The translations under genes and the position numbers were made by a program. Shown here one piece after another: positions 1-64,000 of a stretch of 64,000 bases of DNA. The stretch is from a virus (lineage: Duplodnaviria > Caudoviricetes), in the IMG/VR virus record IMGVR_UViG_3300033121_001394, positions 21,594 to 85,593 of that record. One strand, written 5' to 3'. The notes under the pieces were generated by a model. The model searched no databases and was not told the origin of the DNA. It saw nothing but the letters and a program-made list of their open reading frames with translations. Position 1 is the first letter of the stretch; every line of letters begins with the position of its first letter.

Positions 1-51
1 AGCCAGAAATGATTATTCAAATCCTAAATTAACTCGATTGGAGATCACCTA

Positions 52-1164
52 ATGCTTAATTTCACCCATTATTCTGTAGGATATGGAATAAGTCATATTG
101 ATGAATTAGTTAAAAGGGCGGCGGAACTTAATTTGCCCTATCTTACTATTACTGACCTAAATAGTCTTGCTGGCTGCCCCGAGTTTTTAGAAACGGTCAA
201 TAAAGTTAATGAGAAACGAGAAAATAAGATTGTACCTATATTAGGGGCAACCTTTACTGTTCGTTTAGGCGAGTCCTTCGGACATATAAGTTTGTTATGT
301 AAGAATAAGAATGGGTGGCACAATCTGTTAAAAATTTTGTCAACAATGCAGGTTGATAAAGAGGAATTCTTCGAACTTAAAAATATTTTGGCAAACCTTA
401 CTAATTTGGACATAGTGCTTGGGGACTTTGAGGGCCGAGCGGCCCTTGCAAAAATATTGGGGGAAAAGGGTATTCCTTTTACTGAAACCAATGTCCAATC
501 CAACTATGTTCGGACAGAGGACAAAATTCTTCATCAAGTGGTTTTAAGTGGGCGGTTAGATTGTACTATTCCAGAAATCCCCCAAGTTATTGAAAAACAC
601 AAGGAATTTGCTAAGTTCTTTGGAGAGGACATTTTTGCCCTGACTGCGTCGGCCCATCTCAACTTATCTGGCTTTTCCCCATTTTCGCTGAAAGCGAAAC
701 CCTTTATCCCAAACTTTTCCCTAGACGGGCGATCATACGCCCCACCCGAGGCGGCTGAACTCCTTAAGAATTTATGTAGGGACGGCTGGGCGTCAAGAAA
801 ATTAAACTGGTTGTGCCGAAACGATCCGGCCCTTAAAGATGTTTATCTTAATAGGATTAAAGAGGAGTTAAAGACCTTTGAAGAGGCCAATCTCTCTAGT
901 TATTTCCTTATTGTCAAAGACTTAATGAAATATTCTAAAGACAATGGATATAGTTGTGGTTTAAGAGGTTCTGCTTCGGGTTGTTTAATTGCCTATTTGT
1001 CAGGAATTTCAGACGTTGATCCGATTTGGCCTGACAAAACTATTTCTTACGACCCTAATAAATCTTTGCTTTTTTCTAGATTTTATAATGCAGCACGCAT
1101 GAATTTTGGTCAAACATCTTTTACAGAATTTTCGTATGAGAAATTTAAATCTGTGAATAAATGA
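52..1164 (+). CDS. dnaE: DNA polymerase III alpha (DnaE), fragment 1: PHP domain and start of palm
   Basis: PHP-like start (HYSVGYGISHIDELVKRAAEL, ITDLN, HISLLCKN), then RIKEELKTF...YFLIVKD, RGSASGCLIAYLSGISDVDPI and LLFSRFYN. Stops just before the PDxDxD motif. Confidence 0.9.
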   Translation: MLNFTHYSVGYGISHIDELVKRAAELNLPYLTITDLNSLAGCPEFLETVNKVNEKRENKIVPILGATFTVRLGESFGHISLLCKNKNGWHNLLKILSTMQVDKEEFFELKNILANLTNLDIVLGDFEGRAALAKILGEKGIPFTETNVQSNYVRTEDKILHQVVLSGRLDCTIPEIPQVIEKHKEFAKFFGEDIFALTASAHLNLSGFSPFSLKAKPFIPNFSLDGRSYAPPEAAELLKNLCRDGWASRKLNWLCRNDPALKDVYLNRIKEELKTFEEANLSSYFLIVKDLMKYSKDNGYSCGLRGSASGCLIAYLSGISDVDPIWPDKTISYDPNKSLLFSRFYNAARMNFGQTSFTEFSYEKFKSVNK

Positions 1165-1931
1165 ATATGACGAAACACGATATAGAGAAATTTGAAAAGT
1201 TGGATAAAAATTCTGCATATTGGTTAGGATTTTTATGGGCAGATGGTTCTACTGATTACCAACCTGATAAAAGTAGATATATAACTAGACTTATGTTGGC
1301 TTCTAAAGATTTAGAACATCTTATTAAATTTAGAAATTATGTAGCACCTCATAGGAAAATTTATGAAAGAAAATCATATAAAGCCTATGAGGTACAAATT
1401 AGTAATCCTACATTATCTAAAAATCTACACCATTTAGGTATTATTACGGATAGAGCATATAATGCTATTTCTTTACCCAAATTAGAAATAAGCTTAATTT
1501 CTCACTTTATAAGAGGTTATTTTGATGGTGATGGCACTATTGGTTTATATGATAATATAGACAAAAGATGTAGTACTATTGGTTTAAAAGTACAATTAAA
1601 AATTACAAGTATAAATAAAAATGTAATTTTAGAATTACATAAAATTTTAGAAAGCAATGGTATTAAAGCAAATATTACTTTAGAGAAAAAAAGAACAGTT
1701 TATCATTTAGTGTGTGCGTCTAGAGCAAGCATAACTAATTTTATTAAATATATTTATCAAGATTCAAATTGCAACATTCGTTTAGAAAGAAAATATGAAA
1801 AATCAATGGGAATTATGGAATGGTATAATAATAAAGGAAAACCTTATAGTAAATCGACAATTATTCGACGAAGAGATACAAATTGTGGAAAAGATGGAAA
1901 AGGGGAAAGAATATTACCATTATCTATATAA
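1161..1931 (+). CDS. Free-standing LAGLIDADG homing endonuclease
   Basis: Two LAGLIDADG-type helices (AYWLGFLWADGS, FIRGYFDGDGT) and C-terminal YxxxxxxLERK. Overlaps both neighbouring dnaE fragments. Confidence 0.88.
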   Translation: MNMTKHDIEKFEKLDKNSAYWLGFLWADGSTDYQPDKSRYITRLMLASKDLEHLIKFRNYVAPHRKIYERKSYKAYEVQISNPTLSKNLHHLGIITDRAYNAISLPKLEISLISHFIRGYFDGDGTIGLYDNIDKRCSTIGLKVQLKITSINKNVILELHKILESNGIKANITLEKKRTVYHLVCASRASITNFIKYIYQDSNCNIRLERKYEKSMGIMEWYNNKGKPYSKSTIIRRRDTNCGKDGKGERILPLSI

Positions 1932-2661
1932 AAACATAAATTTAGATACAAAAAATACAAGTAATAGTCATATTATGTATGCTGCTGACAAAGTCACAAC
2001 TATAGATAAAAATAAAGGTGTTGTTAGAATAGGAGAAAACTTTGCGGCTCCTGATGTTGACATGGACGTATGCCCCTCTTTTAGAGAAGCAATTAAGAAG
2101 TATATTGTAGATAAATATGGGGCAAATAAGGTTGCTTCTTATATAGCGACATATGCAAGGTACGATGGTAAGGGTGCCTTTAAACAAGTATGTAGGGCAC
2201 TGGGGACGTTGACACCAGAGGAAGTTAATGATATTACTAAGTTCATGATTGATTATGCAAGAATTCAAGATGAACTTGAGGATTTAAAGCAGGAAGATCC
2301 CAAATACAATACTTTGCGGTATAATTTGGATCACGTCCTTGCCGTGCAACAACTTTATAAGGAATACAAAGAAGAATTTGATCTTGCCGTCCGCATTTCG
2401 GACACAATTTATTCTAGAAGCAAACACGCCGCAGGCGTAGTAATTTCTCCTAATAATTTAAATGAAAATTTTCCAATTTTTATTGAAAAAGACGGTACAA
2501 AAATATTAGGATTAGAAATGGAATGGGCAGAGTATGTTGGGGCACTTAAATACGACCTTTTATGTGTTGCTGCCTATGAGAAGATTGATAAGATTATAGA
2601 GATGATTAATACGGGTTCGAACGAGCCTGTAGTGGGAATTTTGGAAGAAGATACGGAGTAA
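1795..2661 (+). CDS. dnaE: DnaE fragment 2: catalytic palm/thumb
   Basis: Catalytic APDVDMD and LKYDLL motifs, SKHAAGVVIS, IVDKYG. The start could be 1795 or the ATG at 1894. Confidence 0.9.
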   Translation: MKNQWELWNGIIIKENLIVNRQLFDEEIQIVEKMEKGKEYYHYLYKNINLDTKNTSNSHIMYAADKVTTIDKNKGVVRIGENFAAPDVDMDVCPSFREAIKKYIVDKYGANKVASYIATYARYDGKGAFKQVCRALGTLTPEEVNDITKFMIDYARIQDELEDLKQEDPKYNTLRYNLDHVLAVQQLYKEYKEEFDLAVRISDTIYSRSKHAAGVVISPNNLNENFPIFIEKDGTKILGLEMEWAEYVGALKYDLLCVAAYEKIDKIIEMINTGSNEPVVGILEEDTE

Positions 2662-2664
2662 TTA

Positions 2665-2904
2665 ATGTTATTATTATTACCATTACATTTAACCAACCAA
2701 GAAAAAAAGTCGTTTAAAAGAATAGTAGGAAAATATATGATTGAGATTGCCTATCAAAATTCTACTGGTAATTGGCATTATTCTATTTGGTCTGAAAGAG
2801 AAGGTAAGAATAAGTTTATTCAATATGAACATTTTAAAGGCTTTGCTAATTCTCGTGAAAAAGCAGTGCGTAAATGTAATAAATGGTTAGTGAATCGTAT
2901 TTAA
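2665..2904 (+). CDS. hypothetical protein
   Basis: 79-aa ORF tightly packed in the operon. Confidence 0.55.
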   Translation: MLLLLPLHLTNQEKKSFKRIVGKYMIEIAYQNSTGNWHYSIWSEREGKNKFIQYEHFKGFANSREKAVRKCNKWLVNRI

Positions 2905-2919
2905 TTTTGCGGAGCAAAT

Positions 2920-3327
2920 ATGGAATATTTTAAAGCACAACGTTATGGTGATGCCGAAGGCAGACAGATCGAAGAAAGAACATATTATACTGCCGGAGGC
3001 AAAAAGACCAATATTATGGATATGGAGGCAGATGCTTCCCATACTGAGATGGAACTTCCGCCCGAATATTTTGCGGTAGTATTGGTTCCGGCTAATTTGG
3101 GAATGTTACCTGTTGTTGGTTCCAATCAACAACCTATTGGGGTTGCCCCTCATATTGCCCTTATTGAGAATTTCCTACCAATTCCGGGGGCTAAGACGCC
3201 ACATGAGGCAATGCTTAAGGTTGATTCCATCATGGATGGATATAAGAAAAAGACTGAAGAGGCACGGAAACAAAGTAAATTAGTTACGGCCCAAGCCGTT
3301 CCTTCTACTAAGTTGCATTTATCATGA
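2920..3327 (+). CDS. hypothetical protein
   Basis: 135-aa ORF with GGAG upstream; ATGA coupling to the next gene. Confidence 0.7.
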   Translation: MEYFKAQRYGDAEGRQIEERTYYTAGGKKTNIMDMEADASHTEMELPPEYFAVVLVPANLGMLPVVGSNQQPIGVAPHIALIENFLPIPGAKTPHEAMLKVDSIMDGYKKKTEEARKQSKLVTAQAVPSTKLHLS

Positions 3328-3701
3328 GTTCCCAACCTTTCACATTTAAATTTGAGGCGTTGTCTAACGACAACAAGGTTATAGATATCGGAGACATTGT
3401 TTATCAAATGAGATGTCAAGCGAAGCAGTTACCCGAGGTAATAATCCTAAAAATTTTGGAAAAGATTCCTCAGACACGTAAGTTAAGAGTGGTGACTTTG
3501 TCATCAAAACCCACGGTATACGAAGTACATCCGAAGGATGTAACCACTGATTATAAAGCACTGTGTACCTCTTGGATTACTGATCTTACAGCCGTCGCAG
3601 ACTTCGTACCGCAACAAATTGCTGCGTTGCAGCAAGTAATACAAACGGGTTTACCCGAGGCACCGCAGGTGACTGTAGATAGTAAAGAAATAGAAATATA
3701 A
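3324..3701 (+). CDS. hypothetical protein
   Basis: 125-aa ORF translationally coupled to the upstream gene. Confidence 0.7.
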   Translation: MSSQPFTFKFEALSNDNKVIDIGDIVYQMRCQAKQLPEVIILKILEKIPQTRKLRVVTLSSKPTVYEVHPKDVTTDYKALCTSWITDLTAVADFVPQQIAALQQVIQTGLPEAPQVTVDSKEIEI

Positions 3702-3712
3702 GGAGATTAGTA

Positions 3713-4336
3713 ATTAATCAGAGAGCAATAATAGTTACAGACACGGAGACTACTGGACTTTCAGTGGACGATGGTCATGAGATTACTGAATTGGCAGCAA
3801 TTGCCCTTAATGCCCATGACTTTGAACCTCACCACGCCGGTAAGTTTCAAGTTTTTATTAAGCCCAAGAACCTAGAAATAGTTTCTGCTGGGGCTGTTAA
3901 GGTAGCAAAAGAAAGTTATGAAAAGGCTATGGCTGAGGGTGTGGACGCCAAAGTTGCCATGCGGCACTTTATGGAATTTTGTAATAAGGTTAATGATAAA
4001 CAGTTAGACAGTACCCGCCCCTACCTTGCTGGTCATAACTGCCCCTTTGATTACAAATTTATCAATGTTACTGCAAAGAAATGCGGCCTTATTAAAGGTG
4101 ACAAAGACGCCCCTTGGCACTATCACTTTATCGACACTTTACCTATGATGTTTTGTCTATTTGAGAGTGATCCAACAGTAAATAGGTGGAACCTTGATAC
4201 TTTGTTAGGTAAACTTAACATGAAGAGGTCGGGAACGACTCACGGGGCTATGGAGGACGTTGAGTTAACAGCAGAGGCTTTACGTCGTATGCTTAAATTC
4301 TTTAGGACTGCTTCTAAGAAAATGAAGATTGCTTAG
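3713..4336 (+). CDS. DEDDh 3'-5' exonuclease (DnaQ/epsilon-like)
   Basis: ExoI IVTDTETTGL (upstream of the ORF-track start at 3764), ExoII AGHNCPFD, ExoIII HGAMEDV. AAGGAG at 3700-3705 points to an ATT start at 3713. Confidence 0.85.
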   Translation: MNQRAIIVTDTETTGLSVDDGHEITELAAIALNAHDFEPHHAGKFQVFIKPKNLEIVSAGAVKVAKESYEKAMAEGVDAKVAMRHFMEFCNKVNDKQLDSTRPYLAGHNCPFDYKFINVTAKKCGLIKGDKDAPWHYHFIDTLPMMFCLFESDPTVNRWNLDTLLGKLNMKRSGTTHGAMEDVELTAEALRRMLKFFRTASKKMKIA

Positions 4337-4364
4337 CAATTTTAAGAAAGGATACGAAGTATCT

Positions 4365-4679
4365 ATGGCAATTAAACTAGCATTACACGAAAAGGCTTCA
4401 CCGAAAAAAACTAAGGCTAAAAATAATACGTTGCACTCTGTGCGACTTATTGTAGATTTTCCAGCAGAAATTACTTCAGAAGATAAAACAGTTTTGGCTA
4501 AAATGACCAACAGATTGTTAAAGTATGTCTTTGAAGAATCTACTCCTGAAGAATTAACAAAGCGTAATATTAATGTGTATTTAAATGCTTATAAAGATAA
4601 TAAGAAGAAGGAAGAGAATTATTTAGTAATTAGTACGAATGGTAATTGGACACCGATTAATTCAATAAATAAATCATGA
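4365..4679 (+). CDS. hypothetical protein
   Basis: ATG at 4365 after AAGGA; coupled to the next gene. Confidence 0.65.
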   Translation: MAIKLALHEKASPKKTKAKNNTLHSVRLIVDFPAEITSEDKTVLAKMTNRLLKYVFEESTPEELTKRNINVYLNAYKDNKKKEENYLVISTNGNWTPINSINKS

Positions 4680-4858
4680 TACCACAAGCAATACCAACTA
4701 TGGAGGTTATGGGCGAACCAATCGTCCATACTACTTTGAATCATTCTGAAATTAACCTAACGGCAGCCTATATTATTATAGGTATTTGTATTCTTGGATT
4801 ACTCTTTAGGATACCATTAGGTTGTAGAAATCAATCACGGGGTAAATATGAAAACTGA
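4676..4858 (+). CDS. small membrane protein
   Basis: 60 aa with hydrophobic stretch AAYIIIGICILGLLF. Confidence 0.55.
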   Translation: MIPQAIPTMEVMGEPIVHTTLNHSEINLTAAYIIIGICILGLLFRIPLGCRNQSRGKYEN

Positions 4859-5321
4859 AGTTTTACTAGGAAATGGTGTTGGGGTGGGACCAGACATATG
4901 GTTTAAAAATCCTGTAGAGTTTACGCACTTAGATTTATCGAGCAATTTTTACCATTATAGATGGTTATTTACTCATCATTATGGTCAACATAATAATGCT
5001 ATACTACCTACTTCATATTTAAAACAGATCCAATCCATGACTGTTGAACAATGGTATCAGAGTTGTGGTGATGGTTTTGTTATATTTCCTTTAAGATATC
5101 ATGGAATCAATGAGTCTATTGTAAATTTCTATAAAGATGAAGATTGTATTGTTTGGTTAGGATATGATCGTAAAATTTTACGTAATATTGCTAAAATAAC
5201 AAAAATAGTTTGCGAAGAACATTATCCATCAGATGATACTTCTTTATTCTTACGTTTGATTAAATTTAAATATACAAAAGAATATGGGGATAAACCGTGG
5301 ATTAATAAGGATTCATTATGA
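4848..5321 (+). CDS. hypothetical protein
   Basis: 157-aa ORF overlapping both neighbours by a few bases. Confidence 0.65.
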   Translation: MKTEVLLGNGVGVGPDIWFKNPVEFTHLDLSSNFYHYRWLFTHHYGQHNNAILPTSYLKQIQSMTVEQWYQSCGDGFVIFPLRYHGINESIVNFYKDEDCIVWLGYDRKILRNIAKITKIVCEEHYPSDDTSLFLRLIKFKYTKEYGDKPWINKDSL

Positions 5322-5725
5322 AATATGTTTTTGGACAAAAACACGCAAAATATTTTCAACATTTTGACAGACCTTATTTTACGCACGAGCAAACCATTTG
5401 CGGAGTAGGCCCTTTTTATTCTTTGGACCAAATATTATTGTGTCTACAAAATAGACCTAGTTTAGCCAATCGTATAAAAAAGGCACGGGTCGGTACCTTT
5501 ATCCAAATTTGCAATAGATTAAGTCTTGGTAGTCCACCATATGGTATTAAGGTTATAGATGATGATAGTGTAACTGAATTAATTCATAATTTAAATGAAA
5601 TCAAGGAGTTGAACCGTGAATTAAATGCAACGGGGATACCAGAGAGAATCAGAAGAATTAGAAAAAGCATCGAAGAGAAAGAAAACGAATTGTTTGGGAA
5701 AAAACCTAAGGGACACTATGAGTAA
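5318..5725 (+). CDS. hypothetical protein with C-terminal coiled coil
   Basis: 135-aa ORF with ATGA coupling. Confidence 0.65.
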   Translation: MKYVFGQKHAKYFQHFDRPYFTHEQTICGVGPFYSLDQILLCLQNRPSLANRIKKARVGTFIQICNRLSLGSPPYGIKVIDDDSVTELIHNLNEIKELNRELNATGIPERIRRIRKSIEEKENELFGKKPKGHYE

Positions 5726-5918
5726 AAAAAGAACAATGAACAATAAGCAAATTGCCCACATTGTTGATAACGAAGGTTTGGGTTATGCTATTACAGATTA
5801 TATGGGTTCTGAAGATTTTAAAGATAGACATCTCGCAAAGTTGTGGGATCAGGCAAAAGAAATTTTAGATGAAATTACAGAAATACTAGATGAGGCTAAT
5901 CCAGATGGAGAAAACTAA
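5718..5918 (+). CDS. hypothetical protein
   Basis: ATG at 5718 overlapping the upstream stop; acidic 66-aa product. Confidence 0.6.
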   Translation: MSKKRTMNNKQIAHIVDNEGLGYAITDYMGSEDFKDRHLAKLWDQAKEILDEITEILDEANPDGEN

Positions 5919-6408
5919 AGATTATCGGCTGGATAGCCGAACAAAAGAGCAGTTTGCGGCAGATATTAAGGCGGCAACGGCCCAAGAAAAGATCCTTATG
6001 GGCCTGTATGTAGAGTGGTTGAATAAAACGAAGGGCAGTGGTAAAGCCCCCTATTCTTTTACAGATAATGGGGTTGATAACTCGGGAGAATATTTAGAAC
6101 CCGGTACGGCCCATGCCGCCGCCGATTTTATTCTTCACAAAAAGGGTGGAAGAGATAAAAAGATCGAGATAAAATTCTGTAGGCCCGAACGCCCTGAATT
6201 TAATTTTAAGGTTGCCCAAATGGAAAAATACGTCCGAGAGGACGTTTGTATCATAAACTTTATGGGTGTTGAGACACAAAATCGTAGATTTTGTATTTTT
6301 ACTCCGAAGGATTTGAAGGAGGCGTTAGCCTCTGGGGAACGTAAACGTTTTTGGCATAAGGATTGTATAAGATTTAAGACGAACCAGCAGAAATGGATAA
6401 ATGTATGA
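5905..6408 (+). CDS. PD-(D/E)XK nuclease-like protein
   Basis: ADFIL...KIEIKF arrangement resembles the D...(D/E)xK active site. Confidence 0.5.
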   Translation: MEKTKDYRLDSRTKEQFAADIKAATAQEKILMGLYVEWLNKTKGSGKAPYSFTDNGVDNSGEYLEPGTAHAAADFILHKKGGRDKKIEIKFCRPERPEFNFKVAQMEKYVREDVCIINFMGVETQNRRFCIFTPKDLKEALASGERKRFWHKDCIRFKTNQQKWINV

Positions 6409-6701
6409 TTTTTCAAATGCCCACCGATGATTTACTTAATGAAGTTAAAATAGCATTAGTCAATAGAATGTTATTTTATGATTGGGAAGTCGATAAACCT
6501 GATCCTGTCAACAGATTAATTTCTACATATTGTGATCATCAGAAAATTTCGGAAGGTTTTGTAAGAACAACTCCTATTAATAACAATTTAATACCTCAGG
6601 AAATGAATTGTTTACCAATACCATTATCTCGTAAAAAAGATGTGCAGTGGTTTTTGTTACAAAATCTTAAGACTAAAGATATTCATTTTGGAGTATGTTA
6701 A
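6405..6701 (+). CDS. hypothetical protein
   Basis: ATGA overlap with the upstream stop at 6405-6408. Confidence 0.6.
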   Translation: MIFQMPTDDLLNEVKIALVNRMLFYDWEVDKPDPVNRLISTYCDHQKISEGFVRTTPINNNLIPQEMNCLPIPLSRKKDVQWFLLQNLKTKDIHFGVC

Positions 6702-7057
6702 TGGGACTAACGCACTGGGAAAAATATTACGAAATAGATGCTTCTCATCCCAAAGAAATACGTAAGTTGCTACACAAACATCTTGGAGAGATACATAATT
6801 TAGGATGTTGGTTATTACCAAGAGGCAAGGAATTTAGAAATTACGTTAAGAGTAAGCCAATCGCCCGTAATATTTTTAAGTTTGAATCCTATGATGATAT
6901 CCACTACTATAGAGAGTTTCTTAGGTTGATCGCTAAGAAACAATATAAGAAAGCATACAAGTTATATTGGGATATGGATACTTTTCCTCGTGATTTTATC
7001 TCAGAACAGTTTAAGACAATTTTAGATTACGCTTGGAACGGCGAACCATATGAATAA
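6695..7057 (+). CDS. hypothetical protein
   Basis: 120-aa ORF in the operon. Confidence 0.65.
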   Translation: MLMGLTHWEKYYEIDASHPKEIRKLLHKHLGEIHNLGCWLLPRGKEFRNYVKSKPIARNIFKFESYDDIHYYREFLRLIAKKQYKKAYKLYWDMDTFPRDFISEQFKTILDYAWNGEPYE

Positions 7058-7109
7058 ACTTGATATCTCCCAAATTAATTACGCCGATACCAAAGATTTT
7101 GCGACATAA
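7050..7109 (+). pseudogene. 19-codon remnant of the original 5' end of dnaE fragment 3
   Basis: Translates MNKLDISQINYADTKDFAT*. The start overlaps the upstream stop, and the peptide matches the DnaE LDIxxIxxxDxKxF segment that precedes the VFQxES region. Confidence 0.55.
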
Positions 7110-7121
7110 AATCTACTTAAA

Positions 7122-7128
7122 GTGAATA
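7122..7128 (+). promoter_or_regulatory. GTGAATA variant of the late-promoter motif
   Basis: GTGAATAAT followed by 5 nt and the ATG at 7136; no Shine-Dalgarno sequence. Confidence 0.4.
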
Positions 7129-7135
7129 ATTCTAC

Positions 7136-8149
7136 ATGAATAAACCAGAAACGAATGATATTGAGCGTCAAATATGCACAGATTATGAAAACTTTGAGAT
7201 TTCTATTAAAGAAATATCTAAAAAATTTAAGGTACATAGTTTTTTTATTTATCAGACTTTGCAAAAATACAATATACCTAGAAGAAGAGTGGCCGCAGGC
7301 TGTTCACAAAATACTGTTTATAAAGTGCCAAGAGATGATCATCCGTTGATAATTGAAAAATATAAAAGGGGTGCTAGTTTAAAAGAAATAGGACAAAAAT
7401 ACGGAGTTACCGAATCTTGTATTTCAATTATTATAAGAACTTATGGTGTACAAGGACGAACTCGCAAATATCGTTTAAAAGAAAATTTTTTTGAAACTAT
7501 CAATTCTGAAGAAAAGGCTTATTTTCTTGGATTTTTATTTGCTGACGGGCATAATAACACTCAGAAAAAACAAATTAGTTTACAATTAGCGTGTAAAGAT
7601 AAAGAAATTTTAGACCAATTTAACAAGATCATTTATCTAGATGAAAAACCTTTGTATTTTCGTAAAGGCAAAGCGGTTTTGATAAAAGGTAAACCGGCTA
7701 ATCGCACTGATTCTTATTGTTTGGAAATTAATTCTACAAAAATATCAGATGATTTAGCACATCTTGGTTGCGTAAGACAAAAGACAATTAAATGTTTCCC
7801 TCCAACACTTAAATTAGAATTTTTTAAACATTTTTTAAGAGGTTATTTTGATGGGGATGGGTGTCTGTGTATTCCAAAAATAGAATTTAATAGAGGAGGT
7901 GCGATACAAATTGCTGTAAACAAACCTTTTGGATTGGAAATTATTAAAGAATTATCTAAATATTTAGACATCAATATACATTTATATCAATCTTCTCACA
8001 AAAATATGCTATATTATATAACTATTGGTGGCATACATCAAATTAAAAAATTTATGGATTTCATTTATCAAGATGCACAATTTTTCTTGAAACGTAAGAA
8101 GGAAAAATACGAGGAGTTTAATAGATTATATGAAGCACACTGTCATTGA
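7136..8149 (+). CDS. Free-standing LAGLIDADG homing endonuclease with N-terminal HTH repeats
   Basis: KAYFLGFLFADGH and FLRGYFDGDGC motifs, two N-terminal HTH-like units (SIKEISKKFKV, SLKEIGQKYGV), C-terminal FLKRK. Confidence 0.9.
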   Translation: MNKPETNDIERQICTDYENFEISIKEISKKFKVHSFFIYQTLQKYNIPRRRVAAGCSQNTVYKVPRDDHPLIIEKYKRGASLKEIGQKYGVTESCISIIIRTYGVQGRTRKYRLKENFFETINSEEKAYFLGFLFADGHNNTQKKQISLQLACKDKEILDQFNKIIYLDEKPLYFRKGKAVLIKGKPANRTDSYCLEINSTKISDDLAHLGCVRQKTIKCFPPTLKLEFFKHFLRGYFDGDGCLCIPKIEFNRGGAIQIAVNKPFGLEIIKELSKYLDINIHLYQSSHKNMLYYITIGGIHQIKKFMDFIYQDAQFFLKRKKEKYEEFNRLYEAHCH

Positions 8150-9722
8150 TTACAAAGATGAAAAAACATGGGATCTCCTATGTTCCGGTGCGACTAAAAA
8201 TGTTTTTCAGTGTGAAAGTAGACTTTTGCAACATTGGCTTAAAAAAATAAAACCTAGGAATTTATGGGAATTATCTATTGTCTTAAGCCTTATTAGACCC
8301 GGTTGTCTTACCACAAATATTATTGATGATTATCTTGGTTACAGAAATAAAACAAAAGAATTTGAATCAATACATCCAGTTGTTGATGAGATATTAAAAA
8401 CCACAGACCATTCAATGGTCTTTCAAGAAAGTTTAATGTTGATTGGTGCTAAACTTGCATGGCCCCATTTGCCTGACAAAGAACGATCGTTAAAGGTGGA
8501 TGAACTTAGAAAGGCTGTAGGTAAAAAGAATCAGGAAAAGATTCTTAAGATTGGTAAGGAATTCGTAGAAGGTTGTTTAGTTAATAAAGTTGATCAAGAT
8601 GTTGCAGACAAACTATTTGAGATTATTAAATCCTGCGGTCGATATCTTTTTAACCTTTCTCATGCGTTTGCTTATGCAGTGAAGGCTTACGAAACCGCAT
8701 ATCTTAAGGCTAATTATCCATTACAATCCCTTGCTGTGTACTTAAGTTATGCCCAATTTAAACAGGCTCATAAAAAAGAGGGTAAAACTTTCGGTGGTAA
8801 ATGGAACGAGATTGAAGAAATCGTGAATGAGGGCCGGAAGTACCTTAGCGTGGAACTCCTCGCCCCTAATATTAATTCTAAAAATGAGAATTTTGCAATA
8901 GAGAATGGGGCAATTCGGTATGGTTTAGGTCATATTAAGTACTTTGGTAATAGTATAGATAAAGTTAAGAAGTTGCCTCGGATTGATAAATGGCAGCAAG
9001 TATTGCTGTTGCTTTGTACTGATAGATTTGGTTTTAAACTTAAAGCAACTACTGGCGAAGCCCTTATTAAAACTGGCTGCTTCGCAGACACTAAGGTTAG
9101 TAGGTCCGACCTACTAACCGCTTATACATTGGCGGCAAGCCTAACTGAACGAGAGATGGAAAAATTAGCCGACTTGTTAGAAAATAATTCCGACCAACCA
9201 ATAACCTCTTTAAAAGATTTACTTACAAACGTGGTAAGTATAGCCACCAAAAGAAGAAAAGAAACTTTAGAAGATGAAATTAAACTTCTAAAACTCAACC
9301 AATTCGACAATCCCCAATGGGTAGAACAGGTTGAAAAACACTATATGGGCCTGCCCATTAATACTACCGCTCTTGATAATATCTCTGAACAAGCCGGTTA
9401 TGGTTGTCAAGACTTACATGATAGTTTGCCCCTTTATACCACTCGTCAGATTCATGTTATTATCGATGAGGTAAAGACTACAGTTACTAAAACTGGGAAA
9501 AACCCCGGTCAAGAGATGTGCTTTGTAACGGGGCACGATGCTACGGGTAAGGTTGATCGCTTACCCATTTTCCCTGAATTGTATGCCACCCTAAAAGATG
9601 ATCTATTTCCCCCACAAATGTTTTGCTTAACAGTACATAAAGGTAAGGGCGGCTGGTTTGTTAAAGAAGGATATAAACTTGACACCACTAGAGATTCTGG
9701 AAAAATGCAATTATCTAATTAA
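8130..9722 (+). CDS. dnaE: DnaE fragment 3: fingers, HhH and OB-fold
   Basis: VFQCES, LIRPG, MVFQE, LRKAVGKK, YLFNLSHAFAYA, YLKANYP, PNINSK, IRYGLGHIK and a C-terminal OB-fold (EMCFVTGHDATG). Confidence 0.92.
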   Translation: MKHTVIDYKDEKTWDLLCSGATKNVFQCESRLLQHWLKKIKPRNLWELSIVLSLIRPGCLTTNIIDDYLGYRNKTKEFESIHPVVDEILKTTDHSMVFQESLMLIGAKLAWPHLPDKERSLKVDELRKAVGKKNQEKILKIGKEFVEGCLVNKVDQDVADKLFEIIKSCGRYLFNLSHAFAYAVKAYETAYLKANYPLQSLAVYLSYAQFKQAHKKEGKTFGGKWNEIEEIVNEGRKYLSVELLAPNINSKNENFAIENGAIRYGLGHIKYFGNSIDKVKKLPRIDKWQQVLLLLCTDRFGFKLKATTGEALIKTGCFADTKVSRSDLLTAYTLAASLTEREMEKLADLLENNSDQPITSLKDLLTNVVSIATKRRKETLEDEIKLLKLNQFDNPQWVEQVEKHYMGLPINTTALDNISEQAGYGCQDLHDSLPLYTTRQIHVIIDEVKTTVTKTGKNPGQEMCFVTGHDATGKVDRLPIFPELYATLKDDLFPPQMFCLTVHKGKGGWFVKEGYKLDTTRDSGKMQLSN

Positions 9723-10143
9723 ATATTTTTATAATGAAGGAGACAATCATGCTATATTACATCTTCTCTTAGATAAACAAAAAATATATAAGTTTACCTA
9801 TGAAAACGGGGAGTTTAAAACAAATTATCAAGATATAACTATTAAATGTCCTAAATATGCTTCGCTTGCTTACCTATCATTTTTTATACAAGAAATTTGT
9901 AAGGAAGAAGAATATCCAGCGTTCCGCATTAAGAAATTATTTAATAACAATCCTTCAAACCTAATAAGGTTCTTAGATACGTCCGAAGAAGAAACTTTGC
10001 AAAGTATGTATCTACAGGATTTATTGGATGAATATAGTCGTTATGGTTTACGCAAAAATATTATAGAAAAAGCCAAAATGGTAGAAATTACCGATGGGCT
10101 ATATCCGCTAGTTGGGCACCATCTGGGAGTTACAATCTCATGA
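9658..10143 (+). CDS. hypothetical protein
   Basis: ORF coupled to the sigma gene; the 5' end is uncertain (65-nt overlap with dnaE). Confidence 0.55.
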   Translation: MLKKDINLTPLEILEKCNYLIKYFYNEGDNHAILHLLLDKQKIYKFTYENGEFKTNYQDITIKCPKYASLAYLSFFIQEICKEEEYPAFRIKKLFNNNPSNLIRFLDTSEEETLQSMYLQDLLDEYSRYGLRKNIIEKAKMVEITDGLYPLVGHHLGVTIS

Positions 10144-10727
10144 TTCTAGCCCAAATACAAAAATATGATAGGCTAATTAAGAGAGTAGCCAAAGAAACCA
10201 TTCAAAAATACAAATCCTCTATTTTAGATGAGGAAGATTTATATGCCGAAGGCTGTTTAGTTTTAGATAAAATTCTGGCAAGTTATAAGGAAGAAAAGGG
10301 TTCAAAGGTTAATTACATCATTCATTGCTTACGAAACGAATTTTCTGAATTAATAAATAAGCATACTAATAATGTCGCCCTTTCGAAACGTGGAGTTTAC
10401 TTACTTACTCAATATAGGCTCTTATGTAAAACTAAAAATATTGAAGATATTGCTAAAGAATTGGGCACAACAGAGGGGTACTTAAGAAAACTAATAGGTT
10501 TATCCACAAGAAAAGATCTTGCCCAAGCATATAAAGTAGAGAATCTTGATTACAATATAGATAAAACCACATTTTTATCAAAAAATGATGAATTTCTCTT
10601 GAATTTTTACTTAGGCGGTCATACAATTAAAGAAATCGCTAAAAGATTGGGTCGATCTGATGAATCAACTCGATTAGAATTAAAGAAGATTTTCAATAAA
10701 TTGAAGATCTATTGGAAAGAAGTATGA
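10140..10727 (+). CDS. Phage sigma-70-family RNA polymerase sigma factor
   Basis: Region 2 (DEEDLYAEGCLVL...YKEEKG), region 3 HTH (IEDIAKELG) and region 4 HTH (TIKEIAKRLGRS). Confidence 0.8.
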   Translation: MILAQIQKYDRLIKRVAKETIQKYKSSILDEEDLYAEGCLVLDKILASYKEEKGSKVNYIIHCLRNEFSELINKHTNNVALSKRGVYLLTQYRLLCKTKNIEDIAKELGTTEGYLRKLIGLSTRKDLAQAYKVENLDYNIDKTTFLSKNDEFLLNFYLGGHTIKEIAKRLGRSDESTRLELKKIFNKLKIYWKEV

Positions 10728-12379
10728 GTAAGAAACGTGTCCTTTTTGTAAATGAGTTTTCCGAACTCTCTACTGGCTTTGCTACTTATGGGCATTATGT
10801 AATTCCCGAATTATATAAGACGGGCAAATATGAAATTGCTGAGATCGGTGTTTACGCCAGCAAAGCCCACCCTAAAATTGGCAATGTCCCTTGGAAAGTA
10901 TATCCTAATGAACCCGATCCAAATAATATTGAAGAACAAAAGATATACGCCCAAAATAAAATTAATCAATTTGGTCTATGGAGATTTAATGAGGCGGCAC
11001 TTGATTTCAAGCCCGATTTTACGATCTCAATTTCTGACGTTTGGATGAATGAATGGATTCATCAAACACCCTATCGTAATAATTTTAAACATCTTCAAAT
11101 GGTTACTTGTGATGGTGAGCCTCAAAAAGATGAGTGGTTACGCAGTTACAAGAACAACGATGTTTTATTAACGTATTCCTATTGGGCTAAAAATTTAATA
11201 GAAAGAGTAAGTAATGGGCGAACAAAAGTACGAGATGTTGCTTCGCCCGGTACTGATATCCATATCTTCCGCCCACAAGATAAAGTTAAATTGCGTGAAA
11301 GATTTGGTATTAAAGGGGATGTTTTTATTATACAAACGGTTATGAGGAATCAGCCCCGTAAACTGTTCCCCGAACTTATGAAGGCGTTTAACGCCTTTTT
11401 GGAACTCTGCCGTGCTAACGGTCGTGACGATATCGCCCAAAAGACTTATCTTCACCTTCATACTACTAATCCTGATATGGGTTGGGACTTACCCAAGGAA
11501 ATCCGCAATCACGGATTGGGTCACAAGGTAATTTTTACCTATATGTGCGATAACTGTAAAGCCTTTTACCCTTCTTTCTACCAAGGTGATCGTACTATAT
11601 GTCGTCACTGTCATCAATCAAGTTTACGACTTCCTAATACTGCTGTGGGCTTAGAGAGAGAACAACTTGCAGATATTATGGCAATGCCTGATTTGTATAT
11701 TCAGTATAGTTGCTCAGAAGGTTTTGGGCTTCCAATGAATGATGCTAAAGCCTGTGGTGTACCAGCAATGGCTACTGAGCATTCAGCAATGTGGGAGCAA
11801 GGGCACGCACCCGGTGGAATTCCAATCCCAGTTTCAAAACATGTTCAAGAATGTATTACGCAAACCAATCAATTAAGAGCTTGGCCTGATAATGAGGCTA
11901 CTGCCCAATTATTCTACAAATTCTTTACGGCTACGCCGGAGTACAGAGCTAAATTAGGACAAGAGGCTAGAGACTGGGTTGTTAAACAGTACTCTTGGCC
12001 TAATATTGCCAAAATCTGGGAAAATATTATTGACGAGACTCCTATCTTAGATCGTCGTCAAACTTGGGATGCCCCGCCCTATATTATTAAGAATTTGACT
12101 ATGCCAAACCAACAGTTATCTAATATTGACTTTGTCAAATGGGCACTAATTGATGTGCTTCGCAAACCCCGTATGTTCCATGATGTTGGGGGACGATTCG
12201 CTCAGATTTTGGATCAGGGTTTTGAACCTCAGCAATTAGAAGATGGGCGAATGATGCATAAGCCATATAATCGTGAGAACTTTGTCCAATTCTTAGTGGG
12301 ACAGATTAATCAACATAATATGTTAGAATCAATGCGTTGTGGACTTAATCAAACAACTTCGAAAGTGGTGAAGATTTAA
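10724..12379 (+). CDS. GT-B (GT4-like) glycosyltransferase with CxxC...CxxC insertion
   Basis: RNQPRK and SEGFGLPMNDAKACGVP motifs; CDNC and CRHC pair. Confidence 0.85.
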   Translation: MSKKRVLFVNEFSELSTGFATYGHYVIPELYKTGKYEIAEIGVYASKAHPKIGNVPWKVYPNEPDPNNIEEQKIYAQNKINQFGLWRFNEAALDFKPDFTISISDVWMNEWIHQTPYRNNFKHLQMVTCDGEPQKDEWLRSYKNNDVLLTYSYWAKNLIERVSNGRTKVRDVASPGTDIHIFRPQDKVKLRERFGIKGDVFIIQTVMRNQPRKLFPELMKAFNAFLELCRANGRDDIAQKTYLHLHTTNPDMGWDLPKEIRNHGLGHKVIFTYMCDNCKAFYPSFYQGDRTICRHCHQSSLRLPNTAVGLEREQLADIMAMPDLYIQYSCSEGFGLPMNDAKACGVPAMATEHSAMWEQGHAPGGIPIPVSKHVQECITQTNQLRAWPDNEATAQLFYKFFTATPEYRAKLGQEARDWVVKQYSWPNIAKIWENIIDETPILDRRQTWDAPPYIIKNLTMPNQQLSNIDFVKWALIDVLRKPRMFHDVGGRFAQILDQGFEPQQLEDGRMMHKPYNRENFVQFLVGQINQHNMLESMRCGLNQTTSKVVKI

Positions 12380-13482
12380 TGGGTAAAAGCATAACTTATA
12401 TTGGACCATTCTATGATTCTACGGGTTACTGTGACGCTGCTAGTAAAACGACTTTATGTATTCAAAAAGCCGGATATGCTATACAAGCAAAAACAGTAAA
12501 ACTTACTGGACAAAGAGTAGATGCTTATCCAGACATACAGAAATTAGAACTTGTCCGGCATAAGCCGGACATAGTCATTCAAAACTACCTTCCGCCTCTC
12601 ATGGTTTACCACGCCGGAGCAAAGAACATTGGTTATTTCTTTTGTGAAACTTCCCATTTCCGCCCTTCAAATTGGCAATATAATCTTAATTTAATGGATG
12701 AAGTTTGGGTTTGCTGTGATCAAAACATAGAGGCGGCTCAGCGTTCGGGAGTGACTAAACCTATTAAGAAAGTCCCCATTCCCTACGTGAATCCGTATTC
12801 AGAAGTCGTAGATCGTATGGATTTTGGTTTTCCAGAGGATACCTTTGTATTCTTTAATGTCGGAGACTTTTCCTATCGCAAGAATATTATGGGGCTTGTT
12901 GAAGCATATTTCCTATCTTTCACCAAATATGACAAGGTGGCCCTTATTCTAAAGTGTTACTGCGATGGTCAGCCTACGGCAAAATCCGTGGAGATAATTA
13001 AACATGAGATTAATAATCTTAAACGCCAATTAAAGAAACATAATGTAGATATTTATCCTCCTGTTTATCTTGTTGCCGAATACTTAGACGAAGTGGAACT
13101 TCAGAAATTTCACAATGCCGGAGATTGTTTTATTTCTTTAGAACGCGGAGCGGCATGGAATCTCCCTTGCTATCAAGCAATGGGTGAGGGCAAGCCTGTT
13201 ATAGTAGCAGGGGGTGGTGGGCAAACAGAATACCTTATAGGTGAAAAGGAAGGGGTAACACTATTAGATGGGGAAGTCGAATTTGTTAAGAATATGGCCC
13301 AGTGCCCCTATCCCGGTTTATATACTTGCCATGAGAAATGGTTTAATCCTTCAATTCAACATGCAGTATTTGCAATGCAAAGTGCGTATCGCACAGGTAA
13401 GGTTCGGTATAACCGGACAACTTGGTTGTCCAAATGGGATTTAGCGGGCTGTGCCTCTAAATTCAAGGAGGTTTTAGGTTGA
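12379..13482 (+). CDS. GT-B (GT4-like) glycosyltransferase
   Basis: FFNVGDFSYRKN, ERGAAWNLPCYQAMGEGKPVI. Confidence 0.8.
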   Translation: MGKSITYIGPFYDSTGYCDAASKTTLCIQKAGYAIQAKTVKLTGQRVDAYPDIQKLELVRHKPDIVIQNYLPPLMVYHAGAKNIGYFFCETSHFRPSNWQYNLNLMDEVWVCCDQNIEAAQRSGVTKPIKKVPIPYVNPYSEVVDRMDFGFPEDTFVFFNVGDFSYRKNIMGLVEAYFLSFTKYDKVALILKCYCDGQPTAKSVEIIKHEINNLKRQLKKHNVDIYPPVYLVAEYLDEVELQKFHNAGDCFISLERGAAWNLPCYQAMGEGKPVIVAGGGGQTEYLIGEKEGVTLLDGEVEFVKNMAQCPYPGLYTCHEKWFNPSIQHAVFAMQSAYRTGKVRYNRTTWLSKWDLAGCASKFKEVLG

Positions 13483-14480
13483 TTACCCGCGAATTATCAG
13501 TTATGAGGAGATTGTTGGATAATCCTCGTCGAAGGCTTAATATATTAACCCATGCTACACACGAAGGTTTTTCCGGTATGCTAGCAAGTATACCTCATAA
13601 CTTTTACATGCTCTCAGGAGCGATCCAAGGAGGACCACCCTTCAAAAAGTGGGATTACCATACCCGCCCTATGCCCCCTAACCACTACATGTTTAATATT
13701 CCCGCAGAACATACCAAAGCGGATATAGAATTTGATCTTGTATTATGTCAAAATAGGTCAATGTATTATCCCTTCTTTTTTGCAGTAGCCGAAAAACTTA
13801 ATATTCCCCTTATTGTTCTCGATCATACCGAACCACCGCCGGGGGCTAGTCAGCAGCAGTTGAATGGTATTAAACAATGGATTGGACATACTAACGTCTA
13901 CATTACCGAACATAATAGAACAACTTGGGAAAATCCTAACGGCATCATAATTCCTCATGGAATTGACACCGAAGTGTTTAAGGGATATACAGGTGCCCTC
14001 CCAAGAGGCGTAACAATGGTAAATCAATTCCCAAGCCGCGATGTGTTCTGTGGGTGGGGTCTATACCAGAGCCTCTTAAAACAAATCCAATGCGATCTGG
14101 TGGGGGACAACCCCGGATTGTCAAAATCCATCAAAGACCCAGTTGAGATTGCAAGTACTTTAGGACAATATAGATATTATCTTAATACTTCCCAACTTAG
14201 CCCAGTCCCCCTATCGGTTCTTGAGGCAATGGCAATTGGTCTTCCTATAGTTACCACTGCAAAGCAGGAGTTGCCAAAAATTATTCGGAATGGATATAAT
14301 GGGTACATTAGTAATGATCCAGAAGAACTTATTAAAGCTTGTCAGAAATTAGTAGCAGAACCAGAGTTGGCAAAAGAATTAGGGGCAAATGCCCGTAAAA
14401 CAATAGAAGAGAAGTTCTCTTTACAGAACTTCGTGGAAAATTGGAATAATGTGTTCTATAATACCTTGGAGAAAATATGA
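13479..14480 (+). CDS. GT-B (GT4-like) glycosyltransferase
   Basis: IPHGIDTEVF, SPVPLSVLEAMAIGLPIV, NGYNGY, LGANARK. Confidence 0.88.
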   Translation: MITRELSVMRRLLDNPRRRLNILTHATHEGFSGMLASIPHNFYMLSGAIQGGPPFKKWDYHTRPMPPNHYMFNIPAEHTKADIEFDLVLCQNRSMYYPFFFAVAEKLNIPLIVLDHTEPPPGASQQQLNGIKQWIGHTNVYITEHNRTTWENPNGIIIPHGIDTEVFKGYTGALPRGVTMVNQFPSRDVFCGWGLYQSLLKQIQCDLVGDNPGLSKSIKDPVEIASTLGQYRYYLNTSQLSPVPLSVLEAMAIGLPIVTTAKQELPKIIRNGYNGYISNDPEELIKACQKLVAEPELAKELGANARKTIEEKFSLQNFVENWNNVFYNTLEKI

Positions 14481-14932
14481 AATTAAACTTTCAATGCGGG
14501 CAGGACTTTATAACTGGATGGAAAAACTATGATATGAATCCAGTGAATGCTGAAATTCAGCAGTTTGACTTTAGAAACTTTCAGCAATTAGGAATGAAGG
14601 ATAATACAGTTGATGAAATTAGACTTAACACATCCTTAGAACTCGTCCACTTTTCCCAAATAGGAAACTTGTTCACTCAATTTTATAACGCCCTACAGGT
14701 CGGAGGTAGCCTCTACCTCCAAGGTATTCATGCTGAACAACTTGCCAACACTTTAGCCTATGGCAATATATCTATTGAAGAGTTCAATCAGGTAGTTTAT
14801 GGACATCCCCAGTTGCCCCACCGATCCTTGTATACTTTAAACCTAATAGAAAATATTATGGGGCAGATAGGGTTTAAGATTAAGCAAAAGGGGATTATAG
14901 GGCAAGCCTTCTATATAAGGATTACGAAGTGA
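14477..14932 (+). CDS. Class I SAM-dependent methyltransferase-like protein
   Basis: MKLNFQCG...GWKNYD start resembles the LNLGCG motif-I family; LELV...LQVGGSLYL. Confidence 0.6.
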   Translation: MKLNFQCGQDFITGWKNYDMNPVNAEIQQFDFRNFQQLGMKDNTVDEIRLNTSLELVHFSQIGNLFTQFYNALQVGGSLYLQGIHAEQLANTLAYGNISIEEFNQVVYGHPQLPHRSLYTLNLIENIMGQIGFKIKQKGIIGQAFYIRITK

Positions 14933-15630
14933 TTACGTCGGTAATAACTAATTTTAATCAGGGTAAATTTATTGAATCTGCCCTTAATAGTTTACTTGGG
15001 CAAACCATGTTGCCTTCTGAGATTATAGTGGTAGACGATAAATCAACAGACAACTCAGTAGAATTAATAGAGAAATGTATAGGAAAATATACGGGGCCGA
15101 TCCCGATTCATTTTGTTAAAAGGGAAACCAACGGTAAGCCGGGAGGGGCAAGGAACTCTGCTATCAAAATAGCCAAGGGCGATATTATTACCTTCCTTGA
15201 TATTGATGATTACTATTACAAAGATAAGATTCAAAAATCAGTTGAGGTTCTTGAAAAGAATTCCGAAGTAGGATTAGTTTATTCCGATTATGATAAGACG
15301 GATTTACGTACTGGAAAGTCGATGCGTGAATTTAAACATCCTTATGATTTTGCCCTTCTTTGGCAAACTTGTATTGTGAGTACTAATTCCGTAATAAGGG
15401 CAGAAGTATTTAAAGAAGGTGTAGTCGGCCTATTTAATGAAAAATACCTAGTGGCTGAGGACTATGAAATGTGGCTTCGTATCGCCCGTAAATATATCCT
15501 TTGGCACATTCCAGAACCCTTATTTATGTATCGTCTGCACGGTGAAAATCTAACTATTAAGTATGGATATACAATGAATAAAGTAGTAGAAGAAATTAAA
15601 AGGAATTATATTAATGAGCATTCAACTTAA
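14929..15630 (+). CDS. GT-A (GT2) glycosyltransferase
   Basis: SVITNFNQG, VVDDKSTD, GGARN, FLDIDD (DxD), AEDYEMWLR. Confidence 0.92.
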   Translation: MITSVITNFNQGKFIESALNSLLGQTMLPSEIIVVDDKSTDNSVELIEKCIGKYTGPIPIHFVKRETNGKPGGARNSAIKIAKGDIITFLDIDDYYYKDKIQKSVEVLEKNSEVGLVYSDYDKTDLRTGKSMREFKHPYDFALLWQTCIVSTNSVIRAEVFKEGVVGLFNEKYLVAEDYEMWLRIARKYILWHIPEPLFMYRLHGENLTIKYGYTMNKVVEEIKRNYINEHST

Positions 15631-16159
15631 TAGTGCAGCAGCCAAAGCCGCCAAACAATCCATCGTCCCTCTCTATAAATCACCCTTTCAATTTGGTATT
15701 TTCCTTAGTAAATTCAATCAGACCCAGATGGCTTTTGGCCTTTTGAAGAATTTAAACGAATTTTTTGGAAAACCCCAAAATATCGACATATACTTATATA
15801 CGCTCGAACATTCTTTACCCATAATTGTACCCCCCACCAGTTTATTTCAACGTCCTCATTTGGATAATCATGAGGGGTATTTAGTAGTTACCGATTATAC
15901 TACGTGGCAACAGGCAATAAAAATTGATGGTGCAAAGGTTTTATTTTATGTTTATGACCTAATGTATCTATCGCTCTTACCAGCGAATCTTTTAGAAGAG
16001 ATTCGAGCCGCAGGAACAGTATGTTTCTCTCATACAACCGCCCATAATAATATCTTAGAGAAGATGTTTAGATTTAAAGTACCAAATAAGGTATGTCACA
16101 CTTTTAATATTGAACAATTAATAGGAGTAGTACGTGAGCAAGACGCCAGAAGCAACTGA
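15614..16159 (+). CDS. Glycosyltransferase-associated protein, possibly a single Rossmann half-domain
   Basis: Last gene of the GT cluster; beta/alpha pattern with LFYVYDL. Confidence 0.4.
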   Translation: MSIQLNSAAAKAAKQSIVPLYKSPFQFGIFLSKFNQTQMAFGLLKNLNEFFGKPQNIDIYLYTLEHSLPIIVPPTSLFQRPHLDNHEGYLVVTDYTTWQQAIKIDGAKVLFYVYDLMYLSLLPANLLEEIRAAGTVCFSHTTAHNNILEKMFRFKVPNKVCHTFNIEQLIGVVREQDARSN

Positions 16160-16823
16160 AAGTTTAACACATCGTAGATTTAATGATCCCGAATGGACTG
16201 ATTGGGTTTTGGATCAATTATGGGAGAATGAGTTTGTTGTCAAAGATGATGGCAAGCGTTATCCAAAGGCCGATGGATTACGTCGAGTGTTTCATAATGT
16301 AGTTGGCCCTATTATTTCTATGACTCGTAGTGTTGCTCAAGCACCAGCAGCGAGTATGGAAAATGATTATTCGGGTATAGCTACGATTAGAGTTTCTATT
16401 ACTTATAGTTGCCCTGAAATTGCCGCAGGTATCTGTGTTTATGACGAAGTGGCCGATTGCTACGATGGAAATACAATCCGCCCATATTCATTACATCCGT
16501 CTGCAACAGCATCTACAATGGCTGAAGGACGTGCTTTGCGAAAGATTATGAACCTAAAGGTTCTTACGATTGAAGAAATGTCTGCTCCACCCGGAGCAAA
16601 TAAGCAAAGAGATTCTGCTCCTCCAATTAAGGAACATCAAAAGAATACTATTAAGACAATTTGTAAAAATATAGAAATTGATCCTGTTAAAGCAATTAAA
16701 TATATTATAGGAAAAGATGTTAAAGATCTTAATATTGAAGACGGTGCCCAAATTATTGGGGCACTTAGCGATTGGCAAATTAGTAAAAATGGGAAGTTTA
16801 ATATCCCAGCAGATTTCAAATAA
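16134..16823 (+). CDS. Rad52/Sak-like single-strand annealing protein
   Basis: GLRRV...ATIRVSI...ATASTMAEGRALRK...EEM core followed by a low-complexity linker and a helical tail. Confidence 0.55.
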   Translation: MSKTPEATESLTHRRFNDPEWTDWVLDQLWENEFVVKDDGKRYPKADGLRRVFHNVVGPIISMTRSVAQAPAASMENDYSGIATIRVSITYSCPEIAAGICVYDEVADCYDGNTIRPYSLHPSATASTMAEGRALRKIMNLKVLTIEEMSAPPGANKQRDSAPPIKEHQKNTIKTICKNIEIDPVKAIKYIIGKDVKDLNIEDGAQIIGALSDWQISKNGKFNIPADFK

Positions 16824-16832
16824 GGAGTTAGT

Positions 16833-17315
16833 ATGGCTAGTAAGTTAAGTTATTCAGTTTGGCGTCCAAATAAGTCTGGTAATGGTTTTGCAGCAACCTT
16901 TGATTATAGTGATAAGAATCGCTGCTGGTTTGCTGCTGTTGCCCCTCAAAGCGGTGATGGAGAACGAAGTTTTGATTTTAATAAGAAGATTACGGCAAAA
17001 CTTGGTTTAAGCGATATCGGGGCGATGCTTAGTGTTCTTTTGGGTCGAACCCAAACGGTAGGGGAAAAGGGTTTATTCCATACCTCGAATAAGGATTCTA
17101 AGGATAGCACCATTATTAATTTACAGGCAAACGAAAATGGTGGCTTCGCCTTTGGTTTAAGTCAAAAGAAGGGTACTGTTTCTTCAAGAGGTGGAGTTAA
17201 TCTCTTTCTAGGAGATGCCGTTGTTCTTGCGGAACTATTTCGGCAAACAATTGTATCTATGTGTACCGAAGAGTACACGCCGGGCGGGGCAGGAAATAAT
17301 AAACAAAGTGATTAA
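16833..17315 (+). CDS. Whirly/PC4-fold ssDNA-binding protein candidate
   Basis: Two beta4-alpha repeats; VAPQSGDGERSFDFNKKITAKLGLSDIGAML recalls the plant Whirly FAP...YDWxxK..FxLSxxEIGxL segment; LFH motif. Confidence 0.6.
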   Translation: MASKLSYSVWRPNKSGNGFAATFDYSDKNRCWFAAVAPQSGDGERSFDFNKKITAKLGLSDIGAMLSVLLGRTQTVGEKGLFHTSNKDSKDSTIINLQANENGGFAFGLSQKKGTVSSRGGVNLFLGDAVVLAELFRQTIVSMCTEEYTPGGAGNNKQSD

Positions 17316-17348
17316 AATAAAGGGGCCAAACGGCCCCTTATTTATTTT
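17313..17348. terminator. Bidirectional intrinsic terminator
   Basis: AAGGGGCC-AAAC-GGCCCCTT hairpin with an A-tract on the left and a T-tract on the right, between convergent genes. Confidence 0.85.
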
Positions 17349-17913
17349 GAGGTCTTACTACGGCAATCCATCCTGTTATATTATGGCCGCTATCAAACGT
17401 TGGTTGAGCTTCAACGTTGATTTGAACAATTTGTCCGTTGGAGTGGAGCCAACCGTAGGAACATATAAAATTTCGTTTTTCCTTAACGGCTGTGTCCCAT
17501 TCATCAATAACTCGCTCTCTATCTTCGTGGGCGACAACATTAACCCAGTTTCTTCCGAGGAAATCTTCTGATGATCTATTGAGTAATTGGCAAGCGGCTG
17601 AATTGACATAAATACATTCACCTTCTACGTTACTTTGCCATTCCGCAATTTCTAACGCCGCAATTAAACTTTTGCTGCGTGCTTCTGCTTTGGCAAGTCT
17701 ATAATCTATATTCACTATTTTATCATAAAGACTCTTTCCGCCGTTAGGACCAAGTAAATATAATATTTGTTCAATCTTGTTGATATTGTTAAGTACTTTA
17801 GTTAAAGGTTTGATAACTTTAGATTTAAAAAATAAAACAACAGATACAAGTGTTAAAATGCCCGTACCAATCTTTACAATCAAATCAAAATGACTTATAA
17901 GTATATCTAGCAT
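17338..17913 (-). CDS. Membrane-anchored PAS-domain protein
   Basis: N-terminal TM (IGTGILTLVSVVLFF), PNGGKSLYDKI linker, then a PAS/PAC pattern (YVNSAACQLL...EDFLG..W...V..EDRERV..EW...G...W). Confidence 0.8.
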   Translation of the reverse strand: MLDILISHFDLIVKIGTGILTLVSVVLFFKSKVIKPLTKVLNNINKIEQILYLLGPNGGKSLYDKIVNIDYRLAKAEARSKSLIAALEIAEWQSNVEGECIYVNSAACQLLNRSSEDFLGRNWVNVVAHEDRERVIDEWDTAVKEKRNFICSYGWLHSNGQIVQINVEAQPTFDSGHNITGWIAVVRPQNK

Positions 17914-17940
17914 AATTACGCACCACAGTAATATATACTA

Positions 17941-17947
17941 TATACAC
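17941..17947 (-). promoter_or_regulatory. GTGTATA late-promoter motif
   Basis: Motif about 28 nt upstream of the start at 17913; recurs before other late genes. Confidence 0.6.
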
Positions 17948-17966
17948 AATTAAAATTTATTTAAGA

Positions 17967-18668
17967 TTATGTTCGAATAATAGTAGAATATTTAATTCTA
18001 AACTCTTCAAATTGTAATCGCGTATTATACTTTTGCCCGTATTCAGAATGAAATTTTTTATGACACCCAAAACACAAAGTGATACCATTATTTAAATCAT
18101 ATCTTAGATGTAAATTACAATGAAAAGATTCTAGATGATGAGCAACAATTCTTTGTTTAGATTCACAAATAACACAAGTTCTTTTGTCTCTATCTTTTAC
18201 ACCTGTTTTCCAATCAAATTCTTTTTGACAAAATTTGCGTTCTCGTTTTTTCTCACCAAGTTTACCATATTTCAATCTATTACTGTTAGACAATTCTAAT
18301 AAACAGCCACAACTTAAAACCCTATGGTGTTTTAATAAAGAACCTCGTCCTACCCAAGAATTACCGCAATCACATTTGGCTTCCCATAATCGAGTACCAC
18401 CTTTGTGATTGGGGGCGGGTTTCAAAGCAATCAATTTGCCAGAACGTATACCTTTTAAATCATTCCTTAAATACCGACAATCACCAAAACCACAAGAGGT
18501 TGTTAATCCTTGTCGTAACGAATTTTGTTTCACACTAGTTATTTTACCACATTCGCACCAACATAACCACTTTCTATCCAAATCTGTCTTAAAATCTTCA
18601 AAAATCACTAAAAGTTTTCCAAATCTTTGTCCTAATAAATTAATTTTTTTATGTTCGGGCCATCCCAT
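17967..18668 (-). CDS. HNH endonuclease with two N-terminal Cys-rich DNA-binding repeats
   Basis: GQRFGKLLVI...CxCxCG...SCG repeats; CVIC...AHHL...NNGITLCFGCHKKFH. Confidence 0.85.
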   Translation of the reverse strand: MGWPEHKKINLLGQRFGKLLVIFEDFKTDLDRKWLCWCECGKITSVKQNSLRQGLTTSCGFGDCRYLRNDLKGIRSGKLIALKPAPNHKGGTRLWEAKCDCGNSWVGRGSLLKHHRVLSCGCLLELSNSNRLKYGKLGEKKRERKFCQKEFDWKTGVKDRDKRTCVICESKQRIVAHHLESFHCNLHLRYDLNNGITLCFGCHKKFHSEYGQKYNTRLQFEEFRIKYSTIIRT

Positions 18669-18669
18669 A

Positions 18670-19041
18670 TTATTTACCTTCTATAGTTAAATGAGTCCAT
18701 TTGTCACATTTTCCTGTTTGAGTTTTACAAATTAACAAACAATTACAAGGAGCGTTGTTTTTATTAGGATCGGGCCTACTACATTGCGAAGCACTAGTCA
18801 TCTTCCCATCTTTCTTGGTAGAAAATTCACAATTACGACAAATATCCCTATTCTTTTTAATATCCTCATCGCTATAAGATTTATCTCCGGTAATGCATTT
18901 AGCGATACCCATCGCCCCCTCTTTTAACCATTCCACCTTATTAGGTTGTTGTTTAAATGCTTCTAAAAGATTATGAGCAACATGTTTCGCTCCACCCTGA
19001 AACATTGGTGTTGGTTGCCCTTTATTACAATTACATCCCAT
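18670..19041 (-). CDS. Small Cys-rich protein
   Basis: MGCNCNK start, CRNC, CNCLLIC. Confidence 0.7.
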   Translation of the reverse strand: MGCNCNKGQPTPMFQGGAKHVAHNLLEAFKQQPNKVEWLKEGAMGIAKCITGDKSYSDEDIKKNRDICRNCEFSTKKDGKMTSASQCSRPDPNKNNAPCNCLLICKTQTGKCDKWTHLTIEGK

Positions 19042-19051
19042 TATTAACTCC

Positions 19052-21322
19052 TTAAGTACATCCAGTTGATCCTAAAAAGCGTGAATCACTAGCTCCTATA
19101 CCTGAAGCATACCCAATTTGAGGATAACCACAACTAAAAGTTGCTACACTATTTTCCCAATTTTTAATATAAGTGTATGTTTTTCCATTAGTTGGAATAC
19201 TAGTAGGACATTCTCCCCAGATTGGCTTATTATTATTAGTGGTTATAGTAGAATTACAACTGCCAGTCCAATTATATGGAGCAAGAGTACACGCATTAAA
19301 ACTTACTACTCCACTGGATACACGACTTTCTACATAATTACTAGAACCATATCCACATAAATCTAAAGAAGTATTAAAAGTATAACTTCCAAAACCACCG
19401 CATTCTTCTCCGTAATTGACACTTCGAGGTTCACATGTTGCTCCGTCTCCATCACATCCAAAATTACAAGCCCCAAGACTAAATGTGCCAGTAGGAACAC
19501 TAGGTGTTGAAGGAAAATTTTGACAACTAAAACAGTAAGTGTTATTAGTGGGCGATCCGGCATCGATCCAAACTCCAGATGTACAAAATGTCCCACCGCA
19601 AGCAGAACTAACAGTATTGTTTTCTGTAAAACAAACCCCCGTTCCACCATTTATAGTACATCCACAGGTAGTAGATATTCGTGTTAAACTTACATTTAAG
19701 GAGTGAGAATTATTACCATTCCAACATAAACCTGCTGAATTACAACAGCTAAAACTTCCTCCGCAAACACCGGGTGGTAAACCGCATTGTCCAATATTGA
19801 TAAAATCATATAATCCAATAGTATTGCTAGTATCCCACCCACATTTTTGTCTAGTGCTTGTATTTGATTCTGAAAGCGAATAAGTAAGAGTTTGTGTAAA
19901 TGGATGATGTACTCTCGAACTCAAACAACAAGTTCCCGCATTTTCTTCTGCTGTAAAACCACATTCACAACAAGCAGTACCGCAATCAATGTCTATCCTG
20001 CTACACACGCTACCATTTGTACAAACTCCACTTGCTCTTAATGGAGAAATAACTGGTCTAAATAAAGCTTTTAAAGTAATACCAGTGGGTAAATAATCAT
20101 AATATTCTGGATAAACTAATCCTAAATTTTCAATACGATCCCAATTATCGCACCGTGGACAAGAATTATAAGTAATACTACTACAATTAACACCGTCTGG
20201 TGCAGTTTTACATCCTCCCGGTAAACCAAAATAGGCAGAACCTCCGGGTATTTCTAATATATTAGCAATAGTTCCCGCCATAATATCTTCGGGAATAAAA
20301 TTCCACGGATGTGTTGAACAAAAAACACCTAAACCTCTTTGGGCTATATATGAAGAAACGGGCCGAGTTCTTGGAATATTTTCTTCTTTAATTTTTGGTG
20401 ATGCAGGATCTAAATATTGACACCATCCGTATTGATTAGAAATTAATGGATTACCCGGATTGCAAAATTCCGTATATCCCGGTAAACCTACATCTTGCCC
20501 ATATTGAAATAATGGTCCAGCATCAGGATTATTAATATCTACGATCATAAAGGGAACCTTTACAAGCATTGGTATATCACAATCTGGATGTAAGTTACTT
20601 TCACAAATATATAGAATAGGTTGATTAATAACAAAATCGGCTGCGGGAGTATAAAAATCTTTCCAATAATTATTATTTAATAAAGAATTTCCTTCTTGAT
20701 TAAAAGGGTGTGGATAATTTGAACCAACTCCATTTTTACACCGATATACAGTAGAACAAGGGCATCGTTGACATGCATAGTACCAAGTAGTTTTACATAC
20801 AAAACTAGAACAGCCATATGAAATTAACCAACCATTATCTACTACTTTTTCACCACCGCAATTTAATAGAGAATCAGCACCTAAAGTACGACTACCAGCG
20901 GGAACACAGTGGGTTAATTTGGGATCATTAAAAATTACGTCATCTGTAGTCCAATTACATCGTCTACGAATAAAAGATTGTAAATCAACAGAACCATTTA
21001 ATAAACTTAAAGGTCGATCAAAATTAATCAGAGGTTCTTTATAGGAATAATTAAAGCGAGTAGGGGCGACCGTGGAATATTCATATGATCCCCCATTAAT
21101 ACTCGTTTGATCATCTAACCATACCTCATGAAATAAATCTGATCCGGTGGTAGCAATAAAAGGATTAAACGTAGAACTATTTAAAGGATTAGTGAACAAA
21201 ACTCCAGTAATAACCAGAACCCCCTTTGTCAGTATTAATAAATCCAGTAGATAATAGACCAGTACCATTAATAATACCACTCGCAATATATGTAAATAAT
21301 TTATTTTGTACATTAATATCAA
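19052..21322 (-). CDS. Very Cys-rich distal tail/virion protein (5' end doubtful)
   Basis: About 49 Cys by hand count; Gly/Ser/Thr/Asn-rich; end of the tail module. No convincing start codon of its own. Confidence 0.6.
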   Translation of the reverse strand: MILMYKINYLHILRVVLLMVLVYYLLDLLILTKGVLVITGVLFTNPLNSSTFNPFIATTGSDLFHEVWLDDQTSINGGSYEYSTVAPTRFNYSYKEPLINFDRPLSLLNGSVDLQSFIRRRCNWTTDDVIFNDPKLTHCVPAGSRTLGADSLLNCGGEKVVDNGWLISYGCSSFVCKTTWYYACQRCPCSTVYRCKNGVGSNYPHPFNQEGNSLLNNNYWKDFYTPAADFVINQPILYICESNLHPDCDIPMLVKVPFMIVDINNPDAGPLFQYGQDVGLPGYTEFCNPGNPLISNQYGWCQYLDPASPKIKEENIPRTRPVSSYIAQRGLGVFCSTHPWNFIPEDIMAGTIANILEIPGGSAYFGLPGGCKTAPDGVNCSSITYNSCPRCDNWDRIENLGLVYPEYYDYLPTGITLKALFRPVISPLRASGVCTNGSVCSRIDIDCGTACCECGFTAEENAGTCCLSSRVHHPFTQTLTYSLSESNTSTRQKCGWDTSNTIGLYDFINIGQCGLPPGVCGGSFSCCNSAGLCWNGNNSHSLNVSLTRISTTCGCTINGGTGVCFTENNTVSSACGGTFCTSGVWIDAGSPTNNTYCFSCQNFPSTPSVPTGTFSLGACNFGCDGDGATCEPRSVNYGEECGGFGSYTFNTSLDLCGYGSSNYVESRVSSGVVSFNACTLAPYNWTGSCNSTITTNNNKPIWGECPTSIPTNGKTYTYIKNWENSVATFSCGYPQIGYASGIGASDSRFLGSTGCT

Positions 21323-23546
21323 AATATGAATAATTTAATGGAATATTGGGGTCTTTACTAATATTTACAATATTTTTAGTACATCCTTGTATAGCGGTAA
21401 ACCACATATTATTATTACGAGAATAATAATAAGTTCCATAAGGTTCTACGTGAGGTAATTTAGAATCAAAAATACGGCAAATAGGAGGGGTGTGGGCGGC
21501 TATAGTAGTAGATGGATTATTGGCATAAATATCAATAAATGGTGAATCTGGATTATCGGGACTGGATTTAAATAAAGAATTATATGGTTTGGGGCCAACA
21601 ATAATATCTGCTCCACTCCATAAACCACTATCTGCAATAGGACCATCAGTAGAACTAAAATATCCACCAGCTACTTGTTCAAAAAGTTCTGAAGAAACAT
21701 TAATAATTTTAGAAGCTGGAACCGATCCGGCATCAATACTACCTAAAGCAAAAGCAAAAATATTGCAACCATAATTTTTAACTGTTAAATTATTAACAGC
21801 GTTAACAAAATCTCCAACTGTTTTACCTGAACAATTATAAATAACCGTAAAACAATCACAACCTGTACCTAAAGGTCCATAATATCCACTAACAAAAGGT
21901 GTCAAAGTAGAAGGATCAATTTCAATATAAAATGATAAATCATCAAATGCCGCAGTACCTACATAAAAAGGTACGGGGCGGCGAACACAAAAATTAATCT
22001 CAATTTCCTTAGTTTCTAACCATGTGCCTTTTGTTTTAATAGTACCCTGTGGTTTATAATCAAAACCAATACGCTCTGATGCATAGGAGCCGGGTCGATT
22101 TAAAGACAACCAACTCTGCCCACCCGCTGGATTTAAAGCATCATTAAATGGGAATTCATATGCTTTATGAACATCACTTTCAATATTATTATAATATGAT
22201 CCAAATGGTCCCCAAGGAATATTTTGATGAAATTGAGGAATAAATAATTCTGTAATACAACTACATGGAACTCCACTGTTATAACAAGTATTACCAGAAC
22301 CAAAATTACAATCTGGTAATGCGTATAATTTTCTATCAGTATGATAATCGTATTCTAATCTACCTTCTTGACCAAAGACAAAATAATTAGGAGACAAAGA
22401 ATAACATTGTTGTCCTAAAAGAAAAACTCTATCTAAATTTGCCCAAGGAATATTAGCAATTGGTGTCCCACCCGGACCAATATAAGCATAACCAGAAACT
22501 ACAGACGGACCCAAACTTTCCCATCCAATTGTAGCATTTGGTCCTAATTTAGCTCCTCTTTGTGGACAACATTGTAAAGAGGAATCAAAAAAAGCTGGTC
22601 CGCCCGGCCAATCTAAATCTTCATAAGGACAATCATTACCTGTACCTTTAACTGTATAATTACTATGAAAACCTAAATAAGTTTCACCTGTATCATAAAT
22701 ACCATATTTTCCAGAAGCAAATGATATATTTGAAATAGAAGCCGGAACTAAAGATTGTTCATAAGGAATAATATATGGTTGCTTAATTCCACATAAATCT
22801 CCACCAAAAGTAATATCAAAAACTAAATTAGTACTTGTATTACCTATATAGGTATTATGTGTAACGGTTATACCACTTCCAATCCCAGAAATAAGAGCAT
22901 TTCTTATATTATTAGCAAAAAGACTTGGAGTACTATTATAATTAGCATAGGGTGTTATAGTATTATTAAAAGAAAAATTTATTCTACTATTTCTAGATCC
23001 TAGCGTTTTAGTAGAAGCAGTTGTAAAAGTAAGAACGCCAGTTGAAACCAGTGTCGCGGCATTTTCTCCATCATAACTAAAAGTGTTTGGTACCGACCAA
23101 TTAAAAGATGGAAAATTATTAACAAATAATTGAAGTTGATTAGATGTTTTACCAATTAAATTAAAACCACTAGAACCCACTGTTGGTTCAGTAATTGTTA
23201 ATGTGGTATCATCGATGGTAATTTCTGCTGGAAAATTACTGCCGCCATAAGAAAAAGAAATTAAATTAGCAATTTTAGTAGTTGTTAAACCACTTGTTGT
23301 TATTCTTAATTGTTGACACTCACATACATTATTAGCAGTTCCATCGCATCTAGATTCAGAATTAACATATTTTCTATTTTTTAATTGATCCTGATCCCAA
23401 TCGGCACATAAGGCTGTTTTGTAATCCAATGACATGTCACAGGGCACAGCTTCCCAAAATAAACCACCTTCATCACAACAACACTCGTTAAGTTTGTTAT
23501 TAGATGTTAAAAGTAAATGATTGGAATAATATAAATAACCTGACAT
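21189..23546 (-). CDS. Cys-rich tail fibre/receptor-binding-like protein
   Basis: 785 aa, beta-rich G/S/N composition, ECCCD at the start, located in the tail module. Confidence 0.55.
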   Translation of the reverse strand: MSGYLYYSNHLLLTSNNKLNECCCDEGGLFWEAVPCDMSLDYKTALCADWDQDQLKNRKYVNSESRCDGTANNVCECQQLRITTSGLTTTKIANLISFSYGGSNFPAEITIDDTTLTITEPTVGSSGFNLIGKTSNQLQLFVNNFPSFNWSVPNTFSYDGENAATLVSTGVLTFTTASTKTLGSRNSRINFSFNNTITPYANYNSTPSLFANNIRNALISGIGSGITVTHNTYIGNTSTNLVFDITFGGDLCGIKQPYIIPYEQSLVPASISNISFASGKYGIYDTGETYLGFHSNYTVKGTGNDCPYEDLDWPGGPAFFDSSLQCCPQRGAKLGPNATIGWESLGPSVVSGYAYIGPGGTPIANIPWANLDRVFLLGQQCYSLSPNYFVFGQEGRLEYDYHTDRKLYALPDCNFGSGNTCYNSGVPCSCITELFIPQFHQNIPWGPFGSYYNNIESDVHKAYEFPFNDALNPAGGQSWLSLNRPGSYASERIGFDYKPQGTIKTKGTWLETKEIEINFCVRRPVPFYVGTAAFDDLSFYIEIDPSTLTPFVSGYYGPLGTGCDCFTVIYNCSGKTVGDFVNAVNNLTVKNYGCNIFAFALGSIDAGSVPASKIINVSSELFEQVAGGYFSSTDGPIADSGLWSGADIIVGPKPYNSLFKSSPDNPDSPFIDIYANNPSTTIAAHTPPICRIFDSKLPHVEPYGTYYYSRNNNMWFTAIQGCTKNIVNISKDPNIPLNYSYFDINVQNKLFTYIASGIINGTGLLSTGFINTDKGGSGYYWSFVH

Positions 23547-23547
23547 T

Positions 23548-24663
23548 TTAATCCATATTAGCTGAAAGATATGGTCCCAAAGTGGTTACTGAAGCTGCTT
23601 GAATAGTGCCACTCCATCCAGCAATATTACCAGAAAATCTTGGAGCAGAAGCTTGAATTTGTATAAATCCCCTACCATTATCTACCGCACTTATTTGTCT
23701 TACGTTGGGTTGAGTAGTTGCCATATTTACTCTGTAACCAGCCCATAAATAAATTCCAGAAGATACAAGATAACCCGAATTATTTACAAAACCAGTTATA
23801 TTTTTGCAAACTTTTGGCGACCCACCCTCCATATTAGTAATTGCATCACTATATACGAGTTTAGTAAAAATTAAACCAGAACTACAAGGGGGCAACGAAG
23901 TAGAAAATAAACCCACCTCTGCTGTTTGGGTTCCTCTTCCAGAAGTATTTATTGTAAAATTAACATTCATAATTCTTTTTTCTTCGGGCGTTCTACCTAA
24001 AAATACAAAGTAAGCCTGATTGCTTGTAGTAACAGCATTAGCAAATGCAGTAAAAGGACTACTGAAACATCTTTTATATTGTTCTAGTCCTTTTAATAAT
24101 CGCGTATTTGTATTTACGATTTTATCATTTAATTGAGTTTGAATGTTAGAACTAGTTCCACTTAGATTTTGAAATGTATTATTATCTATAGAACCATCAG
24201 CTAAATAAGAAGCGTCAATTTGAAAGGTAATATCACCACTATTTAATAAGCGAGGTGTAACATCTGCTCCACTCGTAGACTGAAACCAAAAACCAGACGA
24301 CGTATTTATAATACCACTTAAAGCATTAAGTTGGATATTGGATTCAATAATATCAAAAGTAGGATTGCCAGAAACACCGTTATTATTAACGATCTCAATT
24401 TTATTAGAATTGGCAACTAAAGTGCGACCTAGATAATTACCTGTTGAACTAATATAAGTAAATAAACCCGGATTACCCGTATAACTCGCTAAATTACCAT
24501 CGCCACCGCCCGGCCCTCCTCCAATACTATTAATCTGAGTTTGGATATCTGACGTTACATTTTTAAGATAATCTAATTTAGAAAAATCAACAGTACCACT
24601 ACCCAACAAAATAGGGTCAATACCACTAGCTAAATTCTGAGAAGTAATTTTTGTTAAACCCAT
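23548..24663 (-). CDS. Tail fibre-like virion protein
   Basis: Repeated xxxSDIQTQI/SNIQTQL segments, G/S/T-rich, position in the tail module. Confidence 0.5.
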   Translation of the reverse strand: MGLTKITSQNLASGIDPILLGSGTVDFSKLDYLKNVTSDIQTQINSIGGGPGGGDGNLASYTGNPGLFTYISSTGNYLGRTLVANSNKIEIVNNNGVSGNPTFDIIESNIQLNALSGIINTSSGFWFQSTSGADVTPRLLNSGDITFQIDASYLADGSIDNNTFQNLSGTSSNIQTQLNDKIVNTNTRLLKGLEQYKRCFSSPFTAFANAVTTSNQAYFVFLGRTPEEKRIMNVNFTINTSGRGTQTAEVGLFSTSLPPCSSGLIFTKLVYSDAITNMEGGSPKVCKNITGFVNNSGYLVSSGIYLWAGYRVNMATTQPNVRQISAVDNGRGFIQIQASAPRFSGNIAGWSGTIQAASVTTLGPYLSANMD

Positions 24664-24691
24664 AATCCCAAACCTTATGTCCTTATAAGAC

Positions 24692-24698
24692 TATACAC
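24692..24698 (-). promoter_or_regulatory. GTGTATA late-promoter motif
   Basis: About 29 nt upstream of the start at 24663. Confidence 0.6.
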
Positions 24699-24701
24699 TT
24701 T

Positions 24702-26672
24702 TTAACTAAAAGCACCAGCCCCCATAGTAGAATCTATACCTTGATATGTAATTAAAATATTATCTAAAGCGGCAGGTATATTACCAGAATTAAAATAAAT
24801 ACCTGAACCACTTAAAGTATAATCGTAACCAGAACCCTGACGTTGTAACAAACCATTTTTAAATAGCATAACAGAATTAGAATTGATTGGAGCGGTTGGC
24901 ATAATAAAACCGCTATTACTACCATTTTGCACACCGCTCAGAGAACGATTCCAGTAAATAACAGGAATTTGATTATAAGAAGGTATATTACCACTAGCTG
25001 GTAGATATACAGTATTATTACCTGATGTTGTGGAAACCGGCAACACATTTATTCGTGATCCAGAAACTCCTAGGAAGATGCTACCACTTATACCAAATCC
25101 AGCAATTCCAGAGCCAATTAAATTAAGACATTCTAAAGAATATGGTTGATTAACACCGGGACGAATAGTAAGAGCAGAAGTTGTTGAGGTATTTGTAGCA
25201 TTAAATATTTTAGCATGATCTACAATTTCAATTCCACTTACAGCAAATAAAGTATTTAAACGACCAGAAGTAGCAACAGCTAAACAACCGCTCGTAAAAG
25301 AAAAACCAAAATTTGTGTCTCCAAAATTAACCGGAGGATTTGTAATAATACCAGTTGGTACTCTAATACCAAGAGTAAAATTTTTAATACCACTGATAGA
25401 TTGAGAAGTAGATAAATCAACAAAATTTTGAGTGGAACTACCAGTACCACCCTGTCCAACACTTAAAGGCGTAGTTAAACCATTAAGAGAAGTAATATTA
25501 CTATTAGCTCCTGCTGAAACAAATGCAACACCCGTTGAAAGTTGAATCAAAATACCTGTATTAACTATGGTGATAGAAATACCAGATCCATTAATAAATG
25601 GTTTTGAATCAATAGTAGTGCCGGAACCAATAATAACAGAATTAGCATTGTATACTCCTTTGGTTGTTCCACCAAATTGAGTTTGAATCTTATAATTCTT
25701 TAAAGCTGCAAAAAGACCTGTTCCTGTTAAAATTTTAGATGAATTCCAAGGTTCTCCATCAGAACTTCCACCATATAAATAATCACTAGTTAAAGCAAAA
25801 CTAGAAGTGCCGGTGGCATCACAAGATTGCGTAGCAGGAATCTCATACAATAAAGCACCAAAACCGGGAATACCATTCGTAATGGTGTGAAGAATAAAAC
25901 AATAGTCTCCAGAAATATAAGGATAGACCTTATATGTATTATTACGAGGTTTTTGTCCTACGTGCATAATACCTGTTAAAGTAAGTTGACTTGCCAATCC
26001 ATCATTTATTCTTACATCATATCTAATATTTTCAGCAAATACGGGCACAGTAGGATTAATTACGCCCGTAACATTTGATTGTAAAACTCTTGCTGAATAA
26101 ACACTATTAGGTGCTGTCCAAACCCCCCGACCATGATCCCAGCGTAAATCTAGGGGACCAGCCTTCCAAAAAGGATAAGGCACTTCATTTAATCGAATAC
26201 CACTACTACCATATTCTTTTTTGAAATATATTGAAGGTATAGTTGCATTAGAATTATAGATACCACTTATATCCCAACCTACATCATAGTTGGGTGCCGG
26301 ATATCCAAAAATATCATAACCGGGTCCAACCATATGTAATGGATTCTTAAATCCATAAGTTCTTACTGAACTTGGATCGGGGGTAGCTGTAAATAAATTA
26401 TCGGGTAATCCAGTGCCCCAAATTAAACCTTCGCCGATTGTGTTAACACCAAATGGATTTAAACCAGTTGATGTAGCTCCATGCACTAAACCAGAACTAC
26501 TAATTAATGGATATTGATAACGAGGAACACCACTTAAATTAAATTGCGTTGTAAAAGGTTTAAAATATCCATCTGTTCTAATACCATAACTATAAATATA
26601 ACCGCTTGGCGTCCCAAGGCGTTTTTCAAATCCTTTACGATCTGTAGACTGTGTTTTAGGATTATATGTCAT
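24702..26672 (-). CDS. Tail fibre/tail tip protein
   Basis: LSVGQGGTG fibre-type motif; C-terminal NGxNxxF...P...V.LFKNG..Q..G.DY beta module. Confidence 0.6.
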   Translation of the reverse strand: MTYNPKTQSTDRKGFEKRLGTPSGYIYSYGIRTDGYFKPFTTQFNLSGVPRYQYPLISSSGLVHGATSTGLNPFGVNTIGEGLIWGTGLPDNLFTATPDPSSVRTYGFKNPLHMVGPGYDIFGYPAPNYDVGWDISGIYNSNATIPSIYFKKEYGSSGIRLNEVPYPFWKAGPLDLRWDHGRGVWTAPNSVYSARVLQSNVTGVINPTVPVFAENIRYDVRINDGLASQLTLTGIMHVGQKPRNNTYKVYPYISGDYCFILHTITNGIPGFGALLYEIPATQSCDATGTSSFALTSDYLYGGSSDGEPWNSSKILTGTGLFAALKNYKIQTQFGGTTKGVYNANSVIIGSGTTIDSKPFINGSGISITIVNTGILIQLSTGVAFVSAGANSNITSLNGLTTPLSVGQGGTGSSTQNFVDLSTSQSISGIKNFTLGIRVPTGIITNPPVNFGDTNFGFSFTSGCLAVATSGRLNTLFAVSGIEIVDHAKIFNATNTSTTSALTIRPGVNQPYSLECLNLIGSGIAGFGISGSIFLGVSGSRINVLPVSTTSGNNTVYLPASGNIPSYNQIPVIYWNRSLSGVQNGSNSGFIMPTAPINSNSVMLFKNGLLQRQGSGYDYTLSGSGIYFNSGNIPAALDNILITYQGIDSTMGAGAFS

Positions 26673-29173
26673 GGTATAGGATTTCTATTTGGTTCATAAA
26701 TACCGCTAATAGAAGGAATTACTATTCCTCCAATATAACTTCCTTCTCTTGATGCTTCTTCATAAAGTTTTTGTATCCGTTCTGGAGTAATCGCTTTTTC
26801 AATCGGAGGAATTCCCTGTAATTTTTCAATTTCTTTTCCTTGTCTAGCAAAACCTGTATAAATATTAGTAATTTTATCAAATAAAACTTTAGATAATTTA
26901 TTAGCAGGAACCGCAAAAGTTCTTATAGAATAATTAGTAGAAAATCCATCCGGACCAAATTGACAAGAAGCAGAAGTAATCTGTGAACTTGTTGCTACTG
27001 AATCTGCTAAATTAAATGGTGGTAAACCTGCAATATTTAAATCGGCACTATCTATTACCGTAGAATCAGCTATTGATCTATTCACTAAAGTAGTACCCGC
27101 AGTATTAAAACCAGATACTCCACCGTAAGTCCAAGGTGCTAAAGAACTATCTTGAATAATACGTATCCCACCACAACGAATACCAGATGCTATAAAACCA
27201 CCAAAATTCTTTTCGGTTCGTCTTAAAGCAATAAAAAAACCATATATATCAGAAGAATACGGAGGAGCAAAAAGTCTGGGGCTAGCTAAACCATATTTTA
27301 GATTTTCATCTATGTTTTGTAACATATTGTAATCTTTAATATTTTGATTAGTAAAACCAGCATATTTTAAAAAGTCATAGTAATATTTATTTCCTTTATA
27401 AATAGTTCCTGATGTTACTCCTTCAATTGGAAAAGATAGATTGGCAATAAATTGCGTAGGATTTTTATCATATTTTTCCAAACTTACTGGAACAACTAAT
27501 TTACTATTTTGTTCAACTAAGAAATTTTCTCGTTCATAATTACTAAGATCAACTGGATACGGAAAATTAGTATTATCAACTTGTGTTCTAAAATTAGGAA
27601 TACTTAAAAAACTCTTAATTTTACCAACTTCGTCTCTAAAAACAGGATTGTTAGTAGAAGATAACACAGCGTGATTAAGAGTAACACCACTAGGTAAAGA
27701 ACGTCCCGGTTCAGACCAAGCAGAATCCGATGCTTCAAATTCTAAACGCGGCACTAATTCAGAAGAATCATAATCACCATTGTTATACCATGTTGAACTA
27801 TCTACAGTTAATAACCAACTTTTGCCCCAATATTGCTCCGCAGTACGTCTAGTAGCATCATAAACAGCCCTTACTACTTCTTCTCGTAAAGGATCTCTAT
27901 CAGTAATTTGATAACCTAAAACGGTCATTGCTATAGAATTTCTAATACCAGAATTAGTAACGGCAAAATCATTAGCCCTTAGGAATCTTTCTCTTTGCAT
28001 TCCAAGGCCGCTGGCAAAAACTGGTTGTTCACTGGTTAAAACTTCTTCCCACGATTCTTGATTAAATAAAGCCGCCCTCATCACATTACTACTAGCATAG
28101 TAGCCAGAAACAGTAATAGTTGTTGCTGCTTTAATTAGTCGAGGAGGGTAAACTCCCTGAGGGGTTTTAGAAATAGTTACAGTTGGTAAGGATATAGTAC
28201 TATTAATCCATTGACTACCTGATCCTGTAATATGATCTAATAAAATAACCCCGGATAAAAAACTTGTTGATTTAGTAATAGCAGTGCCATCTGAAGTTTT
28301 ACCCCAATAACATTGTATATCGGTACTTTGAGGAAAACCCCAATATTCTACAGACGGACCTAAAGCTATAGATGTAGTAGGATCTGTACGTAATTCTTGT
28401 CCTCTTTTATATGAAGTTAACACTCCGCTATTTCTAGCATTAACAACAAATCCAGAAATTTCACTCGGATCACTCAGTGTGTTTCGATAAATATGTTTAA
28501 TATATAAAGTATTAAGAGTGCCAGTTGGATTAAAATTTGTGTAATCTACTTCGGCATAATAATCCATACCAAAATCTTGACTTACTTGTTGTAATAATTG
28601 TTCTAAACTTATTTCTGACGCATTTATTCTATACCAATATGGTATTCCCGATGGATTTACAGAACCGCTTGAATCCATAAAACCGCTAGAAAATTGTAAT
28701 AAAAATTTATTACCATAAGCATTAATAATACCTGTTGTAGATAAAAAATTACGAATTTTAGAAAAAGTCATCCCATCTTTAGTACAATCAGCCTCTTGGG
28801 GACTGCCATAATATCTAAAAACATTAAAATAATTGTCTAAAGCTATTCCTGTAGACAATCCTTGACCGTTTAAATTTAAAGGTATATTACCAAATAAGAA
28901 TCTTGGGTCGGCGGCCCTTACAGAATATGTTTTACCATTTTGTCCAAAATTTTCTGTCCAACCCTGAATAATTCCGCCAAACTTTAAACTACCTAACGTA
29001 AAAGATAATAATTTACCCGGATATGCAGAATTAAAATCAAAAGCTTGATCGTTTTCAGTAACTAAATCAAATTCAAAAGTAGTTGGGCTACTATTTAAGC
29101 CTAAAGTAGCAGATAATCTTTGAAGATATCCACTTAAAAGAATAGTGGGAGAAGTAATATTTTGTTGAAACAT
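26669..29173 (-). CDS. Tail tip/hub protein (Tal-like position)
   Basis: 834 aa, second gene after the tape measure; N-terminus has a hub-like pattern (FGGIIQGW...YSVRAADPR). Confidence 0.5.
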   Translation of the reverse strand: MFQQNITSPTILLSGYLQRLSATLGLNSSPTTFEFDLVTENDQAFDFNSAYPGKLLSFTLGSLKFGGIIQGWTENFGQNGKTYSVRAADPRFLFGNIPLNLNGQGLSTGIALDNYFNVFRYYGSPQEADCTKDGMTFSKIRNFLSTTGIINAYGNKFLLQFSSGFMDSSGSVNPSGIPYWYRINASEISLEQLLQQVSQDFGMDYYAEVDYTNFNPTGTLNTLYIKHIYRNTLSDPSEISGFVVNARNSGVLTSYKRGQELRTDPTTSIALGPSVEYWGFPQSTDIQCYWGKTSDGTAITKSTSFLSGVILLDHITGSGSQWINSTISLPTVTISKTPQGVYPPRLIKAATTITVSGYYASSNVMRAALFNQESWEEVLTSEQPVFASGLGMQRERFLRANDFAVTNSGIRNSIAMTVLGYQITDRDPLREEVVRAVYDATRRTAEQYWGKSWLLTVDSSTWYNNGDYDSSELVPRLEFEASDSAWSEPGRSLPSGVTLNHAVLSSTNNPVFRDEVGKIKSFLSIPNFRTQVDNTNFPYPVDLSNYERENFLVEQNSKLVVPVSLEKYDKNPTQFIANLSFPIEGVTSGTIYKGNKYYYDFLKYAGFTNQNIKDYNMLQNIDENLKYGLASPRLFAPPYSSDIYGFFIALRRTEKNFGGFIASGIRCGGIRIIQDSSLAPWTYGGVSGFNTAGTTLVNRSIADSTVIDSADLNIAGLPPFNLADSVATSSQITSASCQFGPDGFSTNYSIRTFAVPANKLSKVLFDKITNIYTGFARQGKEIEKLQGIPPIEKAITPERIQKLYEEASREGSYIGGIVIPSISGIYEPNRNPIP

Positions 29174-31254
29174 TAAGCACCTACGCCTGTGGCAACAATA
29201 TTAAGATTTGTGGTAAAAAGTCCATTTTTCCAATCCCAATTTTCAGTTTTGCCCACAATAAACCATCCGCTATTATATACCCCTAAGTCAGCAACACCAC
29301 TTGCAACATATCCAGAAGCAATGGCTCTAGGAGTATTTCTATCGGTAAATGCCCAATAGCCTCCGGCTTTGGGGTACATGGTAAGGGTAACATTAAGAGT
29401 TCTACGATATTCAGTTTTTGTTCCAATATTTTGAATAATGGGACCAGAAGAACGCCCCGGAATGATTTGTATAGCAATAACATCTTGTGGATAAGTTTCA
29501 TCAATAGTCATGTCAGCAACAGCTACCTGAGAATTTATAGGTGCTAATGTATTATTAAATGTGTAACTATATCCGATAGATCCGCCCGGACGATTTACGG
29601 TAACATTTTTACTTACAACTCTACTATTTAAATTAGGCGTTGTCCCACCCAATTTTGAATATTCACCACTTGCTCTTGCAAAAAGCAAACCCTGAATAGT
29701 ATTCCATCCAGTTTCCGCATTAGAAAATCGAGTATTAGGATTATCATTACTAGCAACTCCTTGTATAGTACCATTCACAGTAACCGTGCAACCATATCCA
29801 GCCGTAGTTGATGTATTATTTTGAGAAGATAAATCAACTGTATAATTATCTAAATAACTTCCATCAACAGAACCAGTCGTAAGGAAATTGTAGCCAAAAG
29901 AGTAGTTAATACTACCTAAAGGTTTATTATAGGAGATAGATTTATTAATGGGCACACTGCTATAATTACCACTGCTGTTTGTAGAACCAAAAAGGGTGCC
30001 GCCATAGGCAAAGGCTAAATCCCTAAACAAGGGTTGTAATATCTGATAGCCACTAACAGCGTTGGCAAAACGCTCATTATTCATTTGATAAAAACTATCG
30101 TCTGTTATTCCTTGAATTGTTCCATTAATAGTAACGATGGGAACATCGTTACCAAAAGTAAAGGAAACATCATAATTATGACGGTAAATACTACCACTCA
30201 TATTTACAAAGTTCATAGAATAATCAATTGTACCTAAATTTTGATTTTCTGTATAATTTGTAGTAACAGGACTACCATATGCTCCAACTTGGGCAGCCAG
30301 TAAACCGCTTCGTAAATTCCAATAGGTTTGGGCAGCGATTAGTTTATTAGCAGGGATATTATCTGGGTCTAATCCTTGAATGTTACCATTAGCAGTAATT
30401 CTTTCTATCGTTGGCCCATTATCTTCATCTAATGGATATTCAGTGGTTTTTTGCACATTTACTTGTTCAATATAAGTACGATTACTCATTATAAAACGTT
30501 GAGCAATTGAATATGATCCGCCCACTTTGTCTATAGCTTCCTCAGTAATTAAATTATACTTACCAGTGGGGCTAACTCCAGTGGGGAGATTAAAATAGTT
30601 AATTTCCATTCCTACGGAGTTAATACGCCCACTAACCCAAACCTTGGCGTTTCGCCATGCTTCTTGTCCTAAAATCGCCCCACTGACATAGTTGGTAAAA
30701 CCTACAGCAGAGACATTACGAGACACTTCTATAATGTCTGAACCATCATCTCTTTCTTTAATATTCCAAGTGTCAGAAACGCTACTTAAAAATAGACCGG
30801 AAGCCGAGAGGGGAATTATATCCTCGTAGGGCACAGTGCCGCTACGATTAAATGTCTTAGCTTCTAATTCTATAGAGTATTTAGAGAGGGTTGTCCAAGT
30901 ACCCGGCTCAAAAGAAATACTACGCAATATAGGATAAGTTTCTACGCGGGTAAGCCCACTTGGAAAATAAGATAGTTTGAACCCCGGAGTTGTTAGGGCC
31001 TCTCGCAATAATTCTTGTTTTGCAAGCAAAGCATCATGTTGTTCAAGATCAGTATTAAATACTTCATTAGCAGGATCAGCAACACCAGTGGCAAAACCTG
31101 TTGAAGTTGGCGAACCCCGTTCTGGCAATAAAGTACCCTGTAAACTTATTCTGTAGTTTGAGTTTAAAGGTCGTCCATCAGGTGTAAAATTACATTCTTT
31201 ATTAAAACTAATAAAGGGAGCAGGTATAAGTTTTTTATTATCAATTAAAATCAA
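29173..31254 (-). CDS. Distal tail protein (Dit-like position) with internal repeats
   Basis: Directly after the TMP; repeated (V/I)TxNGxIQG and GxIxYSxxF motifs; TTG start. Confidence 0.5.
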   Translation of the reverse strand: MILIDNKKLIPAPFISFNKECNFTPDGRPLNSNYRISLQGTLLPERGSPTSTGFATGVADPANEVFNTDLEQHDALLAKQELLREALTTPGFKLSYFPSGLTRVETYPILRSISFEPGTWTTLSKYSIELEAKTFNRSGTVPYEDIIPLSASGLFLSSVSDTWNIKERDDGSDIIEVSRNVSAVGFTNYVSGAILGQEAWRNAKVWVSGRINSVGMEINYFNLPTGVSPTGKYNLITEEAIDKVGGSYSIAQRFIMSNRTYIEQVNVQKTTEYPLDEDNGPTIERITANGNIQGLDPDNIPANKLIAAQTYWNLRSGLLAAQVGAYGSPVTTNYTENQNLGTIDYSMNFVNMSGSIYRHNYDVSFTFGNDVPIVTINGTIQGITDDSFYQMNNERFANAVSGYQILQPLFRDLAFAYGGTLFGSTNSSGNYSSVPINKSISYNKPLGSINYSFGYNFLTTGSVDGSYLDNYTVDLSSQNNTSTTAGYGCTVTVNGTIQGVASNDNPNTRFSNAETGWNTIQGLLFARASGEYSKLGGTTPNLNSRVVSKNVTVNRPGGSIGYSYTFNNTLAPINSQVAVADMTIDETYPQDVIAIQIIPGRSSGPIIQNIGTKTEYRRTLNVTLTMYPKAGGYWAFTDRNTPRAIASGYVASGVADLGVYNSGWFIVGKTENWDWKNGLFTTNLNIVATGVGA

Positions 31255-34200
31255 GTTGTGGTTCCTATAGAAGCTAAAATCTTACTGGAAACTTCTGGGT
31301 CAGATCTAAAAACTTCTGCTAGTTTTGCGGAAATATTTTTTAAAATACTAGCTTGTAAAGTTGGTCCAACCATTGCTAAAACATCAGGAGCCGCAAGTGC
31401 TACATTAACTTGTACCGGAGCAATCTCTAAAGAATTAGATTTCTCAGCCAAAGATTCTAATTTACTTACAATATTATTCCCAATATCAACTAATGTTGAA
31501 GAATTATCTGAAATCATGCTCAATTTATTTAAAGATTCATTTCCTCCATCAAAAGATTGATCCATAAATACTTTTTGTGGTTTATCAGTAAATAATTGAT
31601 CTAAAATCTTTCTAATATCAGTTAGTGGTTCTAATTGAGTATCAATTGATCGTAATAAAGGAATTTGTTCCTGATAAAATTCTTGTTCTAAAGGAATTAG
31701 AGAAGCTTGGGCTTTAAGAAGATTAATTTGATCATTGCGTAATTGTTTTTCTAAATTGGCTGAATCTTGAGCTTGTTGCTTTAAATCGGCCAATTGTTGT
31801 GCGACATTACCCCTTTCATCTTTACCAGTAAAAGCTGATTTGAGGCGAGCCACCGTTTCAATACCAATTTTTTCTTGAATATTACCTAATAAAGCCGAAC
31901 CAGTAATACCATTACCTAATTCAACATTACCAATAAGATTTAAACCCTGTTGAACTTGATCAAATTCTTTGCGATTTAATTTATTCAAAGCCCCTGTTGG
32001 ATTTTGCAAACCATCTAAAGCCGCAAATTTATTAATTGATTTAAATATATTTTTAATATCTTTGTCTGCTAAACCAGAAATAGTTTGACCCGCACTACGT
32101 AAGTCATTTCGTAAAGTAGTAAAAGCTTCTTTTAAAATATCAGTTGCTTGAGCCGCACTAGCAATACGAGTATCAAATTCTGCTAATCTCTGATTAGCCT
32201 CTTGTTGTTTATTGACAAATTCAATATTAGCTTGGTTTGCACTTTCTGCAAATCCTTTTTTAGCTTCAAAAGATATATCACTTCCTTGGCCTAATCTATT
32301 AAATTTAACTTCTCTATTACGAACTTTAGCTGAATTTTGTAAATCATTAATAAATGAATTGTTTGAATCAAAAGATGTAGTCTGAGCAGCTTGAGTTAAA
32401 GTCCGAGCATTTGCTACCCCAGAACGTAAAACTCCAACATTAGCAAAAAATTGTGTATTTTGAGCGTTTCTAAGTGCCCCAGAATTTTGCAAACTCTTAA
32501 TTCTAGCGTTTAAATCAAATAATGCTTGATTAGATTGACGTGCAGCACTTGCTAAATCATTTTCAAGTTTTAATTTTTGATTTTCAACTTCAATACTATT
32601 AAGAACAGCTTGACGTGCTTTTTCTTGAATAGCAATTAATTCAGACTGATTATCTTTGAGGAAGGAAGTAATATCATTAGATTTAAATAAATCAGTAAAT
32701 AAATCAGTAAAACTCTTCCCACTAACAATTTTTAGAGTTTCAAAAACATCTTGAAATTGATTACTAAATTCAGTACGAATTTTATTATCATTAAATAACT
32801 CGCCAACGACTTCCGCAAAAGATTTTTCTCCAATAACGGTATTGCTAGGCACTACTTCATTAGTTCCAGTGCGATTTAAAGTAAATTGTCTAAAAATACC
32901 TCGAATATTATCTTTAGATAAAAAGGTTGCCAAATTTTGAGCGGTATTTGTTAGTTCAGCATTAAAACGATTAAACGAATCAAGTCCTGCGGACTTGAAG
33001 AAAGAGGAAGAATTAGTGGGCACTTTGACTTGTGCTTGAGCATTAATATCAGAACTAAATCCAGCTAATCTATCTAGATTCTTACTAATACTGTTCGTTA
33101 TTTTTTCAAAACTATTATTAACTTTAAGAATTAAATTCTTAAAAGGATCTTCTAACGAATTAAAAATTTCATCAATAAATTTTTTGATTTCTGAAGTTGT
33201 TATATTTAATTTAGCTAATATTGTATTAATTGTTCCTTCTACATCTTTAGCATTTTTAACAATAGATAAAGATCCAATTTGTTTTTTCAAATCTTCTACT
33301 GCTGATTTTTGAATCAAGGCAGCATTGGCATTTGGACCTAAATTTTTAACAGCTTTATCAATAGCATTATTTCGAATAAGACGTAACGTATTATTAAAAG
33401 TATCAATTAATTTGATATCTAAAATACTAGAAGGTTTATCCCCGTTAGGTAAATTGCCACTTAACAAGTTACTAAAACTTTCTGGTCTATTAATAGGAGA
33501 ACGATCAAAAAATACACTTGATGCTTTACGAATTAATCGAGGAGTATTGTCAAAAAACTCTTGAATTCCTGATTTTGAGGGATTTAATAATTGATTACCA
33601 GCAAGTTCCAATTTTGCCAAAGGATCTTTAGCTCTATCCAAATTGATAGAAATCAAATTTTGGGTATTTTCTTTGATAGCACTAGTTAAACTTAAAATAG
33701 TAGCAGTTAAACCACCAACAATAGCACCGGGCACACCAAATAAACTACCTCCTAAAACTGCTCCTCCTACTCCAGAAGTAATAGCACTACCAACATTTGT
33801 TGTTTTTAAATTATTGGTGATATTTTTTTCAGGAATAATATTTGATAAAGAACTAGAAATTGCTGTAGCACCACCAACAATTAATGGTAAAGAATCAATT
33901 AAATTTTCTTTAGAGAGTAAAGATCGTTTATTAGTAGCATCTTTTTTACCAAATACTTGAGTTAAACCGCTTCGAAAATTAGATGTAAATTTAGGTAAAA
34001 CACTAGCTGATACAATACCAACAAATAAGGGGGCCAATGGAACTAAAATCTTACTTAGTCTTGTAAATTCAATAGCAAGATTAGCTACATCTTTAATAAG
34101 AGATTTTATAGAATCTGTTTGAAAAAATTCAATAACAAAGTCGGATACAGATTCTTTGAGTCTATTAAATGAAATACCTACATCGTCAATACGTTTAACA

Positions 34201-36251
34201 ATACTTTTATCAAAAGAACCATTAATAGATTCTAAAGTTTTATCAATATCACTTTTTCCACCACCTAAAGTTTTTTGACGCTGTTTTTCTAGTTCTCGTA
34301 GGGTAGCAATTAATCGTGATACCTGACGATCACCTGTTAATTGTTGAGCAATATTATTAATCTGTTTAGAATTAAAACGAGAATCAATAGAAAATAATAT
34401 TTTAGATAATTGTCTAAATTGATCAACTACTCCTTTATCTACATCGACACCTAAACTACTAAGTAATTTTTGTGAACGAGGATTAAGTAATTGGGTGACA
34501 CCACTCTTAAAAAACGTACCTAAAGTTTCAGCAGTTTCACGGGTTGAAGAACGTAGTAATGAAAAGAGTTCAACGAATTCTTTTAAAGAACCGTTTGATT
34601 GAGCAAAGACTGCACCACCTCTTTTAACAGCTTCGAAAATGTCACCTGATTCAACGGCAAAATCAGCAGCAAACTGATTTACAGTATCTAAAATTTCACC
34701 AGTGTCATCTAATCCTTTGTTAAACTGACCAAAAATAGCAATTAAACCTTCGGTTGTTGATTTTAAATCACCAAAGGTAGCCGCAAGTGGTACTTTTGCT
34801 AAATCGGTAGCAACTTTTCTAAGTTGATCTGGACTATTAAAACCGGCCTGTGCAAACGTTTGGACTGCATCAGCAATGTCAGTAATTGAAGTACCCGTTA
34901 TAACACCGGCGTTACGAACGGAGTCTCCAATATCTTTTAATTGAGCCTGAGTTGAAGTAGTAACCTGTTCAACTTTAGTCATTGCCGCTTCAAACTTTAA
35001 AGCCTCTTGTGTGGCATTTTGGAATGCACTAACAATTCTAACAATACCAAAGGAGCCAACAAGGAATGCCCCGTAACGTTTAAATGCCAATGCCGCCGCA
35101 CCGCCGAATCCTTCAATTCCACCTTGGGCAGCTTTAGCATTTTTTTCTACTTCTTTTAAATCAGATTTTAATTGTCTAGCATCTCTTATTAATTGTTGAT
35201 TAGCAACTCTAGTGTTTTTATCTTTTATTTGACTACTGGCAATATCTCCAGCATTAGCACTAACAAATCGTTGAAATTTTGGATCAACTTGAACTCCTAA
35301 ACTTTTAGCTTTAGCTAAAAGATCATTAAGTCGCTCTTGGCGAGCAACCACTTTTGCCGTTTCTTTTTCTAATTGTTTCTCAGCCGCAACATTTGCCCTA
35401 CGTTGTGCCTCTTCTGCTTTCCCTCTTTGTTCAATAGCACCCACAAATTTATCTGCTTCAAACTTCCGTTCTCTTTGTTTATCAGCGATAATTCTATCAG
35501 CAGTATCATCTACAATTTTTCTTTTTTCCGCTTCATTTTTTGCTTGTTTTCTTTTCGTTTCCTCGGCAATTTTAATTTCTGCCTCTTGTCTCGCTTTCGC
35601 AGCAGCTAAAGTTGATTGTAAATCTAATTCTCTATTTCTTGCTTGTTCCGAAGCATATTTATTATAAGCATCAGAAATTGCTTTTTCTCGTAACTTATTA
35701 TTACGAATTTCATCATCAGTAATTGCTTTATTTGTTTTTTTCGCTGTATCTTCTAAATCTTTTAAACCCTGATTTAAATTAGATATAAATTGGGCTTTAG
35801 CAATTTTATTAGCAGGACTATTAAAAATATCTGAAGAAAATATAGCCTTCAAAGTTGCTTGTGCTTGTTTGACTTGTTCTTCATTACCCGAAGCAAGACG
35901 GGATAAAACTCCTCTTGCAACACGCTCTAAATTAAGCATGGCTTTAGAAGCATTTTGTGCCCCGGCTGGCAAAGCCTCAGTAAAACTAGAAACTACTGGA
36001 TTCGCTGCCCCAAACACCTTTTTAAGTCTTGTGACCGTATCAACTAACTCTCCAAAACCAATATTGGTACTTTTAATATCTTTGCTGAGTTGAGTGACAT
36101 CAAAACCTTTTAAATTTATTTTTCCCAACCCCTTTTCAATTCCATCAGATACATTGCTAGCAATTTGATTAGATAACCTTGAGAATGCCTCATTGGTATT
36201 CTTGATAGAATTAATCGTAAGATCAAATGGAATATTTATATTTTGGGCCAT
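31251..36251 (-). CDS. Tape measure protein
   Basis: 1666 aa, helical A/Q/K/L-rich, with a core typical of TMPs (FEAAMTKV, DAVQTFAQAGF, DIFEAVKRGG) and the expected synteny. Confidence 0.92.
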   Translation of the reverse strand: MAQNINIPFDLTINSIKNTNEAFSRLSNQIASNVSDGIEKGLGKINLKGFDVTQLSKDIKSTNIGFGELVDTVTRLKKVFGAANPVVSSFTEALPAGAQNASKAMLNLERVARGVLSRLASGNEEQVKQAQATLKAIFSSDIFNSPANKIAKAQFISNLNQGLKDLEDTAKKTNKAITDDEIRNNKLREKAISDAYNKYASEQARNRELDLQSTLAAAKARQEAEIKIAEETKRKQAKNEAEKRKIVDDTADRIIADKQRERKFEADKFVGAIEQRGKAEEAQRRANVAAEKQLEKETAKVVARQERLNDLLAKAKSLGVQVDPKFQRFVSANAGDIASSQIKDKNTRVANQQLIRDARQLKSDLKEVEKNAKAAQGGIEGFGGAAALAFKRYGAFLVGSFGIVRIVSAFQNATQEALKFEAAMTKVEQVTTSTQAQLKDIGDSVRNAGVITGTSITDIADAVQTFAQAGFNSPDQLRKVATDLAKVPLAATFGDLKSTTEGLIAIFGQFNKGLDDTGEILDTVNQFAADFAVESGDIFEAVKRGGAVFAQSNGSLKEFVELFSLLRSSTRETAETLGTFFKSGVTQLLNPRSQKLLSSLGVDVDKGVVDQFRQLSKILFSIDSRFNSKQINNIAQQLTGDRQVSRLIATLRELEKQRQKTLGGGKSDIDKTLESINGSFDKSIVKRIDDVGISFNRLKESVSDFVIEFFQTDSIKSLIKDVANLAIEFTRLSKILVPLAPLFVGIVSASVLPKFTSNFRSGLTQVFGKKDATNKRSLLSKENLIDSLPLIVGGATAISSSLSNIIPEKNITNNLKTTNVGSAITSGVGGAVLGGSLFGVPGAIVGGLTATILSLTSAIKENTQNLISINLDRAKDPLAKLELAGNQLLNPSKSGIQEFFDNTPRLIRKASSVFFDRSPINRPESFSNLLSGNLPNGDKPSSILDIKLIDTFNNTLRLIRNNAIDKAVKNLGPNANAALIQKSAVEDLKKQIGSLSIVKNAKDVEGTINTILAKLNITTSEIKKFIDEIFNSLEDPFKNLILKVNNSFEKITNSISKNLDRLAGFSSDINAQAQVKVPTNSSSFFKSAGLDSFNRFNAELTNTAQNLATFLSKDNIRGIFRQFTLNRTGTNEVVPSNTVIGEKSFAEVVGELFNDNKIRTEFSNQFQDVFETLKIVSGKSFTDLFTDLFKSNDITSFLKDNQSELIAIQEKARQAVLNSIEVENQKLKLENDLASAARQSNQALFDLNARIKSLQNSGALRNAQNTQFFANVGVLRSGVANARTLTQAAQTTSFDSNNSFINDLQNSAKVRNREVKFNRLGQGSDISFEAKKGFAESANQANIEFVNKQQEANQRLAEFDTRIASAAQATDILKEAFTTLRNDLRSAGQTISGLADKDIKNIFKSINKFAALDGLQNPTGALNKLNRKEFDQVQQGLNLIGNVELGNGITGSALLGNIQEKIGIETVARLKSAFTGKDERGNVAQQLADLKQQAQDSANLEKQLRNDQINLLKAQASLIPLEQEFYQEQIPLLRSIDTQLEPLTDIRKILDQLFTDKPQKVFMDQSFDGGNESLNKLSMISDNSSTLVDIGNNIVSKLESLAEKSNSLEIAPVQVNVALAAPDVLAMVGPTLQASILKNISAKLAEVFRSDPEVSSKILASIGTTT

Positions 36252-36262
36252 TAAAAACTCTT

Positions 36263-36298
36263 AAAATAAATAAAATAAGCGGGTGAAAGCCCGCTTAT
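36263..36298 (-). terminator. Intrinsic terminator upstream of the TMP gene
   Basis: ATAAGCGGG-6 nt-CCCGCTTAT hairpin followed by TTTATTTATTTT on the minus strand. Confidence 0.75.
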
Positions 36299-36299
36299 A

Positions 36300-36306
36300 T
36301 ATACAC
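36300..36306 (-). promoter_or_regulatory. GTGTATA late-promoter motif abutting the terminator
   Basis: Motif ends 1 nt from the 5' arm of the hairpin. Confidence 0.55.
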
Positions 36307-36325
36307 TTTATGGGCTACACCCAGT

Positions 36326-37156
36326 TTAAGAACCGGGATTTGTTATGTCACTACCATTATCTTTATGGATTACAACCGGAGATTGTAACCAAACGTCCTC
36401 AAGAGGGTTTCCCTCTTTATCAACTCGGTTGTTAAACCGATCAATATATTCCCCGGCCTCATTAATAAATCTACCTTCTAGGTCAAGCAAAATACCATCT
36501 TCAGTAATTTGACGGCCCTTACTGTCAATAAAGTTTAACTGATTATCCATAAAACCCATCTGAATTAACCACTTATTCTCATAGAAATTCTTTTCAGCAT
36601 CAAGATCAGCCCCCTGAACCTTTAGATAATTTCGAATAGCCGCATCCATTACGGGGGTCTGATCATTTTGAAAGTCCTCAAAAGTTCGCCAATACATACT
36701 ACCATCTTCGGCATTCACTGTAGTAGCATAAACAAAATACTTAGTAAGCATGTTACTAGCATAAGAATCGGCAGTATTATTATAATAAGCCAAAATATTT
36801 TGACCAATCTCACCTAAAGCATTTCGTTCAGAACGAATTTGCAGGGCAAGGGCTTTACCTTGCTCTTTAGTCATCTTTGAGCCATTCTCATTAATACCTC
36901 GGCGTAACCGCATTTCTAAATTTTTAACCTTTTCCCTTACCTCAGCAATTTTCTTTTCTTCATTAAGAGTATTTAAAAGTCCTTTGGCTTCAAGCATGGC
37001 ATCCACTTCTGGTTTTAACCAAAGGCCCTTATCCGTAGCCTCCTTTAAACCAGAAGCATAAACTCGCTGACCTTCTAAACGAAGTTTAGTAGAAATAACA
37101 AGAGACTTAAGTTTTAATTCTTTCTCACCCAACTTAACTGTAAATTCATTCTTCAT
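36326..37156 (-). CDS. Tail assembly chaperone-like protein
   Basis: Position between tail tube and TMP; helical. Confidence 0.5.
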   Translation of the reverse strand: MKNEFTVKLGEKELKLKSLVISTKLRLEGQRVYASGLKEATDKGLWLKPEVDAMLEAKGLLNTLNEEKKIAEVREKVKNLEMRLRRGINENGSKMTKEQGKALALQIRSERNALGEIGQNILAYYNNTADSYASNMLTKYFVYATTVNAEDGSMYWRTFEDFQNDQTPVMDAAIRNYLKVQGADLDAEKNFYENKWLIQMGFMDNQLNFIDSKGRQITEDGILLDLEGRFINEAGEYIDRFNNRVDKEGNPLEDVWLQSPVVIHKDNGSDITNPGS

Positions 37157-37380
37157 TTTTGATTCCTAATTGCTTTATATAACATTCTAATCTGCCCATT
37201 GCCATAATCTAAAATGTTCTTACGAACAAGTAAATACTTTTCTAACCAAACTTTCTCATCCTCGGTCAAATCTTTATCTTCTTTATCAATTCCCCACAAA
37301 TCCCCAAATTCTTCTTCAATTTCCTCTAAAGCAAAGATAAAGGCCGACCTGATTCGTGTTTCAGCATATTTATCCAACAT
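37153..37380 (-). CDS. hypothetical protein
   Basis: 75-aa acidic ORF coupled to its neighbours. Confidence 0.6.
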   Translation of the reverse strand: MLDKYAETRIRSAFIFALEEIEEEFGDLWGIDKEDKDLTEDEKVWLEKYLLVRKNILDYGNGQIRMLYKAIRNQK

Positions 37381-37381
37381 A

Positions 37382-38443
37382 TTATCTTCCTGCTATTTTT
37401 TGAGTTTCTAGTTGATTTCTACGCATCTGTAAATTTAACTTAGTATCAGGCATATATCCTTCTTTTAAGACTCCCCCCGATTCCTCAACGGCCCTATGCC
37501 GCTTTTCTAAATTCCTTTTCACGCTCGGACTATTTAACTCATACACTTTTTTAGCATCTTCTATACTATCTACTACAATACCCACTTCTTGCGAAGTGTT
37601 ACCTTCTGGTAATTTTTTTTGCCCTTCTTTCCTCTTTATTTGCTGCTCCTTCATCCATTCATCAAATAAACTGTCGTCATTTACAATATCAGAAGAAGGG
37701 GCGTCAGTAGACTCAGCCGCATTATCATAGATAATAGACCAAGTTACAGCAATGCGTTGTAGGTCAGTTAAGTCAGAGGCGGGGCGATTAAAAAGGGCAC
37801 CAGTCTTATTTGAAGTAATCCATGAAGAACGCCAAGGTTCGTGGCGAACCATATAACGAATAACCTTTTCATTGATAGAGGTATTAAAATAAGAATTCAT
37901 CATAAGATGATTAATAAAAGAATCGGAGACTTCCATAAAATCATCCCAGTTCTTCCATAACCTTTTATTGTTCTTGTAAGTTAATAAATATATGTAATAT
38001 TTGTGTTTTTCTAAATTGGCTAAATACTCAGTAGTTAAACTATAAAGATAGGACTTACGGCGATTTAGTAAACTCAATTTAAGATCAATGTTTTCAATCT
38101 TAGTTTTAAGATTCAATTTTAATTCACTACGAAATCGAAGTTCGGGAAACTGCTTTTCTAAATCGCCCTTTTCATTTACTAATTTTGCAATTTCCATTTC
38201 ATTCTTTGGAAACCAGATTTTACGAGATTCCAAAAGAGTATTGATATCTTCTTGAGTAGGCACACCTTCTTTACGAAGTTTGGTATAGGTTTCTAGATAT
38301 TTCCTATATCCTAGGATTCTATGTTTGGGGCGAGGGTCTTTAATAATATAGTATTCAGAATCGTACTCCACCAGAGAATATCCTGTGGATATGCGATCAA
38401 AAAGATTTTGTAATTCTTCTTGGGTTAAAATCCGTTCTGTCAT
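37382..38443 (-). CDS. Tail assembly chaperone-like protein
   Basis: Follows the tail tube gene; C-terminal PSSDIVNDDSLFDEW-type segment. Confidence 0.45.
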   Translation of the reverse strand: MTERILTQEELQNLFDRISTGYSLVEYDSEYYIIKDPRPKHRILGYRKYLETYTKLRKEGVPTQEDINTLLESRKIWFPKNEMEIAKLVNEKGDLEKQFPELRFRSELKLNLKTKIENIDLKLSLLNRRKSYLYSLTTEYLANLEKHKYYIYLLTYKNNKRLWKNWDDFMEVSDSFINHLMMNSYFNTSINEKVIRYMVRHEPWRSSWITSNKTGALFNRPASDLTDLQRIAVTWSIIYDNAAESTDAPSSDIVNDDSLFDEWMKEQQIKRKEGQKKLPEGNTSQEVGIVVDSIEDAKKVYELNSPSVKRNLEKRHRAVEESGGVLKEGYMPDTKLNLQMRRNQLETQKIAGR

Positions 38444-38446
38444 CCT

Positions 38447-38475
38447 AAAAATTAGTCTGACATTTCAGTCAGACC
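38447..38475 (-). terminator. Intrinsic terminator after the tail tube gene
   Basis: GTCTGAC-6 nt-GTCAGAC hairpin followed by TAATTTTT on the minus strand. Confidence 0.65.
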
Positions 38476-38485
38476 AATCGAAGAT

Positions 38486-39559
38486 TTAGAGGCCAGCAGG
38501 GTCTTTCGCAGTAAAGCGAACAGTCATGTCATTAAAGTTAGAGTAATTATAAGTTAAAGTTACGTTACCACCACCAGTGTCACCACCGTTTGTCTGAACG
38601 TTCTGTAACTTATTCTTAACACCAAGGTCAAGGGTCACACCTTGAGTTAAGGCAATATAGATTCGTTCGTCTACAAGGTTATCTGCCGTTGAAGATGCGT
38701 TAGTACGATCGCCATATTCATCAGCCGTTACTTCGATTGAACAAGTAACTTCAGTTGGGAAGTTGGCGTAACGGAAGTAGGGGCCTTTACGACCCAGTTC
38801 AAAGAGGTCGGTTCTACCAAGGTTACAGCCAATATTAATGCTCTGGATGTGGGCTGAGAATGAGCCGTCAGCATAAACTTGAACTTTACCACTTAAGTTA
38901 TTACCAGAAATACCGGGAATACCAAGGGGGAAGTAAGAATTAGCAATATCAACGTTTTCACGACGTTGAACACCACCAGAAGGAACACCAGTGACAGGAG
39001 ATTCAGAACCAGCAAAAAGAGTACCAGAAGTCCATAAGTTACCTGAAGGAGCATTATACCAAGTTTTATCATTCGCAACAAGAGTAATGCTCTCAGTCAT
39101 ATTTCCTTCAACAGGAATAGCCCAGTTAATTGCCGAAACATATAAACCAGACATCACCATAATGCTTAAAGGAACACCGCTGGAGAATTCTTGGGAAATA
39201 TTATAGTAGGCAACGGCAGCCATACAACGATTGCTATTATAGCGACCTGCTAAAGTTGCATTTGTTGCTGTTGGGGTAGCCAAGTGTTCCAAAAGAGCAT
39301 AACCATCAATAACCTTTGAAACATTTAATTCAACACTGGGTAAGTTCTCAATATTTTCATAAATTGAAATCTGACCTAATTCATAAACTTGTTCAAGATT
39401 AAAAGATGTATTAAAACCTACAGACTGAACACCTTTTGCAGCGGTGTAACGGCCAGTAGGAGCGTTAACACCAGTTCCAATAGGAGTGCCTAAAGGAGCA
39501 AACCCAATCGCATGGATAGGGTAATAAACTCTGGCGTTGGATGGATTTGTCAATGACAT
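38486..39559 (-). CDS. Major tail tube protein
   Basis: GVQSVGFNTSFNLEQVYELGQ...IYENIE and RTDLFELGRKGPY repeats; own promoter motif, strong RBS and downstream terminator. Confidence 0.75.
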   Translation of the reverse strand: MSLTNPSNARVYYPIHAIGFAPLGTPIGTGVNAPTGRYTAAKGVQSVGFNTSFNLEQVYELGQISIYENIENLPSVELNVSKVIDGYALLEHLATPTATNATLAGRYNSNRCMAAVAYYNISQEFSSGVPLSIMVMSGLYVSAINWAIPVEGNMTESITLVANDKTWYNAPSGNLWTSGTLFAGSESPVTGVPSGGVQRRENVDIANSYFPLGIPGISGNNLSGKVQVYADGSFSAHIQSINIGCNLGRTDLFELGRKGPYFRYANFPTEVTCSIEVTADEYGDRTNASSTADNLVDERIYIALTQGVTLDLGVKNKLQNVQTNGGDTGGGNVTLTYNYSNFNDMTVRFTAKDPAGL

Positions 39560-39586
39560 AATTACCTCGCATTAAATACGAAATAA

Positions 39587-39593
39587 TATACAC
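39587..39593 (-). promoter_or_regulatory. GTGTATA late-promoter motif
   Basis: About 28 nt upstream of the tail tube start. Confidence 0.65.
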
Positions 39594-39618
39594 TTTTATA
39601 GATGAAAGGGAATTAAAA

Positions 39619-40551
39619 TTAATAAGGGGTAACTACTAATTCTAAGCCAATAGATACTTTAGAAGCCTTAACTGGTAAAGTTGGACGATTGATTTTATAC
39701 GTCTTAGCATTTTCCATAAAACGTGCTGAGTAATTTAATGGATAACCACTAATTACATTGGGCCAGAACATTGTGCCCGAACTAATCTCTCCTCTATAAT
39801 TTAATGGTTTTGGATAATTTTTAGCATCAAAAAAAGGAATAGTCTTAGTTTCTAAAAATTGACAAATATCTGTCAATTTATCTCTTTCATAATCATTAGC
39901 AGCTAAAATATTAAAATCAATATTGCAATTTAATACTTTACTTCTCCCGCCCAATTCCCATCCTTGAATGGTAGTAAGTTTAGTAGGAGTAACAACAATA
40001 CAAGGAAGGAAAGCTTTCTCATAAGCTCCATAATCTAATCCAGAACCGCCAGTAGAATTTAACCAATCATAACTTAATTTGCGATATTCATAACTACGAT
40101 CAGTATAAATTTGAACCCAACGTAAAGTATGGGGAACTTTAACAATATAACTACTAGGTAGTGGATTATTAAAAACAACATGTCCACGGGCAAAATCTAT
40201 ATAGTAACCAGTTCCTAAAACAGTACTGCCCGTAGGATAATAGGTATTGTTGACATAAATACCAGAAATGCGAACTGGTTGGTCAACTCCTGTTGGTTTT
40301 AAAACAATATTATTTTCCCACACCCAATCGTGTTTTCGGCCCTTATAGATAGTATAATCCGTAGTTCCGGGCACCGAAAGGGGCGTAAGTAAACTCATAT
40401 CATTACCCCTACTATCCAATTCTTGATATCCTATATTAACATAGGCACCAATTTGTAAAAAACCATATCGTAGAAATTGAACAATATTATCCAAGATAAT
40501 ATCTTGAATAGACATTTCGCCGTAATGATTAATTCCATCTAAATTAAACAT
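39619..40551 (-). CDS. Tail terminator/neck protein
   Basis: Synteny upstream of the tail tube; LPCIVV...GWELGG motif. Confidence 0.5.
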   Translation of the reverse strand: MFNLDGINHYGEMSIQDIILDNIVQFLRYGFLQIGAYVNIGYQELDSRGNDMSLLTPLSVPGTTDYTIYKGRKHDWVWENNIVLKPTGVDQPVRISGIYVNNTYYPTGSTVLGTGYYIDFARGHVVFNNPLPSSYIVKVPHTLRWVQIYTDRSYEYRKLSYDWLNSTGGSGLDYGAYEKAFLPCIVVTPTKLTTIQGWELGGRSKVLNCNIDFNILAANDYERDKLTDICQFLETKTIPFFDAKNYPKPLNYRGEISSGTMFWPNVISGYPLNYSARFMENAKTYKINRPTLPVKASKVSIGLELVVTPY

Positions 40552-41212
40552 AAATATTACGCATTTTTTCGGTAACTAAATCTTCTACTTCATTTAACCA
40601 AATTGGATCTTGCACCATATCAACAATAAAATTTACACCTGTTTCGGAAAAATTATTATAATCTTCCGTAGACCAATCGACAATATTAGCACTCATAAGG
40701 GCACGACCTGATCGAGAAGAAGCGTTATCTTTTAATTTATCTTCATGGTATAAAATACCAACATCAAGATTTACACCATTTATTAACCATTCTAACCAAT
40801 AAACAGTGCCGTTAGTGGAATCATATTCTTTATCATCTACAGCATTTAATAAAAATTCCCCCAAGTCTTTAGATTGGAAACGAAAACGAAAAATAGTACG
40901 ATCTTTTCTAAACGGACCAATTTCTATTGCTTCTTGTAAAACATTAGAAATATTATTATAATGGGCTATACCTTCTCCATCTCTAAAACCAAATTGGGCT
41001 AAAATATCATCTCCAATATTAGTAAAATGCCCTTGTAAACCTTTACCTACAATTGTTCTTTCAAAAGCCCGAACAAAAGCTTGAGAAATTTGGGGTTTTA
41101 CATCAGTAATTACTTTGCGTAAAGTTTTAGAAAGATTACTATCAGCAACCGCCAGTTTAAGTTTGTCGGCAACTGTATTAATATTTAAAAATTTTACACT
41201 TACGCTACTCAT
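40544..41212 (-). CDS. Tail completion/neck protein
   Basis: Synteny; WLEWL and SRSGRALM motifs. Confidence 0.45.
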   Translation of the reverse strand: MSSVSVKFLNINTVADKLKLAVADSNLSKTLRKVITDVKPQISQAFVRAFERTIVGKGLQGHFTNIGDDILAQFGFRDGEGIAHYNNISNVLQEAIEIGPFRKDRTIFRFRFQSKDLGEFLLNAVDDKEYDSTNGTVYWLEWLINGVNLDVGILYHEDKLKDNASSRSGRALMSANIVDWSTEDYNNFSETGVNFIVDMVQDPIWLNEVEDLVTEKMRNIYV

Positions 41213-41684
41213 CTACAATCTCCCAAAAAGAGATAAGATAAATTTTACTAAATAAACCGTAGGGAATTGGCTCTTGAATTAATTTGCATTTATAGCCATT
41301 AATAATGGCATAAGAACATTTAAGAATCATATTCTTATATTCTGCATAACAATTCATTTTACAAAGATTTTTGTTATCTTTGATATTAATAACTTTTAAA
41401 TCTTTATCTGATGCAACATTTTTCCAATAAATTCTGGCTTTTACTGTAGTTTCGTTTGATCCCTGCGTATAATTTACGCCACCCTCGTTAGAATGCCCCA
41501 TAAGGTCTTTCAAGTTTACCCTGCCCCCAAACATGTCCTCGTTGAAGGGACGCTCTACAATGCCCGTAGGCGTCAAATTATAATTAGGATGCACAAAGGT
41601 AACTGAAGTATTGTTAACATCAGTTATAAACTGATTGGTTAATTCTTCATATTTAATTTGTAAATTAGTATATGGAATTGCCAT
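41205..41684 (-). CDS. Head-closure (stopper)-like protein
   Basis: Synteny after the adaptor; small beta-rich protein. Confidence 0.45.
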   Translation of the reverse strand: MAIPYTNLQIKYEELTNQFITDVNNTSVTFVHPNYNLTPTGIVERPFNEDMFGGRVNLKDLMGHSNEGGVNYTQGSNETTVKARIYWKNVASDKDLKVINIKDNKNLCKMNCYAEYKNMILKCSYAIINGYKCKLIQEPIPYGLFSKIYLISFWEIVDE

Positions 41685-42181
41685 TATATACTCCGATTGT
41701 TAGTATAGTATGGAATACTATCTCTAGACGTATATGGGGCAAGAATGGCTTCGCCAGAAGTTTGATTCCCTCTTGTAAAATCTAATTCTGCCTGAGTATA
41801 AATATTTTTAAATAATTCGGCTTTGGTTTTAGCAGCATTAACTGCTGAAGTTGTATCTATTGTAGAACGATCATCAGTTACTTTAAAACCAGCCGTTGCA
41901 AGTAATGTTTTAATCTCGGCTCTAGTTATTATTTCTGCTGCTTTTAATACAAATAAATTAGATACACCAGCATTAGAACCATCGGTAGTAGGATCGGGAC
42001 TTATAGTGCCACTAGCAGTATTAATAGTATAATCTGAAATCCATGTCCGTAATGATTCATTAACTTGAATAGCTCCAAGAGTAATAAACTTAATAAGTTG
42101 GGCGTCTGTCCAAGTAGGAGAAACGTCCAAATCATCAATATAGTAACGTAAACGTTCTACAAGAACAGTTTCCCACGCCAT
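41684..42181 (-). CDS. Head-tail adaptor
   Basis: LRYYIDD...WTDAQL N-terminal helical pattern typical of adaptors; synteny. Confidence 0.6.
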   Translation of the reverse strand: MAWETVLVERLRYYIDDLDVSPTWTDAQLIKFITLGAIQVNESLRTWISDYTINTASGTISPDPTTDGSNAGVSNLFVLKAAEIITRAEIKTLLATAGFKVTDDRSTIDTTSAVNAAKTKAELFKNIYTQAELDFTRGNQTSGEAILAPYTSRDSIPYYTNNRSI

Positions 42182-42666
42182 TACATTGTCCTATTATTAT
42201 AGGCTGAAATACCAATAAAATCAAAATATGCATCTTCTGAAGTATTATTATCAGATAATAAAGTAAGATTACGAGTATCATATAACGTAATTGATTCGCC
42301 AGATGCTAAAGTTAAACATCCCGAACCACTAAAAGATTCTGCATCTGCACTATTATTATGATTAATATAAAAAGAAGCAGAACCCCGATTAATAATTGTA
42401 CAAGAAGATAATATCCCATGAAAACTAATTGGTTGTTCATTACCATTACCAACAACAATACCCGATGTAGCAAAACTCGCCTTATATATATAATCAGCAT
42501 TATTAAATCGAGTGCTTTCAGCAGCAATTTTAGAATCTATATATCCGGTTCCTAAAGTCCCAAATAAAGGACCATAAGAAAAAGATCCGCCGGTTTTAAG
42601 GGTTGGGCGAGTGTTGTAACCGAAACCATTTGGATGACCAGCTTGTCTAATAGTTAAAATTGACAT
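42181..42666 (-). CDS. Virion protein, unknown function
   Basis: 161 aa, G/S-rich beta protein; own promoter motif and GGAG RBS. Confidence 0.55.
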   Translation of the reverse strand: MSILTIRQAGHPNGFGYNTRPTLKTGGSFSYGPLFGTLGTGYIDSKIAAESTRFNNADYIYKASFATSGIVVGNGNEQPISFHGILSSCTIINRGSASFYINHNNSADAESFSGSGCLTLASGESITLYDTRNLTLLSDNNTSEDAYFDFIGISAYNNRTM

Positions 42667-42686
42667 ATATACTCCTAACTAAAATA

Positions 42687-42693
42687 TATACAC
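42687..42693 (-). promoter_or_regulatory. GTGTATA late-promoter motif
   Basis: About 21 nt upstream of the start at 42666. Confidence 0.6.
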
Positions 42694-42739
42694 ATAAGGA
42701 GGCTTTTGTCCCCTTAAACCCCCGAATACACTTTTATGA

Positions 42740-43798
42740 CTAAACGCCCAGTTTAACTCTAAACTCTTCAAATTGTTCCTTGGTATTATCCCCAGAACCG
42801 TATTCGGCGTGGAAGAGTTTGTGGCAAAAATGGCAAAGGCAAACACCATTTTCTGGAAGAAAACGTTGATCTTTAAATTTAAGGAAAGAATTCAGGTGGT
42901 GGGCCTCGATATTTTCTATTTCACCGCAAATTTGACAAATACAACCATCTCTTTTTAAAACGAATTTTCTCCATTTGGAGTACTCGCTTGTACCTCTTTC
43001 ACTAATTGCATTTCCGCCTTTCCAACCATAATTTTTTTCACCTTTTAATAAACTCATTCTTTTAGCAGTTAATTCCCGTCGTAAACATCCGCAACTTTTA
43101 GTAGTACCAGAATTTAAGTTGGTTGTAGAAACTACAGTTTCTTCACCGCATGAACATTTGCATAAATAATATCTAGATGATCCTTGGCGATCAAAATCAC
43201 TAATTACCGTTAATCTACCAAAAATCTTGCCAAGAGGATTCATTTTAATATAATTAATTTCGCAACCGCATGATCTCGCATGTCCATTTACTAAATTGCC
43301 AGTTTTAGTAATATTTTCCTTGCCACAATCGCATTTAACTTTCCATGCAGTTTTAACACCTATATTTGCTTCTTTATTAAGAACAACTAATTTACCAAAA
43401 CGTTGTCCTGTTAAATCTCGTTCAATAGTACTTCTTTGACAATAACCACATGATTTTACATGTTTACCAATTAAATCACCAGAAGTTACTTCTTTAGTTC
43501 GCCCACAATCACACAAACACTCCCAAAGAATTTTTTCACCTTTGTGACCTATAATTTTAATAGGTTTTAAAGTACCAAATTTTTCTGATGTTAAATCTTT
43601 TCTCTTGCTTTCAGAAATAATTTCCTTGGTTTTACAACCACAAGATTTAGACTGTTTCTTTAAAGCAGCATTAGTAATTATTTTTTCTGTTCCACAAATA
43701 CATTTGCACCAAGAAGCCGCTTTGCCTTTTACACTAGGTGCATCAGCAAAAACTTCCAAATATCCGAACTTTTGTCCAATTAAACTTTCTTTTCTCAT
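42740..43798 (-). CDS. HNH endonuclease with four N-terminal Cys-rich repeats
   Basis: Four FGxLxV...CxCxCG...SCG repeats, then CQIC...EAHHL...ENGVCLCHFCHKLFH. Confidence 0.88.
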   Translation of the reverse strand: MRKESLIGQKFGYLEVFADAPSVKGKAASWCKCICGTEKIITNAALKKQSKSCGCKTKEIISESKRKDLTSEKFGTLKPIKIIGHKGEKILWECLCDCGRTKEVTSGDLIGKHVKSCGYCQRSTIERDLTGQRFGKLVVLNKEANIGVKTAWKVKCDCGKENITKTGNLVNGHARSCGCEINYIKMNPLGKIFGRLTVISDFDRQGSSRYYLCKCSCGEETVVSTTNLNSGTTKSCGCLRRELTAKRMSLLKGEKNYGWKGGNAISERGTSEYSKWRKFVLKRDGCICQICGEIENIEAHHLNSFLKFKDQRFLPENGVCLCHFCHKLFHAEYGSGDNTKEQFEEFRVKLGV

Positions 43799-43803
43799 AC
43801 GCT

Positions 43804-43809
43804 ATTATA
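43804..43809 (-). promoter_or_regulatory. TATAAT -10 box, leaderless arrangement
   Basis: AACTATAATAgcGTATG: 5 nt between TATAAT and the HNH start codon. Confidence 0.5.
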
Positions 43810-43812
43810 GTT

Positions 43813-43840
43813 AAAAAGGGCCGGAAAAACCAGCCCTTTT
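43813..43840 (-). terminator. Intrinsic terminator after the major capsid gene
   Basis: AAAAGGGC...GCCCTTTT hairpin with a T-tract. Confidence 0.75.
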
Positions 43841-43866
43841 CACAATATTGAATATAGATTGGAGTA

Positions 43867-44871
43867 TTACATTGAAGAAATTAATGTACAACGAGAATCC
43901 AAACACGCGAAGCCAAGTTCCATACGACCATAAAGACTGAATAAGCCCTTACGATGCATGGTGTTATCTTCAACAATCTGAAGATCTTCACGAATTGGCA
44001 TAATGAAACTGTTCTGGCGAGAAAGATCTAAACCAACTGCGATTTCTACGTCAGAGGCACCCATTACACCACCAAGGGTAGTTGTGTAGTAGCTCTGATA
44101 ATCTTGACCTTCACCAAGTTCATCAAGAGCATGGATTTTAACACCAAAGACATTGATTTCATCAATATCACCACCAGTATTGAAGTACTGTTGACGCTGA
44201 CTATCAGGGATCAAATCAAGACCCCAAGAACGAATATCCATTACAGCTTCAGGAGACGCGAATACGTCAGTAAGTTTAGAACGACCTGAAGTACCACTGT
44301 TACCACCGCCGTTTCTACGCATAAATGTAGACATAAGAGTGATTAAACGAGGAGTTAATTGACCAATAGCCGCGTTAGGATCAGCAACAACAATGTTTCG
44401 ATCAGTTGCAGCAGCTAACACAACTTGCCAACCGTCATCGTTAAGTTTCTTGCGGAAACCAGCCTCAAGAACTTCCAACATACGTTGAATAACGGGCCAA
44501 TTAGCATTTCGAATAAAACGAAGAGAGGTATCAATTGCGTTACCAACATAATACGTTGGTACACGAAGGTAATCGCCCTCAACAATTGCTTGTGGGATTC
44601 GACCAACATTAGGCAAGGTAAAGGCCGCGAATTCTTTTTCCTGACCCGGAGTAAGCAAGTCAAGCTGGAATTCAACGTTAGGATTATCAGTGAAATCCAT
44701 AGGAGTATAAACTCCACCGATAGTATCGCCTGTTAAAAGGGTCTTACGTAAAGGCTGTTCAATAGCTTGCACAATTTCAGTGCGTGCTTTTTCAGCCACC
44801 GCTATATCAGTTGATAAGACATTTTTAAAACTAGCGGTAATAACATTCTGTTCATTTTTATCAATATTCAT
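43867..44871 (-). CDS. Major capsid protein (probably HK97 fold)
   Basis: 334 aa after the protease/scaffold and decoration genes, followed by a terminator; ends ELGFACLDSRCTL. Confidence 0.78.
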   Translation of the reverse strand: MNIDKNEQNVITASFKNVLSTDIAVAEKARTEIVQAIEQPLRKTLLTGDTIGGVYTPMDFTDNPNVEFQLDLLTPGQEKEFAAFTLPNVGRIPQAIVEGDYLRVPTYYVGNAIDTSLRFIRNANWPVIQRMLEVLEAGFRKKLNDDGWQVVLAAATDRNIVVADPNAAIGQLTPRLITLMSTFMRRNGGGNSGTSGRSKLTDVFASPEAVMDIRSWGLDLIPDSQRQQYFNTGGDIDEINVFGVKIHALDELGEGQDYQSYYTTTLGGVMGASDVEIAVGLDLSRQNSFIMPIREDLQIVEDNTMHRKGLFSLYGRMELGFACLDSRCTLISSM

Positions 44872-44890
44872 TGCTAATCAACCTTTTCTA

Positions 44891-45382
44891 TTATAGCTCG
44901 ACTTGGAATTGAGCATAACCTTCACTGTCAACGTTGGTGAGGAACTTACCTACAGCAGCCCAACCTGAACCAGCATAACCAGCACCAGTAAAGAGGAATC
45001 CGCTTGAACCGGCATAACCAGTAGCGGGCATGGCTAAACCGCTTGCTGCACCGGGAGCAATATAGTTCGTAACAACGGTGCCCTTCTTCATAAGGCGAAC
45101 CTTGTTACCAATCTGGCATTCATCCTTATAAGGATTAACGTACTGACGTGACTGATCAATATTAACAACGTCATTCATTAAGAGTCCAACTGGAATTCTA
45201 CCAGAAGGTGCAGAAGGAATACCAGTTAAAGGATACTCAACCCTGCGATTAGTATTATCCATTATGGAACCGCGTGGAGCAGAACCAGAGGTAGCGAATA
45301 CGATTCCGCCACGCTCACCAGTACTAAACATAAAATATTCAACCGAATCTAAAACTTCATTAAACTGGGGCTTAAGTGCCAT
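44891..45382 (-). CDS. Capsid decoration/auxiliary head protein
   Basis: Between scaffold and MCP; PVGLLMNDVV and KGTVVT motifs; G/A/S-rich. Confidence 0.6.
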   Translation of the reverse strand: MALKPQFNEVLDSVEYFMFSTGERGGIVFATSGSAPRGSIMDNTNRRVEYPLTGIPSAPSGRIPVGLLMNDVVNIDQSRQYVNPYKDECQIGNKVRLMKKGTVVTNYIAPGAASGLAMPATGYAGSSGFLFTGAGYAGSGWAAVGKFLTNVDSEGYAQFQVEL

Positions 45383-45405
45383 AATAAAATCTCCTAACTT
45401 TCATT

Positions 45406-45412
45406 TATACAC
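45406..45412 (-). promoter_or_regulatory. GTGTATA late-promoter motif
   Basis: About 24 nt upstream of the decoration/MCP transcription unit. Confidence 0.65.
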
Positions 45413-45415
45413 AAA

Positions 45416-46882
45416 TTAACTTTTTTTATTCTTATTTTTATCAATTAATTTTGACATTGCACTAAAAAGTGGATTTGGCACTTCCTTAGCAACTACAACA
45501 GTAGAAATATCTTCTTTAACTTCAACCTTAGCAGCGGCCAATGTTTCAGTATTATCTTCGACCTTGGCACAACAGTCTGTAGACTTAATCTGTGTGCTTT
45601 GAGTTTGATCGGTTAATTTAGGTTTACCACTTTGAGAAAGAGCAGTCATTTTAGCATATGAGGCTTTAGCCATATTAAGAACAGAAGCATAAGTTTCAAC
45701 ACTCATATTTGCAAGTGCTTCTTTAGCTTTGTTTTCATCAGCATCAATGCCAGCCAAAGCGTCACATTCTTTCATTTCGGTAAATCGGGCCTCAGTAATT
45801 CTTGCTTTTTCAATTGCCGCTAAAGCGGTTTGTGCAGCTTCAGCATCAGCCTTACATTTCTTTGCTTCCGCTTCCATATTGGAATACTTAGCAACTAAAT
45901 CGGCATTAGCCTTACTTAATTCAGCAATCGTATTTTGTAAAGCCGCCATTTGATCCTTCATATTAGGATCTTCGCAATTCGCTTTAACTTCTTTAATTTC
46001 TTTAGTTTCTTTATCCATTTCGTCACCTTTAGCAAAGTTATTATCTAATACACTATTTTTTAATAAATTGTCAGAAATTTCTTGTTCGAGATCTTCCATA
46101 GACAAATAAATAAAGTCTCCATGCTCTTTAATCGAAGCATGAGAAATGTAGTCATCAAATACAATAGATTCAGGATTAGCGGGCTTATCAACAAAGCCAA
46201 TACCTGTAAAAATTATATCTTTAAGCCAACGTCCAATTTGGTACTTTTTACCATTTAATTCAACAATACCTTTACCTTTATAGGCTCTTAAGTATTTAGT
46301 TAACTTAGAAGTTTTCTCATTTCTATCTAATAAATAAATTTTGCTAGAATCTGGTTCTCTTAAAGCATAACCAAAATTTTTAGTAGCACATTCCATTGAA
46401 ACATATTGAACGCCAGCGTCAATATTTGTTTTAATTTCTTCAACAGCGGTAGGCCAATACTTTTCCCAAAGTTGTACACTAGTAAGAATATGAAAATAGG
46501 GCGGTGGCCCATCTTGAATTAAATTAAATTCGGCATCAATTGCTTGTGAATTAACAATCACACCAAAAGTTTGGTTCTTCTTATCTTTTTCTTTTCCATT
46601 ATGATCTTTATTTGCTGGTTTAAAGATAGGAGTAGAGCGGGCCTTCCAAGTTTCATCAGGAGTAAAAACATCATCATTTCTATTCCAGTTTGTAGAAACT
46701 AGTACACAGTGAACCAAAGTAGAATCTTCTGGTACAGCAATTTTTAATGCTTCTTTTAATTTAGAATCAATAGCACTAGCTTCTGCCGTATGTTTTAAAA
46801 TTGCGGCATTAAGATAAGTCGCTTCAGAAGTAATCTCCTGAATATCTACATTATCTTCTTTTTCGGCTTGGAAAATTTGCAT
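45416..46882 (-). CDS. Prohead protease fused to a coiled-coil scaffold
   Basis: NRNDDVF, VSMEC and FTGIGFVDKPANPES protease-type motifs; A/E/K-rich helical C-terminus. Confidence 0.75.
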   Translation of the reverse strand: MQIFQAEKEDNVDIQEITSEATYLNAAILKHTAEASAIDSKLKEALKIAVPEDSTLVHCVLVSTNWNRNDDVFTPDETWKARSTPIFKPANKDHNGKEKDKKNQTFGVIVNSQAIDAEFNLIQDGPPPYFHILTSVQLWEKYWPTAVEEIKTNIDAGVQYVSMECATKNFGYALREPDSSKIYLLDRNEKTSKLTKYLRAYKGKGIVELNGKKYQIGRWLKDIIFTGIGFVDKPANPESIVFDDYISHASIKEHGDFIYLSMEDLEQEISDNLLKNSVLDNNFAKGDEMDKETKEIKEVKANCEDPNMKDQMAALQNTIAELSKANADLVAKYSNMEAEAKKCKADAEAAQTALAAIEKARITEARFTEMKECDALAGIDADENKAKEALANMSVETYASVLNMAKASYAKMTALSQSGKPKLTDQTQSTQIKSTDCCAKVEDNTETLAAAKVEVKEDISTVVVAKEVPNPLFSAMSKLIDKNKNKKS

Positions 46883-46885
46883 TTA

Positions 46886-48898
46886 TTAATCCTCAACATA
46901 ATTATTCACATAATTTTCCCAAGCATTAACATATGCCTGAATGATAAACAATTTCTTTTGTTCAAATGAAACACGCTCTAACTTGGCTTCGCCAATTAAT
47001 TCTTTTAGATTATTATTAAAATCTTCTATAGGCCCTTCTTGTTTTTGATAGGCTTCTATAAAACTTGCTTCATTTAATACAGTAGTAGGTGAAATAAGGG
47101 GCAAAATAAACAATTTAGAATCTTCTATTTCTTTCTTTTGTTTTGCTGAAAGACTTCGAATATCAGCGACGACATGCTCTTTTAAGATTAAATCTGTAAC
47201 ATAATTATCAACAAAATTAAAGATTTCATTTGCTTTTATTAATAATGCACCTTTAGTAACAGTGCGGGGCAATTTATCTTTAGAACCCGGCGGTCGCCCA
47301 TTAGGATTACTCTTATTAACTTTTTGAGTTAAATTATGACTATTTTGTCCTTGGCTACCAGTTTGTTCTTTAACACTATTTTGTACTTTAATTTTTTTAA
47401 TCTCATGTGTTTGTTGTTCTTCCATTTGGGGAGTATGGAATGGGCTAGCCTTTGGAGGTAAATCGCCCGCTTTTCTTTCTTCTTCTTGCTTTTGAATATT
47501 CTTCTTTATTAATTTAGGATCTTCTTTAATTGCTTCTAATATTCTAGAATCATCGATGACATTGCGATCCACTAAATCTTTAAGTAGAGTAAAATAAATT
47601 CTTTCATCAAAGAAATTGGCGTAGGTAAAACGGATTGTGGGTTCAACTTTAAACCCCATGTTCTTTTGAATCATAGCAATTTCTTCTTGTAACCAAGTAA
47701 TAAGCATTCGACGAACACTCTCAATTCGTGAAAGCATATTCTTTAAACCTAAGGTGCCAGCATTATTAGATGCTTTAAGATCATCACCGCCAACAATAGT
47801 AATGGGAACACCTAAACCAACAAGAATAGTATTATATTTTTCTTCAAAACCAACCAGTTTATCTACAGGAGGATAGAATTCTTCTAGATTGATATCGCTA
47901 GACCATACAATATCCATACCACCACCGCCTGTATGGTTAGCAATAATATTGGCTAACTTAGTGGCTGCCGCAGGACTAGGCAATAAATCTTTGGTATGAT
48001 CACCTAATTTCCAAAGACGGACATAATTAATAATACCATCAAGGGCGGAAACTTTAGCTTGTTTTAGTTTATCATTGTAAAATACGTCAGCCAAAACGCC
48101 GTAAGTAAAGGGAGTCGCCCAAATATCCGTATCATCTTTGTTTAAATGAGCAACGTGAAGTTGATCAGATGGTAATGGAATATAATAAGTACCAGAATAA
48201 GTTTTATTCTTAATAGCATCTTTAACTTCTTGAGGTAAACTGTTATAAACCTTCTTTTCTAAATCATTTTTAGGATTAGCAAAGGTAGAAAAGATAGATA
48301 GGGGTAAACGAAGTCCATATAATTTATTATCGGCAACAGTACTAATAAAATCACCGATTGCTTCAATATTAGCAGGATTATAGAAAATATAACGTAAGGG
48401 AATCTTACCGGCATTAGCAATTGGCAATTGCTTAATATTTTTATTGTTTAATTTGGTAAATTCTCTTTTAACTACAACATTACCAGATTTTAATGCCCAT
48501 TTTGCAAACTGCTGGGCACGATCAGACAAATTTACCTTTGTTTTCCAAAGTTTATAGAATTCATCGGTCTTAGCATCGGAATGCGTAATGTCAATACCTT
48601 CGGCCACAAATTCTGCCATCATGTCTACAACAGAACGAATAACACCTACAGACTCATAGGCGTTTTGACAAGCAATCATAATAGAACGAAGGTCTTGTTG
48701 GGTTTTACCACGAGGAATTGCTTCGTTGGGGCGGAATGTTTCGTAATCTTGACGACTAAAAGGAGGACGAACGGCAATATTGCGATTGCCGTCATATAAA
48801 GAAGGAGTAGCGGCACCTTTAATAACATCCCCAAAGCCGTCACGAGCATTTACCAATGCCTCTTGAGACTTTTCATATTTTGTCACACTTTTTGTCAT
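46886..48898 (-). CDS. Portal protein
   Basis: Directly after TerL; YESVGVIRSVVDMM, YIFYNP, DGIINYVRLWKLG; low-complexity tail. Confidence 0.8.
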   Translation of the reverse strand: MTKSVTKYEKSQEALVNARDGFGDVIKGAATPSLYDGNRNIAVRPPFSRQDYETFRPNEAIPRGKTQQDLRSIMIACQNAYESVGVIRSVVDMMAEFVAEGIDITHSDAKTDEFYKLWKTKVNLSDRAQQFAKWALKSGNVVVKREFTKLNNKNIKQLPIANAGKIPLRYIFYNPANIEAIGDFISTVADNKLYGLRLPLSIFSTFANPKNDLEKKVYNSLPQEVKDAIKNKTYSGTYYIPLPSDQLHVAHLNKDDTDIWATPFTYGVLADVFYNDKLKQAKVSALDGIINYVRLWKLGDHTKDLLPSPAAATKLANIIANHTGGGGMDIVWSSDINLEEFYPPVDKLVGFEEKYNTILVGLGVPITIVGGDDLKASNNAGTLGLKNMLSRIESVRRMLITWLQEEIAMIQKNMGFKVEPTIRFTYANFFDERIYFTLLKDLVDRNVIDDSRILEAIKEDPKLIKKNIQKQEEERKAGDLPPKASPFHTPQMEEQQTHEIKKIKVQNSVKEQTGSQGQNSHNLTQKVNKSNPNGRPPGSKDKLPRTVTKGALLIKANEIFNFVDNYVTDLILKEHVVADIRSLSAKQKKEIEDSKLFILPLISPTTVLNEASFIEAYQKQEGPIEDFNNNLKELIGEAKLERVSFEQKKLFIIQAYVNAWENYVNNYVED
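46903..46909 (-). promoter_or_regulatory. GTGAATA variant motif inside the 3' end of the portal gene
   Basis: About 20 nt upstream of the protease start. Confidence 0.4.
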
Positions 48899-48928
48899 TT
48901 TGCCAATCCAATTGCAATTACATTACAA

Positions 48929-48935
48929 TATACAC
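48929..48935 (-). promoter_or_regulatory. GTGTATA late-promoter motif
   Basis: Immediately after the TerL stop, about 31 nt upstream of the portal start. Confidence 0.6.
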
Positions 48936-51900
48936 TTAAGTATAAAGGGTACGTCCATTTGCCCCTTGGGTAGAGGCAGAGATACTTGTTACAAAGTTAT
49001 CTTGTAAATAACGCATCTTTTTAGCACCCTTACCAACAAAGGCCGTTCCAAAAGTTTCTTCTTCTTGACTTAAGCCTTGAACGCTCCCGCCCGTAAACTT
49101 AATTCCTGCATATTCTAATTCTTCTTCTACTAAGCGAGCAGCCCAATTTGCCAATAGTAATGAGGTAAATCTATCCTTTTTAAGAGTTTTCTTTATTTCC
49201 TCAGCATCCAAGCCAATAATCTTTGGTACATCCCACGTTTCTTTTCCTGTAGTAGTTTGACTGTGTCTAATTAAAGTTGTTTCTTGTTTACATTGTTCAA
49301 TTTCAATGTAGCAATCATCTAAACGATCTACACCCAAACCAACCGATTTATTATCCAATGAAGCAATTTCAACGGCAGCCGCATCATAGAAAGGAAAGAG
49401 TAATTTTTTATGTAAGATATCAATTCTTAAACCATGATGAGCCTGTTGACGCCATTCATATTTAGAGAATTCTATGGTATTTAAAATTTGCTTACCTTTT
49501 AATCCTCTACTATATTCATCTTCTGGATCTAGAATTAATTCATCGTGTACATCTAAGAGTTTAGTAGAATCTTTTAAAGATTCACGAATAGATACACCAC
49601 CACCACCACTATCCATGCAAATTAATTTAATATTGAATCTTCGGCAAATATCTCTAATATGTTTAACACAAAATGTATTATAATCATTAATATCGCCCAA
49701 GCCCTTAACTAAAGGATCACGCTTAAGTTCTTCAAAACCCTTACGATTGATGGCGAATTGATAAACAACCGCCCTATAAGTTGGATTAACTTCAATAACA
49801 TTCATGGTAAAATTGTCATCTTCAGATGCGGGGTCAATACCAAGCACATAAATCTTATCTTTGTCTCCAATAAGTTTAGCACCAAATAATATTTCTTCAC
49901 CCGTGCTATCTTTAATAGGACAAGTGGCTTCTTTAATAGAAGATGCAAGATAGAACCCCTCAGAATCCGATGGAAAACAATTATGAACCGTAGCATTATG
50001 CAAAGAATAACTATGATCATCTTCCACTTCTAAATTATAAACTAAACCTTTATAAGGAATCTCGTTTTTAGATTTAAATGTTAAAGTGGTTTTATTGCCA
50101 TCATTTATAATAGAAGTTTGTTTGCCTAAAGTTTTTTTGTAAGAAGAATAAAAAGTCTTTAAGAAAATATCATAATTAACTCCATTCATTAATAAAATAT
50201 AAGATTGATGGGTTGGATATTCTTTACCACGGAAAAAAGCGGTTTTTCGAGACTGAAAGGAAATTGAGGAACCGATATTAAAATATGATAAACAAAGCCG
50301 TACTTGGGTTAATAAACTTAAACTACAAGAAGAAGCAGAAGCATTTTTATAGTTTTTGTGTCCATCGCCATTGAAATAACCTTTTATAAATCCTTTAATA
50401 AAATCGCCATTGGAAAATAATAAATCAGGATTCATAAATTTGTTAGTAGCAATACCAGTACAGTTTTTAGTTATAAAATCAGTAATAATCCTGTTGTTAA
50501 TAACAACACTTGCAACATTTTCTTTTGTATATACTTTTGGTTTTAATCCAAAAACTTTTTCAATAGATACGCATAATTCATCAACAAATGCGACTAAAGG
50601 AGCATCAACATGTCCATCTAAAGCAAAATTAATGGCTCTACCTTTAGCACCTTGAGAACCTTCAGAAGCATAATATCCAAATATTAAACCTAAATCATAA
50701 TTGATTTTAATTTTTGATGGCACAGCAAATTTAGGAATAGTTTTTTGATTAATAATTGACCAAATTTTACTATAAGACATCTTGTGTATTAAGCACAATT
50801 CATTAATTTTTTTATTACTATTCCTAATTTCTTGTATCATTTCATTCGAACATTGATTTTGGCTAGATTTAGCATAAATTTTATTATCTATTTCTACATA
50901 ATTCTTTGTAAAAGTTTTAATATCGATAACTTTTCTATTGTTTAATTCTTTAAGATTAACAATATGCGTAGATTTAGTTAACCGATCTAATTCTACGAAT
51001 TCATCATTTTTCATCCAAAAGGGATGATTTTTAGTAGCTAAAATACTTTCCGAATAACCAAAAGTTTTTAAATCAATAATTTTTTCATCCACTTCCCTAA
51101 AAGTGCGTTTGGTAACTTTTTTAAATCTTCCTTTATGAGTTAAAACCAAATCTCCAATTTGTATATCTTCTATTTTTTTGGAACCTTGATTTGTAATAAT
51201 TTGTGTACCCGGACACAGGCAAGCTGCATATTCCATACTAAATATAGTTGGGTCCATTGTTGCCTGACCTTGTGTAAGAATACTAGCGTCCATCATACCT
51301 TCTGGTACTATATCCCAAGGCAATCTGATTATCGCATAATCTTCTGGATTAACATTTCCTCCTAACTTAATATCTGGAAATTCTTTTTTCAGAATTTCTT
51401 TATTTCCTCCGCTTAAAATAATTGCCCTGTAATATTTGTAATATTGATAAAAATGATTAAATTGATAATATGGCGTACCCGAAAGTATAATTTGATTATT
51501 TGCTAAGGCTGTAGAAAATTGAGGTATAACAGTTTGATTCGTTTGACTTATTCCACTTTCTAGATTAAGTTGTTTTAGTGCCTTATCTTTAGCAGCCTTT
51601 TTAACATGGTGATAAACACCTTCTGATTTAACAGCAGCGAAACCGCGAACAACAGTTTCAAAAACTTCTTTACTAATAGAGCTAAATTCGTCGCAAATAA
51701 TTACGTTTGCACGCTGTCCTCTAATCTTATCTCCATTACCTAAAGGAAGGAATACAGCCCGACTGGTTCCTATTTCAAAATAAGCAATATGCAAATCTCG
51801 TTTTGGTCCTTGAAAACCACAAATATCTCTTAAAATAGGGGCATTTTCATATATTTGTTGAATGTAATTAAAAATAACCATTGACTGACGAAGTGATGCA

Positions 51901-52316
51901 CCAACCACAGCGACTTTACACCCTTGCTGTAAAATCATTCGTAAGAGAGCATAAACAGCCAACATAAATGATTTACTGCAACCACGCGAACCAATAAATA
52001 TTGGTAAGGATTTTGTCCATAGTGTTTGTAAAACTGCCAATTGGAATGGCAACAAGTCAATATTAAGAATATACTTACAAACAAAATGAATGTAATTGGG
52101 ATCACGACAAAGTTGCACTAAGAGTTCGGGCACTCGTTCTGGTACACACCAATCACCACTTGTGATGGTTTGCGGTATTTTGAGTTCTCGAATGTCTCCT
52201 AAACCCAATTCCAAATTATCAGCAAACTCTTCAAAATTTTCTTTATTTTGAATAGCCTTAGCGATCATTTCCTGATACTTTGCTAATTCTTTTTCTTGTT
52301 TTTTACTAAGAGACAT
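48936..52316 (-). CDS. terL: Terminase large subunit (intein-containing precursor)
   Basis: Walker A GSRGCSKS, Walker B IICDEF, nuclease LGIDPAS and C-terminal KDRFTS; about 712 aa after intein removal. Confidence 0.93.
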   Translation of the reverse strand: MSLSKKQEKELAKYQEMIAKAIQNKENFEEFADNLELGLGDIRELKIPQTITSGDWCVPERVPELLVQLCRDPNYIHFVCKYILNIDLLPFQLAVLQTLWTKSLPIFIGSRGCSKSFMLAVYALLRMILQQGCKVAVVGASLRQSMVIFNYIQQIYENAPILRDICGFQGPKRDLHIAYFEIGTSRAVFLPLGNGDKIRGQRANVIICDEFSSISKEVFETVVRGFAAVKSEGVYHHVKKAAKDKALKQLNLESGISQTNQTVIPQFSTALANNQIILSGTPYYQFNHFYQYYKYYRAIILSGGNKEILKKEFPDIKLGGNVNPEDYAIIRLPWDIVPEGMMDASILTQGQATMDPTIFSMEYAACLCPGTQIITNQGSKKIEDIQIGDLVLTHKGRFKKVTKRTFREVDEKIIDLKTFGYSESILATKNHPFWMKNDEFVELDRLTKSTHIVNLKELNNRKVIDIKTFTKNYVEIDNKIYAKSSQNQCSNEMIQEIRNSNKKINELCLIHKMSYSKIWSIINQKTIPKFAVPSKIKINYDLGLIFGYYASEGSQGAKGRAINFALDGHVDAPLVAFVDELCVSIEKVFGLKPKVYTKENVASVVINNRIITDFITKNCTGIATNKFMNPDLLFSNGDFIKGFIKGYFNGDGHKNYKNASASSCSLSLLTQVRLCLSYFNIGSSISFQSRKTAFFRGKEYPTHQSYILLMNGVNYDIFLKTFYSSYKKTLGKQTSIINDGNKTTLTFKSKNEIPYKGLVYNLEVEDDHSYSLHNATVHNCFPSDSEGFYLASSIKEATCPIKDSTGEEILFGAKLIGDKDKIYVLGIDPASEDDNFTMNVIEVNPTYRAVVYQFAINRKGFEELKRDPLVKGLGDINDYNTFCVKHIRDICRRFNIKLICMDSGGGGVSIRESLKDSTKLLDVHDELILDPEDEYSRGLKGKQILNTIEFSKYEWRQQAHHGLRIDILHKKLLFPFYDAAAVEIASLDNKSVGLGVDRLDDCYIEIEQCKQETTLIRHSQTTTGKETWDVPKIIGLDAEEIKKTLKKDRFTSLLLANWAARLVEEELEYAGIKFTGGSVQGLSQEEETFGTAFVGKGAKKMRYLQDNFVTSISASTQGANGRTLYT
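49980..51221 (-). mobile_element. 414-aa intein with LAGLIDADG endonuclease in TerL
   Basis: EYAA|CLCPGTQI...IQIGDLVLTH (N-terminal splicing blocks), LIFGYYASEG and FIKGYFNGDG, ending VYNLEV...VHN|CFP. Confidence 0.93.
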
Positions 52317-52783
52317 TAGTGTTCACTTTTAGTTTTATTGGCAATTTCATTAAAAAGTCGATAAATATAATTTTCCGCATCATCCCGAGTATTTAAGAAT
52401 ACGGTACTGATATTATAATAAATAAATAAATCTGCAAGTCGTTTGTAGATAAAGTTAGGATGAAGTTTGGTAAAACCCTGATTGTAGAGATGGGCGAAAT
52501 TGTTAGGGCCACAAACAATAATTGTTTTATGCTTGTACGCTTTTAGCCCAGACATCTCATCTTTGAATCGATCCCAGTTTGTTCCTAAATTTCCTACTAA
52601 CTCCTGACAATCTTTCTTTCGCTCGATAATTATTGAATCATCATCATTGGGGCGATCGTGCCCAACCAATGAGTAATCTCCAAAATCAAGTTTGTCTCTT
52701 GTTAAAACTACGTCGTATGGTTTTAACTCATTTTTCCAAGTTAGAGGATTCTGTTCCCTCGTGTCCACTATTATTTTTAGCAT
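52316..52783 (-). CDS. ERCC4-type nuclease
   Basis: IIVDTREQ, LDFGDY, IIERK motifs. Confidence 0.85.
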   Translation of the reverse strand: MLKIIVDTREQNPLTWKNELKPYDVVLTRDKLDFGDYSLVGHDRPNDDDSIIIERKKDCQELVGNLGTNWDRFKDEMSGLKAYKHKTIIVCGPNNFAHLYNQGFTKLHPNFIYKRLADLFIYYNISTVFLNTRDDAENYIYRLFNEIANKTKSEH

Positions 52784-53060
52784 TGTTGGCCTGAACTATT
52801 TTAAAAAACGTGAGTTCAAAGAACTCTTCTCTACCGTAAATTCCTTTGTGATGCTTATCACATAAAGTAATTCCATTAAACACTTCGTATCTTAAATGAG
52901 GATTGTTAGCATAGCGTCTAATATGATGAATTTCCAAATCTTTTGTACAACTACAAGCCGGATATTGACATTTTCCCTTATCTCTATCTAATACTGCTTT
53001 TTTCCAATTTTTATATTTCTCACTTGAAGAGTCCCTTTTGAACTGTTCCAGTCTCTTCAT
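52728..53060 (-). CDS. Small HNH endonuclease, possible packaging accessory
   Basis: CQYPAC...EIHHI...NGITLCDKHH; ATG at 53060; two genes upstream of TerL. Confidence 0.8.
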   Translation of the reverse strand: MKRLEQFKRDSSSEKYKNWKKAVLDRDKGKCQYPACSCTKDLEIHHIRRYANNPHLRYEVFNGITLCDKHHKGIYGREEFFELTFFKIVQANNAKNNSGHEGTESSNLEK

Positions 53061-53061
53061 C

Positions 53062-54105
53062 CTAATTGGTCCAATTTTTGGAATCATGGTCAATCATCTC
53101 ACCTATTATCTCTCTTATACCCTTTTGGGCTGTCCAGCCCAATAAATTGAGGGCTTTAGTAGAGTTGCTGTGTAACACAGGGACATCGGCGGGGCGATAG
53201 AGATCAGGACTGATCTCAATAAGCGGTCCTAATTCTTTTATATTAATATTTCGAGTTTCCTTGGGGTTACACTCTCTATCTCGTTTGAATTGTTCTCCGG
53301 TTAAAGAACCACTCCAATATCCATTTATGCCAATATGACGTGCCGCTACTTCACAAATCTTACGGATTGATCTTGGTCTATTAGAAGATATTATTATGTC
53401 CTGTGGACTATCTAATTGAACCATACGATACATTGCATCACAATAATCACCCGCAAAACCAAAGTCGCGTACCGCGTCAAGATAGCCTAGCTTAAGGCTA
53501 GGCATCTTTTTATTGAACCGAAGGTTCGCAAAGTATTTACTAATCTTTCTAGTCACAAAATGTTCTGGTCGCATAAACGATTCATGATTACCTAAATAGG
53601 CTGAACACGCCCATACGCCGTAGTTCTTCCTATATAATTTAACGTACTCATCAGCAGCAGCCTTAGCGATAGAATAAGGAGAAACAGGCTTTACAGGCGA
53701 AGTCTCATTAATAGGCATCTCAGAATTTCCTGCGAACACTTCGTAAGAAGAGGCTTGGAGCAATTTAGTCTTAGGATAATAATTCTTAATGATTTCTAAG
53801 AGTCTTACGACCCCGAGAGTATTAACATCAATTACTAATTCGGGTTGATGGAAACTTTTACCAATATGAGAGAAACCAGCGAGGTTATAGACTTCGTCTG
53901 GTTTGGAAATTTCAAAAGCCCTTTGCAAAGAGGATTGATCCGTAAGATCACCGTCAATAAGAGTTACGAAGGAACGTAATTCGGGGGAAATATTAGAATG
54001 TTCTCTATGCAAACCAAAAACTTGATAGCCTTTGGCGTGTAAAATTTTTGATAAGAAGAAGGCATCTTGACCAGCCACCCCTAGGATGCACGCACTCTTA
54101 CTCAT
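53062..54105 (-). CDS. gmd: GDP-mannose 4,6-dehydratase
   Basis: GVAGQD, GDLTD, YNLAGFSH, QASSYE, PYSIAK (YxxxK), NHES, FVTRKI, RDFG, RPADV. Confidence 0.92.
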   Translation of the reverse strand: MSKSACILGVAGQDAFFLSKILHAKGYQVFGLHREHSNISPELRSFVTLIDGDLTDQSSLQRAFEISKPDEVYNLAGFSHIGKSFHQPELVIDVNTLGVVRLLEIIKNYYPKTKLLQASSYEVFAGNSEMPINETSPVKPVSPYSIAKAAADEYVKLYRKNYGVWACSAYLGNHESFMRPEHFVTRKISKYFANLRFNKKMPSLKLGYLDAVRDFGFAGDYCDAMYRMVQLDSPQDIIISSNRPRSIRKICEVAARHIGINGYWSGSLTGEQFKRDRECNPKETRNINIKELGPLIEISPDLYRPADVPVLHSNSTKALNLLGWTAQKGIREIIGEMIDHDSKNWTN

Positions 54106-55003
54106 TAGGTTTCTCCGAAACATCAGGAGTAGTAGGTAAAGAGGGCGATTCTTTAGTTTTTTGGATAAAATCCGAACCATCAAGAATAATAGGTTCTTGA
54201 GATTTGTCAGCAAATTCGTGAGGTTGCTTAAATTTCTTAATTTGATTTTGCGTAGCCATTTTCATTAATTCATTATATTTATTCATTGACTCACGCTTTT
54301 CTTTATCATTAAATGATCTTACAAGAGAAAGAAAAGTATCGGCCCCAACCTTTTGCTTTGATTCTCTTTGCTCGCGTGTTTGATTCATGGCTTTTTGCAA
54401 AGCCAGATATTTATCTGTTAGATCTTTTAAATCCCTGTTCAACTCTTGTTTGAATCTATTCGTAGAGTTAATCATTTCAAAGAACATCCGGTCAGTTTCA
54501 TTTTCAAGATTTAACTCTCTAGCCCCAACCTGTGCCCTAATCTCTTCTTCTCTATCATTTGCTTCTTTAATACTCTTTTGATTATCATCAATACGAAGTT
54601 TATAGATAATCATTAATTCTAATGAATCTTGTTCTGCCGGAGTAATATCTTCCATGACCGTTTGCATAGAAACCCATTGATCAATAAACTCTTCTAAATC
54701 CATTTTTGTTAAGGTTCTTTGAAGTCTTTTATAGCGGGGCGTAGTCTTAAAATAAGTACGCCACATAATTTCTTTATCAATAGGTTTTTCTGCTTCCCGA
54801 ATAATTTCCTGTTTAACAGCAGATTTAGTGGTATTAGGGGACAACATTTTAAATTGCCCGCCGCCCTTTTTAATTTTTAGATGTTCTTTACGGAAACGAC
54901 GAACAGCCTGAATATCTAGGCCAGTAGCATCGACCACTTTCTGATCACTTAACTTATCTTCTACAATAAGTTTTTCAACTATTTGTTTTTGTTCTTTGTT
55001 CAT
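54098..55003 (-). CDS. HTH plus coiled-coil protein, terminase small subunit candidate
   Basis: N-terminal HTH, long helical region, upstream of the TerL cluster; ATG at 55003. Confidence 0.45.
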   Translation of the reverse strand: MNKEQKQIVEKLIVEDKLSDQKVVDATGLDIQAVRRFRKEHLKIKKGGGQFKMLSPNTTKSAVKQEIIREAEKPIDKEIMWRTYFKTTPRYKRLQRTLTKMDLEEFIDQWVSMQTVMEDITPAEQDSLELMIIYKLRIDDNQKSIKEANDREEEIRAQVGARELNLENETDRMFFEMINSTNRFKQELNRDLKDLTDKYLALQKAMNQTREQRESKQKVGADTFLSLVRSFNDKEKRESMNKYNELMKMATQNQIKKFKQPHEFADKSQEPIILDGSDFIQKTKESPSLPTTPDVSEKPNE

Positions 55004-55538
55004 ACTGTGCCCAAACCTGTTTAATAATAACAAACAGTTTATTTTTATAATAACAATTTACGCATTCACCAGAAAGAATAGTTTCTAAGACATCAAAAAG
55101 ATAAAAATCGAGTTTTTCGACAAGCATATCAAGAAAAAGATTTTCCCCATTGGTAAGATACTCGACATTTCCAAGTATCGTATTCTCATCAATTTCACCA
55201 ATATGTACTGGATGCATTAAATTATTTCTAAATTTAGCAACGTCTACACCTAAATCAGACTTAGAAACCTTTTGAGGTACAACATATTTGTCCCTATACA
55301 AATTCTTAAGTCTCCGACTAACAACTGTATTTAACCAATTTTCCAATGCCTGAGGTAGATTTTCCGTAGTGGCCCTTTTAGGCTTAAAATCTTTAAGAAC
55401 CTTTAATGCTATAATCCAAGACTCCTGTTCAATATCCTCTTCAGCATATGAGCCAAAAGCTCTATTCCTATTATTTTTTGCCACCTTTGTAAGAACTTCA
55501 ATTGTTTGAGACTCTGTGAGTCCTTTAATCTTATGCAT
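54975..55538 (-). CDS. Sigma-70 region 2-like protein
   Basis: EEDIEQESWIIAL...DF...LENWLNTVVSRRLKNLYRD region-2 pattern; region 4 appears degenerate. Confidence 0.6.
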   Translation of the reverse strand: MHKIKGLTESQTIEVLTKVAKNNRNRAFGSYAEEDIEQESWIIALKVLKDFKPKRATTENLPQALENWLNTVVSRRLKNLYRDKYVVPQKVSKSDLGVDVAKFRNNLMHPVHIGEIDENTILGNVEYLTNGENLFLDMLVEKLDFYLFDVLETILSGECVNCYYKNKLFVIIKQVWAQYEQRTKTNS

Positions 55539-55543
55539 ACCAT

Positions 55544-55549
55544 ATTATA
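55544..55549 (-). promoter_or_regulatory. TATAAT -10 box, leaderless arrangement
   Basis: AACTATAATAtgGTATG, the same layout as at 43804. Confidence 0.5.
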
Positions 55550-55643
55550 GTTATTTTAATCTAAAATCCCCAGCCCCTTATGGGTATATATTACTTTAAG
55601 AAAGTAACAAAGGGACAAAGTCCCTATTTTATAGGAAAAAAAT

Positions 55644-55994
55644 ATGTCTGAAAATGAAGATAAACTTGTAGGAACAAATGATGAAGAGACGGGTGTTTAT
55701 AAGCAGCGTTCTCGTTGGTCGGCCCAACAGATGGCTCTCTTGCAGAGGGCTATTGTAGAGGATATGAGTGATGAGCAGTGTGCCAAGTTGACGGGAAGAA
55801 CCCTGAAGTCCGTTCGTCAGAAGAGATTGAGAATGGAACTTATTAAGAAGGGTGGGCGACCTACAGATGCTTCGCACGCCAAACATACGGGCAAGAGCCG
55901 TGAACAAATTACACAGGAGCGTAGTGATATGTGTAAGAAGTTCTGGAAAGCAAGGTTGGAACGAATGGAAAATCGTCCGTCTGACGACGAGTAA
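55644..55994 (+). CDS. Myb/SANT-like HTH protein
   Basis: RWSAQQMALL...MSDEQCAKLTGRTLKSVRQKR. Confidence 0.65.
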   Translation: MSENEDKLVGTNDEETGVYKQRSRWSAQQMALLQRAIVEDMSDEQCAKLTGRTLKSVRQKRLRMELIKKGGRPTDASHAKHTGKSREQITQERSDMCKKFWKARLERMENRPSDDE

Positions 55995-56026
55995 ATTGAA
56001 CCTACGGTTCAAACTCCCTAAAGAAT

Positions 56027-56057
56027 AAACCCGGCCAACCTAGCCGGGTTTTTATTT
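56027..56057 (+). terminator. Intrinsic terminator
   Basis: AAACCCGGC-7 nt-GCCGGGTTT followed by TTATTT. Confidence 0.85.
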
Positions 56058-56923
56058 ATATATACGTGTTCCCCGCCCTAAAGTCCCCTTCACCTTAAGA
56101 AAGTGCCCACCGGGAATTTTTATTTCCTCACGTTATAGCACGCTTCCTCCACCAGAAGGGAAAAGGGAGAGGGTTTGAAGAAAGGGCGAGAAAGATTAAG
56201 GGGAAATTGGTAATAGAGAATACGAAGTGGCCGTGTGTTATTCGGAAAGAAGAAGAGGAAGAAGAAGAGAAAAACGTACCGAAGGTAGGGGCGAGTATCA
56301 AAGATACTTTGTATAGGGAGATAAACTGGTTAGGATGACTGCGTCATCCGAAAAGGGATGGGGCGATCTTACGTCCCCCCGCCCATAAGTGTTTTCTTCC
56401 TATTCTTTTCCTAATACACGTTTTGGTAACTCCGTAATAATTTTGGTGTTCTAAGGTACTCTAGATTTATCCACGCCCACACTTTTATTTTCTACACAAA
56501 TATGTATATAAATAATACTAGGACAAATACAAAAACGTTTATTCTTAAGTCTCCTAGATTTATAATCTTCATTGCGGGTATGTCTGTAGCCCCCCGCGAA
56601 AAGCGACCACCCTAACCAATACCGTACACTTCATGAAAACTTACCCATACCCTCCAACCCTAGGGAAAACTTGTGGTATAAAATATATTTTACCCGAACA
56701 AATGGTAGGGTTCTATTCAATCTTGCAAGATTGTAAGTTTTTTTTCGGTGTTTCAAGCGTACCATGCATGATATTATCAGCCATTCGGTATCTGTAAGCC
56801 TTACGCCTGCGGCAATATGGGGGAAGAGTGTAGAAGGGATGCGAAAAAAAGAATCAAGAAAAAAAAGAAAAAACGTACTGGACAATGCGAATCGAACCGA
56901 TACACTCATGGGAAGGAAAAACA

Positions 56924-57112
56924 ATGGAAACACAATACAACGATCCGAACCGATTGAAAAAGATGGTAGACTCACGCGACCAAGGAAAGATTCTATCATA
57001 CACAGACGAATACGGGCGAGTGCGAATCGGGATTGTACGTACCGAATCGTGGAATAGAAACTATACTACCATTTGGGTAGGAAACTGTCCGGTTCTTGTT
57101 CTGTCACGATAA
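56924..57112 (+). CDS. hypothetical early protein
   Basis: GGAAGGA RBS and ATG at 56924. Confidence 0.55.
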   Translation: METQYNDPNRLKKMVDSRDQGKILSYTDEYGRVRIGIVRTESWNRNYTTIWVGNCPVLVLSR

Positions 57113-57235
57113 GTAAGTAACATTCCAGTATACCCAAATACGGTATACTAGGGATTTAGTGGGCGGATGCTCACGAATAGGCTGTGTAGCCTATATAATA
57201 GGGGACGCTAGTCCCAGAAAGGATGCGTTAGCATC

Positions 57236-58276
57236 ATGGGTATTCTTTCGCGTGTTTTCAAGTCGTTCGGGATTCATGGGTACACTCCCTCCCTTGCCGA
57301 GTCTACGGCATTGTCCAAGGTTCGCATTGCGGATCAATCGGACGATACCCTTGGCTCGAAAATCCGAGCCACAAGGGAGAAAATCAAGGCTATTCGTCGA
57401 TCGACGGTAGTCTCTTGGAATCTGTACCCTCCCTCCCCCGATCTTCTCCCTACCGATAGGTCGATGCCGACGTATTGGGGGGAAGGTAAACCCCAAACAA
57501 TGACCTATCAGCAGGTCGGTTTGATGATGCTCGGCATCTGTGCGGATATGCGTAGGTATCTGTGGGGGGGACGTAAACCTAAGGGTAACGTCGGCAAGGG
57601 TACGTATCTGTGCCGATTCTGGGAAGGTAGCCTTGCCCGATTGTTCACCGATCCCGAAACGGCATGGGCCGAGATTTTCAACTCGGGGTTCACCTACTGT
57701 TTGGGCTTGTCCCAAGTCAATGCGGAACGCATTGCCAATGGTAAACGTCCGCTTACCATCTCTAAGTCTAGTGTGGTTCGGCATCTGGTAAGTGAAACGT
57801 ATCGGGGGACCAATCCTAGGGGGCACGTTTGGTATTTTTCTAGGCTTGACGGCGAGTGGTTCAACGCGAATCGGCCATACTTGAAAATCAAGTCTAAAAA
57901 GGACGCCGAATCGCTTATTGCAAGAGGGTACCTATTCGGATTCGATCGGGCAAGTGGGCAAGAGATTCGGATTCCTATCCGATGTGCGATGGTTGTATCC
58001 TTGGACGTTCAGCATATGGCCGATCCGCGATGTGAACGGGTCCGCTTGGATGAGATGCTTCATAAGGTATCCGAATCGGATACCCTGACAACTGACGAAC
58101 GGCTCGTTTGTATTGCGATCGCACGCAATCCGAACGCAACCCGTACCGAGATCGCAAGGATTCTCGGTCAAGAGAATAATGGACCCACTAAGGGTAGGGA
58201 TTGGACGAATGACCGTGTGAAGTCTATCTCACGCAAGATTCCGGGCATCTTGGAGGATATGCAGTTAGTTGATTGA
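57236..58276 (+). CDS. Large early protein with C-terminal HTH, possibly a divergent sigma-like factor
   Basis: AAGGA RBS; VSLD...L...LTTDERLV...ATRTEIARILG...VKS region-4-like ending. Confidence 0.5.
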   Translation: MGILSRVFKSFGIHGYTPSLAESTALSKVRIADQSDDTLGSKIRATREKIKAIRRSTVVSWNLYPPSPDLLPTDRSMPTYWGEGKPQTMTYQQVGLMMLGICADMRRYLWGGRKPKGNVGKGTYLCRFWEGSLARLFTDPETAWAEIFNSGFTYCLGLSQVNAERIANGKRPLTISKSSVVRHLVSETYRGTNPRGHVWYFSRLDGEWFNANRPYLKIKSKKDAESLIARGYLFGFDRASGQEIRIPIRCAMVVSLDVQHMADPRCERVRLDEMLHKVSESDTLTTDERLVCIAIARNPNATRTEIARILGQENNGPTKGRDWTNDRVKSISRKIPGILEDMQLVD

Positions 58277-58604
58277 ATCAACTAACCGAATACGGTAGGG
58301 TAGAAATACCCTATCTGTATTTTCGATACGGACGGTATAACTTAGATAATATGGTTACCTACGAGGATACTATAGTCCCCAGTAGGAGGTAGAACTACGT
58401 TCATAGGGAAAACCCCCGAATGGATGCCATACCGCCATAGGCGGGCCGTTAGGGTATTCCTAACAGATTCTAAAAATATTTTATTTTTAGATTTGGTCCG
58501 TGTTAGGGATACTAATCCGTATATAAGGGTGGAACAAGCCCGCACACTACCAATACCATCGTGTGGTATACAGTGTGTAGGGTATAACTATTGCGGAGCA
58601 AACA

Positions 58605-58829
58605 ATGGAAAAGATTTCCTGTGTGGCACCCGCCGATAGGGTGCTTATTTCGTTTGTGTGGTTGTACAACTCCCTTTTTGGACACTATACCGTTCGTGTA
58701 ACGGTTCTCGATAGGTGGAACGATTGTCACGAATGGACAGACGGGCCATACGCCCCGTCCGTTCGTAAGAACATGGTCGAAACGGCCATTCGGAATAAGG
58801 TCGAAAGGCTGTATGGCCCAGTGGAGTAA
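58605..58829 (+). CDS. hypothetical early protein
   Basis: GGAG RBS; stop lies in a boundary hairpin. Confidence 0.6.
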   Translation: MEKISCVAPADRVLISFVWLYNSLFGHYTVRVTVLDRWNDCHEWTDGPYAPSVRKNMVETAIRNKVERLYGPVE

Positions 58830-58858
58830 ACCCCCACACCCCCGAACCGGAGGTTTCA

Positions 58859-59023
58859 ATGGAAACTGATCGTCTGATCGTCGGCACCTTTGGTGCGTTC
58901 ATCAATGGGCGGTTTTCATCGGCGGAACGGTGGTTCTATAGTCAGAACCGCGACCCACTGGACGAACAGGATGATTTCGTCCTGTTCTGGGAATGCTGGC
59001 ATCCCTACTACGGGGGATATTAG
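58859..59023 (+). CDS. 54-aa hypothetical early protein (not in the ORF track)
   Basis: METDRLIVG...PYYGGY*; cassette RBS upstream and stop inside the TAGGGCTTTGCCCTA hairpin. Confidence 0.7.
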   Translation: METDRLIVGTFGAFINGRFSSAERWFYSQNRDPLDEQDDFVLFWECWHPYYGGY

Positions 59024-59046
59024 GGCTTTGCCCTACGGAGGTTTCA

Positions 59047-59331
59047 ATGCACACTAAGGAATCCATCAAGGATTTGTTGCAACGCAACGATAGGGCCGTA
59101 GAACGAGCCTTGCTCGCAATCTATAATCGTCAGACTGACGTAGAGCGTCAGTCAAGTAGGACGGTAGTCCACAACGGAGTGGGATTCAGTGCGTTTGATG
59201 CGAGTCTAGGTAGTTACCTAGCCTCATGGATTAGCAAGGGTAAGCCCCTTACTGGTCCATTTCTTGAAAAAGGCCGTAGGCTTGCGACGAAGTATGTCGG
59301 CCAGTTGGTTTCAATCGCTAATGGGGGCTAA
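59047..59331 (+). CDS. Conserved-looking phage hypothetical protein
   Basis: RQTDVE...HNGVGFSAFDA...KYVGQL; CGGAGG RBS; ATG at 59047. Confidence 0.75.
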   Translation: MHTKESIKDLLQRNDRAVERALLAIYNRQTDVERQSSRTVVHNGVGFSAFDASLGSYLASWISKGKPLTGPFLEKGRRLATKYVGQLVSIANGG

Positions 59332-59358
59332 GCCCCCATACCCCGAACCGGAGGTTCT

Positions 59359-59565
59359 ATGAAAAAGGGCATTGTGCGTGTTTGTGAACTTCAAGAGACA
59401 CCAGAAACAACACAACTGGCTCTTGAACATTCGGATCATCAATATGAGTTTGATATTCCAGAGGGGGCGACGGAAGATACGATCCAGTTGCTCGCTTATG
59501 GAACATTGTTCAAGAATGATTGGGCAATGCAGGATACCACGTCGGAGTGGTACATCACACAGTAA
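59359..59565 (+). CDS. hypothetical early protein
   Basis: Cassette RBS; acidic 68 aa. Confidence 0.7.
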   Translation: MKKGIVRVCELQETPETTQLALEHSDHQYEFDIPEGATEDTIQLLAYGTLFKNDWAMQDTTSEWYITQ

Positions 59566-59820
59566 GGGCTAGCCGCCCCTACCACCCGGCTGGCCTAGCG
59601 GCCAAGCATTGTAGAGAAAATAAGGGCCGCAACTAAGGGAATATCCCAAGTCCGCCCGTTTGGTAGGCATCGCCAGTAGTAATATTGGCGAGAGCCTTTA
59701 TGCCGCTCGATTAGCGAAGTCTACTTTCTTGATCGGAAGTAACCTAGTAAGATACTAGGCGGCACGAAGTAACTCATATCTCGTAAGATATTCTAAAATC
59801 CTCTTTAGGAGGCACGCACA

Positions 59821-59934
59821 GTGCATTTCATTGAATCCGTCCAACACATGATTGGTATTGCCCTTGTGTTTTGGGGCATAGGCTATTTTGTTCAATCTAT
59901 CGGAAAATGTGTGTATTACATAACTCGGAAGTAG
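59821..59934 (+). CDS. 37-aa membrane peptide (not in the ORF track)
   Basis: AGGAGG then GTG; MHFIESVQHMIGIALVFWGIGYFVQSIGKCVYYITRK*; stop inside a boundary hairpin. Confidence 0.6.
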   Translation: MHFIESVQHMIGIALVFWGIGYFVQSIGKCVYYITRK

Positions 59935-59967
59935 GGGGAATCCCTACAACCCCTTGCCGGAGGCAAC

Positions 59968-60234
59968 ATGAATATCCAAACACAAAAGTTTGTGACAAAA
60001 TCAGATTTGTTTGAGGGATTGGATACCCTGGAAAGCATCTTTGATGAGGGTGACCACCTTACTATCACTTGGGGTGGAGCTAATCGCACCTTGATTGATA
60101 CCCACTACTTCTCACAATGGGAATCTGCGGAAATGACAATCATTGTAGAAGAGGGGGCGGTGGGTGAACTTGAGATTATGTGGAGCAGAATCAAGGAACT
60201 CCCCGAGGGAGTTATGGTGGATCTAGAAAATTAG
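59968..60234 (+). CDS. hypothetical early protein
   Basis: CCGGAGG RBS; acidic 88 aa. Confidence 0.7.
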   Translation: MNIQTQKFVTKSDLFEGLDTLESIFDEGDHLTITWGGANRTLIDTHYFSQWESAEMTIIVEEGAVGELEIMWSRIKELPEGVMVDLEN

Positions 60235-60273
60235 TGGGGCTTTGCCCTAAGACCCCTAGAACCGGAGGTTCGT

Positions 60274-60462
60274 ATGACTGATATTGAGCGTGAGGCTATT
60301 GAACTCATGGAACAGATTGGGGGCGGATTTGCTTCCCATCTGGCTAGGGCATGGCGTAGGGCTGATTTGGGAAATCAGCGGCGACTTAAAGATGCCTTTG
60401 GACATCTTCTAGAGGAATATGTGAAGATGGTAGAATCAAGGGTTCCGGCGGGGGAACTTTAG
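60274..60462 (+). CDS. hypothetical early protein
   Basis: Cassette RBS; GGGFASHLARAWRRADLGN motif. Confidence 0.7.
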   Translation: MTDIEREAIELMEQIGGGFASHLARAWRRADLGNQRRLKDAFGHLLEEYVKMVESRVPAGEL

Positions 60463-60465
60463 TTC

Positions 60466-60573
60466 TTACGGTCCATACAAAAAGAATGAGAGAATGTCCA
60501 AATGTGGGTTTGCTAACAACCATTTGATACACTCATCTACTAACTTTTGTTCTTCATCGCTTGCCGCAGGCAT
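60466..60573 (-). CDS. 35-aa antisense-oriented ORF
   Basis: MPAASDEEQKLVDECIKWLLANPHLDILSFFLYGP*; AAGGGGT 4 nt upstream of the ATG. Confidence 0.35.
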   Translation of the reverse strand: MPAASDEEQKLVDECIKWLLANPHLDILSFFLYGP

Positions 60574-60886
60574 ACCGACCCCTTTATCCCCTGACTCCCC
60601 CTCTAGGAGTTTCAGAGTACTCTCTGAGTATTTCGGCAAGTCTAAACTGATTGGGCTTGTCAGGGTCTAGGTTGTCAGGTTGGACAGAGCCTAGTGTTTT
60701 ATGCCAATCAGCGAATCTCTTGCCTTTGTGCCCAAGAATGGTCGTGTATTCTTGGTCCCTAGGGTGGGCGGCTTAAGTGTCGCCCACTTCTCTTTGCACG
60801 ATTTTACTACTGCGGTTTATTAATACCTACGGTATCTTGTAAAGTAAGGAAAACAGCCGCTCAAAAAACCCTGAAATACATAGAAG

Positions 60887-60893
60887 TATACAC
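60887..60893 (-). promoter_or_regulatory. GTGTATA late-promoter motif in the early region
   Basis: AAAAAAGTGTATA on the minus strand, pointing into a structured non-coding region. Confidence 0.45.
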
Positions 60894-61046
60894 TTTTTTG
60901 AAGAAACTTTCAAGAAAAGGAGACTATAGTATGAAGAATAACTAACGTTGTCGCAGACATAGGTGCGGTGTCCTGTAATGGGGTACCGCCCCTTTACTTT
61001 GAGGGTGTTCCTGTTTAAACTCTCCTATATCTTCATCGAATATGGT

Positions 61047-61142
61047 CCCGAATAGGGAATGCGGGCTTGCCCGTATCGGTGACATCCCGGTAATCGGCTA
61101 CCTTGGTACCAGTGGTAGGGTGGTTCAACTCCACTAATCGGG
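61047..61142 (+). ncRNA. tRNA-like structured element (not a canonical tRNA)
   Basis: Closing stem CCCGA/TCGGG, T-arm GGTGG-TTCAACT-CCACT and three further hairpins; no canonical D loop, U33 or CCA. Confidence 0.3.
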
Positions 61143-61184
61143 TTTTATAGGGGCAACCCCCACGCCCCCGAAAGGAGTCCAGTC

Positions 61185-61445
61185 ATGAGTCAAGTATTCA
61201 TTAAGAATAGGCAGACTGGTAAACGAATAGCCTTTGGTTTTGGTAAGAAAGATTGGTTCTGGACTAATATGGCTTCAAGAGTCCAGTACTTTTCTTCGGC
61301 TAACGCCGAATCGTTCTGTAAAGAAAACAAGTTGACCGTGGTAGATGTCGAAATCGTAAAGCCATCGTGTCGGTGCGATAAAGATGAACAAGGTGGAGTA
61401 TTATATCTTGACCCAAAATGTCCAGTGTGTGGAGATTGGCCCTGA
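61185..61445 (+). CDS. hypothetical protein with C-terminal CxC...CPxC
   Basis: AAGGAG RBS in a cassette. Confidence 0.7.
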   Translation: MSQVFIKNRQTGKRIAFGFGKKDWFWTNMASRVQYFSSANAESFCKENKLTVVDVEIVKPSCRCDKDEQGGVLYLDPKCPVCGDWP

Positions 61446-61726
61446 GAATAAGGTCAGCCGTGCGGCTGCCGCAGGCTGGTGTTACTGTGGTTGCTGCACT
61501 GGCTACTATGACCAAAAGGGTTACAGAGTGGAATGTGCCAAGCCCAATCCCTCGGGCTTTCGCCCCTCCAAATGGACCAAGCCTCTGCATCGACTTCACG
61601 GTCGTAAGGGTCGTACCTTGCGATCCCATAGGGCTTCGCCCAAAGGATTGTAAGGATTATCCTTACCTCCTCAATAGGAGCAGAACATATGGGGAAACCC
61701 CCTAATCCTCAGAAAGGACATAATCC

Positions 61727-62065
61727 ATGAAGAAATATGCCGCCCGCAGGGGGCACATAGGCGATTTCTTAGCAGTAGTATGTTCTATAATTTGGGCAAT
61801 AGTTTGGGGGATTTTATTTCCCTATAAACCTTCTACAAACTATGAATCAGTCACGGTTCTCTCTGTCCAAGAGCATAAGTATGTCGTTGGCGATGGATTA
61901 ACCGGCCAACGAATAGGAATCATAACCAAGATTGAGACTGTAGTTACAACAAAGGAGGGAAAACGATATATCGTTACTGGACCCCGCTTTGCTGAACCGA
62001 CTGATGTAGTCCTACTTGATCTGAAAGGTGAGAATATTGCCGAGATCGGTAAGAAAGCAAATTAG
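61727..62065 (+). CDS. Membrane-anchored early protein
   Basis: TM segment FLAVVCSIIWAIVWGILF; cassette RBS; stop in a hairpin. Confidence 0.7.
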   Translation: MKKYAARRGHIGDFLAVVCSIIWAIVWGILFPYKPSTNYESVTVLSVQEHKYVVGDGLTGQRIGIITKIETVVTTKEGKRYIVTGPRFAEPTDVVLLDLKGENIAEIGKKAN

Positions 62066-62379
62066 GGGGCCGCCCCCTATAGGATTCCGCCCTAGAAATA
62101 GGGTGTTTATCTATTTATTCTCTGGCCCCAAAAGTTCCAGATTCTAGTTGGGAGTACCATATTATAATCTGGCGGCAGTCCACTTAAGCCGGTGGTCGCT
62201 GATTACGAAAAGGGTTCCTAGCAATAGGTGCTTGACAGCGTGTGGGGTAAACTTGACCGTTTGCCCTACATTTTACAAATGGGCGTCCGCCCTAAAAACC
62301 GCATTCCTGCAAAGTTAATAAGGGTTGACACTAGGTAGAATAAGGGGAAACCCCTTAAACCCCAAGAACCGGAGGTTTC

Positions 62380-62604
62380 ATGCCGAAGGCTAAATATTTT
62401 CGTACCGTTGTATCCATAGAGATACTATCTAATGAAGAAATCCCAGATACCATTTCCCTCGAAGATATATCCTATGGGATCACGTATGGGCACTGGTCTG
62501 GACTCATTACGCACGAAAAATCCCAAGAGATAAAGGCACCAAAAGCCCGTAGATTACTGCAAAAACAAGGGTCCGACCCCACTTTCCTAGATAACCCCTC
62601 CTAA
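62380..62604 (+). CDS. hypothetical early protein
   Basis: Cassette RBS GAACCGGAGG. Confidence 0.7.
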   Translation: MPKAKYFRTVVSIEILSNEEIPDTISLEDISYGITYGHWSGLITHEKSQEIKAPKARRLLQKQGSDPTFLDNPS

Positions 62605-62635
62605 CCCCCTAAACCTTTATCCTACAAGGACTTAG

Positions 62636-62669
62636 TTATCCACATTCTTTGTGGAAAACCTGTGGAAAA
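62636..62669. promoter_or_regulatory. Cluster of three DnaA-box matches
   Basis: TTATCCACA at 62636; TGTGGAAAA (reverse complement TTTTCCACA) at 62650 and 62661. All fit TTWTNCACA. Confidence 0.6.
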
Positions 62670-62832
62670 CTTTAAATGGGGACGTTTGGTTTATATTTTT
62701 AGACCACATACAAAGTAAACCTTCAATCCCATACAAACCCCTAAGCAGTAGTCCTTATATTAATCCTAGTAATAAGGTAAGGGATTGGTATAGGAAAAGT
62801 ACAACAGGCGACAGCCGAGGAGTTTACAATTT

Positions 62833-63018
62833 ATGCCGAGAATCACTGAGGCATTTGATAAAATCCAGTGTGAAGAAATCGACCTAGATCATGGTGATCT
62901 AGATGAAGATTTAGACATGGAAAAGATACGTTGTATCTGGGAAGAAAAGATTAAAATGGGCGGCACGCTGCCGACCTTTCCGATAACCCCGAGTTGTCAT
63001 AATGATGACAACGGTTAA
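62833..63018 (+). CDS. acidic hypothetical protein
   Basis: GAGGAG upstream; 61 aa. Confidence 0.55.
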   Translation: MPRITEAFDKIQCEEIDLDHGDLDEDLDMEKIRCIWEEKIKMGGTLPTFPITPSCHNDDNG

Positions 63019-63191
63019 AAAGAAATCAATAGGGCGAACATGATAAGGGCGGGGCATAGCCCTCATAACCCCTGCCAGTGGCCCTACGATCCCCTAGGAT
63101 TAATTCTTGGGGTTAGGTCCGACCAAGATAGGGGTCTAGGGGGCGATCGTTTATAGGGAATCTAATGGGCAAGGGCAATCAGGAGATTAGA

Positions 63192-63533
63192 ATGGGCGAA
63201 GTTATGCCTAAAATGGAAAACTGGTCTGTTGTTGATAGGCCCGAAGATAGGGCGAACGTATTTCTTCCTCCTGAATGCCGCAAGGCAGCAATTCATGGAG
63301 AAGTGTATGGGCACCCCTCATATCCTAACGGTGATGTAATCACCACTTCCCCTATTATTTCCGTAGACGGAAACAAAGTTGAATGTACGTCAAGGACGTA
63401 TACCTTGGGTAAGCCTTCGGCAGAATATATCGAGTGGTGTAAGATGCACGGAGTGCATATTCCGACCGATGAAGTCCCGATTAAATGGGAGAAGAAAAAT
63501 GAAGCCACTAACGCAAGTGTTGCCACAAATTAA
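63192..63533 (+). CDS. Conserved-looking phage hypothetical protein
   Basis: AGGAG RBS; GEVYGHP...NG..ITTS...TYTLG pattern. Confidence 0.7.
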   Translation: MGEVMPKMENWSVVDRPEDRANVFLPPECRKAAIHGEVYGHPSYPNGDVITTSPIISVDGNKVECTSRTYTLGKPSAEYIEWCKMHGVHIPTDEVPIKWEKKNEATNASVATN

Positions 63534-63741
63534 GCCCCACCAAAAGGTTATGCTTAGGCATAATGAAAAAGATTATCTTTACAAGATTACTGTAAATAAT
63601 AATCTTTCTGGCAATGGTCTATGGGCTATTGACTATAGTTACCTAAATACAGTAACTAACAAGTTTGACGGCCCACATGCTGGAGGTTATTTTCCTGCAA
63701 ATGAATACGATGTACTTCGCGTTTCAGGGAGATTTGTATGA
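63499..63741 (+). CDS. hypothetical protein
   Basis: ATG at 63499; coupled to the next gene by ATGA. Confidence 0.55.
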   Translation: MKPLTQVLPQIKPHQKVMLRHNEKDYLYKITVNNNLSGNGLWAIDYSYLNTVTNKFDGPHAGGYFPANEYDVLRVSGRFV

Positions 63742-63968
63742 AAGATGAGATTATTATTGGGGACTTTGAAGTAAGGATAAAGGGGTCTAGTCGATTCCCC
63801 CAACCATTTATTTTTCATAGGCCCACTAGGGACTACCTTACTAAGAACAAAAAGATTGAATACCCATCCAATGTTGATCTTTGTTACTACGGTAACATAG
63901 GTGCGGCGGTAAATGCTGTACGTGCCCACTATCGTCGGCAAGGTTTACCCGTCCCATCATATAAATAA
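63738..63968 (+). CDS. hypothetical protein
   Basis: 76 aa, ATGA-coupled. Confidence 0.55.
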   Translation: MKDEIIIGDFEVRIKGSSRFPQPFIFHRPTRDYLTKNKKIEYPSNVDLCYYGNIGAAVNAVRAHYRRQGLPVPSYK

Positions 63969-64000
63969 GGACAATATTCTATTGTCCCCAATAGGAGGCG

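What the first reader, a model, noticed from the sequence alone, without database searches (positions are those of the whole stretch)
10724..45382. Candidate virion glycosylation system: glycosyltransferase cluster and Gmd paired with [S/T]-G-hydrophobic motifs on surface virion proteins
Seen: three GT-B genes, a GT2, a methyltransferase-like gene and an accessory gene (10724-16159), plus gmd (53062-54105). Exposed structural proteins are studded with S-G-x and T-G-x: by hand, about 23 SG versus about 11 GS in the 656-aa protein and about 14 SG in the 371-aa protein, with many more in the Dit-like, tube, neck and decoration proteins. Portal, TerL, TMP and MCP look comparatively poor in the motif. 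No base-hydroxylating or hydroxymethylase gene is visible in the window. Known: some mycobacteriophages glycosylate their virions with their own glycosyltransferases, and Ser-Gly is the acceptor for eukaryotic glycosaminoglycan attachment. Inference: a phage O-glycosylation pathway using an [S/T]G sequon to build a deoxyhexose-containing, possibly methylated, glycan coat.
Basis: partly seen in the sequence, partly recalled or inferred. Interest (0 to 1): 0.82.

Follow-up and report, generated by a model that had tools for sequence, protein, structure and literature searches.

The report
Phage sugar-gene set and Ser-Gly-rich fibres
An uncultured aquatic long-tailed phage carries a conserved set of sugar-building enzymes, and its fibre proteins are unusually rich in Ser-Gly-hydrophobic turns; both are real, but nothing found here links them, and what receives the sugars is still unknown (the virus particle is the best guess).

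Summary
Observation: mostly confirmed. The window (last 64 kb of an 85.6-kb IMG/VR phage record) encodes three GT4-like glycosyltransferases, a small methyltransferase-like protein, a GT2 and an unknown protein (10712-16159, +). A true GDP-mannose 4,6-dehydratase lies at 53062-54105 (-). The hand counts are exact. In five distal tail proteins SG is the most over-represented dipeptide (82 seen, 34 expected, z 8). It is followed by a hydrophobic residue in 61% of cases. TG is not enriched in this phage.

Interpretation: partly supported. The sugar module is a core gene set of a large uncultured lineage (at least 593 IMG/VR loci), fixed between DnaE and the annealase, with Gmd between TerS and TerL. 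DNA is an unlikely acceptor. Two DTR-bounded (complete) relatives (G002, G031) have no thymidylate-synthase homologue and no TET/JBP match, G002 also no C5-methylase, and the genomes purge restriction palindromes (GCGC 0 of about 65 expected).

The SG motif does not track the enzymes. Relatives with the same module range from O/E 0.79 to 2.1. The motif is periodic (5-13 residues) and sits in turns before strands. Tail proteins of lambda and T5, which served as GT-free controls, reach about 1.9.

Best reading: a virion-directed glycan module (about 0.4), with SG-Φ mainly a structural fibre motif (sequon about 0.15). This scan has flagged similar [S/T]-G motifs in other phages.

The parts
10712..12379 (+). 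GT555: GT4-like retaining glycosyltransferase with an inserted four-Cys zinc ribbon and a C-terminal helical domain (likely start 10724)
   Evidence: Pfam and NCBIfam GT1/GT4 matches. AF2 pLDDT 90.9. GT-B fold; the top PDB hit is the chlorovirus NY-2A putative GT 3OY2, followed by GlgM, BshA, MshA and PimB'. Invariant C275, C278, C293, C296. 1136 homologues, many carrying inteins.
12379..13482 (+). GT367: second GT4-like glycosyltransferase
   Evidence: PF00534 E 3e-5, below cut-off. Orthologues sit in the same position in G1, G2, G6 and G7 and in 68-73 of 80 loci.
13479..14480 (+). GT333: canonical GT4 glycosyltransferase
   Evidence: PF00534 E 2e-14 and PF13692. Nearest solved sequences are BshA and TarM.
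14477..14932 (+). Small class-I methyltransferase-like protein (151 aa), motif I degenerate
   Evidence: Methyltransf_23 E 6e-5, below cut-off. Alignment with G1 and G2 orthologues. The cluster is present in 59 of 80 loci.
14929..15630 (+). GT2 (GT-A) glycosyltransferase
   Evidence: PF00535 E 3e-30. DxD motif (LDIDD) present. Nearest solved sequences are chondroitin and heparosan synthase GT2 domains, TarS (name recalled for 5tze) and GalT1.
15614..16159 (+). 181-aa protein of unknown function, last gene of the sugar block
   Evidence: No Pfam, PHROG or NCBIfam match. Weakly conserved (34 of 80 loci).
53062..54105 (-). Gmd, GDP-mannose 4,6-dehydratase; the only SDR in this record and in the complete relatives G001 and G002
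   Evidence: Lies upstream of TerL in about 25 relatives.
54098..55033 (-). TerS-like protein (N-terminal HTH plus long coiled coil); not a sugar enzyme
   Evidence: Alignment of nine orthologues. No family match. The role is inferred from architecture and position.
48936..52316 (-). Large terminase with an intein
   Evidence: PHROG TerL matches plus an intein-like middle part.
29173..31254 (-). 693-aa protein directly after the tape measure (Dit position), SG-rich
   Evidence: SG 14 against 5.8 expected, z 3.8. Orthologues in G1 and G2 are not enriched.
26669..29173 (-). 834-aa distal tail protein, SG-rich
   Evidence: SG 16 against 7.0 expected, z 3.8. Orthologues in G1 (5/5.4) and G2 (2/7.1) are not enriched.
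24702..26672 (-). 656-aa tail fibre with a GGTG fibre motif and periodic [ST]-G-Φ turns
   Evidence: SG 23 against 9.0 expected. PHROG tail-fibre match at residues 385-417. 28 homologues have pooled SG O/E 2.23; the 25 distant ones have TG 1.74. S and T interchange at aligned sites. Low-confidence AF2 model.
23548..24663 (-). 371-aa tail protein, SG-rich
   Evidence: SG 14 against 4.7 expected, z 4.9.
21189..23546 (-). 785-aa tail protein, SG-rich
   Evidence: SG 15 against 7.0 expected, z 3.4.
19052..21322 (-). 756-aa most distal tail protein; rich in S, T and G but NOT SG-enriched
   Evidence: SG 4 against 7.1 expected, GS 13.
38486..39559 (-). Putative tail tube protein (role by position); three [ST]G sites conserved in 10 relatives
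   Evidence: sites 127, 137, 324. No family match.
43867..44871 (-). Putative major capsid protein (role by position and conservation); no conserved [ST]G and no S/T-rich C-terminal tail
   Evidence: No family match.
44891..45382 (-). 163-aa Gly-rich head-module protein, enriched in [ST]G
   Evidence: [ST]G 9 against 2.8 expected, z 4.3. No [ST]G site is conserved in at least 80% of 12 relatives.
31251..36251 (-). Tape measure protein, not enriched
   Evidence: PHROG TMP matches. SG 11 against 8.7 expected.

Best explanation
The window holds a phage glycan-building module of soluble enzymes. Gmd makes GDP-4-keto-6-deoxymannose from host GDP-mannose. No second SDR is present, so the final 6-deoxyhexose needs a host reductase or a bifunctional Gmd (inferred). 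Three GT4-like enzymes and one GT2 build a short oligosaccharide, and the small methyltransferase-like protein may cap it (inferred).

The module is a core, probably indispensable gene set of a large uncultured aquatic siphophage lineage. The acceptor is most likely made by the phage and sits in the cytoplasm. The best candidate is one or more virion proteins, by analogy with mycobacteriophage and chlorovirus particle glycosylation.

The S-G-hydrophobic excess in the fibre proteins is real. It is best read as a repeated turn-plus-strand structural motif of these fibre folds, not as a demonstrated sequon.

Shown here: gene identities, conservation, synteny, absence of known DNA-hydroxylating enzymes, palindrome purging, and the motif statistics. 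Inferred: the acceptor, the glycan composition and any methylation.
For: Identities.

Core status. GT555 has 1136 homologues at E<=1e-10, about 555 aa long, and the 120 best are 37-94% identical. Many carry an intein exactly at the catalytic YS|C-EGxG motif. At least 593 IMG/VR loci exist. The order DnaE>GT555>GT367>GT333>(MT)>GT2>annealase holds, with DnaE adjacent to GT555 in 78 of 80 loci.

Gmd. It lies between TerS-like and TerL in about 25 relatives. It is physically next to the GT block in 17 of 80 loci. Gmd-family SDRs occur in 23 of 28 long GT555 records, often several per record.

Against DNA as acceptor. The complete DTR genome G002 has no thymidylate-synthase homologue, no TET/JBP match and no C5-methylase. 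A TS homologue is found in 1 of 28 further records, and it scores as canonical. Pyle et al. (bioRxiv 10.1101/2023.12.21.572611) report that DNA-GT pathways are usually clustered with ThyS or 5mYOX. Palindrome purging is extreme: GCGC 0 of 81, G2 GATC 0 of 353; in the window, GCGC 0 against 65 +/- 7. RM potency tracks site number unless sites are masked by modification (PMC8594841).

Against a variable host glycan. The high conservation of GT555 contrasts with the accessory, hypervariable GT islands of marine myophages (PMC7029224).

Precedents. An O-MTase plus three tandem GTs modify capsid and tail tube in cluster O mycobacteriophages (PMC11600133). GT+MTase(+epimerase) cassettes sit beside portal or terminase genes in S-CBS4 and TJE1. 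The top fold hit is a chlorovirus GT.
Against: There is no chemistry, and no acceptor has been identified. The GT block is embedded in, and tightly coupled to, the replication operon (DnaE, SSB, sigma, annealase). It has none of the late-motif copies seen in the structural arm, which fits a DNA-linked role equally well. GT555 carries a zinc ribbon, a module often used for nucleic-acid binding. The capsid and tube proteins lack the S/T-rich C-terminal tails used in mycobacteriophages. No sequence homology to mycobacteriophage GTs was found for GT555 or GT2. The structural neighbours of GT555 include small-molecule GTs (BshA, MshA, GlgM). Peripheral O-antigen GTs also lack TM helices, so solubility does not exclude a lipid-linked host acceptor.
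Confidence: 0.4

Rival explanations
1. Sequon model. The GTs O-glycosylate Ser/Thr in an [S/T]-G-hydrophobic motif on exposed tail and fibre proteins, giving a deoxyhexose-containing, methyl-capped coat.
For: The SG excess is strong, directional and at the protein level. It occurs in eight non-paralogous proteins of this phage, including three encoded outside the window. In the 656-aa fibre family S and T interchange at aligned sites while G stays fixed; SG O/E is 2.23 over 28 homologues and TG 1.74 over the 25 distant ones. NG and DG, the usual turn dipeptides, are depleted rather than enriched, unlike the controls, where DG is the top dipeptide. The sites fall in turns, so they are probably exposed (low confidence).
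Against: The motif does not follow the enzymes: O/E is 0.79-2.09 among module-bearing relatives, and orthologues of the enriched proteins are not enriched. The most conserved GT would need a conserved acceptor, yet the MCP has no conserved [ST]G. The 5-13 residue periodicity and the position before strands fit a structural repeat. Lambda and T5 tail proteins, used here as GT-free controls, reach 1.6-2.2. The most distal 756-aa protein lacks the excess. SG is at expectation in cytoplasmic phage proteins, which a short sequon would also mark.
Confidence: 0.15
2. DNA hypermodification. The GT block glycosylates phage DNA during or after replication, as in T-even phages and the 5hmC or 5hoC glycan pathways.
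For: There is invariant linkage to DnaE, SSB and the annealase in 78 of 80 loci. A dNMP kinase is present and conserved. GT555 has a zinc ribbon. Inteins, as in the other DNA-metabolism genes of this phage (RNR, TerL), mark GT555. Gmd sits next to the packaging genes. DNA glycans of up to three sugars are known.
Against: No TS homologue, no TET/JBP match and no C5-MTase in complete G002; TS in 1 of 28 further records (the TET search had no positive control). Total purging of specific restriction palindromes is what phages do when their DNA is not masked. No 6-deoxyhexose on DNA is known to me. T4-type DNA GTs are not among the listed top fold matches.
Confidence: 0.12
3. Host-directed glycan remodelling. 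The enzymes alter a host envelope glycan (O-chain, capsule, teichoic acid) or make a small-molecule glycoside, for example to block superinfection or to stop progeny sticking to debris. This is the published reading for marine myophage GT islands.
For: This is the reading given in PMC7029224. The GT2 resembles TuaG, EpsE and WcaA, and GT333 resembles EPS and TarM-type enzymes. The fold neighbours of GT555 include the small-molecule GTs BshA, MshA and GlgM. Gmd is common in cyanomyophages.
Against: GT555 is conserved like a core gene and carries inteins across hundreds of phages from marine and freshwater samples, whereas host glycans and host-directed GT islands are hypervariable. No priming phosphoglycosyltransferase, flippase or polymerase appeared among the conserved neighbours that were annotated. 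Gmd lies in the late packaging operon.
Confidence: 0.2

Closest known systems
Mycobacteriophage virion O-glycosylation (Che8, Corndog, Myrna; Freeman et al. 2023, read only through citing papers PMC11600133 and PMC12363180)
   Same: Phage-encoded tandem glycosyltransferases next to a methyltransferase gene. Soluble enzymes, with a phage-made cytoplasmic acceptor proposed.
   Different: No detectable sequence homology for GT555 or GT2. There is no S/T-rich C-terminal tail on capsid or tube. Here the set is a core gene block inside the replication operon, plus a Gmd. No glycan has been shown.
Chlorovirus capsid glycosylation machinery (virus-encoded GTs, GMD, a GT-methyltransferase fusion; details recalled from memory) and the NY-2A putative GT, PDB 3OY2
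   Same: Virus-encoded GDP-mannose 4,6-dehydratase plus several soluble GTs and a methyltransferase. 3OY2 is the best structural match of GT555 (E 3e-18).
   Different: Eukaryotic algal virus; only 14% identity. GT555 has an added zinc ribbon and a C-terminal helical domain. The function of 3OY2 is itself only putative.
Phage DNA glycan hypermodification (T4 alpha/beta-GT; 5hmC glycans, Pyle et al.; arabinosyl-5hoC, PMC13326640)
   Same: GT-A and GT-B enzymes in or near replication genes. Multi-sugar products are possible.
   Different: The required hydroxylated-base enzymes are absent from the complete relatives G002 and G031. The genomes avoid restriction sites instead.
Host recognition cluster sugar islands of pelagimyophages and cyanomyophages (PMC7029224)
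   Same: Aquatic phages with GTs and deoxy-sugar genes, discussed together with tail fibres.
   Different: Those islands are hypervariable and lie among fibre genes of myophages. This block is conserved, syntenic and lies in the replication arm of a siphophage.
Repeated turn-strand motifs of fibrous beta proteins (T4 gp5 VxGxxxxx beta-helix; adenovirus/reovirus triple beta-spiral xG-Φ-x-Φ repeats; recalled from memory)
   Same: A Gly-containing turn followed by hydrophobic strand residues, recurring every 5-15 residues.
   Different: Here the residue before Gly is almost always Ser (or Thr in homologues), and Asn/Asp are avoided. The fold was not established (AF2 pLDDT 56.6).

Membership tests
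GDP-mannose 4,6-dehydratase (SDR; PF16363 / TIGR01472) | Full-length match to the family models | tested here: met
   PF16363 E 1.6e-83, positions 2-332 of 332. TIGR01472 gives 249 bits over 1-340 of 342, below the equivalog cut-off of 415 but far above any other SDR model.
GDP-mannose 4,6-dehydratase (SDR; PF16363 / TIGR01472) | Catalytic S/T-x-E, YxxxK and NHES motifs and an N-terminal Gly-rich NADP site | tested here: met
   The alignment to 7kf3 shows ASSYEVF, SPYSIAKAAAD, NHES and GVAGQDA.
CAZy GT4-type retaining GT-B glycosyltransferase (GT555, GT367, GT333) | Two-Rossmann GT-B fold with a C-terminal-domain EGxG nucleotide-sugar motif | tested here: met
   For GT555: AF2 pLDDT 90.9 and Foldseek hits to GT4 enzymes at E 1e-12 to 1e-18; SEGFGLP motif. 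GT333 meets the Pfam cut-off. GT367 and GT555 are below the Pfam cut-off on sequence alone.
CAZy GT4-type retaining GT-B glycosyltransferase (GT555, GT367, GT333) | Canonical E-x7-E | tested here: inconclusive
   GT555 reads E-x7-D (EGFGLPMND; family consensus EGxGMPIxD). GT333 has a LEAMA-type segment.
Mycobacteriophage-type virion glycosylation system | Tandem phage GTs with an adjacent O-methyltransferase gene | tested here: met
   Gene content and order, compared with PMC11600133.
Mycobacteriophage-type virion glycosylation system | Homology of the GTs to Che8 gp110 / Corndog gp38 | tested here: not met
   tblastn of GT555 and GT2 against 50,697 phage records gave no mycobacteriophage hit. 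GT367 and GT333 were not searched.
Mycobacteriophage-type virion glycosylation system | Glycans carried on C-terminal extensions of capsid and tail tube subunits | tested here: not met
   No S/T-rich C-terminal extension in the putative MCP or tube of G0, G1 or G2. The chemistry itself is not testable here.
Mycobacteriophage-type virion glycosylation system | Glycan detected on virion proteins | not testable with these tools
   The phage is uncultured.
Phage DNA glycosylation pathway | Enzyme that makes a hydroxylated base (thymidylate-synthase homologue, or C5-MTase plus TET/5mYOX) | tested here: not met
   Absent from G000 and from complete G002. TS is present in G001 and in 1 of 28 further records, with canonical scores. 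TET/JBP was 0 of 31, but that search had no positive control.
Phage DNA glycosylation pathway | DNA masked from restriction (no need for site avoidance) | tested here: not met
   Complete loss of GCGC, GGATCC and GGGCCC (G0), of GATC and several 6-mers (G2), and of GCGC and several 6-mers (G1).
O-glycosylation sequon ([S/T]-G-Φ) | Motif co-varies with the transferase across relatives | tested here: not met
   Tail SG O/E ranges from 0.79 to 2.09 among relatives that all carry Gmd and, wherever the contig reaches that region, the GT block.
O-glycosylation sequon ([S/T]-G-Φ) | Motif exceeds composition and exceeds tail proteins of phages without GTs | tested here: inconclusive
   O/E is 2.4 here against a pooled 1.25 in 16 lambda, T5, T4 and Staley tail proteins. 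Single controls reach 1.9, and the control set is small.

The most novel reading that the evidence does not exclude
The periodic [S/T]-G-hydrophobic turns of the fibre proteins are the acceptor sites of a cytoplasmic, phage-encoded O-glycosylation system (Gmd, three GT4, GT2, methyl cap). That system would coat the tail fibres of a large lineage of aquatic siphophages. It would be a structural sequon analogous to autotransporter heptosylation, and possibly the same phenomenon as the [S/T]-G-x motifs this scan has flagged in unrelated marine phages.
Probability: 0.13. Interest if true: 0.85.

Novelty: new variant of a known kind. Interest (0 to 1): 0.5.

Why it matters
Virion glycosylation by phage enzymes has been shown only in mycobacteriophages. 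A conserved module of soluble enzymes with nucleotide-sugar supply, found as a core gene set in hundreds of aquatic phage contigs, would make sugar coats (or another sugar-based function) a mainstream trait of environmental phages. That would bear on adsorption, particle stability and defence evasion. GT555 is a viral-only GT4 family with a zinc ribbon and with inteins at its active site. It is a well-defined target for biochemistry: a single in vitro assay could decide between a protein, DNA or small-molecule acceptor. The result also warns against reading Ser/Thr-Gly excess in fibres as a sequon without enzyme co-variation.

Tried and rejected
- Beta-turn bias as a full explanation. Rejected in simple form: NG and DG are depleted, not enriched.
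- A DNA-level motif. Rejected: both the AGY and TCN Ser codon families encode the SG serines.
- Paralogy of the SG-rich proteins. Rejected.
- Local S/G compositional clustering. Rejected: GS is 1.18 and GG 0.77.
- NG replaced by SG to avoid deamidation. The NG deficit of about 12 cannot supply an SG excess of 48.
- The 311-aa Gmd neighbour as a sugar enzyme. Rejected: it has TerS-like architecture.
- Late-promoter motif upstream of the GT block. None found.
- Cultured relatives. None by MCP or fibre.
- Close relatives of the 656-aa and 834-aa proteins in IMG/VR by pattern search. None found.
- AF2 of the fibre was too poor (pLDDT 56.6) for exposure mapping.
- Pfam and PHROG gave nothing for most structural proteins, so the portal, MCP, tube and Dit roles rest on position.
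- Freeman et al. 2023 is not held in the library.
- The ESM Atlas gave only viral hypothetical or GT clusters.

Full report
WHAT THE WINDOW IS
The window is bases 21594-85593 of an 85.6-kb IMG/VR virus record that CheckV rates 53% complete. GC is about 35% up to 56 kb and 45-47% beyond. No tRNA or Rfam family was found.

The + arm (52-17315) is one tightly packed replication operon. It holds DnaE in pieces with LAGLIDADG genes, a sigma factor, the sugar block, an annealase-like gene and an SSB-like gene. The - arm (17338-55538) is the morphogenesis operon. Its order is sigma- or HTH-like, TerS-like, Gmd, HNH, ERCC4 nuclease, TerL with an intein, head genes, a 1666-aa tape measure and six large distal tail proteins. 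The 21.6 kb upstream of the window carry RNR with an intein, RecA, DnaB, primase, dNMP kinase, a GMP-reductase/IMPDH-family protein and a PD-(D/E)XK nuclease. Most structural proteins match no Pfam or PHROG family. The names portal, MCP, tube and Dit therefore rest on position and conservation only.

CHECK OF THE OBSERVATION
The six genes at 10712-16159 are as described:
- Three GT4-like proteins. Only the third passes Pfam's cut-off on sequence. The first is confirmed by a confident model and fold search.
- A 151-aa methyltransferase-like protein whose motif I is degenerate.
- A GT2 with a DxD motif.
- An unknown 181-aa protein.

None has a TM helix. Gmd is genuine: full-length family matches, E about 1e-60 to solved GMDs, and catalytic motifs kept.

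In the five consecutive tail proteins at 21189-31254, SG occurs 82 times against 34 expected. It is the most over-represented of all 400 dipeptides (z 8.2). GS (1.18), TG (1.09), DG (0.97) and NG (0.57) are not enriched. Both Ser codon families contribute. The proteins are not paralogues. Three more SG-rich proteins lie outside the window, at 3088-6388 of the record. The residue after SG is hydrophobic in 61% of sites against a 33% background. Portal, TerL, TMP and the putative MCP are at expectation. So is the most distal 756-aa tail protein, despite its S/T/G-rich composition. The [S]-G-hydrophobic part of the observation therefore holds. The [T]-G part does not hold for this phage.

HOW UNUSUAL IS THE MOTIF
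Sixteen tail proteins of lambda, T5, T4 and Staley give a pooled SG O/E of 1.25, with DG as their top dipeptide. Single proteins reach 1.6-2.2 for SG or TG: lambda J 1.86, lambda H 1.95, T5 pb4 TG 2.2. The proteins here are all at 2.0-3.1, so the excess is larger than in this small control set but goes in the same direction.

The 656-aa fibre has 28 alignable homologues in public metagenomes. Their pooled SG O/E is 2.23, and the 25 distant ones (at most about 40% identity) have TG 1.74 and [ND]G 0.79. At many of the query's SG sites the homologues carry SG or TG interchangeably over a fixed Gly. Spacings between successive [ST]G peak at 5-13 residues, three to six times above shuffles. In the low-confidence AF2 model (mean pLDDT 56.6), the SG pairs at 350, 363, 461, 469 and 479 fall in the two-residue gaps between consecutive strands. 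This is the signature of a repeated turn-plus-strand unit of a fibrous beta fold. Such turns would also be exposed, so it does not by itself exclude modification.

DOES THE MOTIF FOLLOW THE ENZYMES
Relatives were found through the putative MCP: 44 loci at 31-54% identity, plus one near-identical. Two are complete genomes, G001 (172.5 kb) and G002 (126.6 kb, direct terminal repeats). Synteny with the window is conserved gene for gene at 21-47% protein identity, including the sugar block and Gmd.

Gmd lies just upstream of TerL in all 13 long relatives and in about 25 loci that reach far enough. The 311-aa gene before it has an N-terminal HTH and a long coiled coil, so it is TerS-like and not a sugar enzyme. 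The GT block is present in every relative whose contig covers that region.

Despite this constant enzyme content, pooled SG O/E of the distal tail proteins varies widely:
- this phage: 2.09
- G1: 1.75
- G6: 1.69
- G11: 1.49
- G4: 1.38
- G2: 1.30
- G5: 1.29
- G7: 0.79

Orthologues of the enriched 834-aa protein have 5/5.4 (G1) and 2/7.1 (G2). Across 10-12 relatives the putative MCP has no conserved [ST]G, the tube has three, and the other conserved head and neck proteins have none or one. The motif is thus a property of particular fibre proteins, not of possession of the enzymes.

WHAT THE SUGAR MODULE IS
GT555 is the best-conserved member. It has 1136 homologues at E<=1e-10, nearly constant in length, and the 120 best are 37-94% identical. 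All nearest ESM Atlas clusters are at least 88% viral. Many homologues are about 940 aa because an intein with a LAGLIDADG domain is inserted. In a 94%-identical relative the intein sits exactly between YS and C-EGxG, the nucleotide-sugar motif. The family has an invariant CxxC...CxxC ribbon and a C-terminal helical domain. Its best structural match is the putative GT of chlorovirus NY-2A (3OY2), followed by retaining GT4 enzymes.

IMG/VR holds at least 593 loci. In 78 of the best 80, DnaE is the upstream neighbour, followed by GT367 (68-73), GT333 (58-65), the small MTase-like gene (59 by clustering), GT2 (45) and the annealase. SSB, sigma and a DnaQ-like exonuclease are the other conserved neighbours. 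A Gmd-type gene lies beside the block in 17 of these loci. Gmd-family SDRs occur in 23 of 28 long records, often three to six per record. This is therefore a core glycan module with variable sugar supply, in a large lineage of 125-185-kb aquatic phages. In this window's own relatives G000, G001 and G002, Gmd is the only SDR. The 4-keto intermediate must then be reduced by a host enzyme or by Gmd itself (inference).

WHICH ACCEPTOR
DNA. Known phage DNA glycosylation needs a hydroxylated base from a thymidylate-synthase homologue or from a C5-methylase plus TET-type oxygenase, and these pathways are usually clustered. G002 has none of these. G001 has a canonical-scoring ThyA and a C5-methylase far from the block. 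Among 28 further GT555-bearing records, one of them DTR-bounded, only one has a TS homologue and none matches TET/JBP, although that search had no positive control.

Independently, the genomes have purged specific palindromes completely:
- G0: GCGC 0 of 81, GGATCC 0 of 11, GGGCCC 0 of 13
- G1: GCGC 0 of 98, plus five 6-mers
- G2: GATC 0 of 353, plus several 6-mers

The window has no GCGC against 65 +/- 7 in dinucleotide-preserving shuffles. Site avoidance is the strategy of phages whose DNA is not masked. RM potency follows site number unless sites are masked by modification (PMC8594841). DNA is therefore unlikely as acceptor, though the fixed linkage to DnaE and the zinc ribbon keep it alive.

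Host glycans. The published reading for marine phage GTs is remodelling of the host O-chain (PMC7029224). Those islands are hypervariable. GT555, by contrast, is conserved like a capsid gene and carries inteins, which points to a conserved acceptor.

Virion proteins. The only proven phage precedent has the same gene content: an O-methyltransferase plus three tandem GTs that modify capsid and tail tube (PMC11600133; PMC12363180). Chloroviruses add a viral GMD (recalled from memory). GT+MTase(+epimerase) cassettes sit beside portal or terminase genes in Synechococcus phage S-CBS4 and Tetrasphaera phage TJE1. Against this reading, there is no homology to the mycobacteriophage GTs for the two proteins searched and no S/T-rich C-terminal tails.

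My estimates are: virion protein 0.40, host or small-molecule target 0.20, DNA 0.12, and the rest unknown. I put the specific claim that [S/T]-G-Φ is the sequon at about 0.15.

COMPARISON AND NOVELTY
The module works most like the mycobacteriophage and chlorovirus particle-glycosylation sets, but it fails two of the testable membership features of the former. It is a new variant of phage-encoded glycosylation: a viral-only GT4 family with a zinc ribbon and inteins, fixed in the replication arm, with Gmd fixed between TerS and TerL. No paper in the searched library describes this lineage.

Earlier notes of this scan report similar [S/T]-G-x excesses in outer tail proteins of unrelated marine phages, with mixed results on enzyme co-variation. 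I treat them as leads only. They suggest the motif is a general feature of aquatic phage fibres. If anything, that favours a structural cause unless chemistry shows otherwise.

VERDICT
Interest 0.5.

Noticed in passing
window 1-64000 (whole); G1 and G2 = L057-L065, L050-L056: Complete purging of specific restriction palindromes. GCGC is absent from the window (65 expected). GGATCC and GGGCCC are absent from the 85.6-kb record. GATC is absent from relative G2 (353 expected). GCGC and five 6-mers are absent or nearly so from G1. Each relative avoids a different set, which suggests different hosts or RM repertoires.
   Followed up: partly
window 10724-12379; homologues P0035, P0036, P0040 and others: Many homologues of the first glycosyltransferase carry an intein with a LAGLIDADG domain, inserted exactly at the catalytic YS|C-EGxG motif. 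The window's allele is intein-free. An intein in a glycosyltransferase seems unusual to me (from memory, not checked) and argues that the gene is indispensable.
   Followed up: partly
relatives G3 (L073-L074), G4 (L076-L077), G5 (L080-L081): Tape-measure ORFs of 5109 aa (G4), 6543 aa (G5) and at least 4772 aa (G3, reaching the contig end), against 1666 aa here. At about 1.5 Å per residue (from memory) this implies tails approaching 1 µm.
   Followed up: no
window 54098-55033 and 53062-54105: Gmd is wedged between a TerS-like gene and TerL, overlapping the TerS-like stop by 8 nt. The arrangement is kept in about 25 relatives. In some distant GT555-bearing records the Gmd match is split or extended (for example a 670-aa frame in G035), which suggests inteins or introns there too.
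   Followed up: partly
G000:C1:3088-6388 (upstream of the window; L003): Three adjacent + strand proteins (497, 359 and 243 aa; no Pfam match) between RNR and RecA are as SG-rich as the tail proteins (14/4.5, 9/4.6, 10/3.9). They are probably extra fibre-like virion proteins encoded away from the structural arm.
   Followed up: no
window 56000-64000: GC rises from about 35% to 45-47%, and only short ORFs are present up to the contig end. Earlier notes describe hairpin-plus-RBS cassettes here.
   Followed up: no
window 17967-18668, 42740-43798, 52728-53093, 48936-52316: Three HNH endonuclease genes and a TerL intein interrupt the structural operon. Together with the RNR intein and the split DnaE, they make this genome unusually rich in selfish elements.
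   Followed up: no
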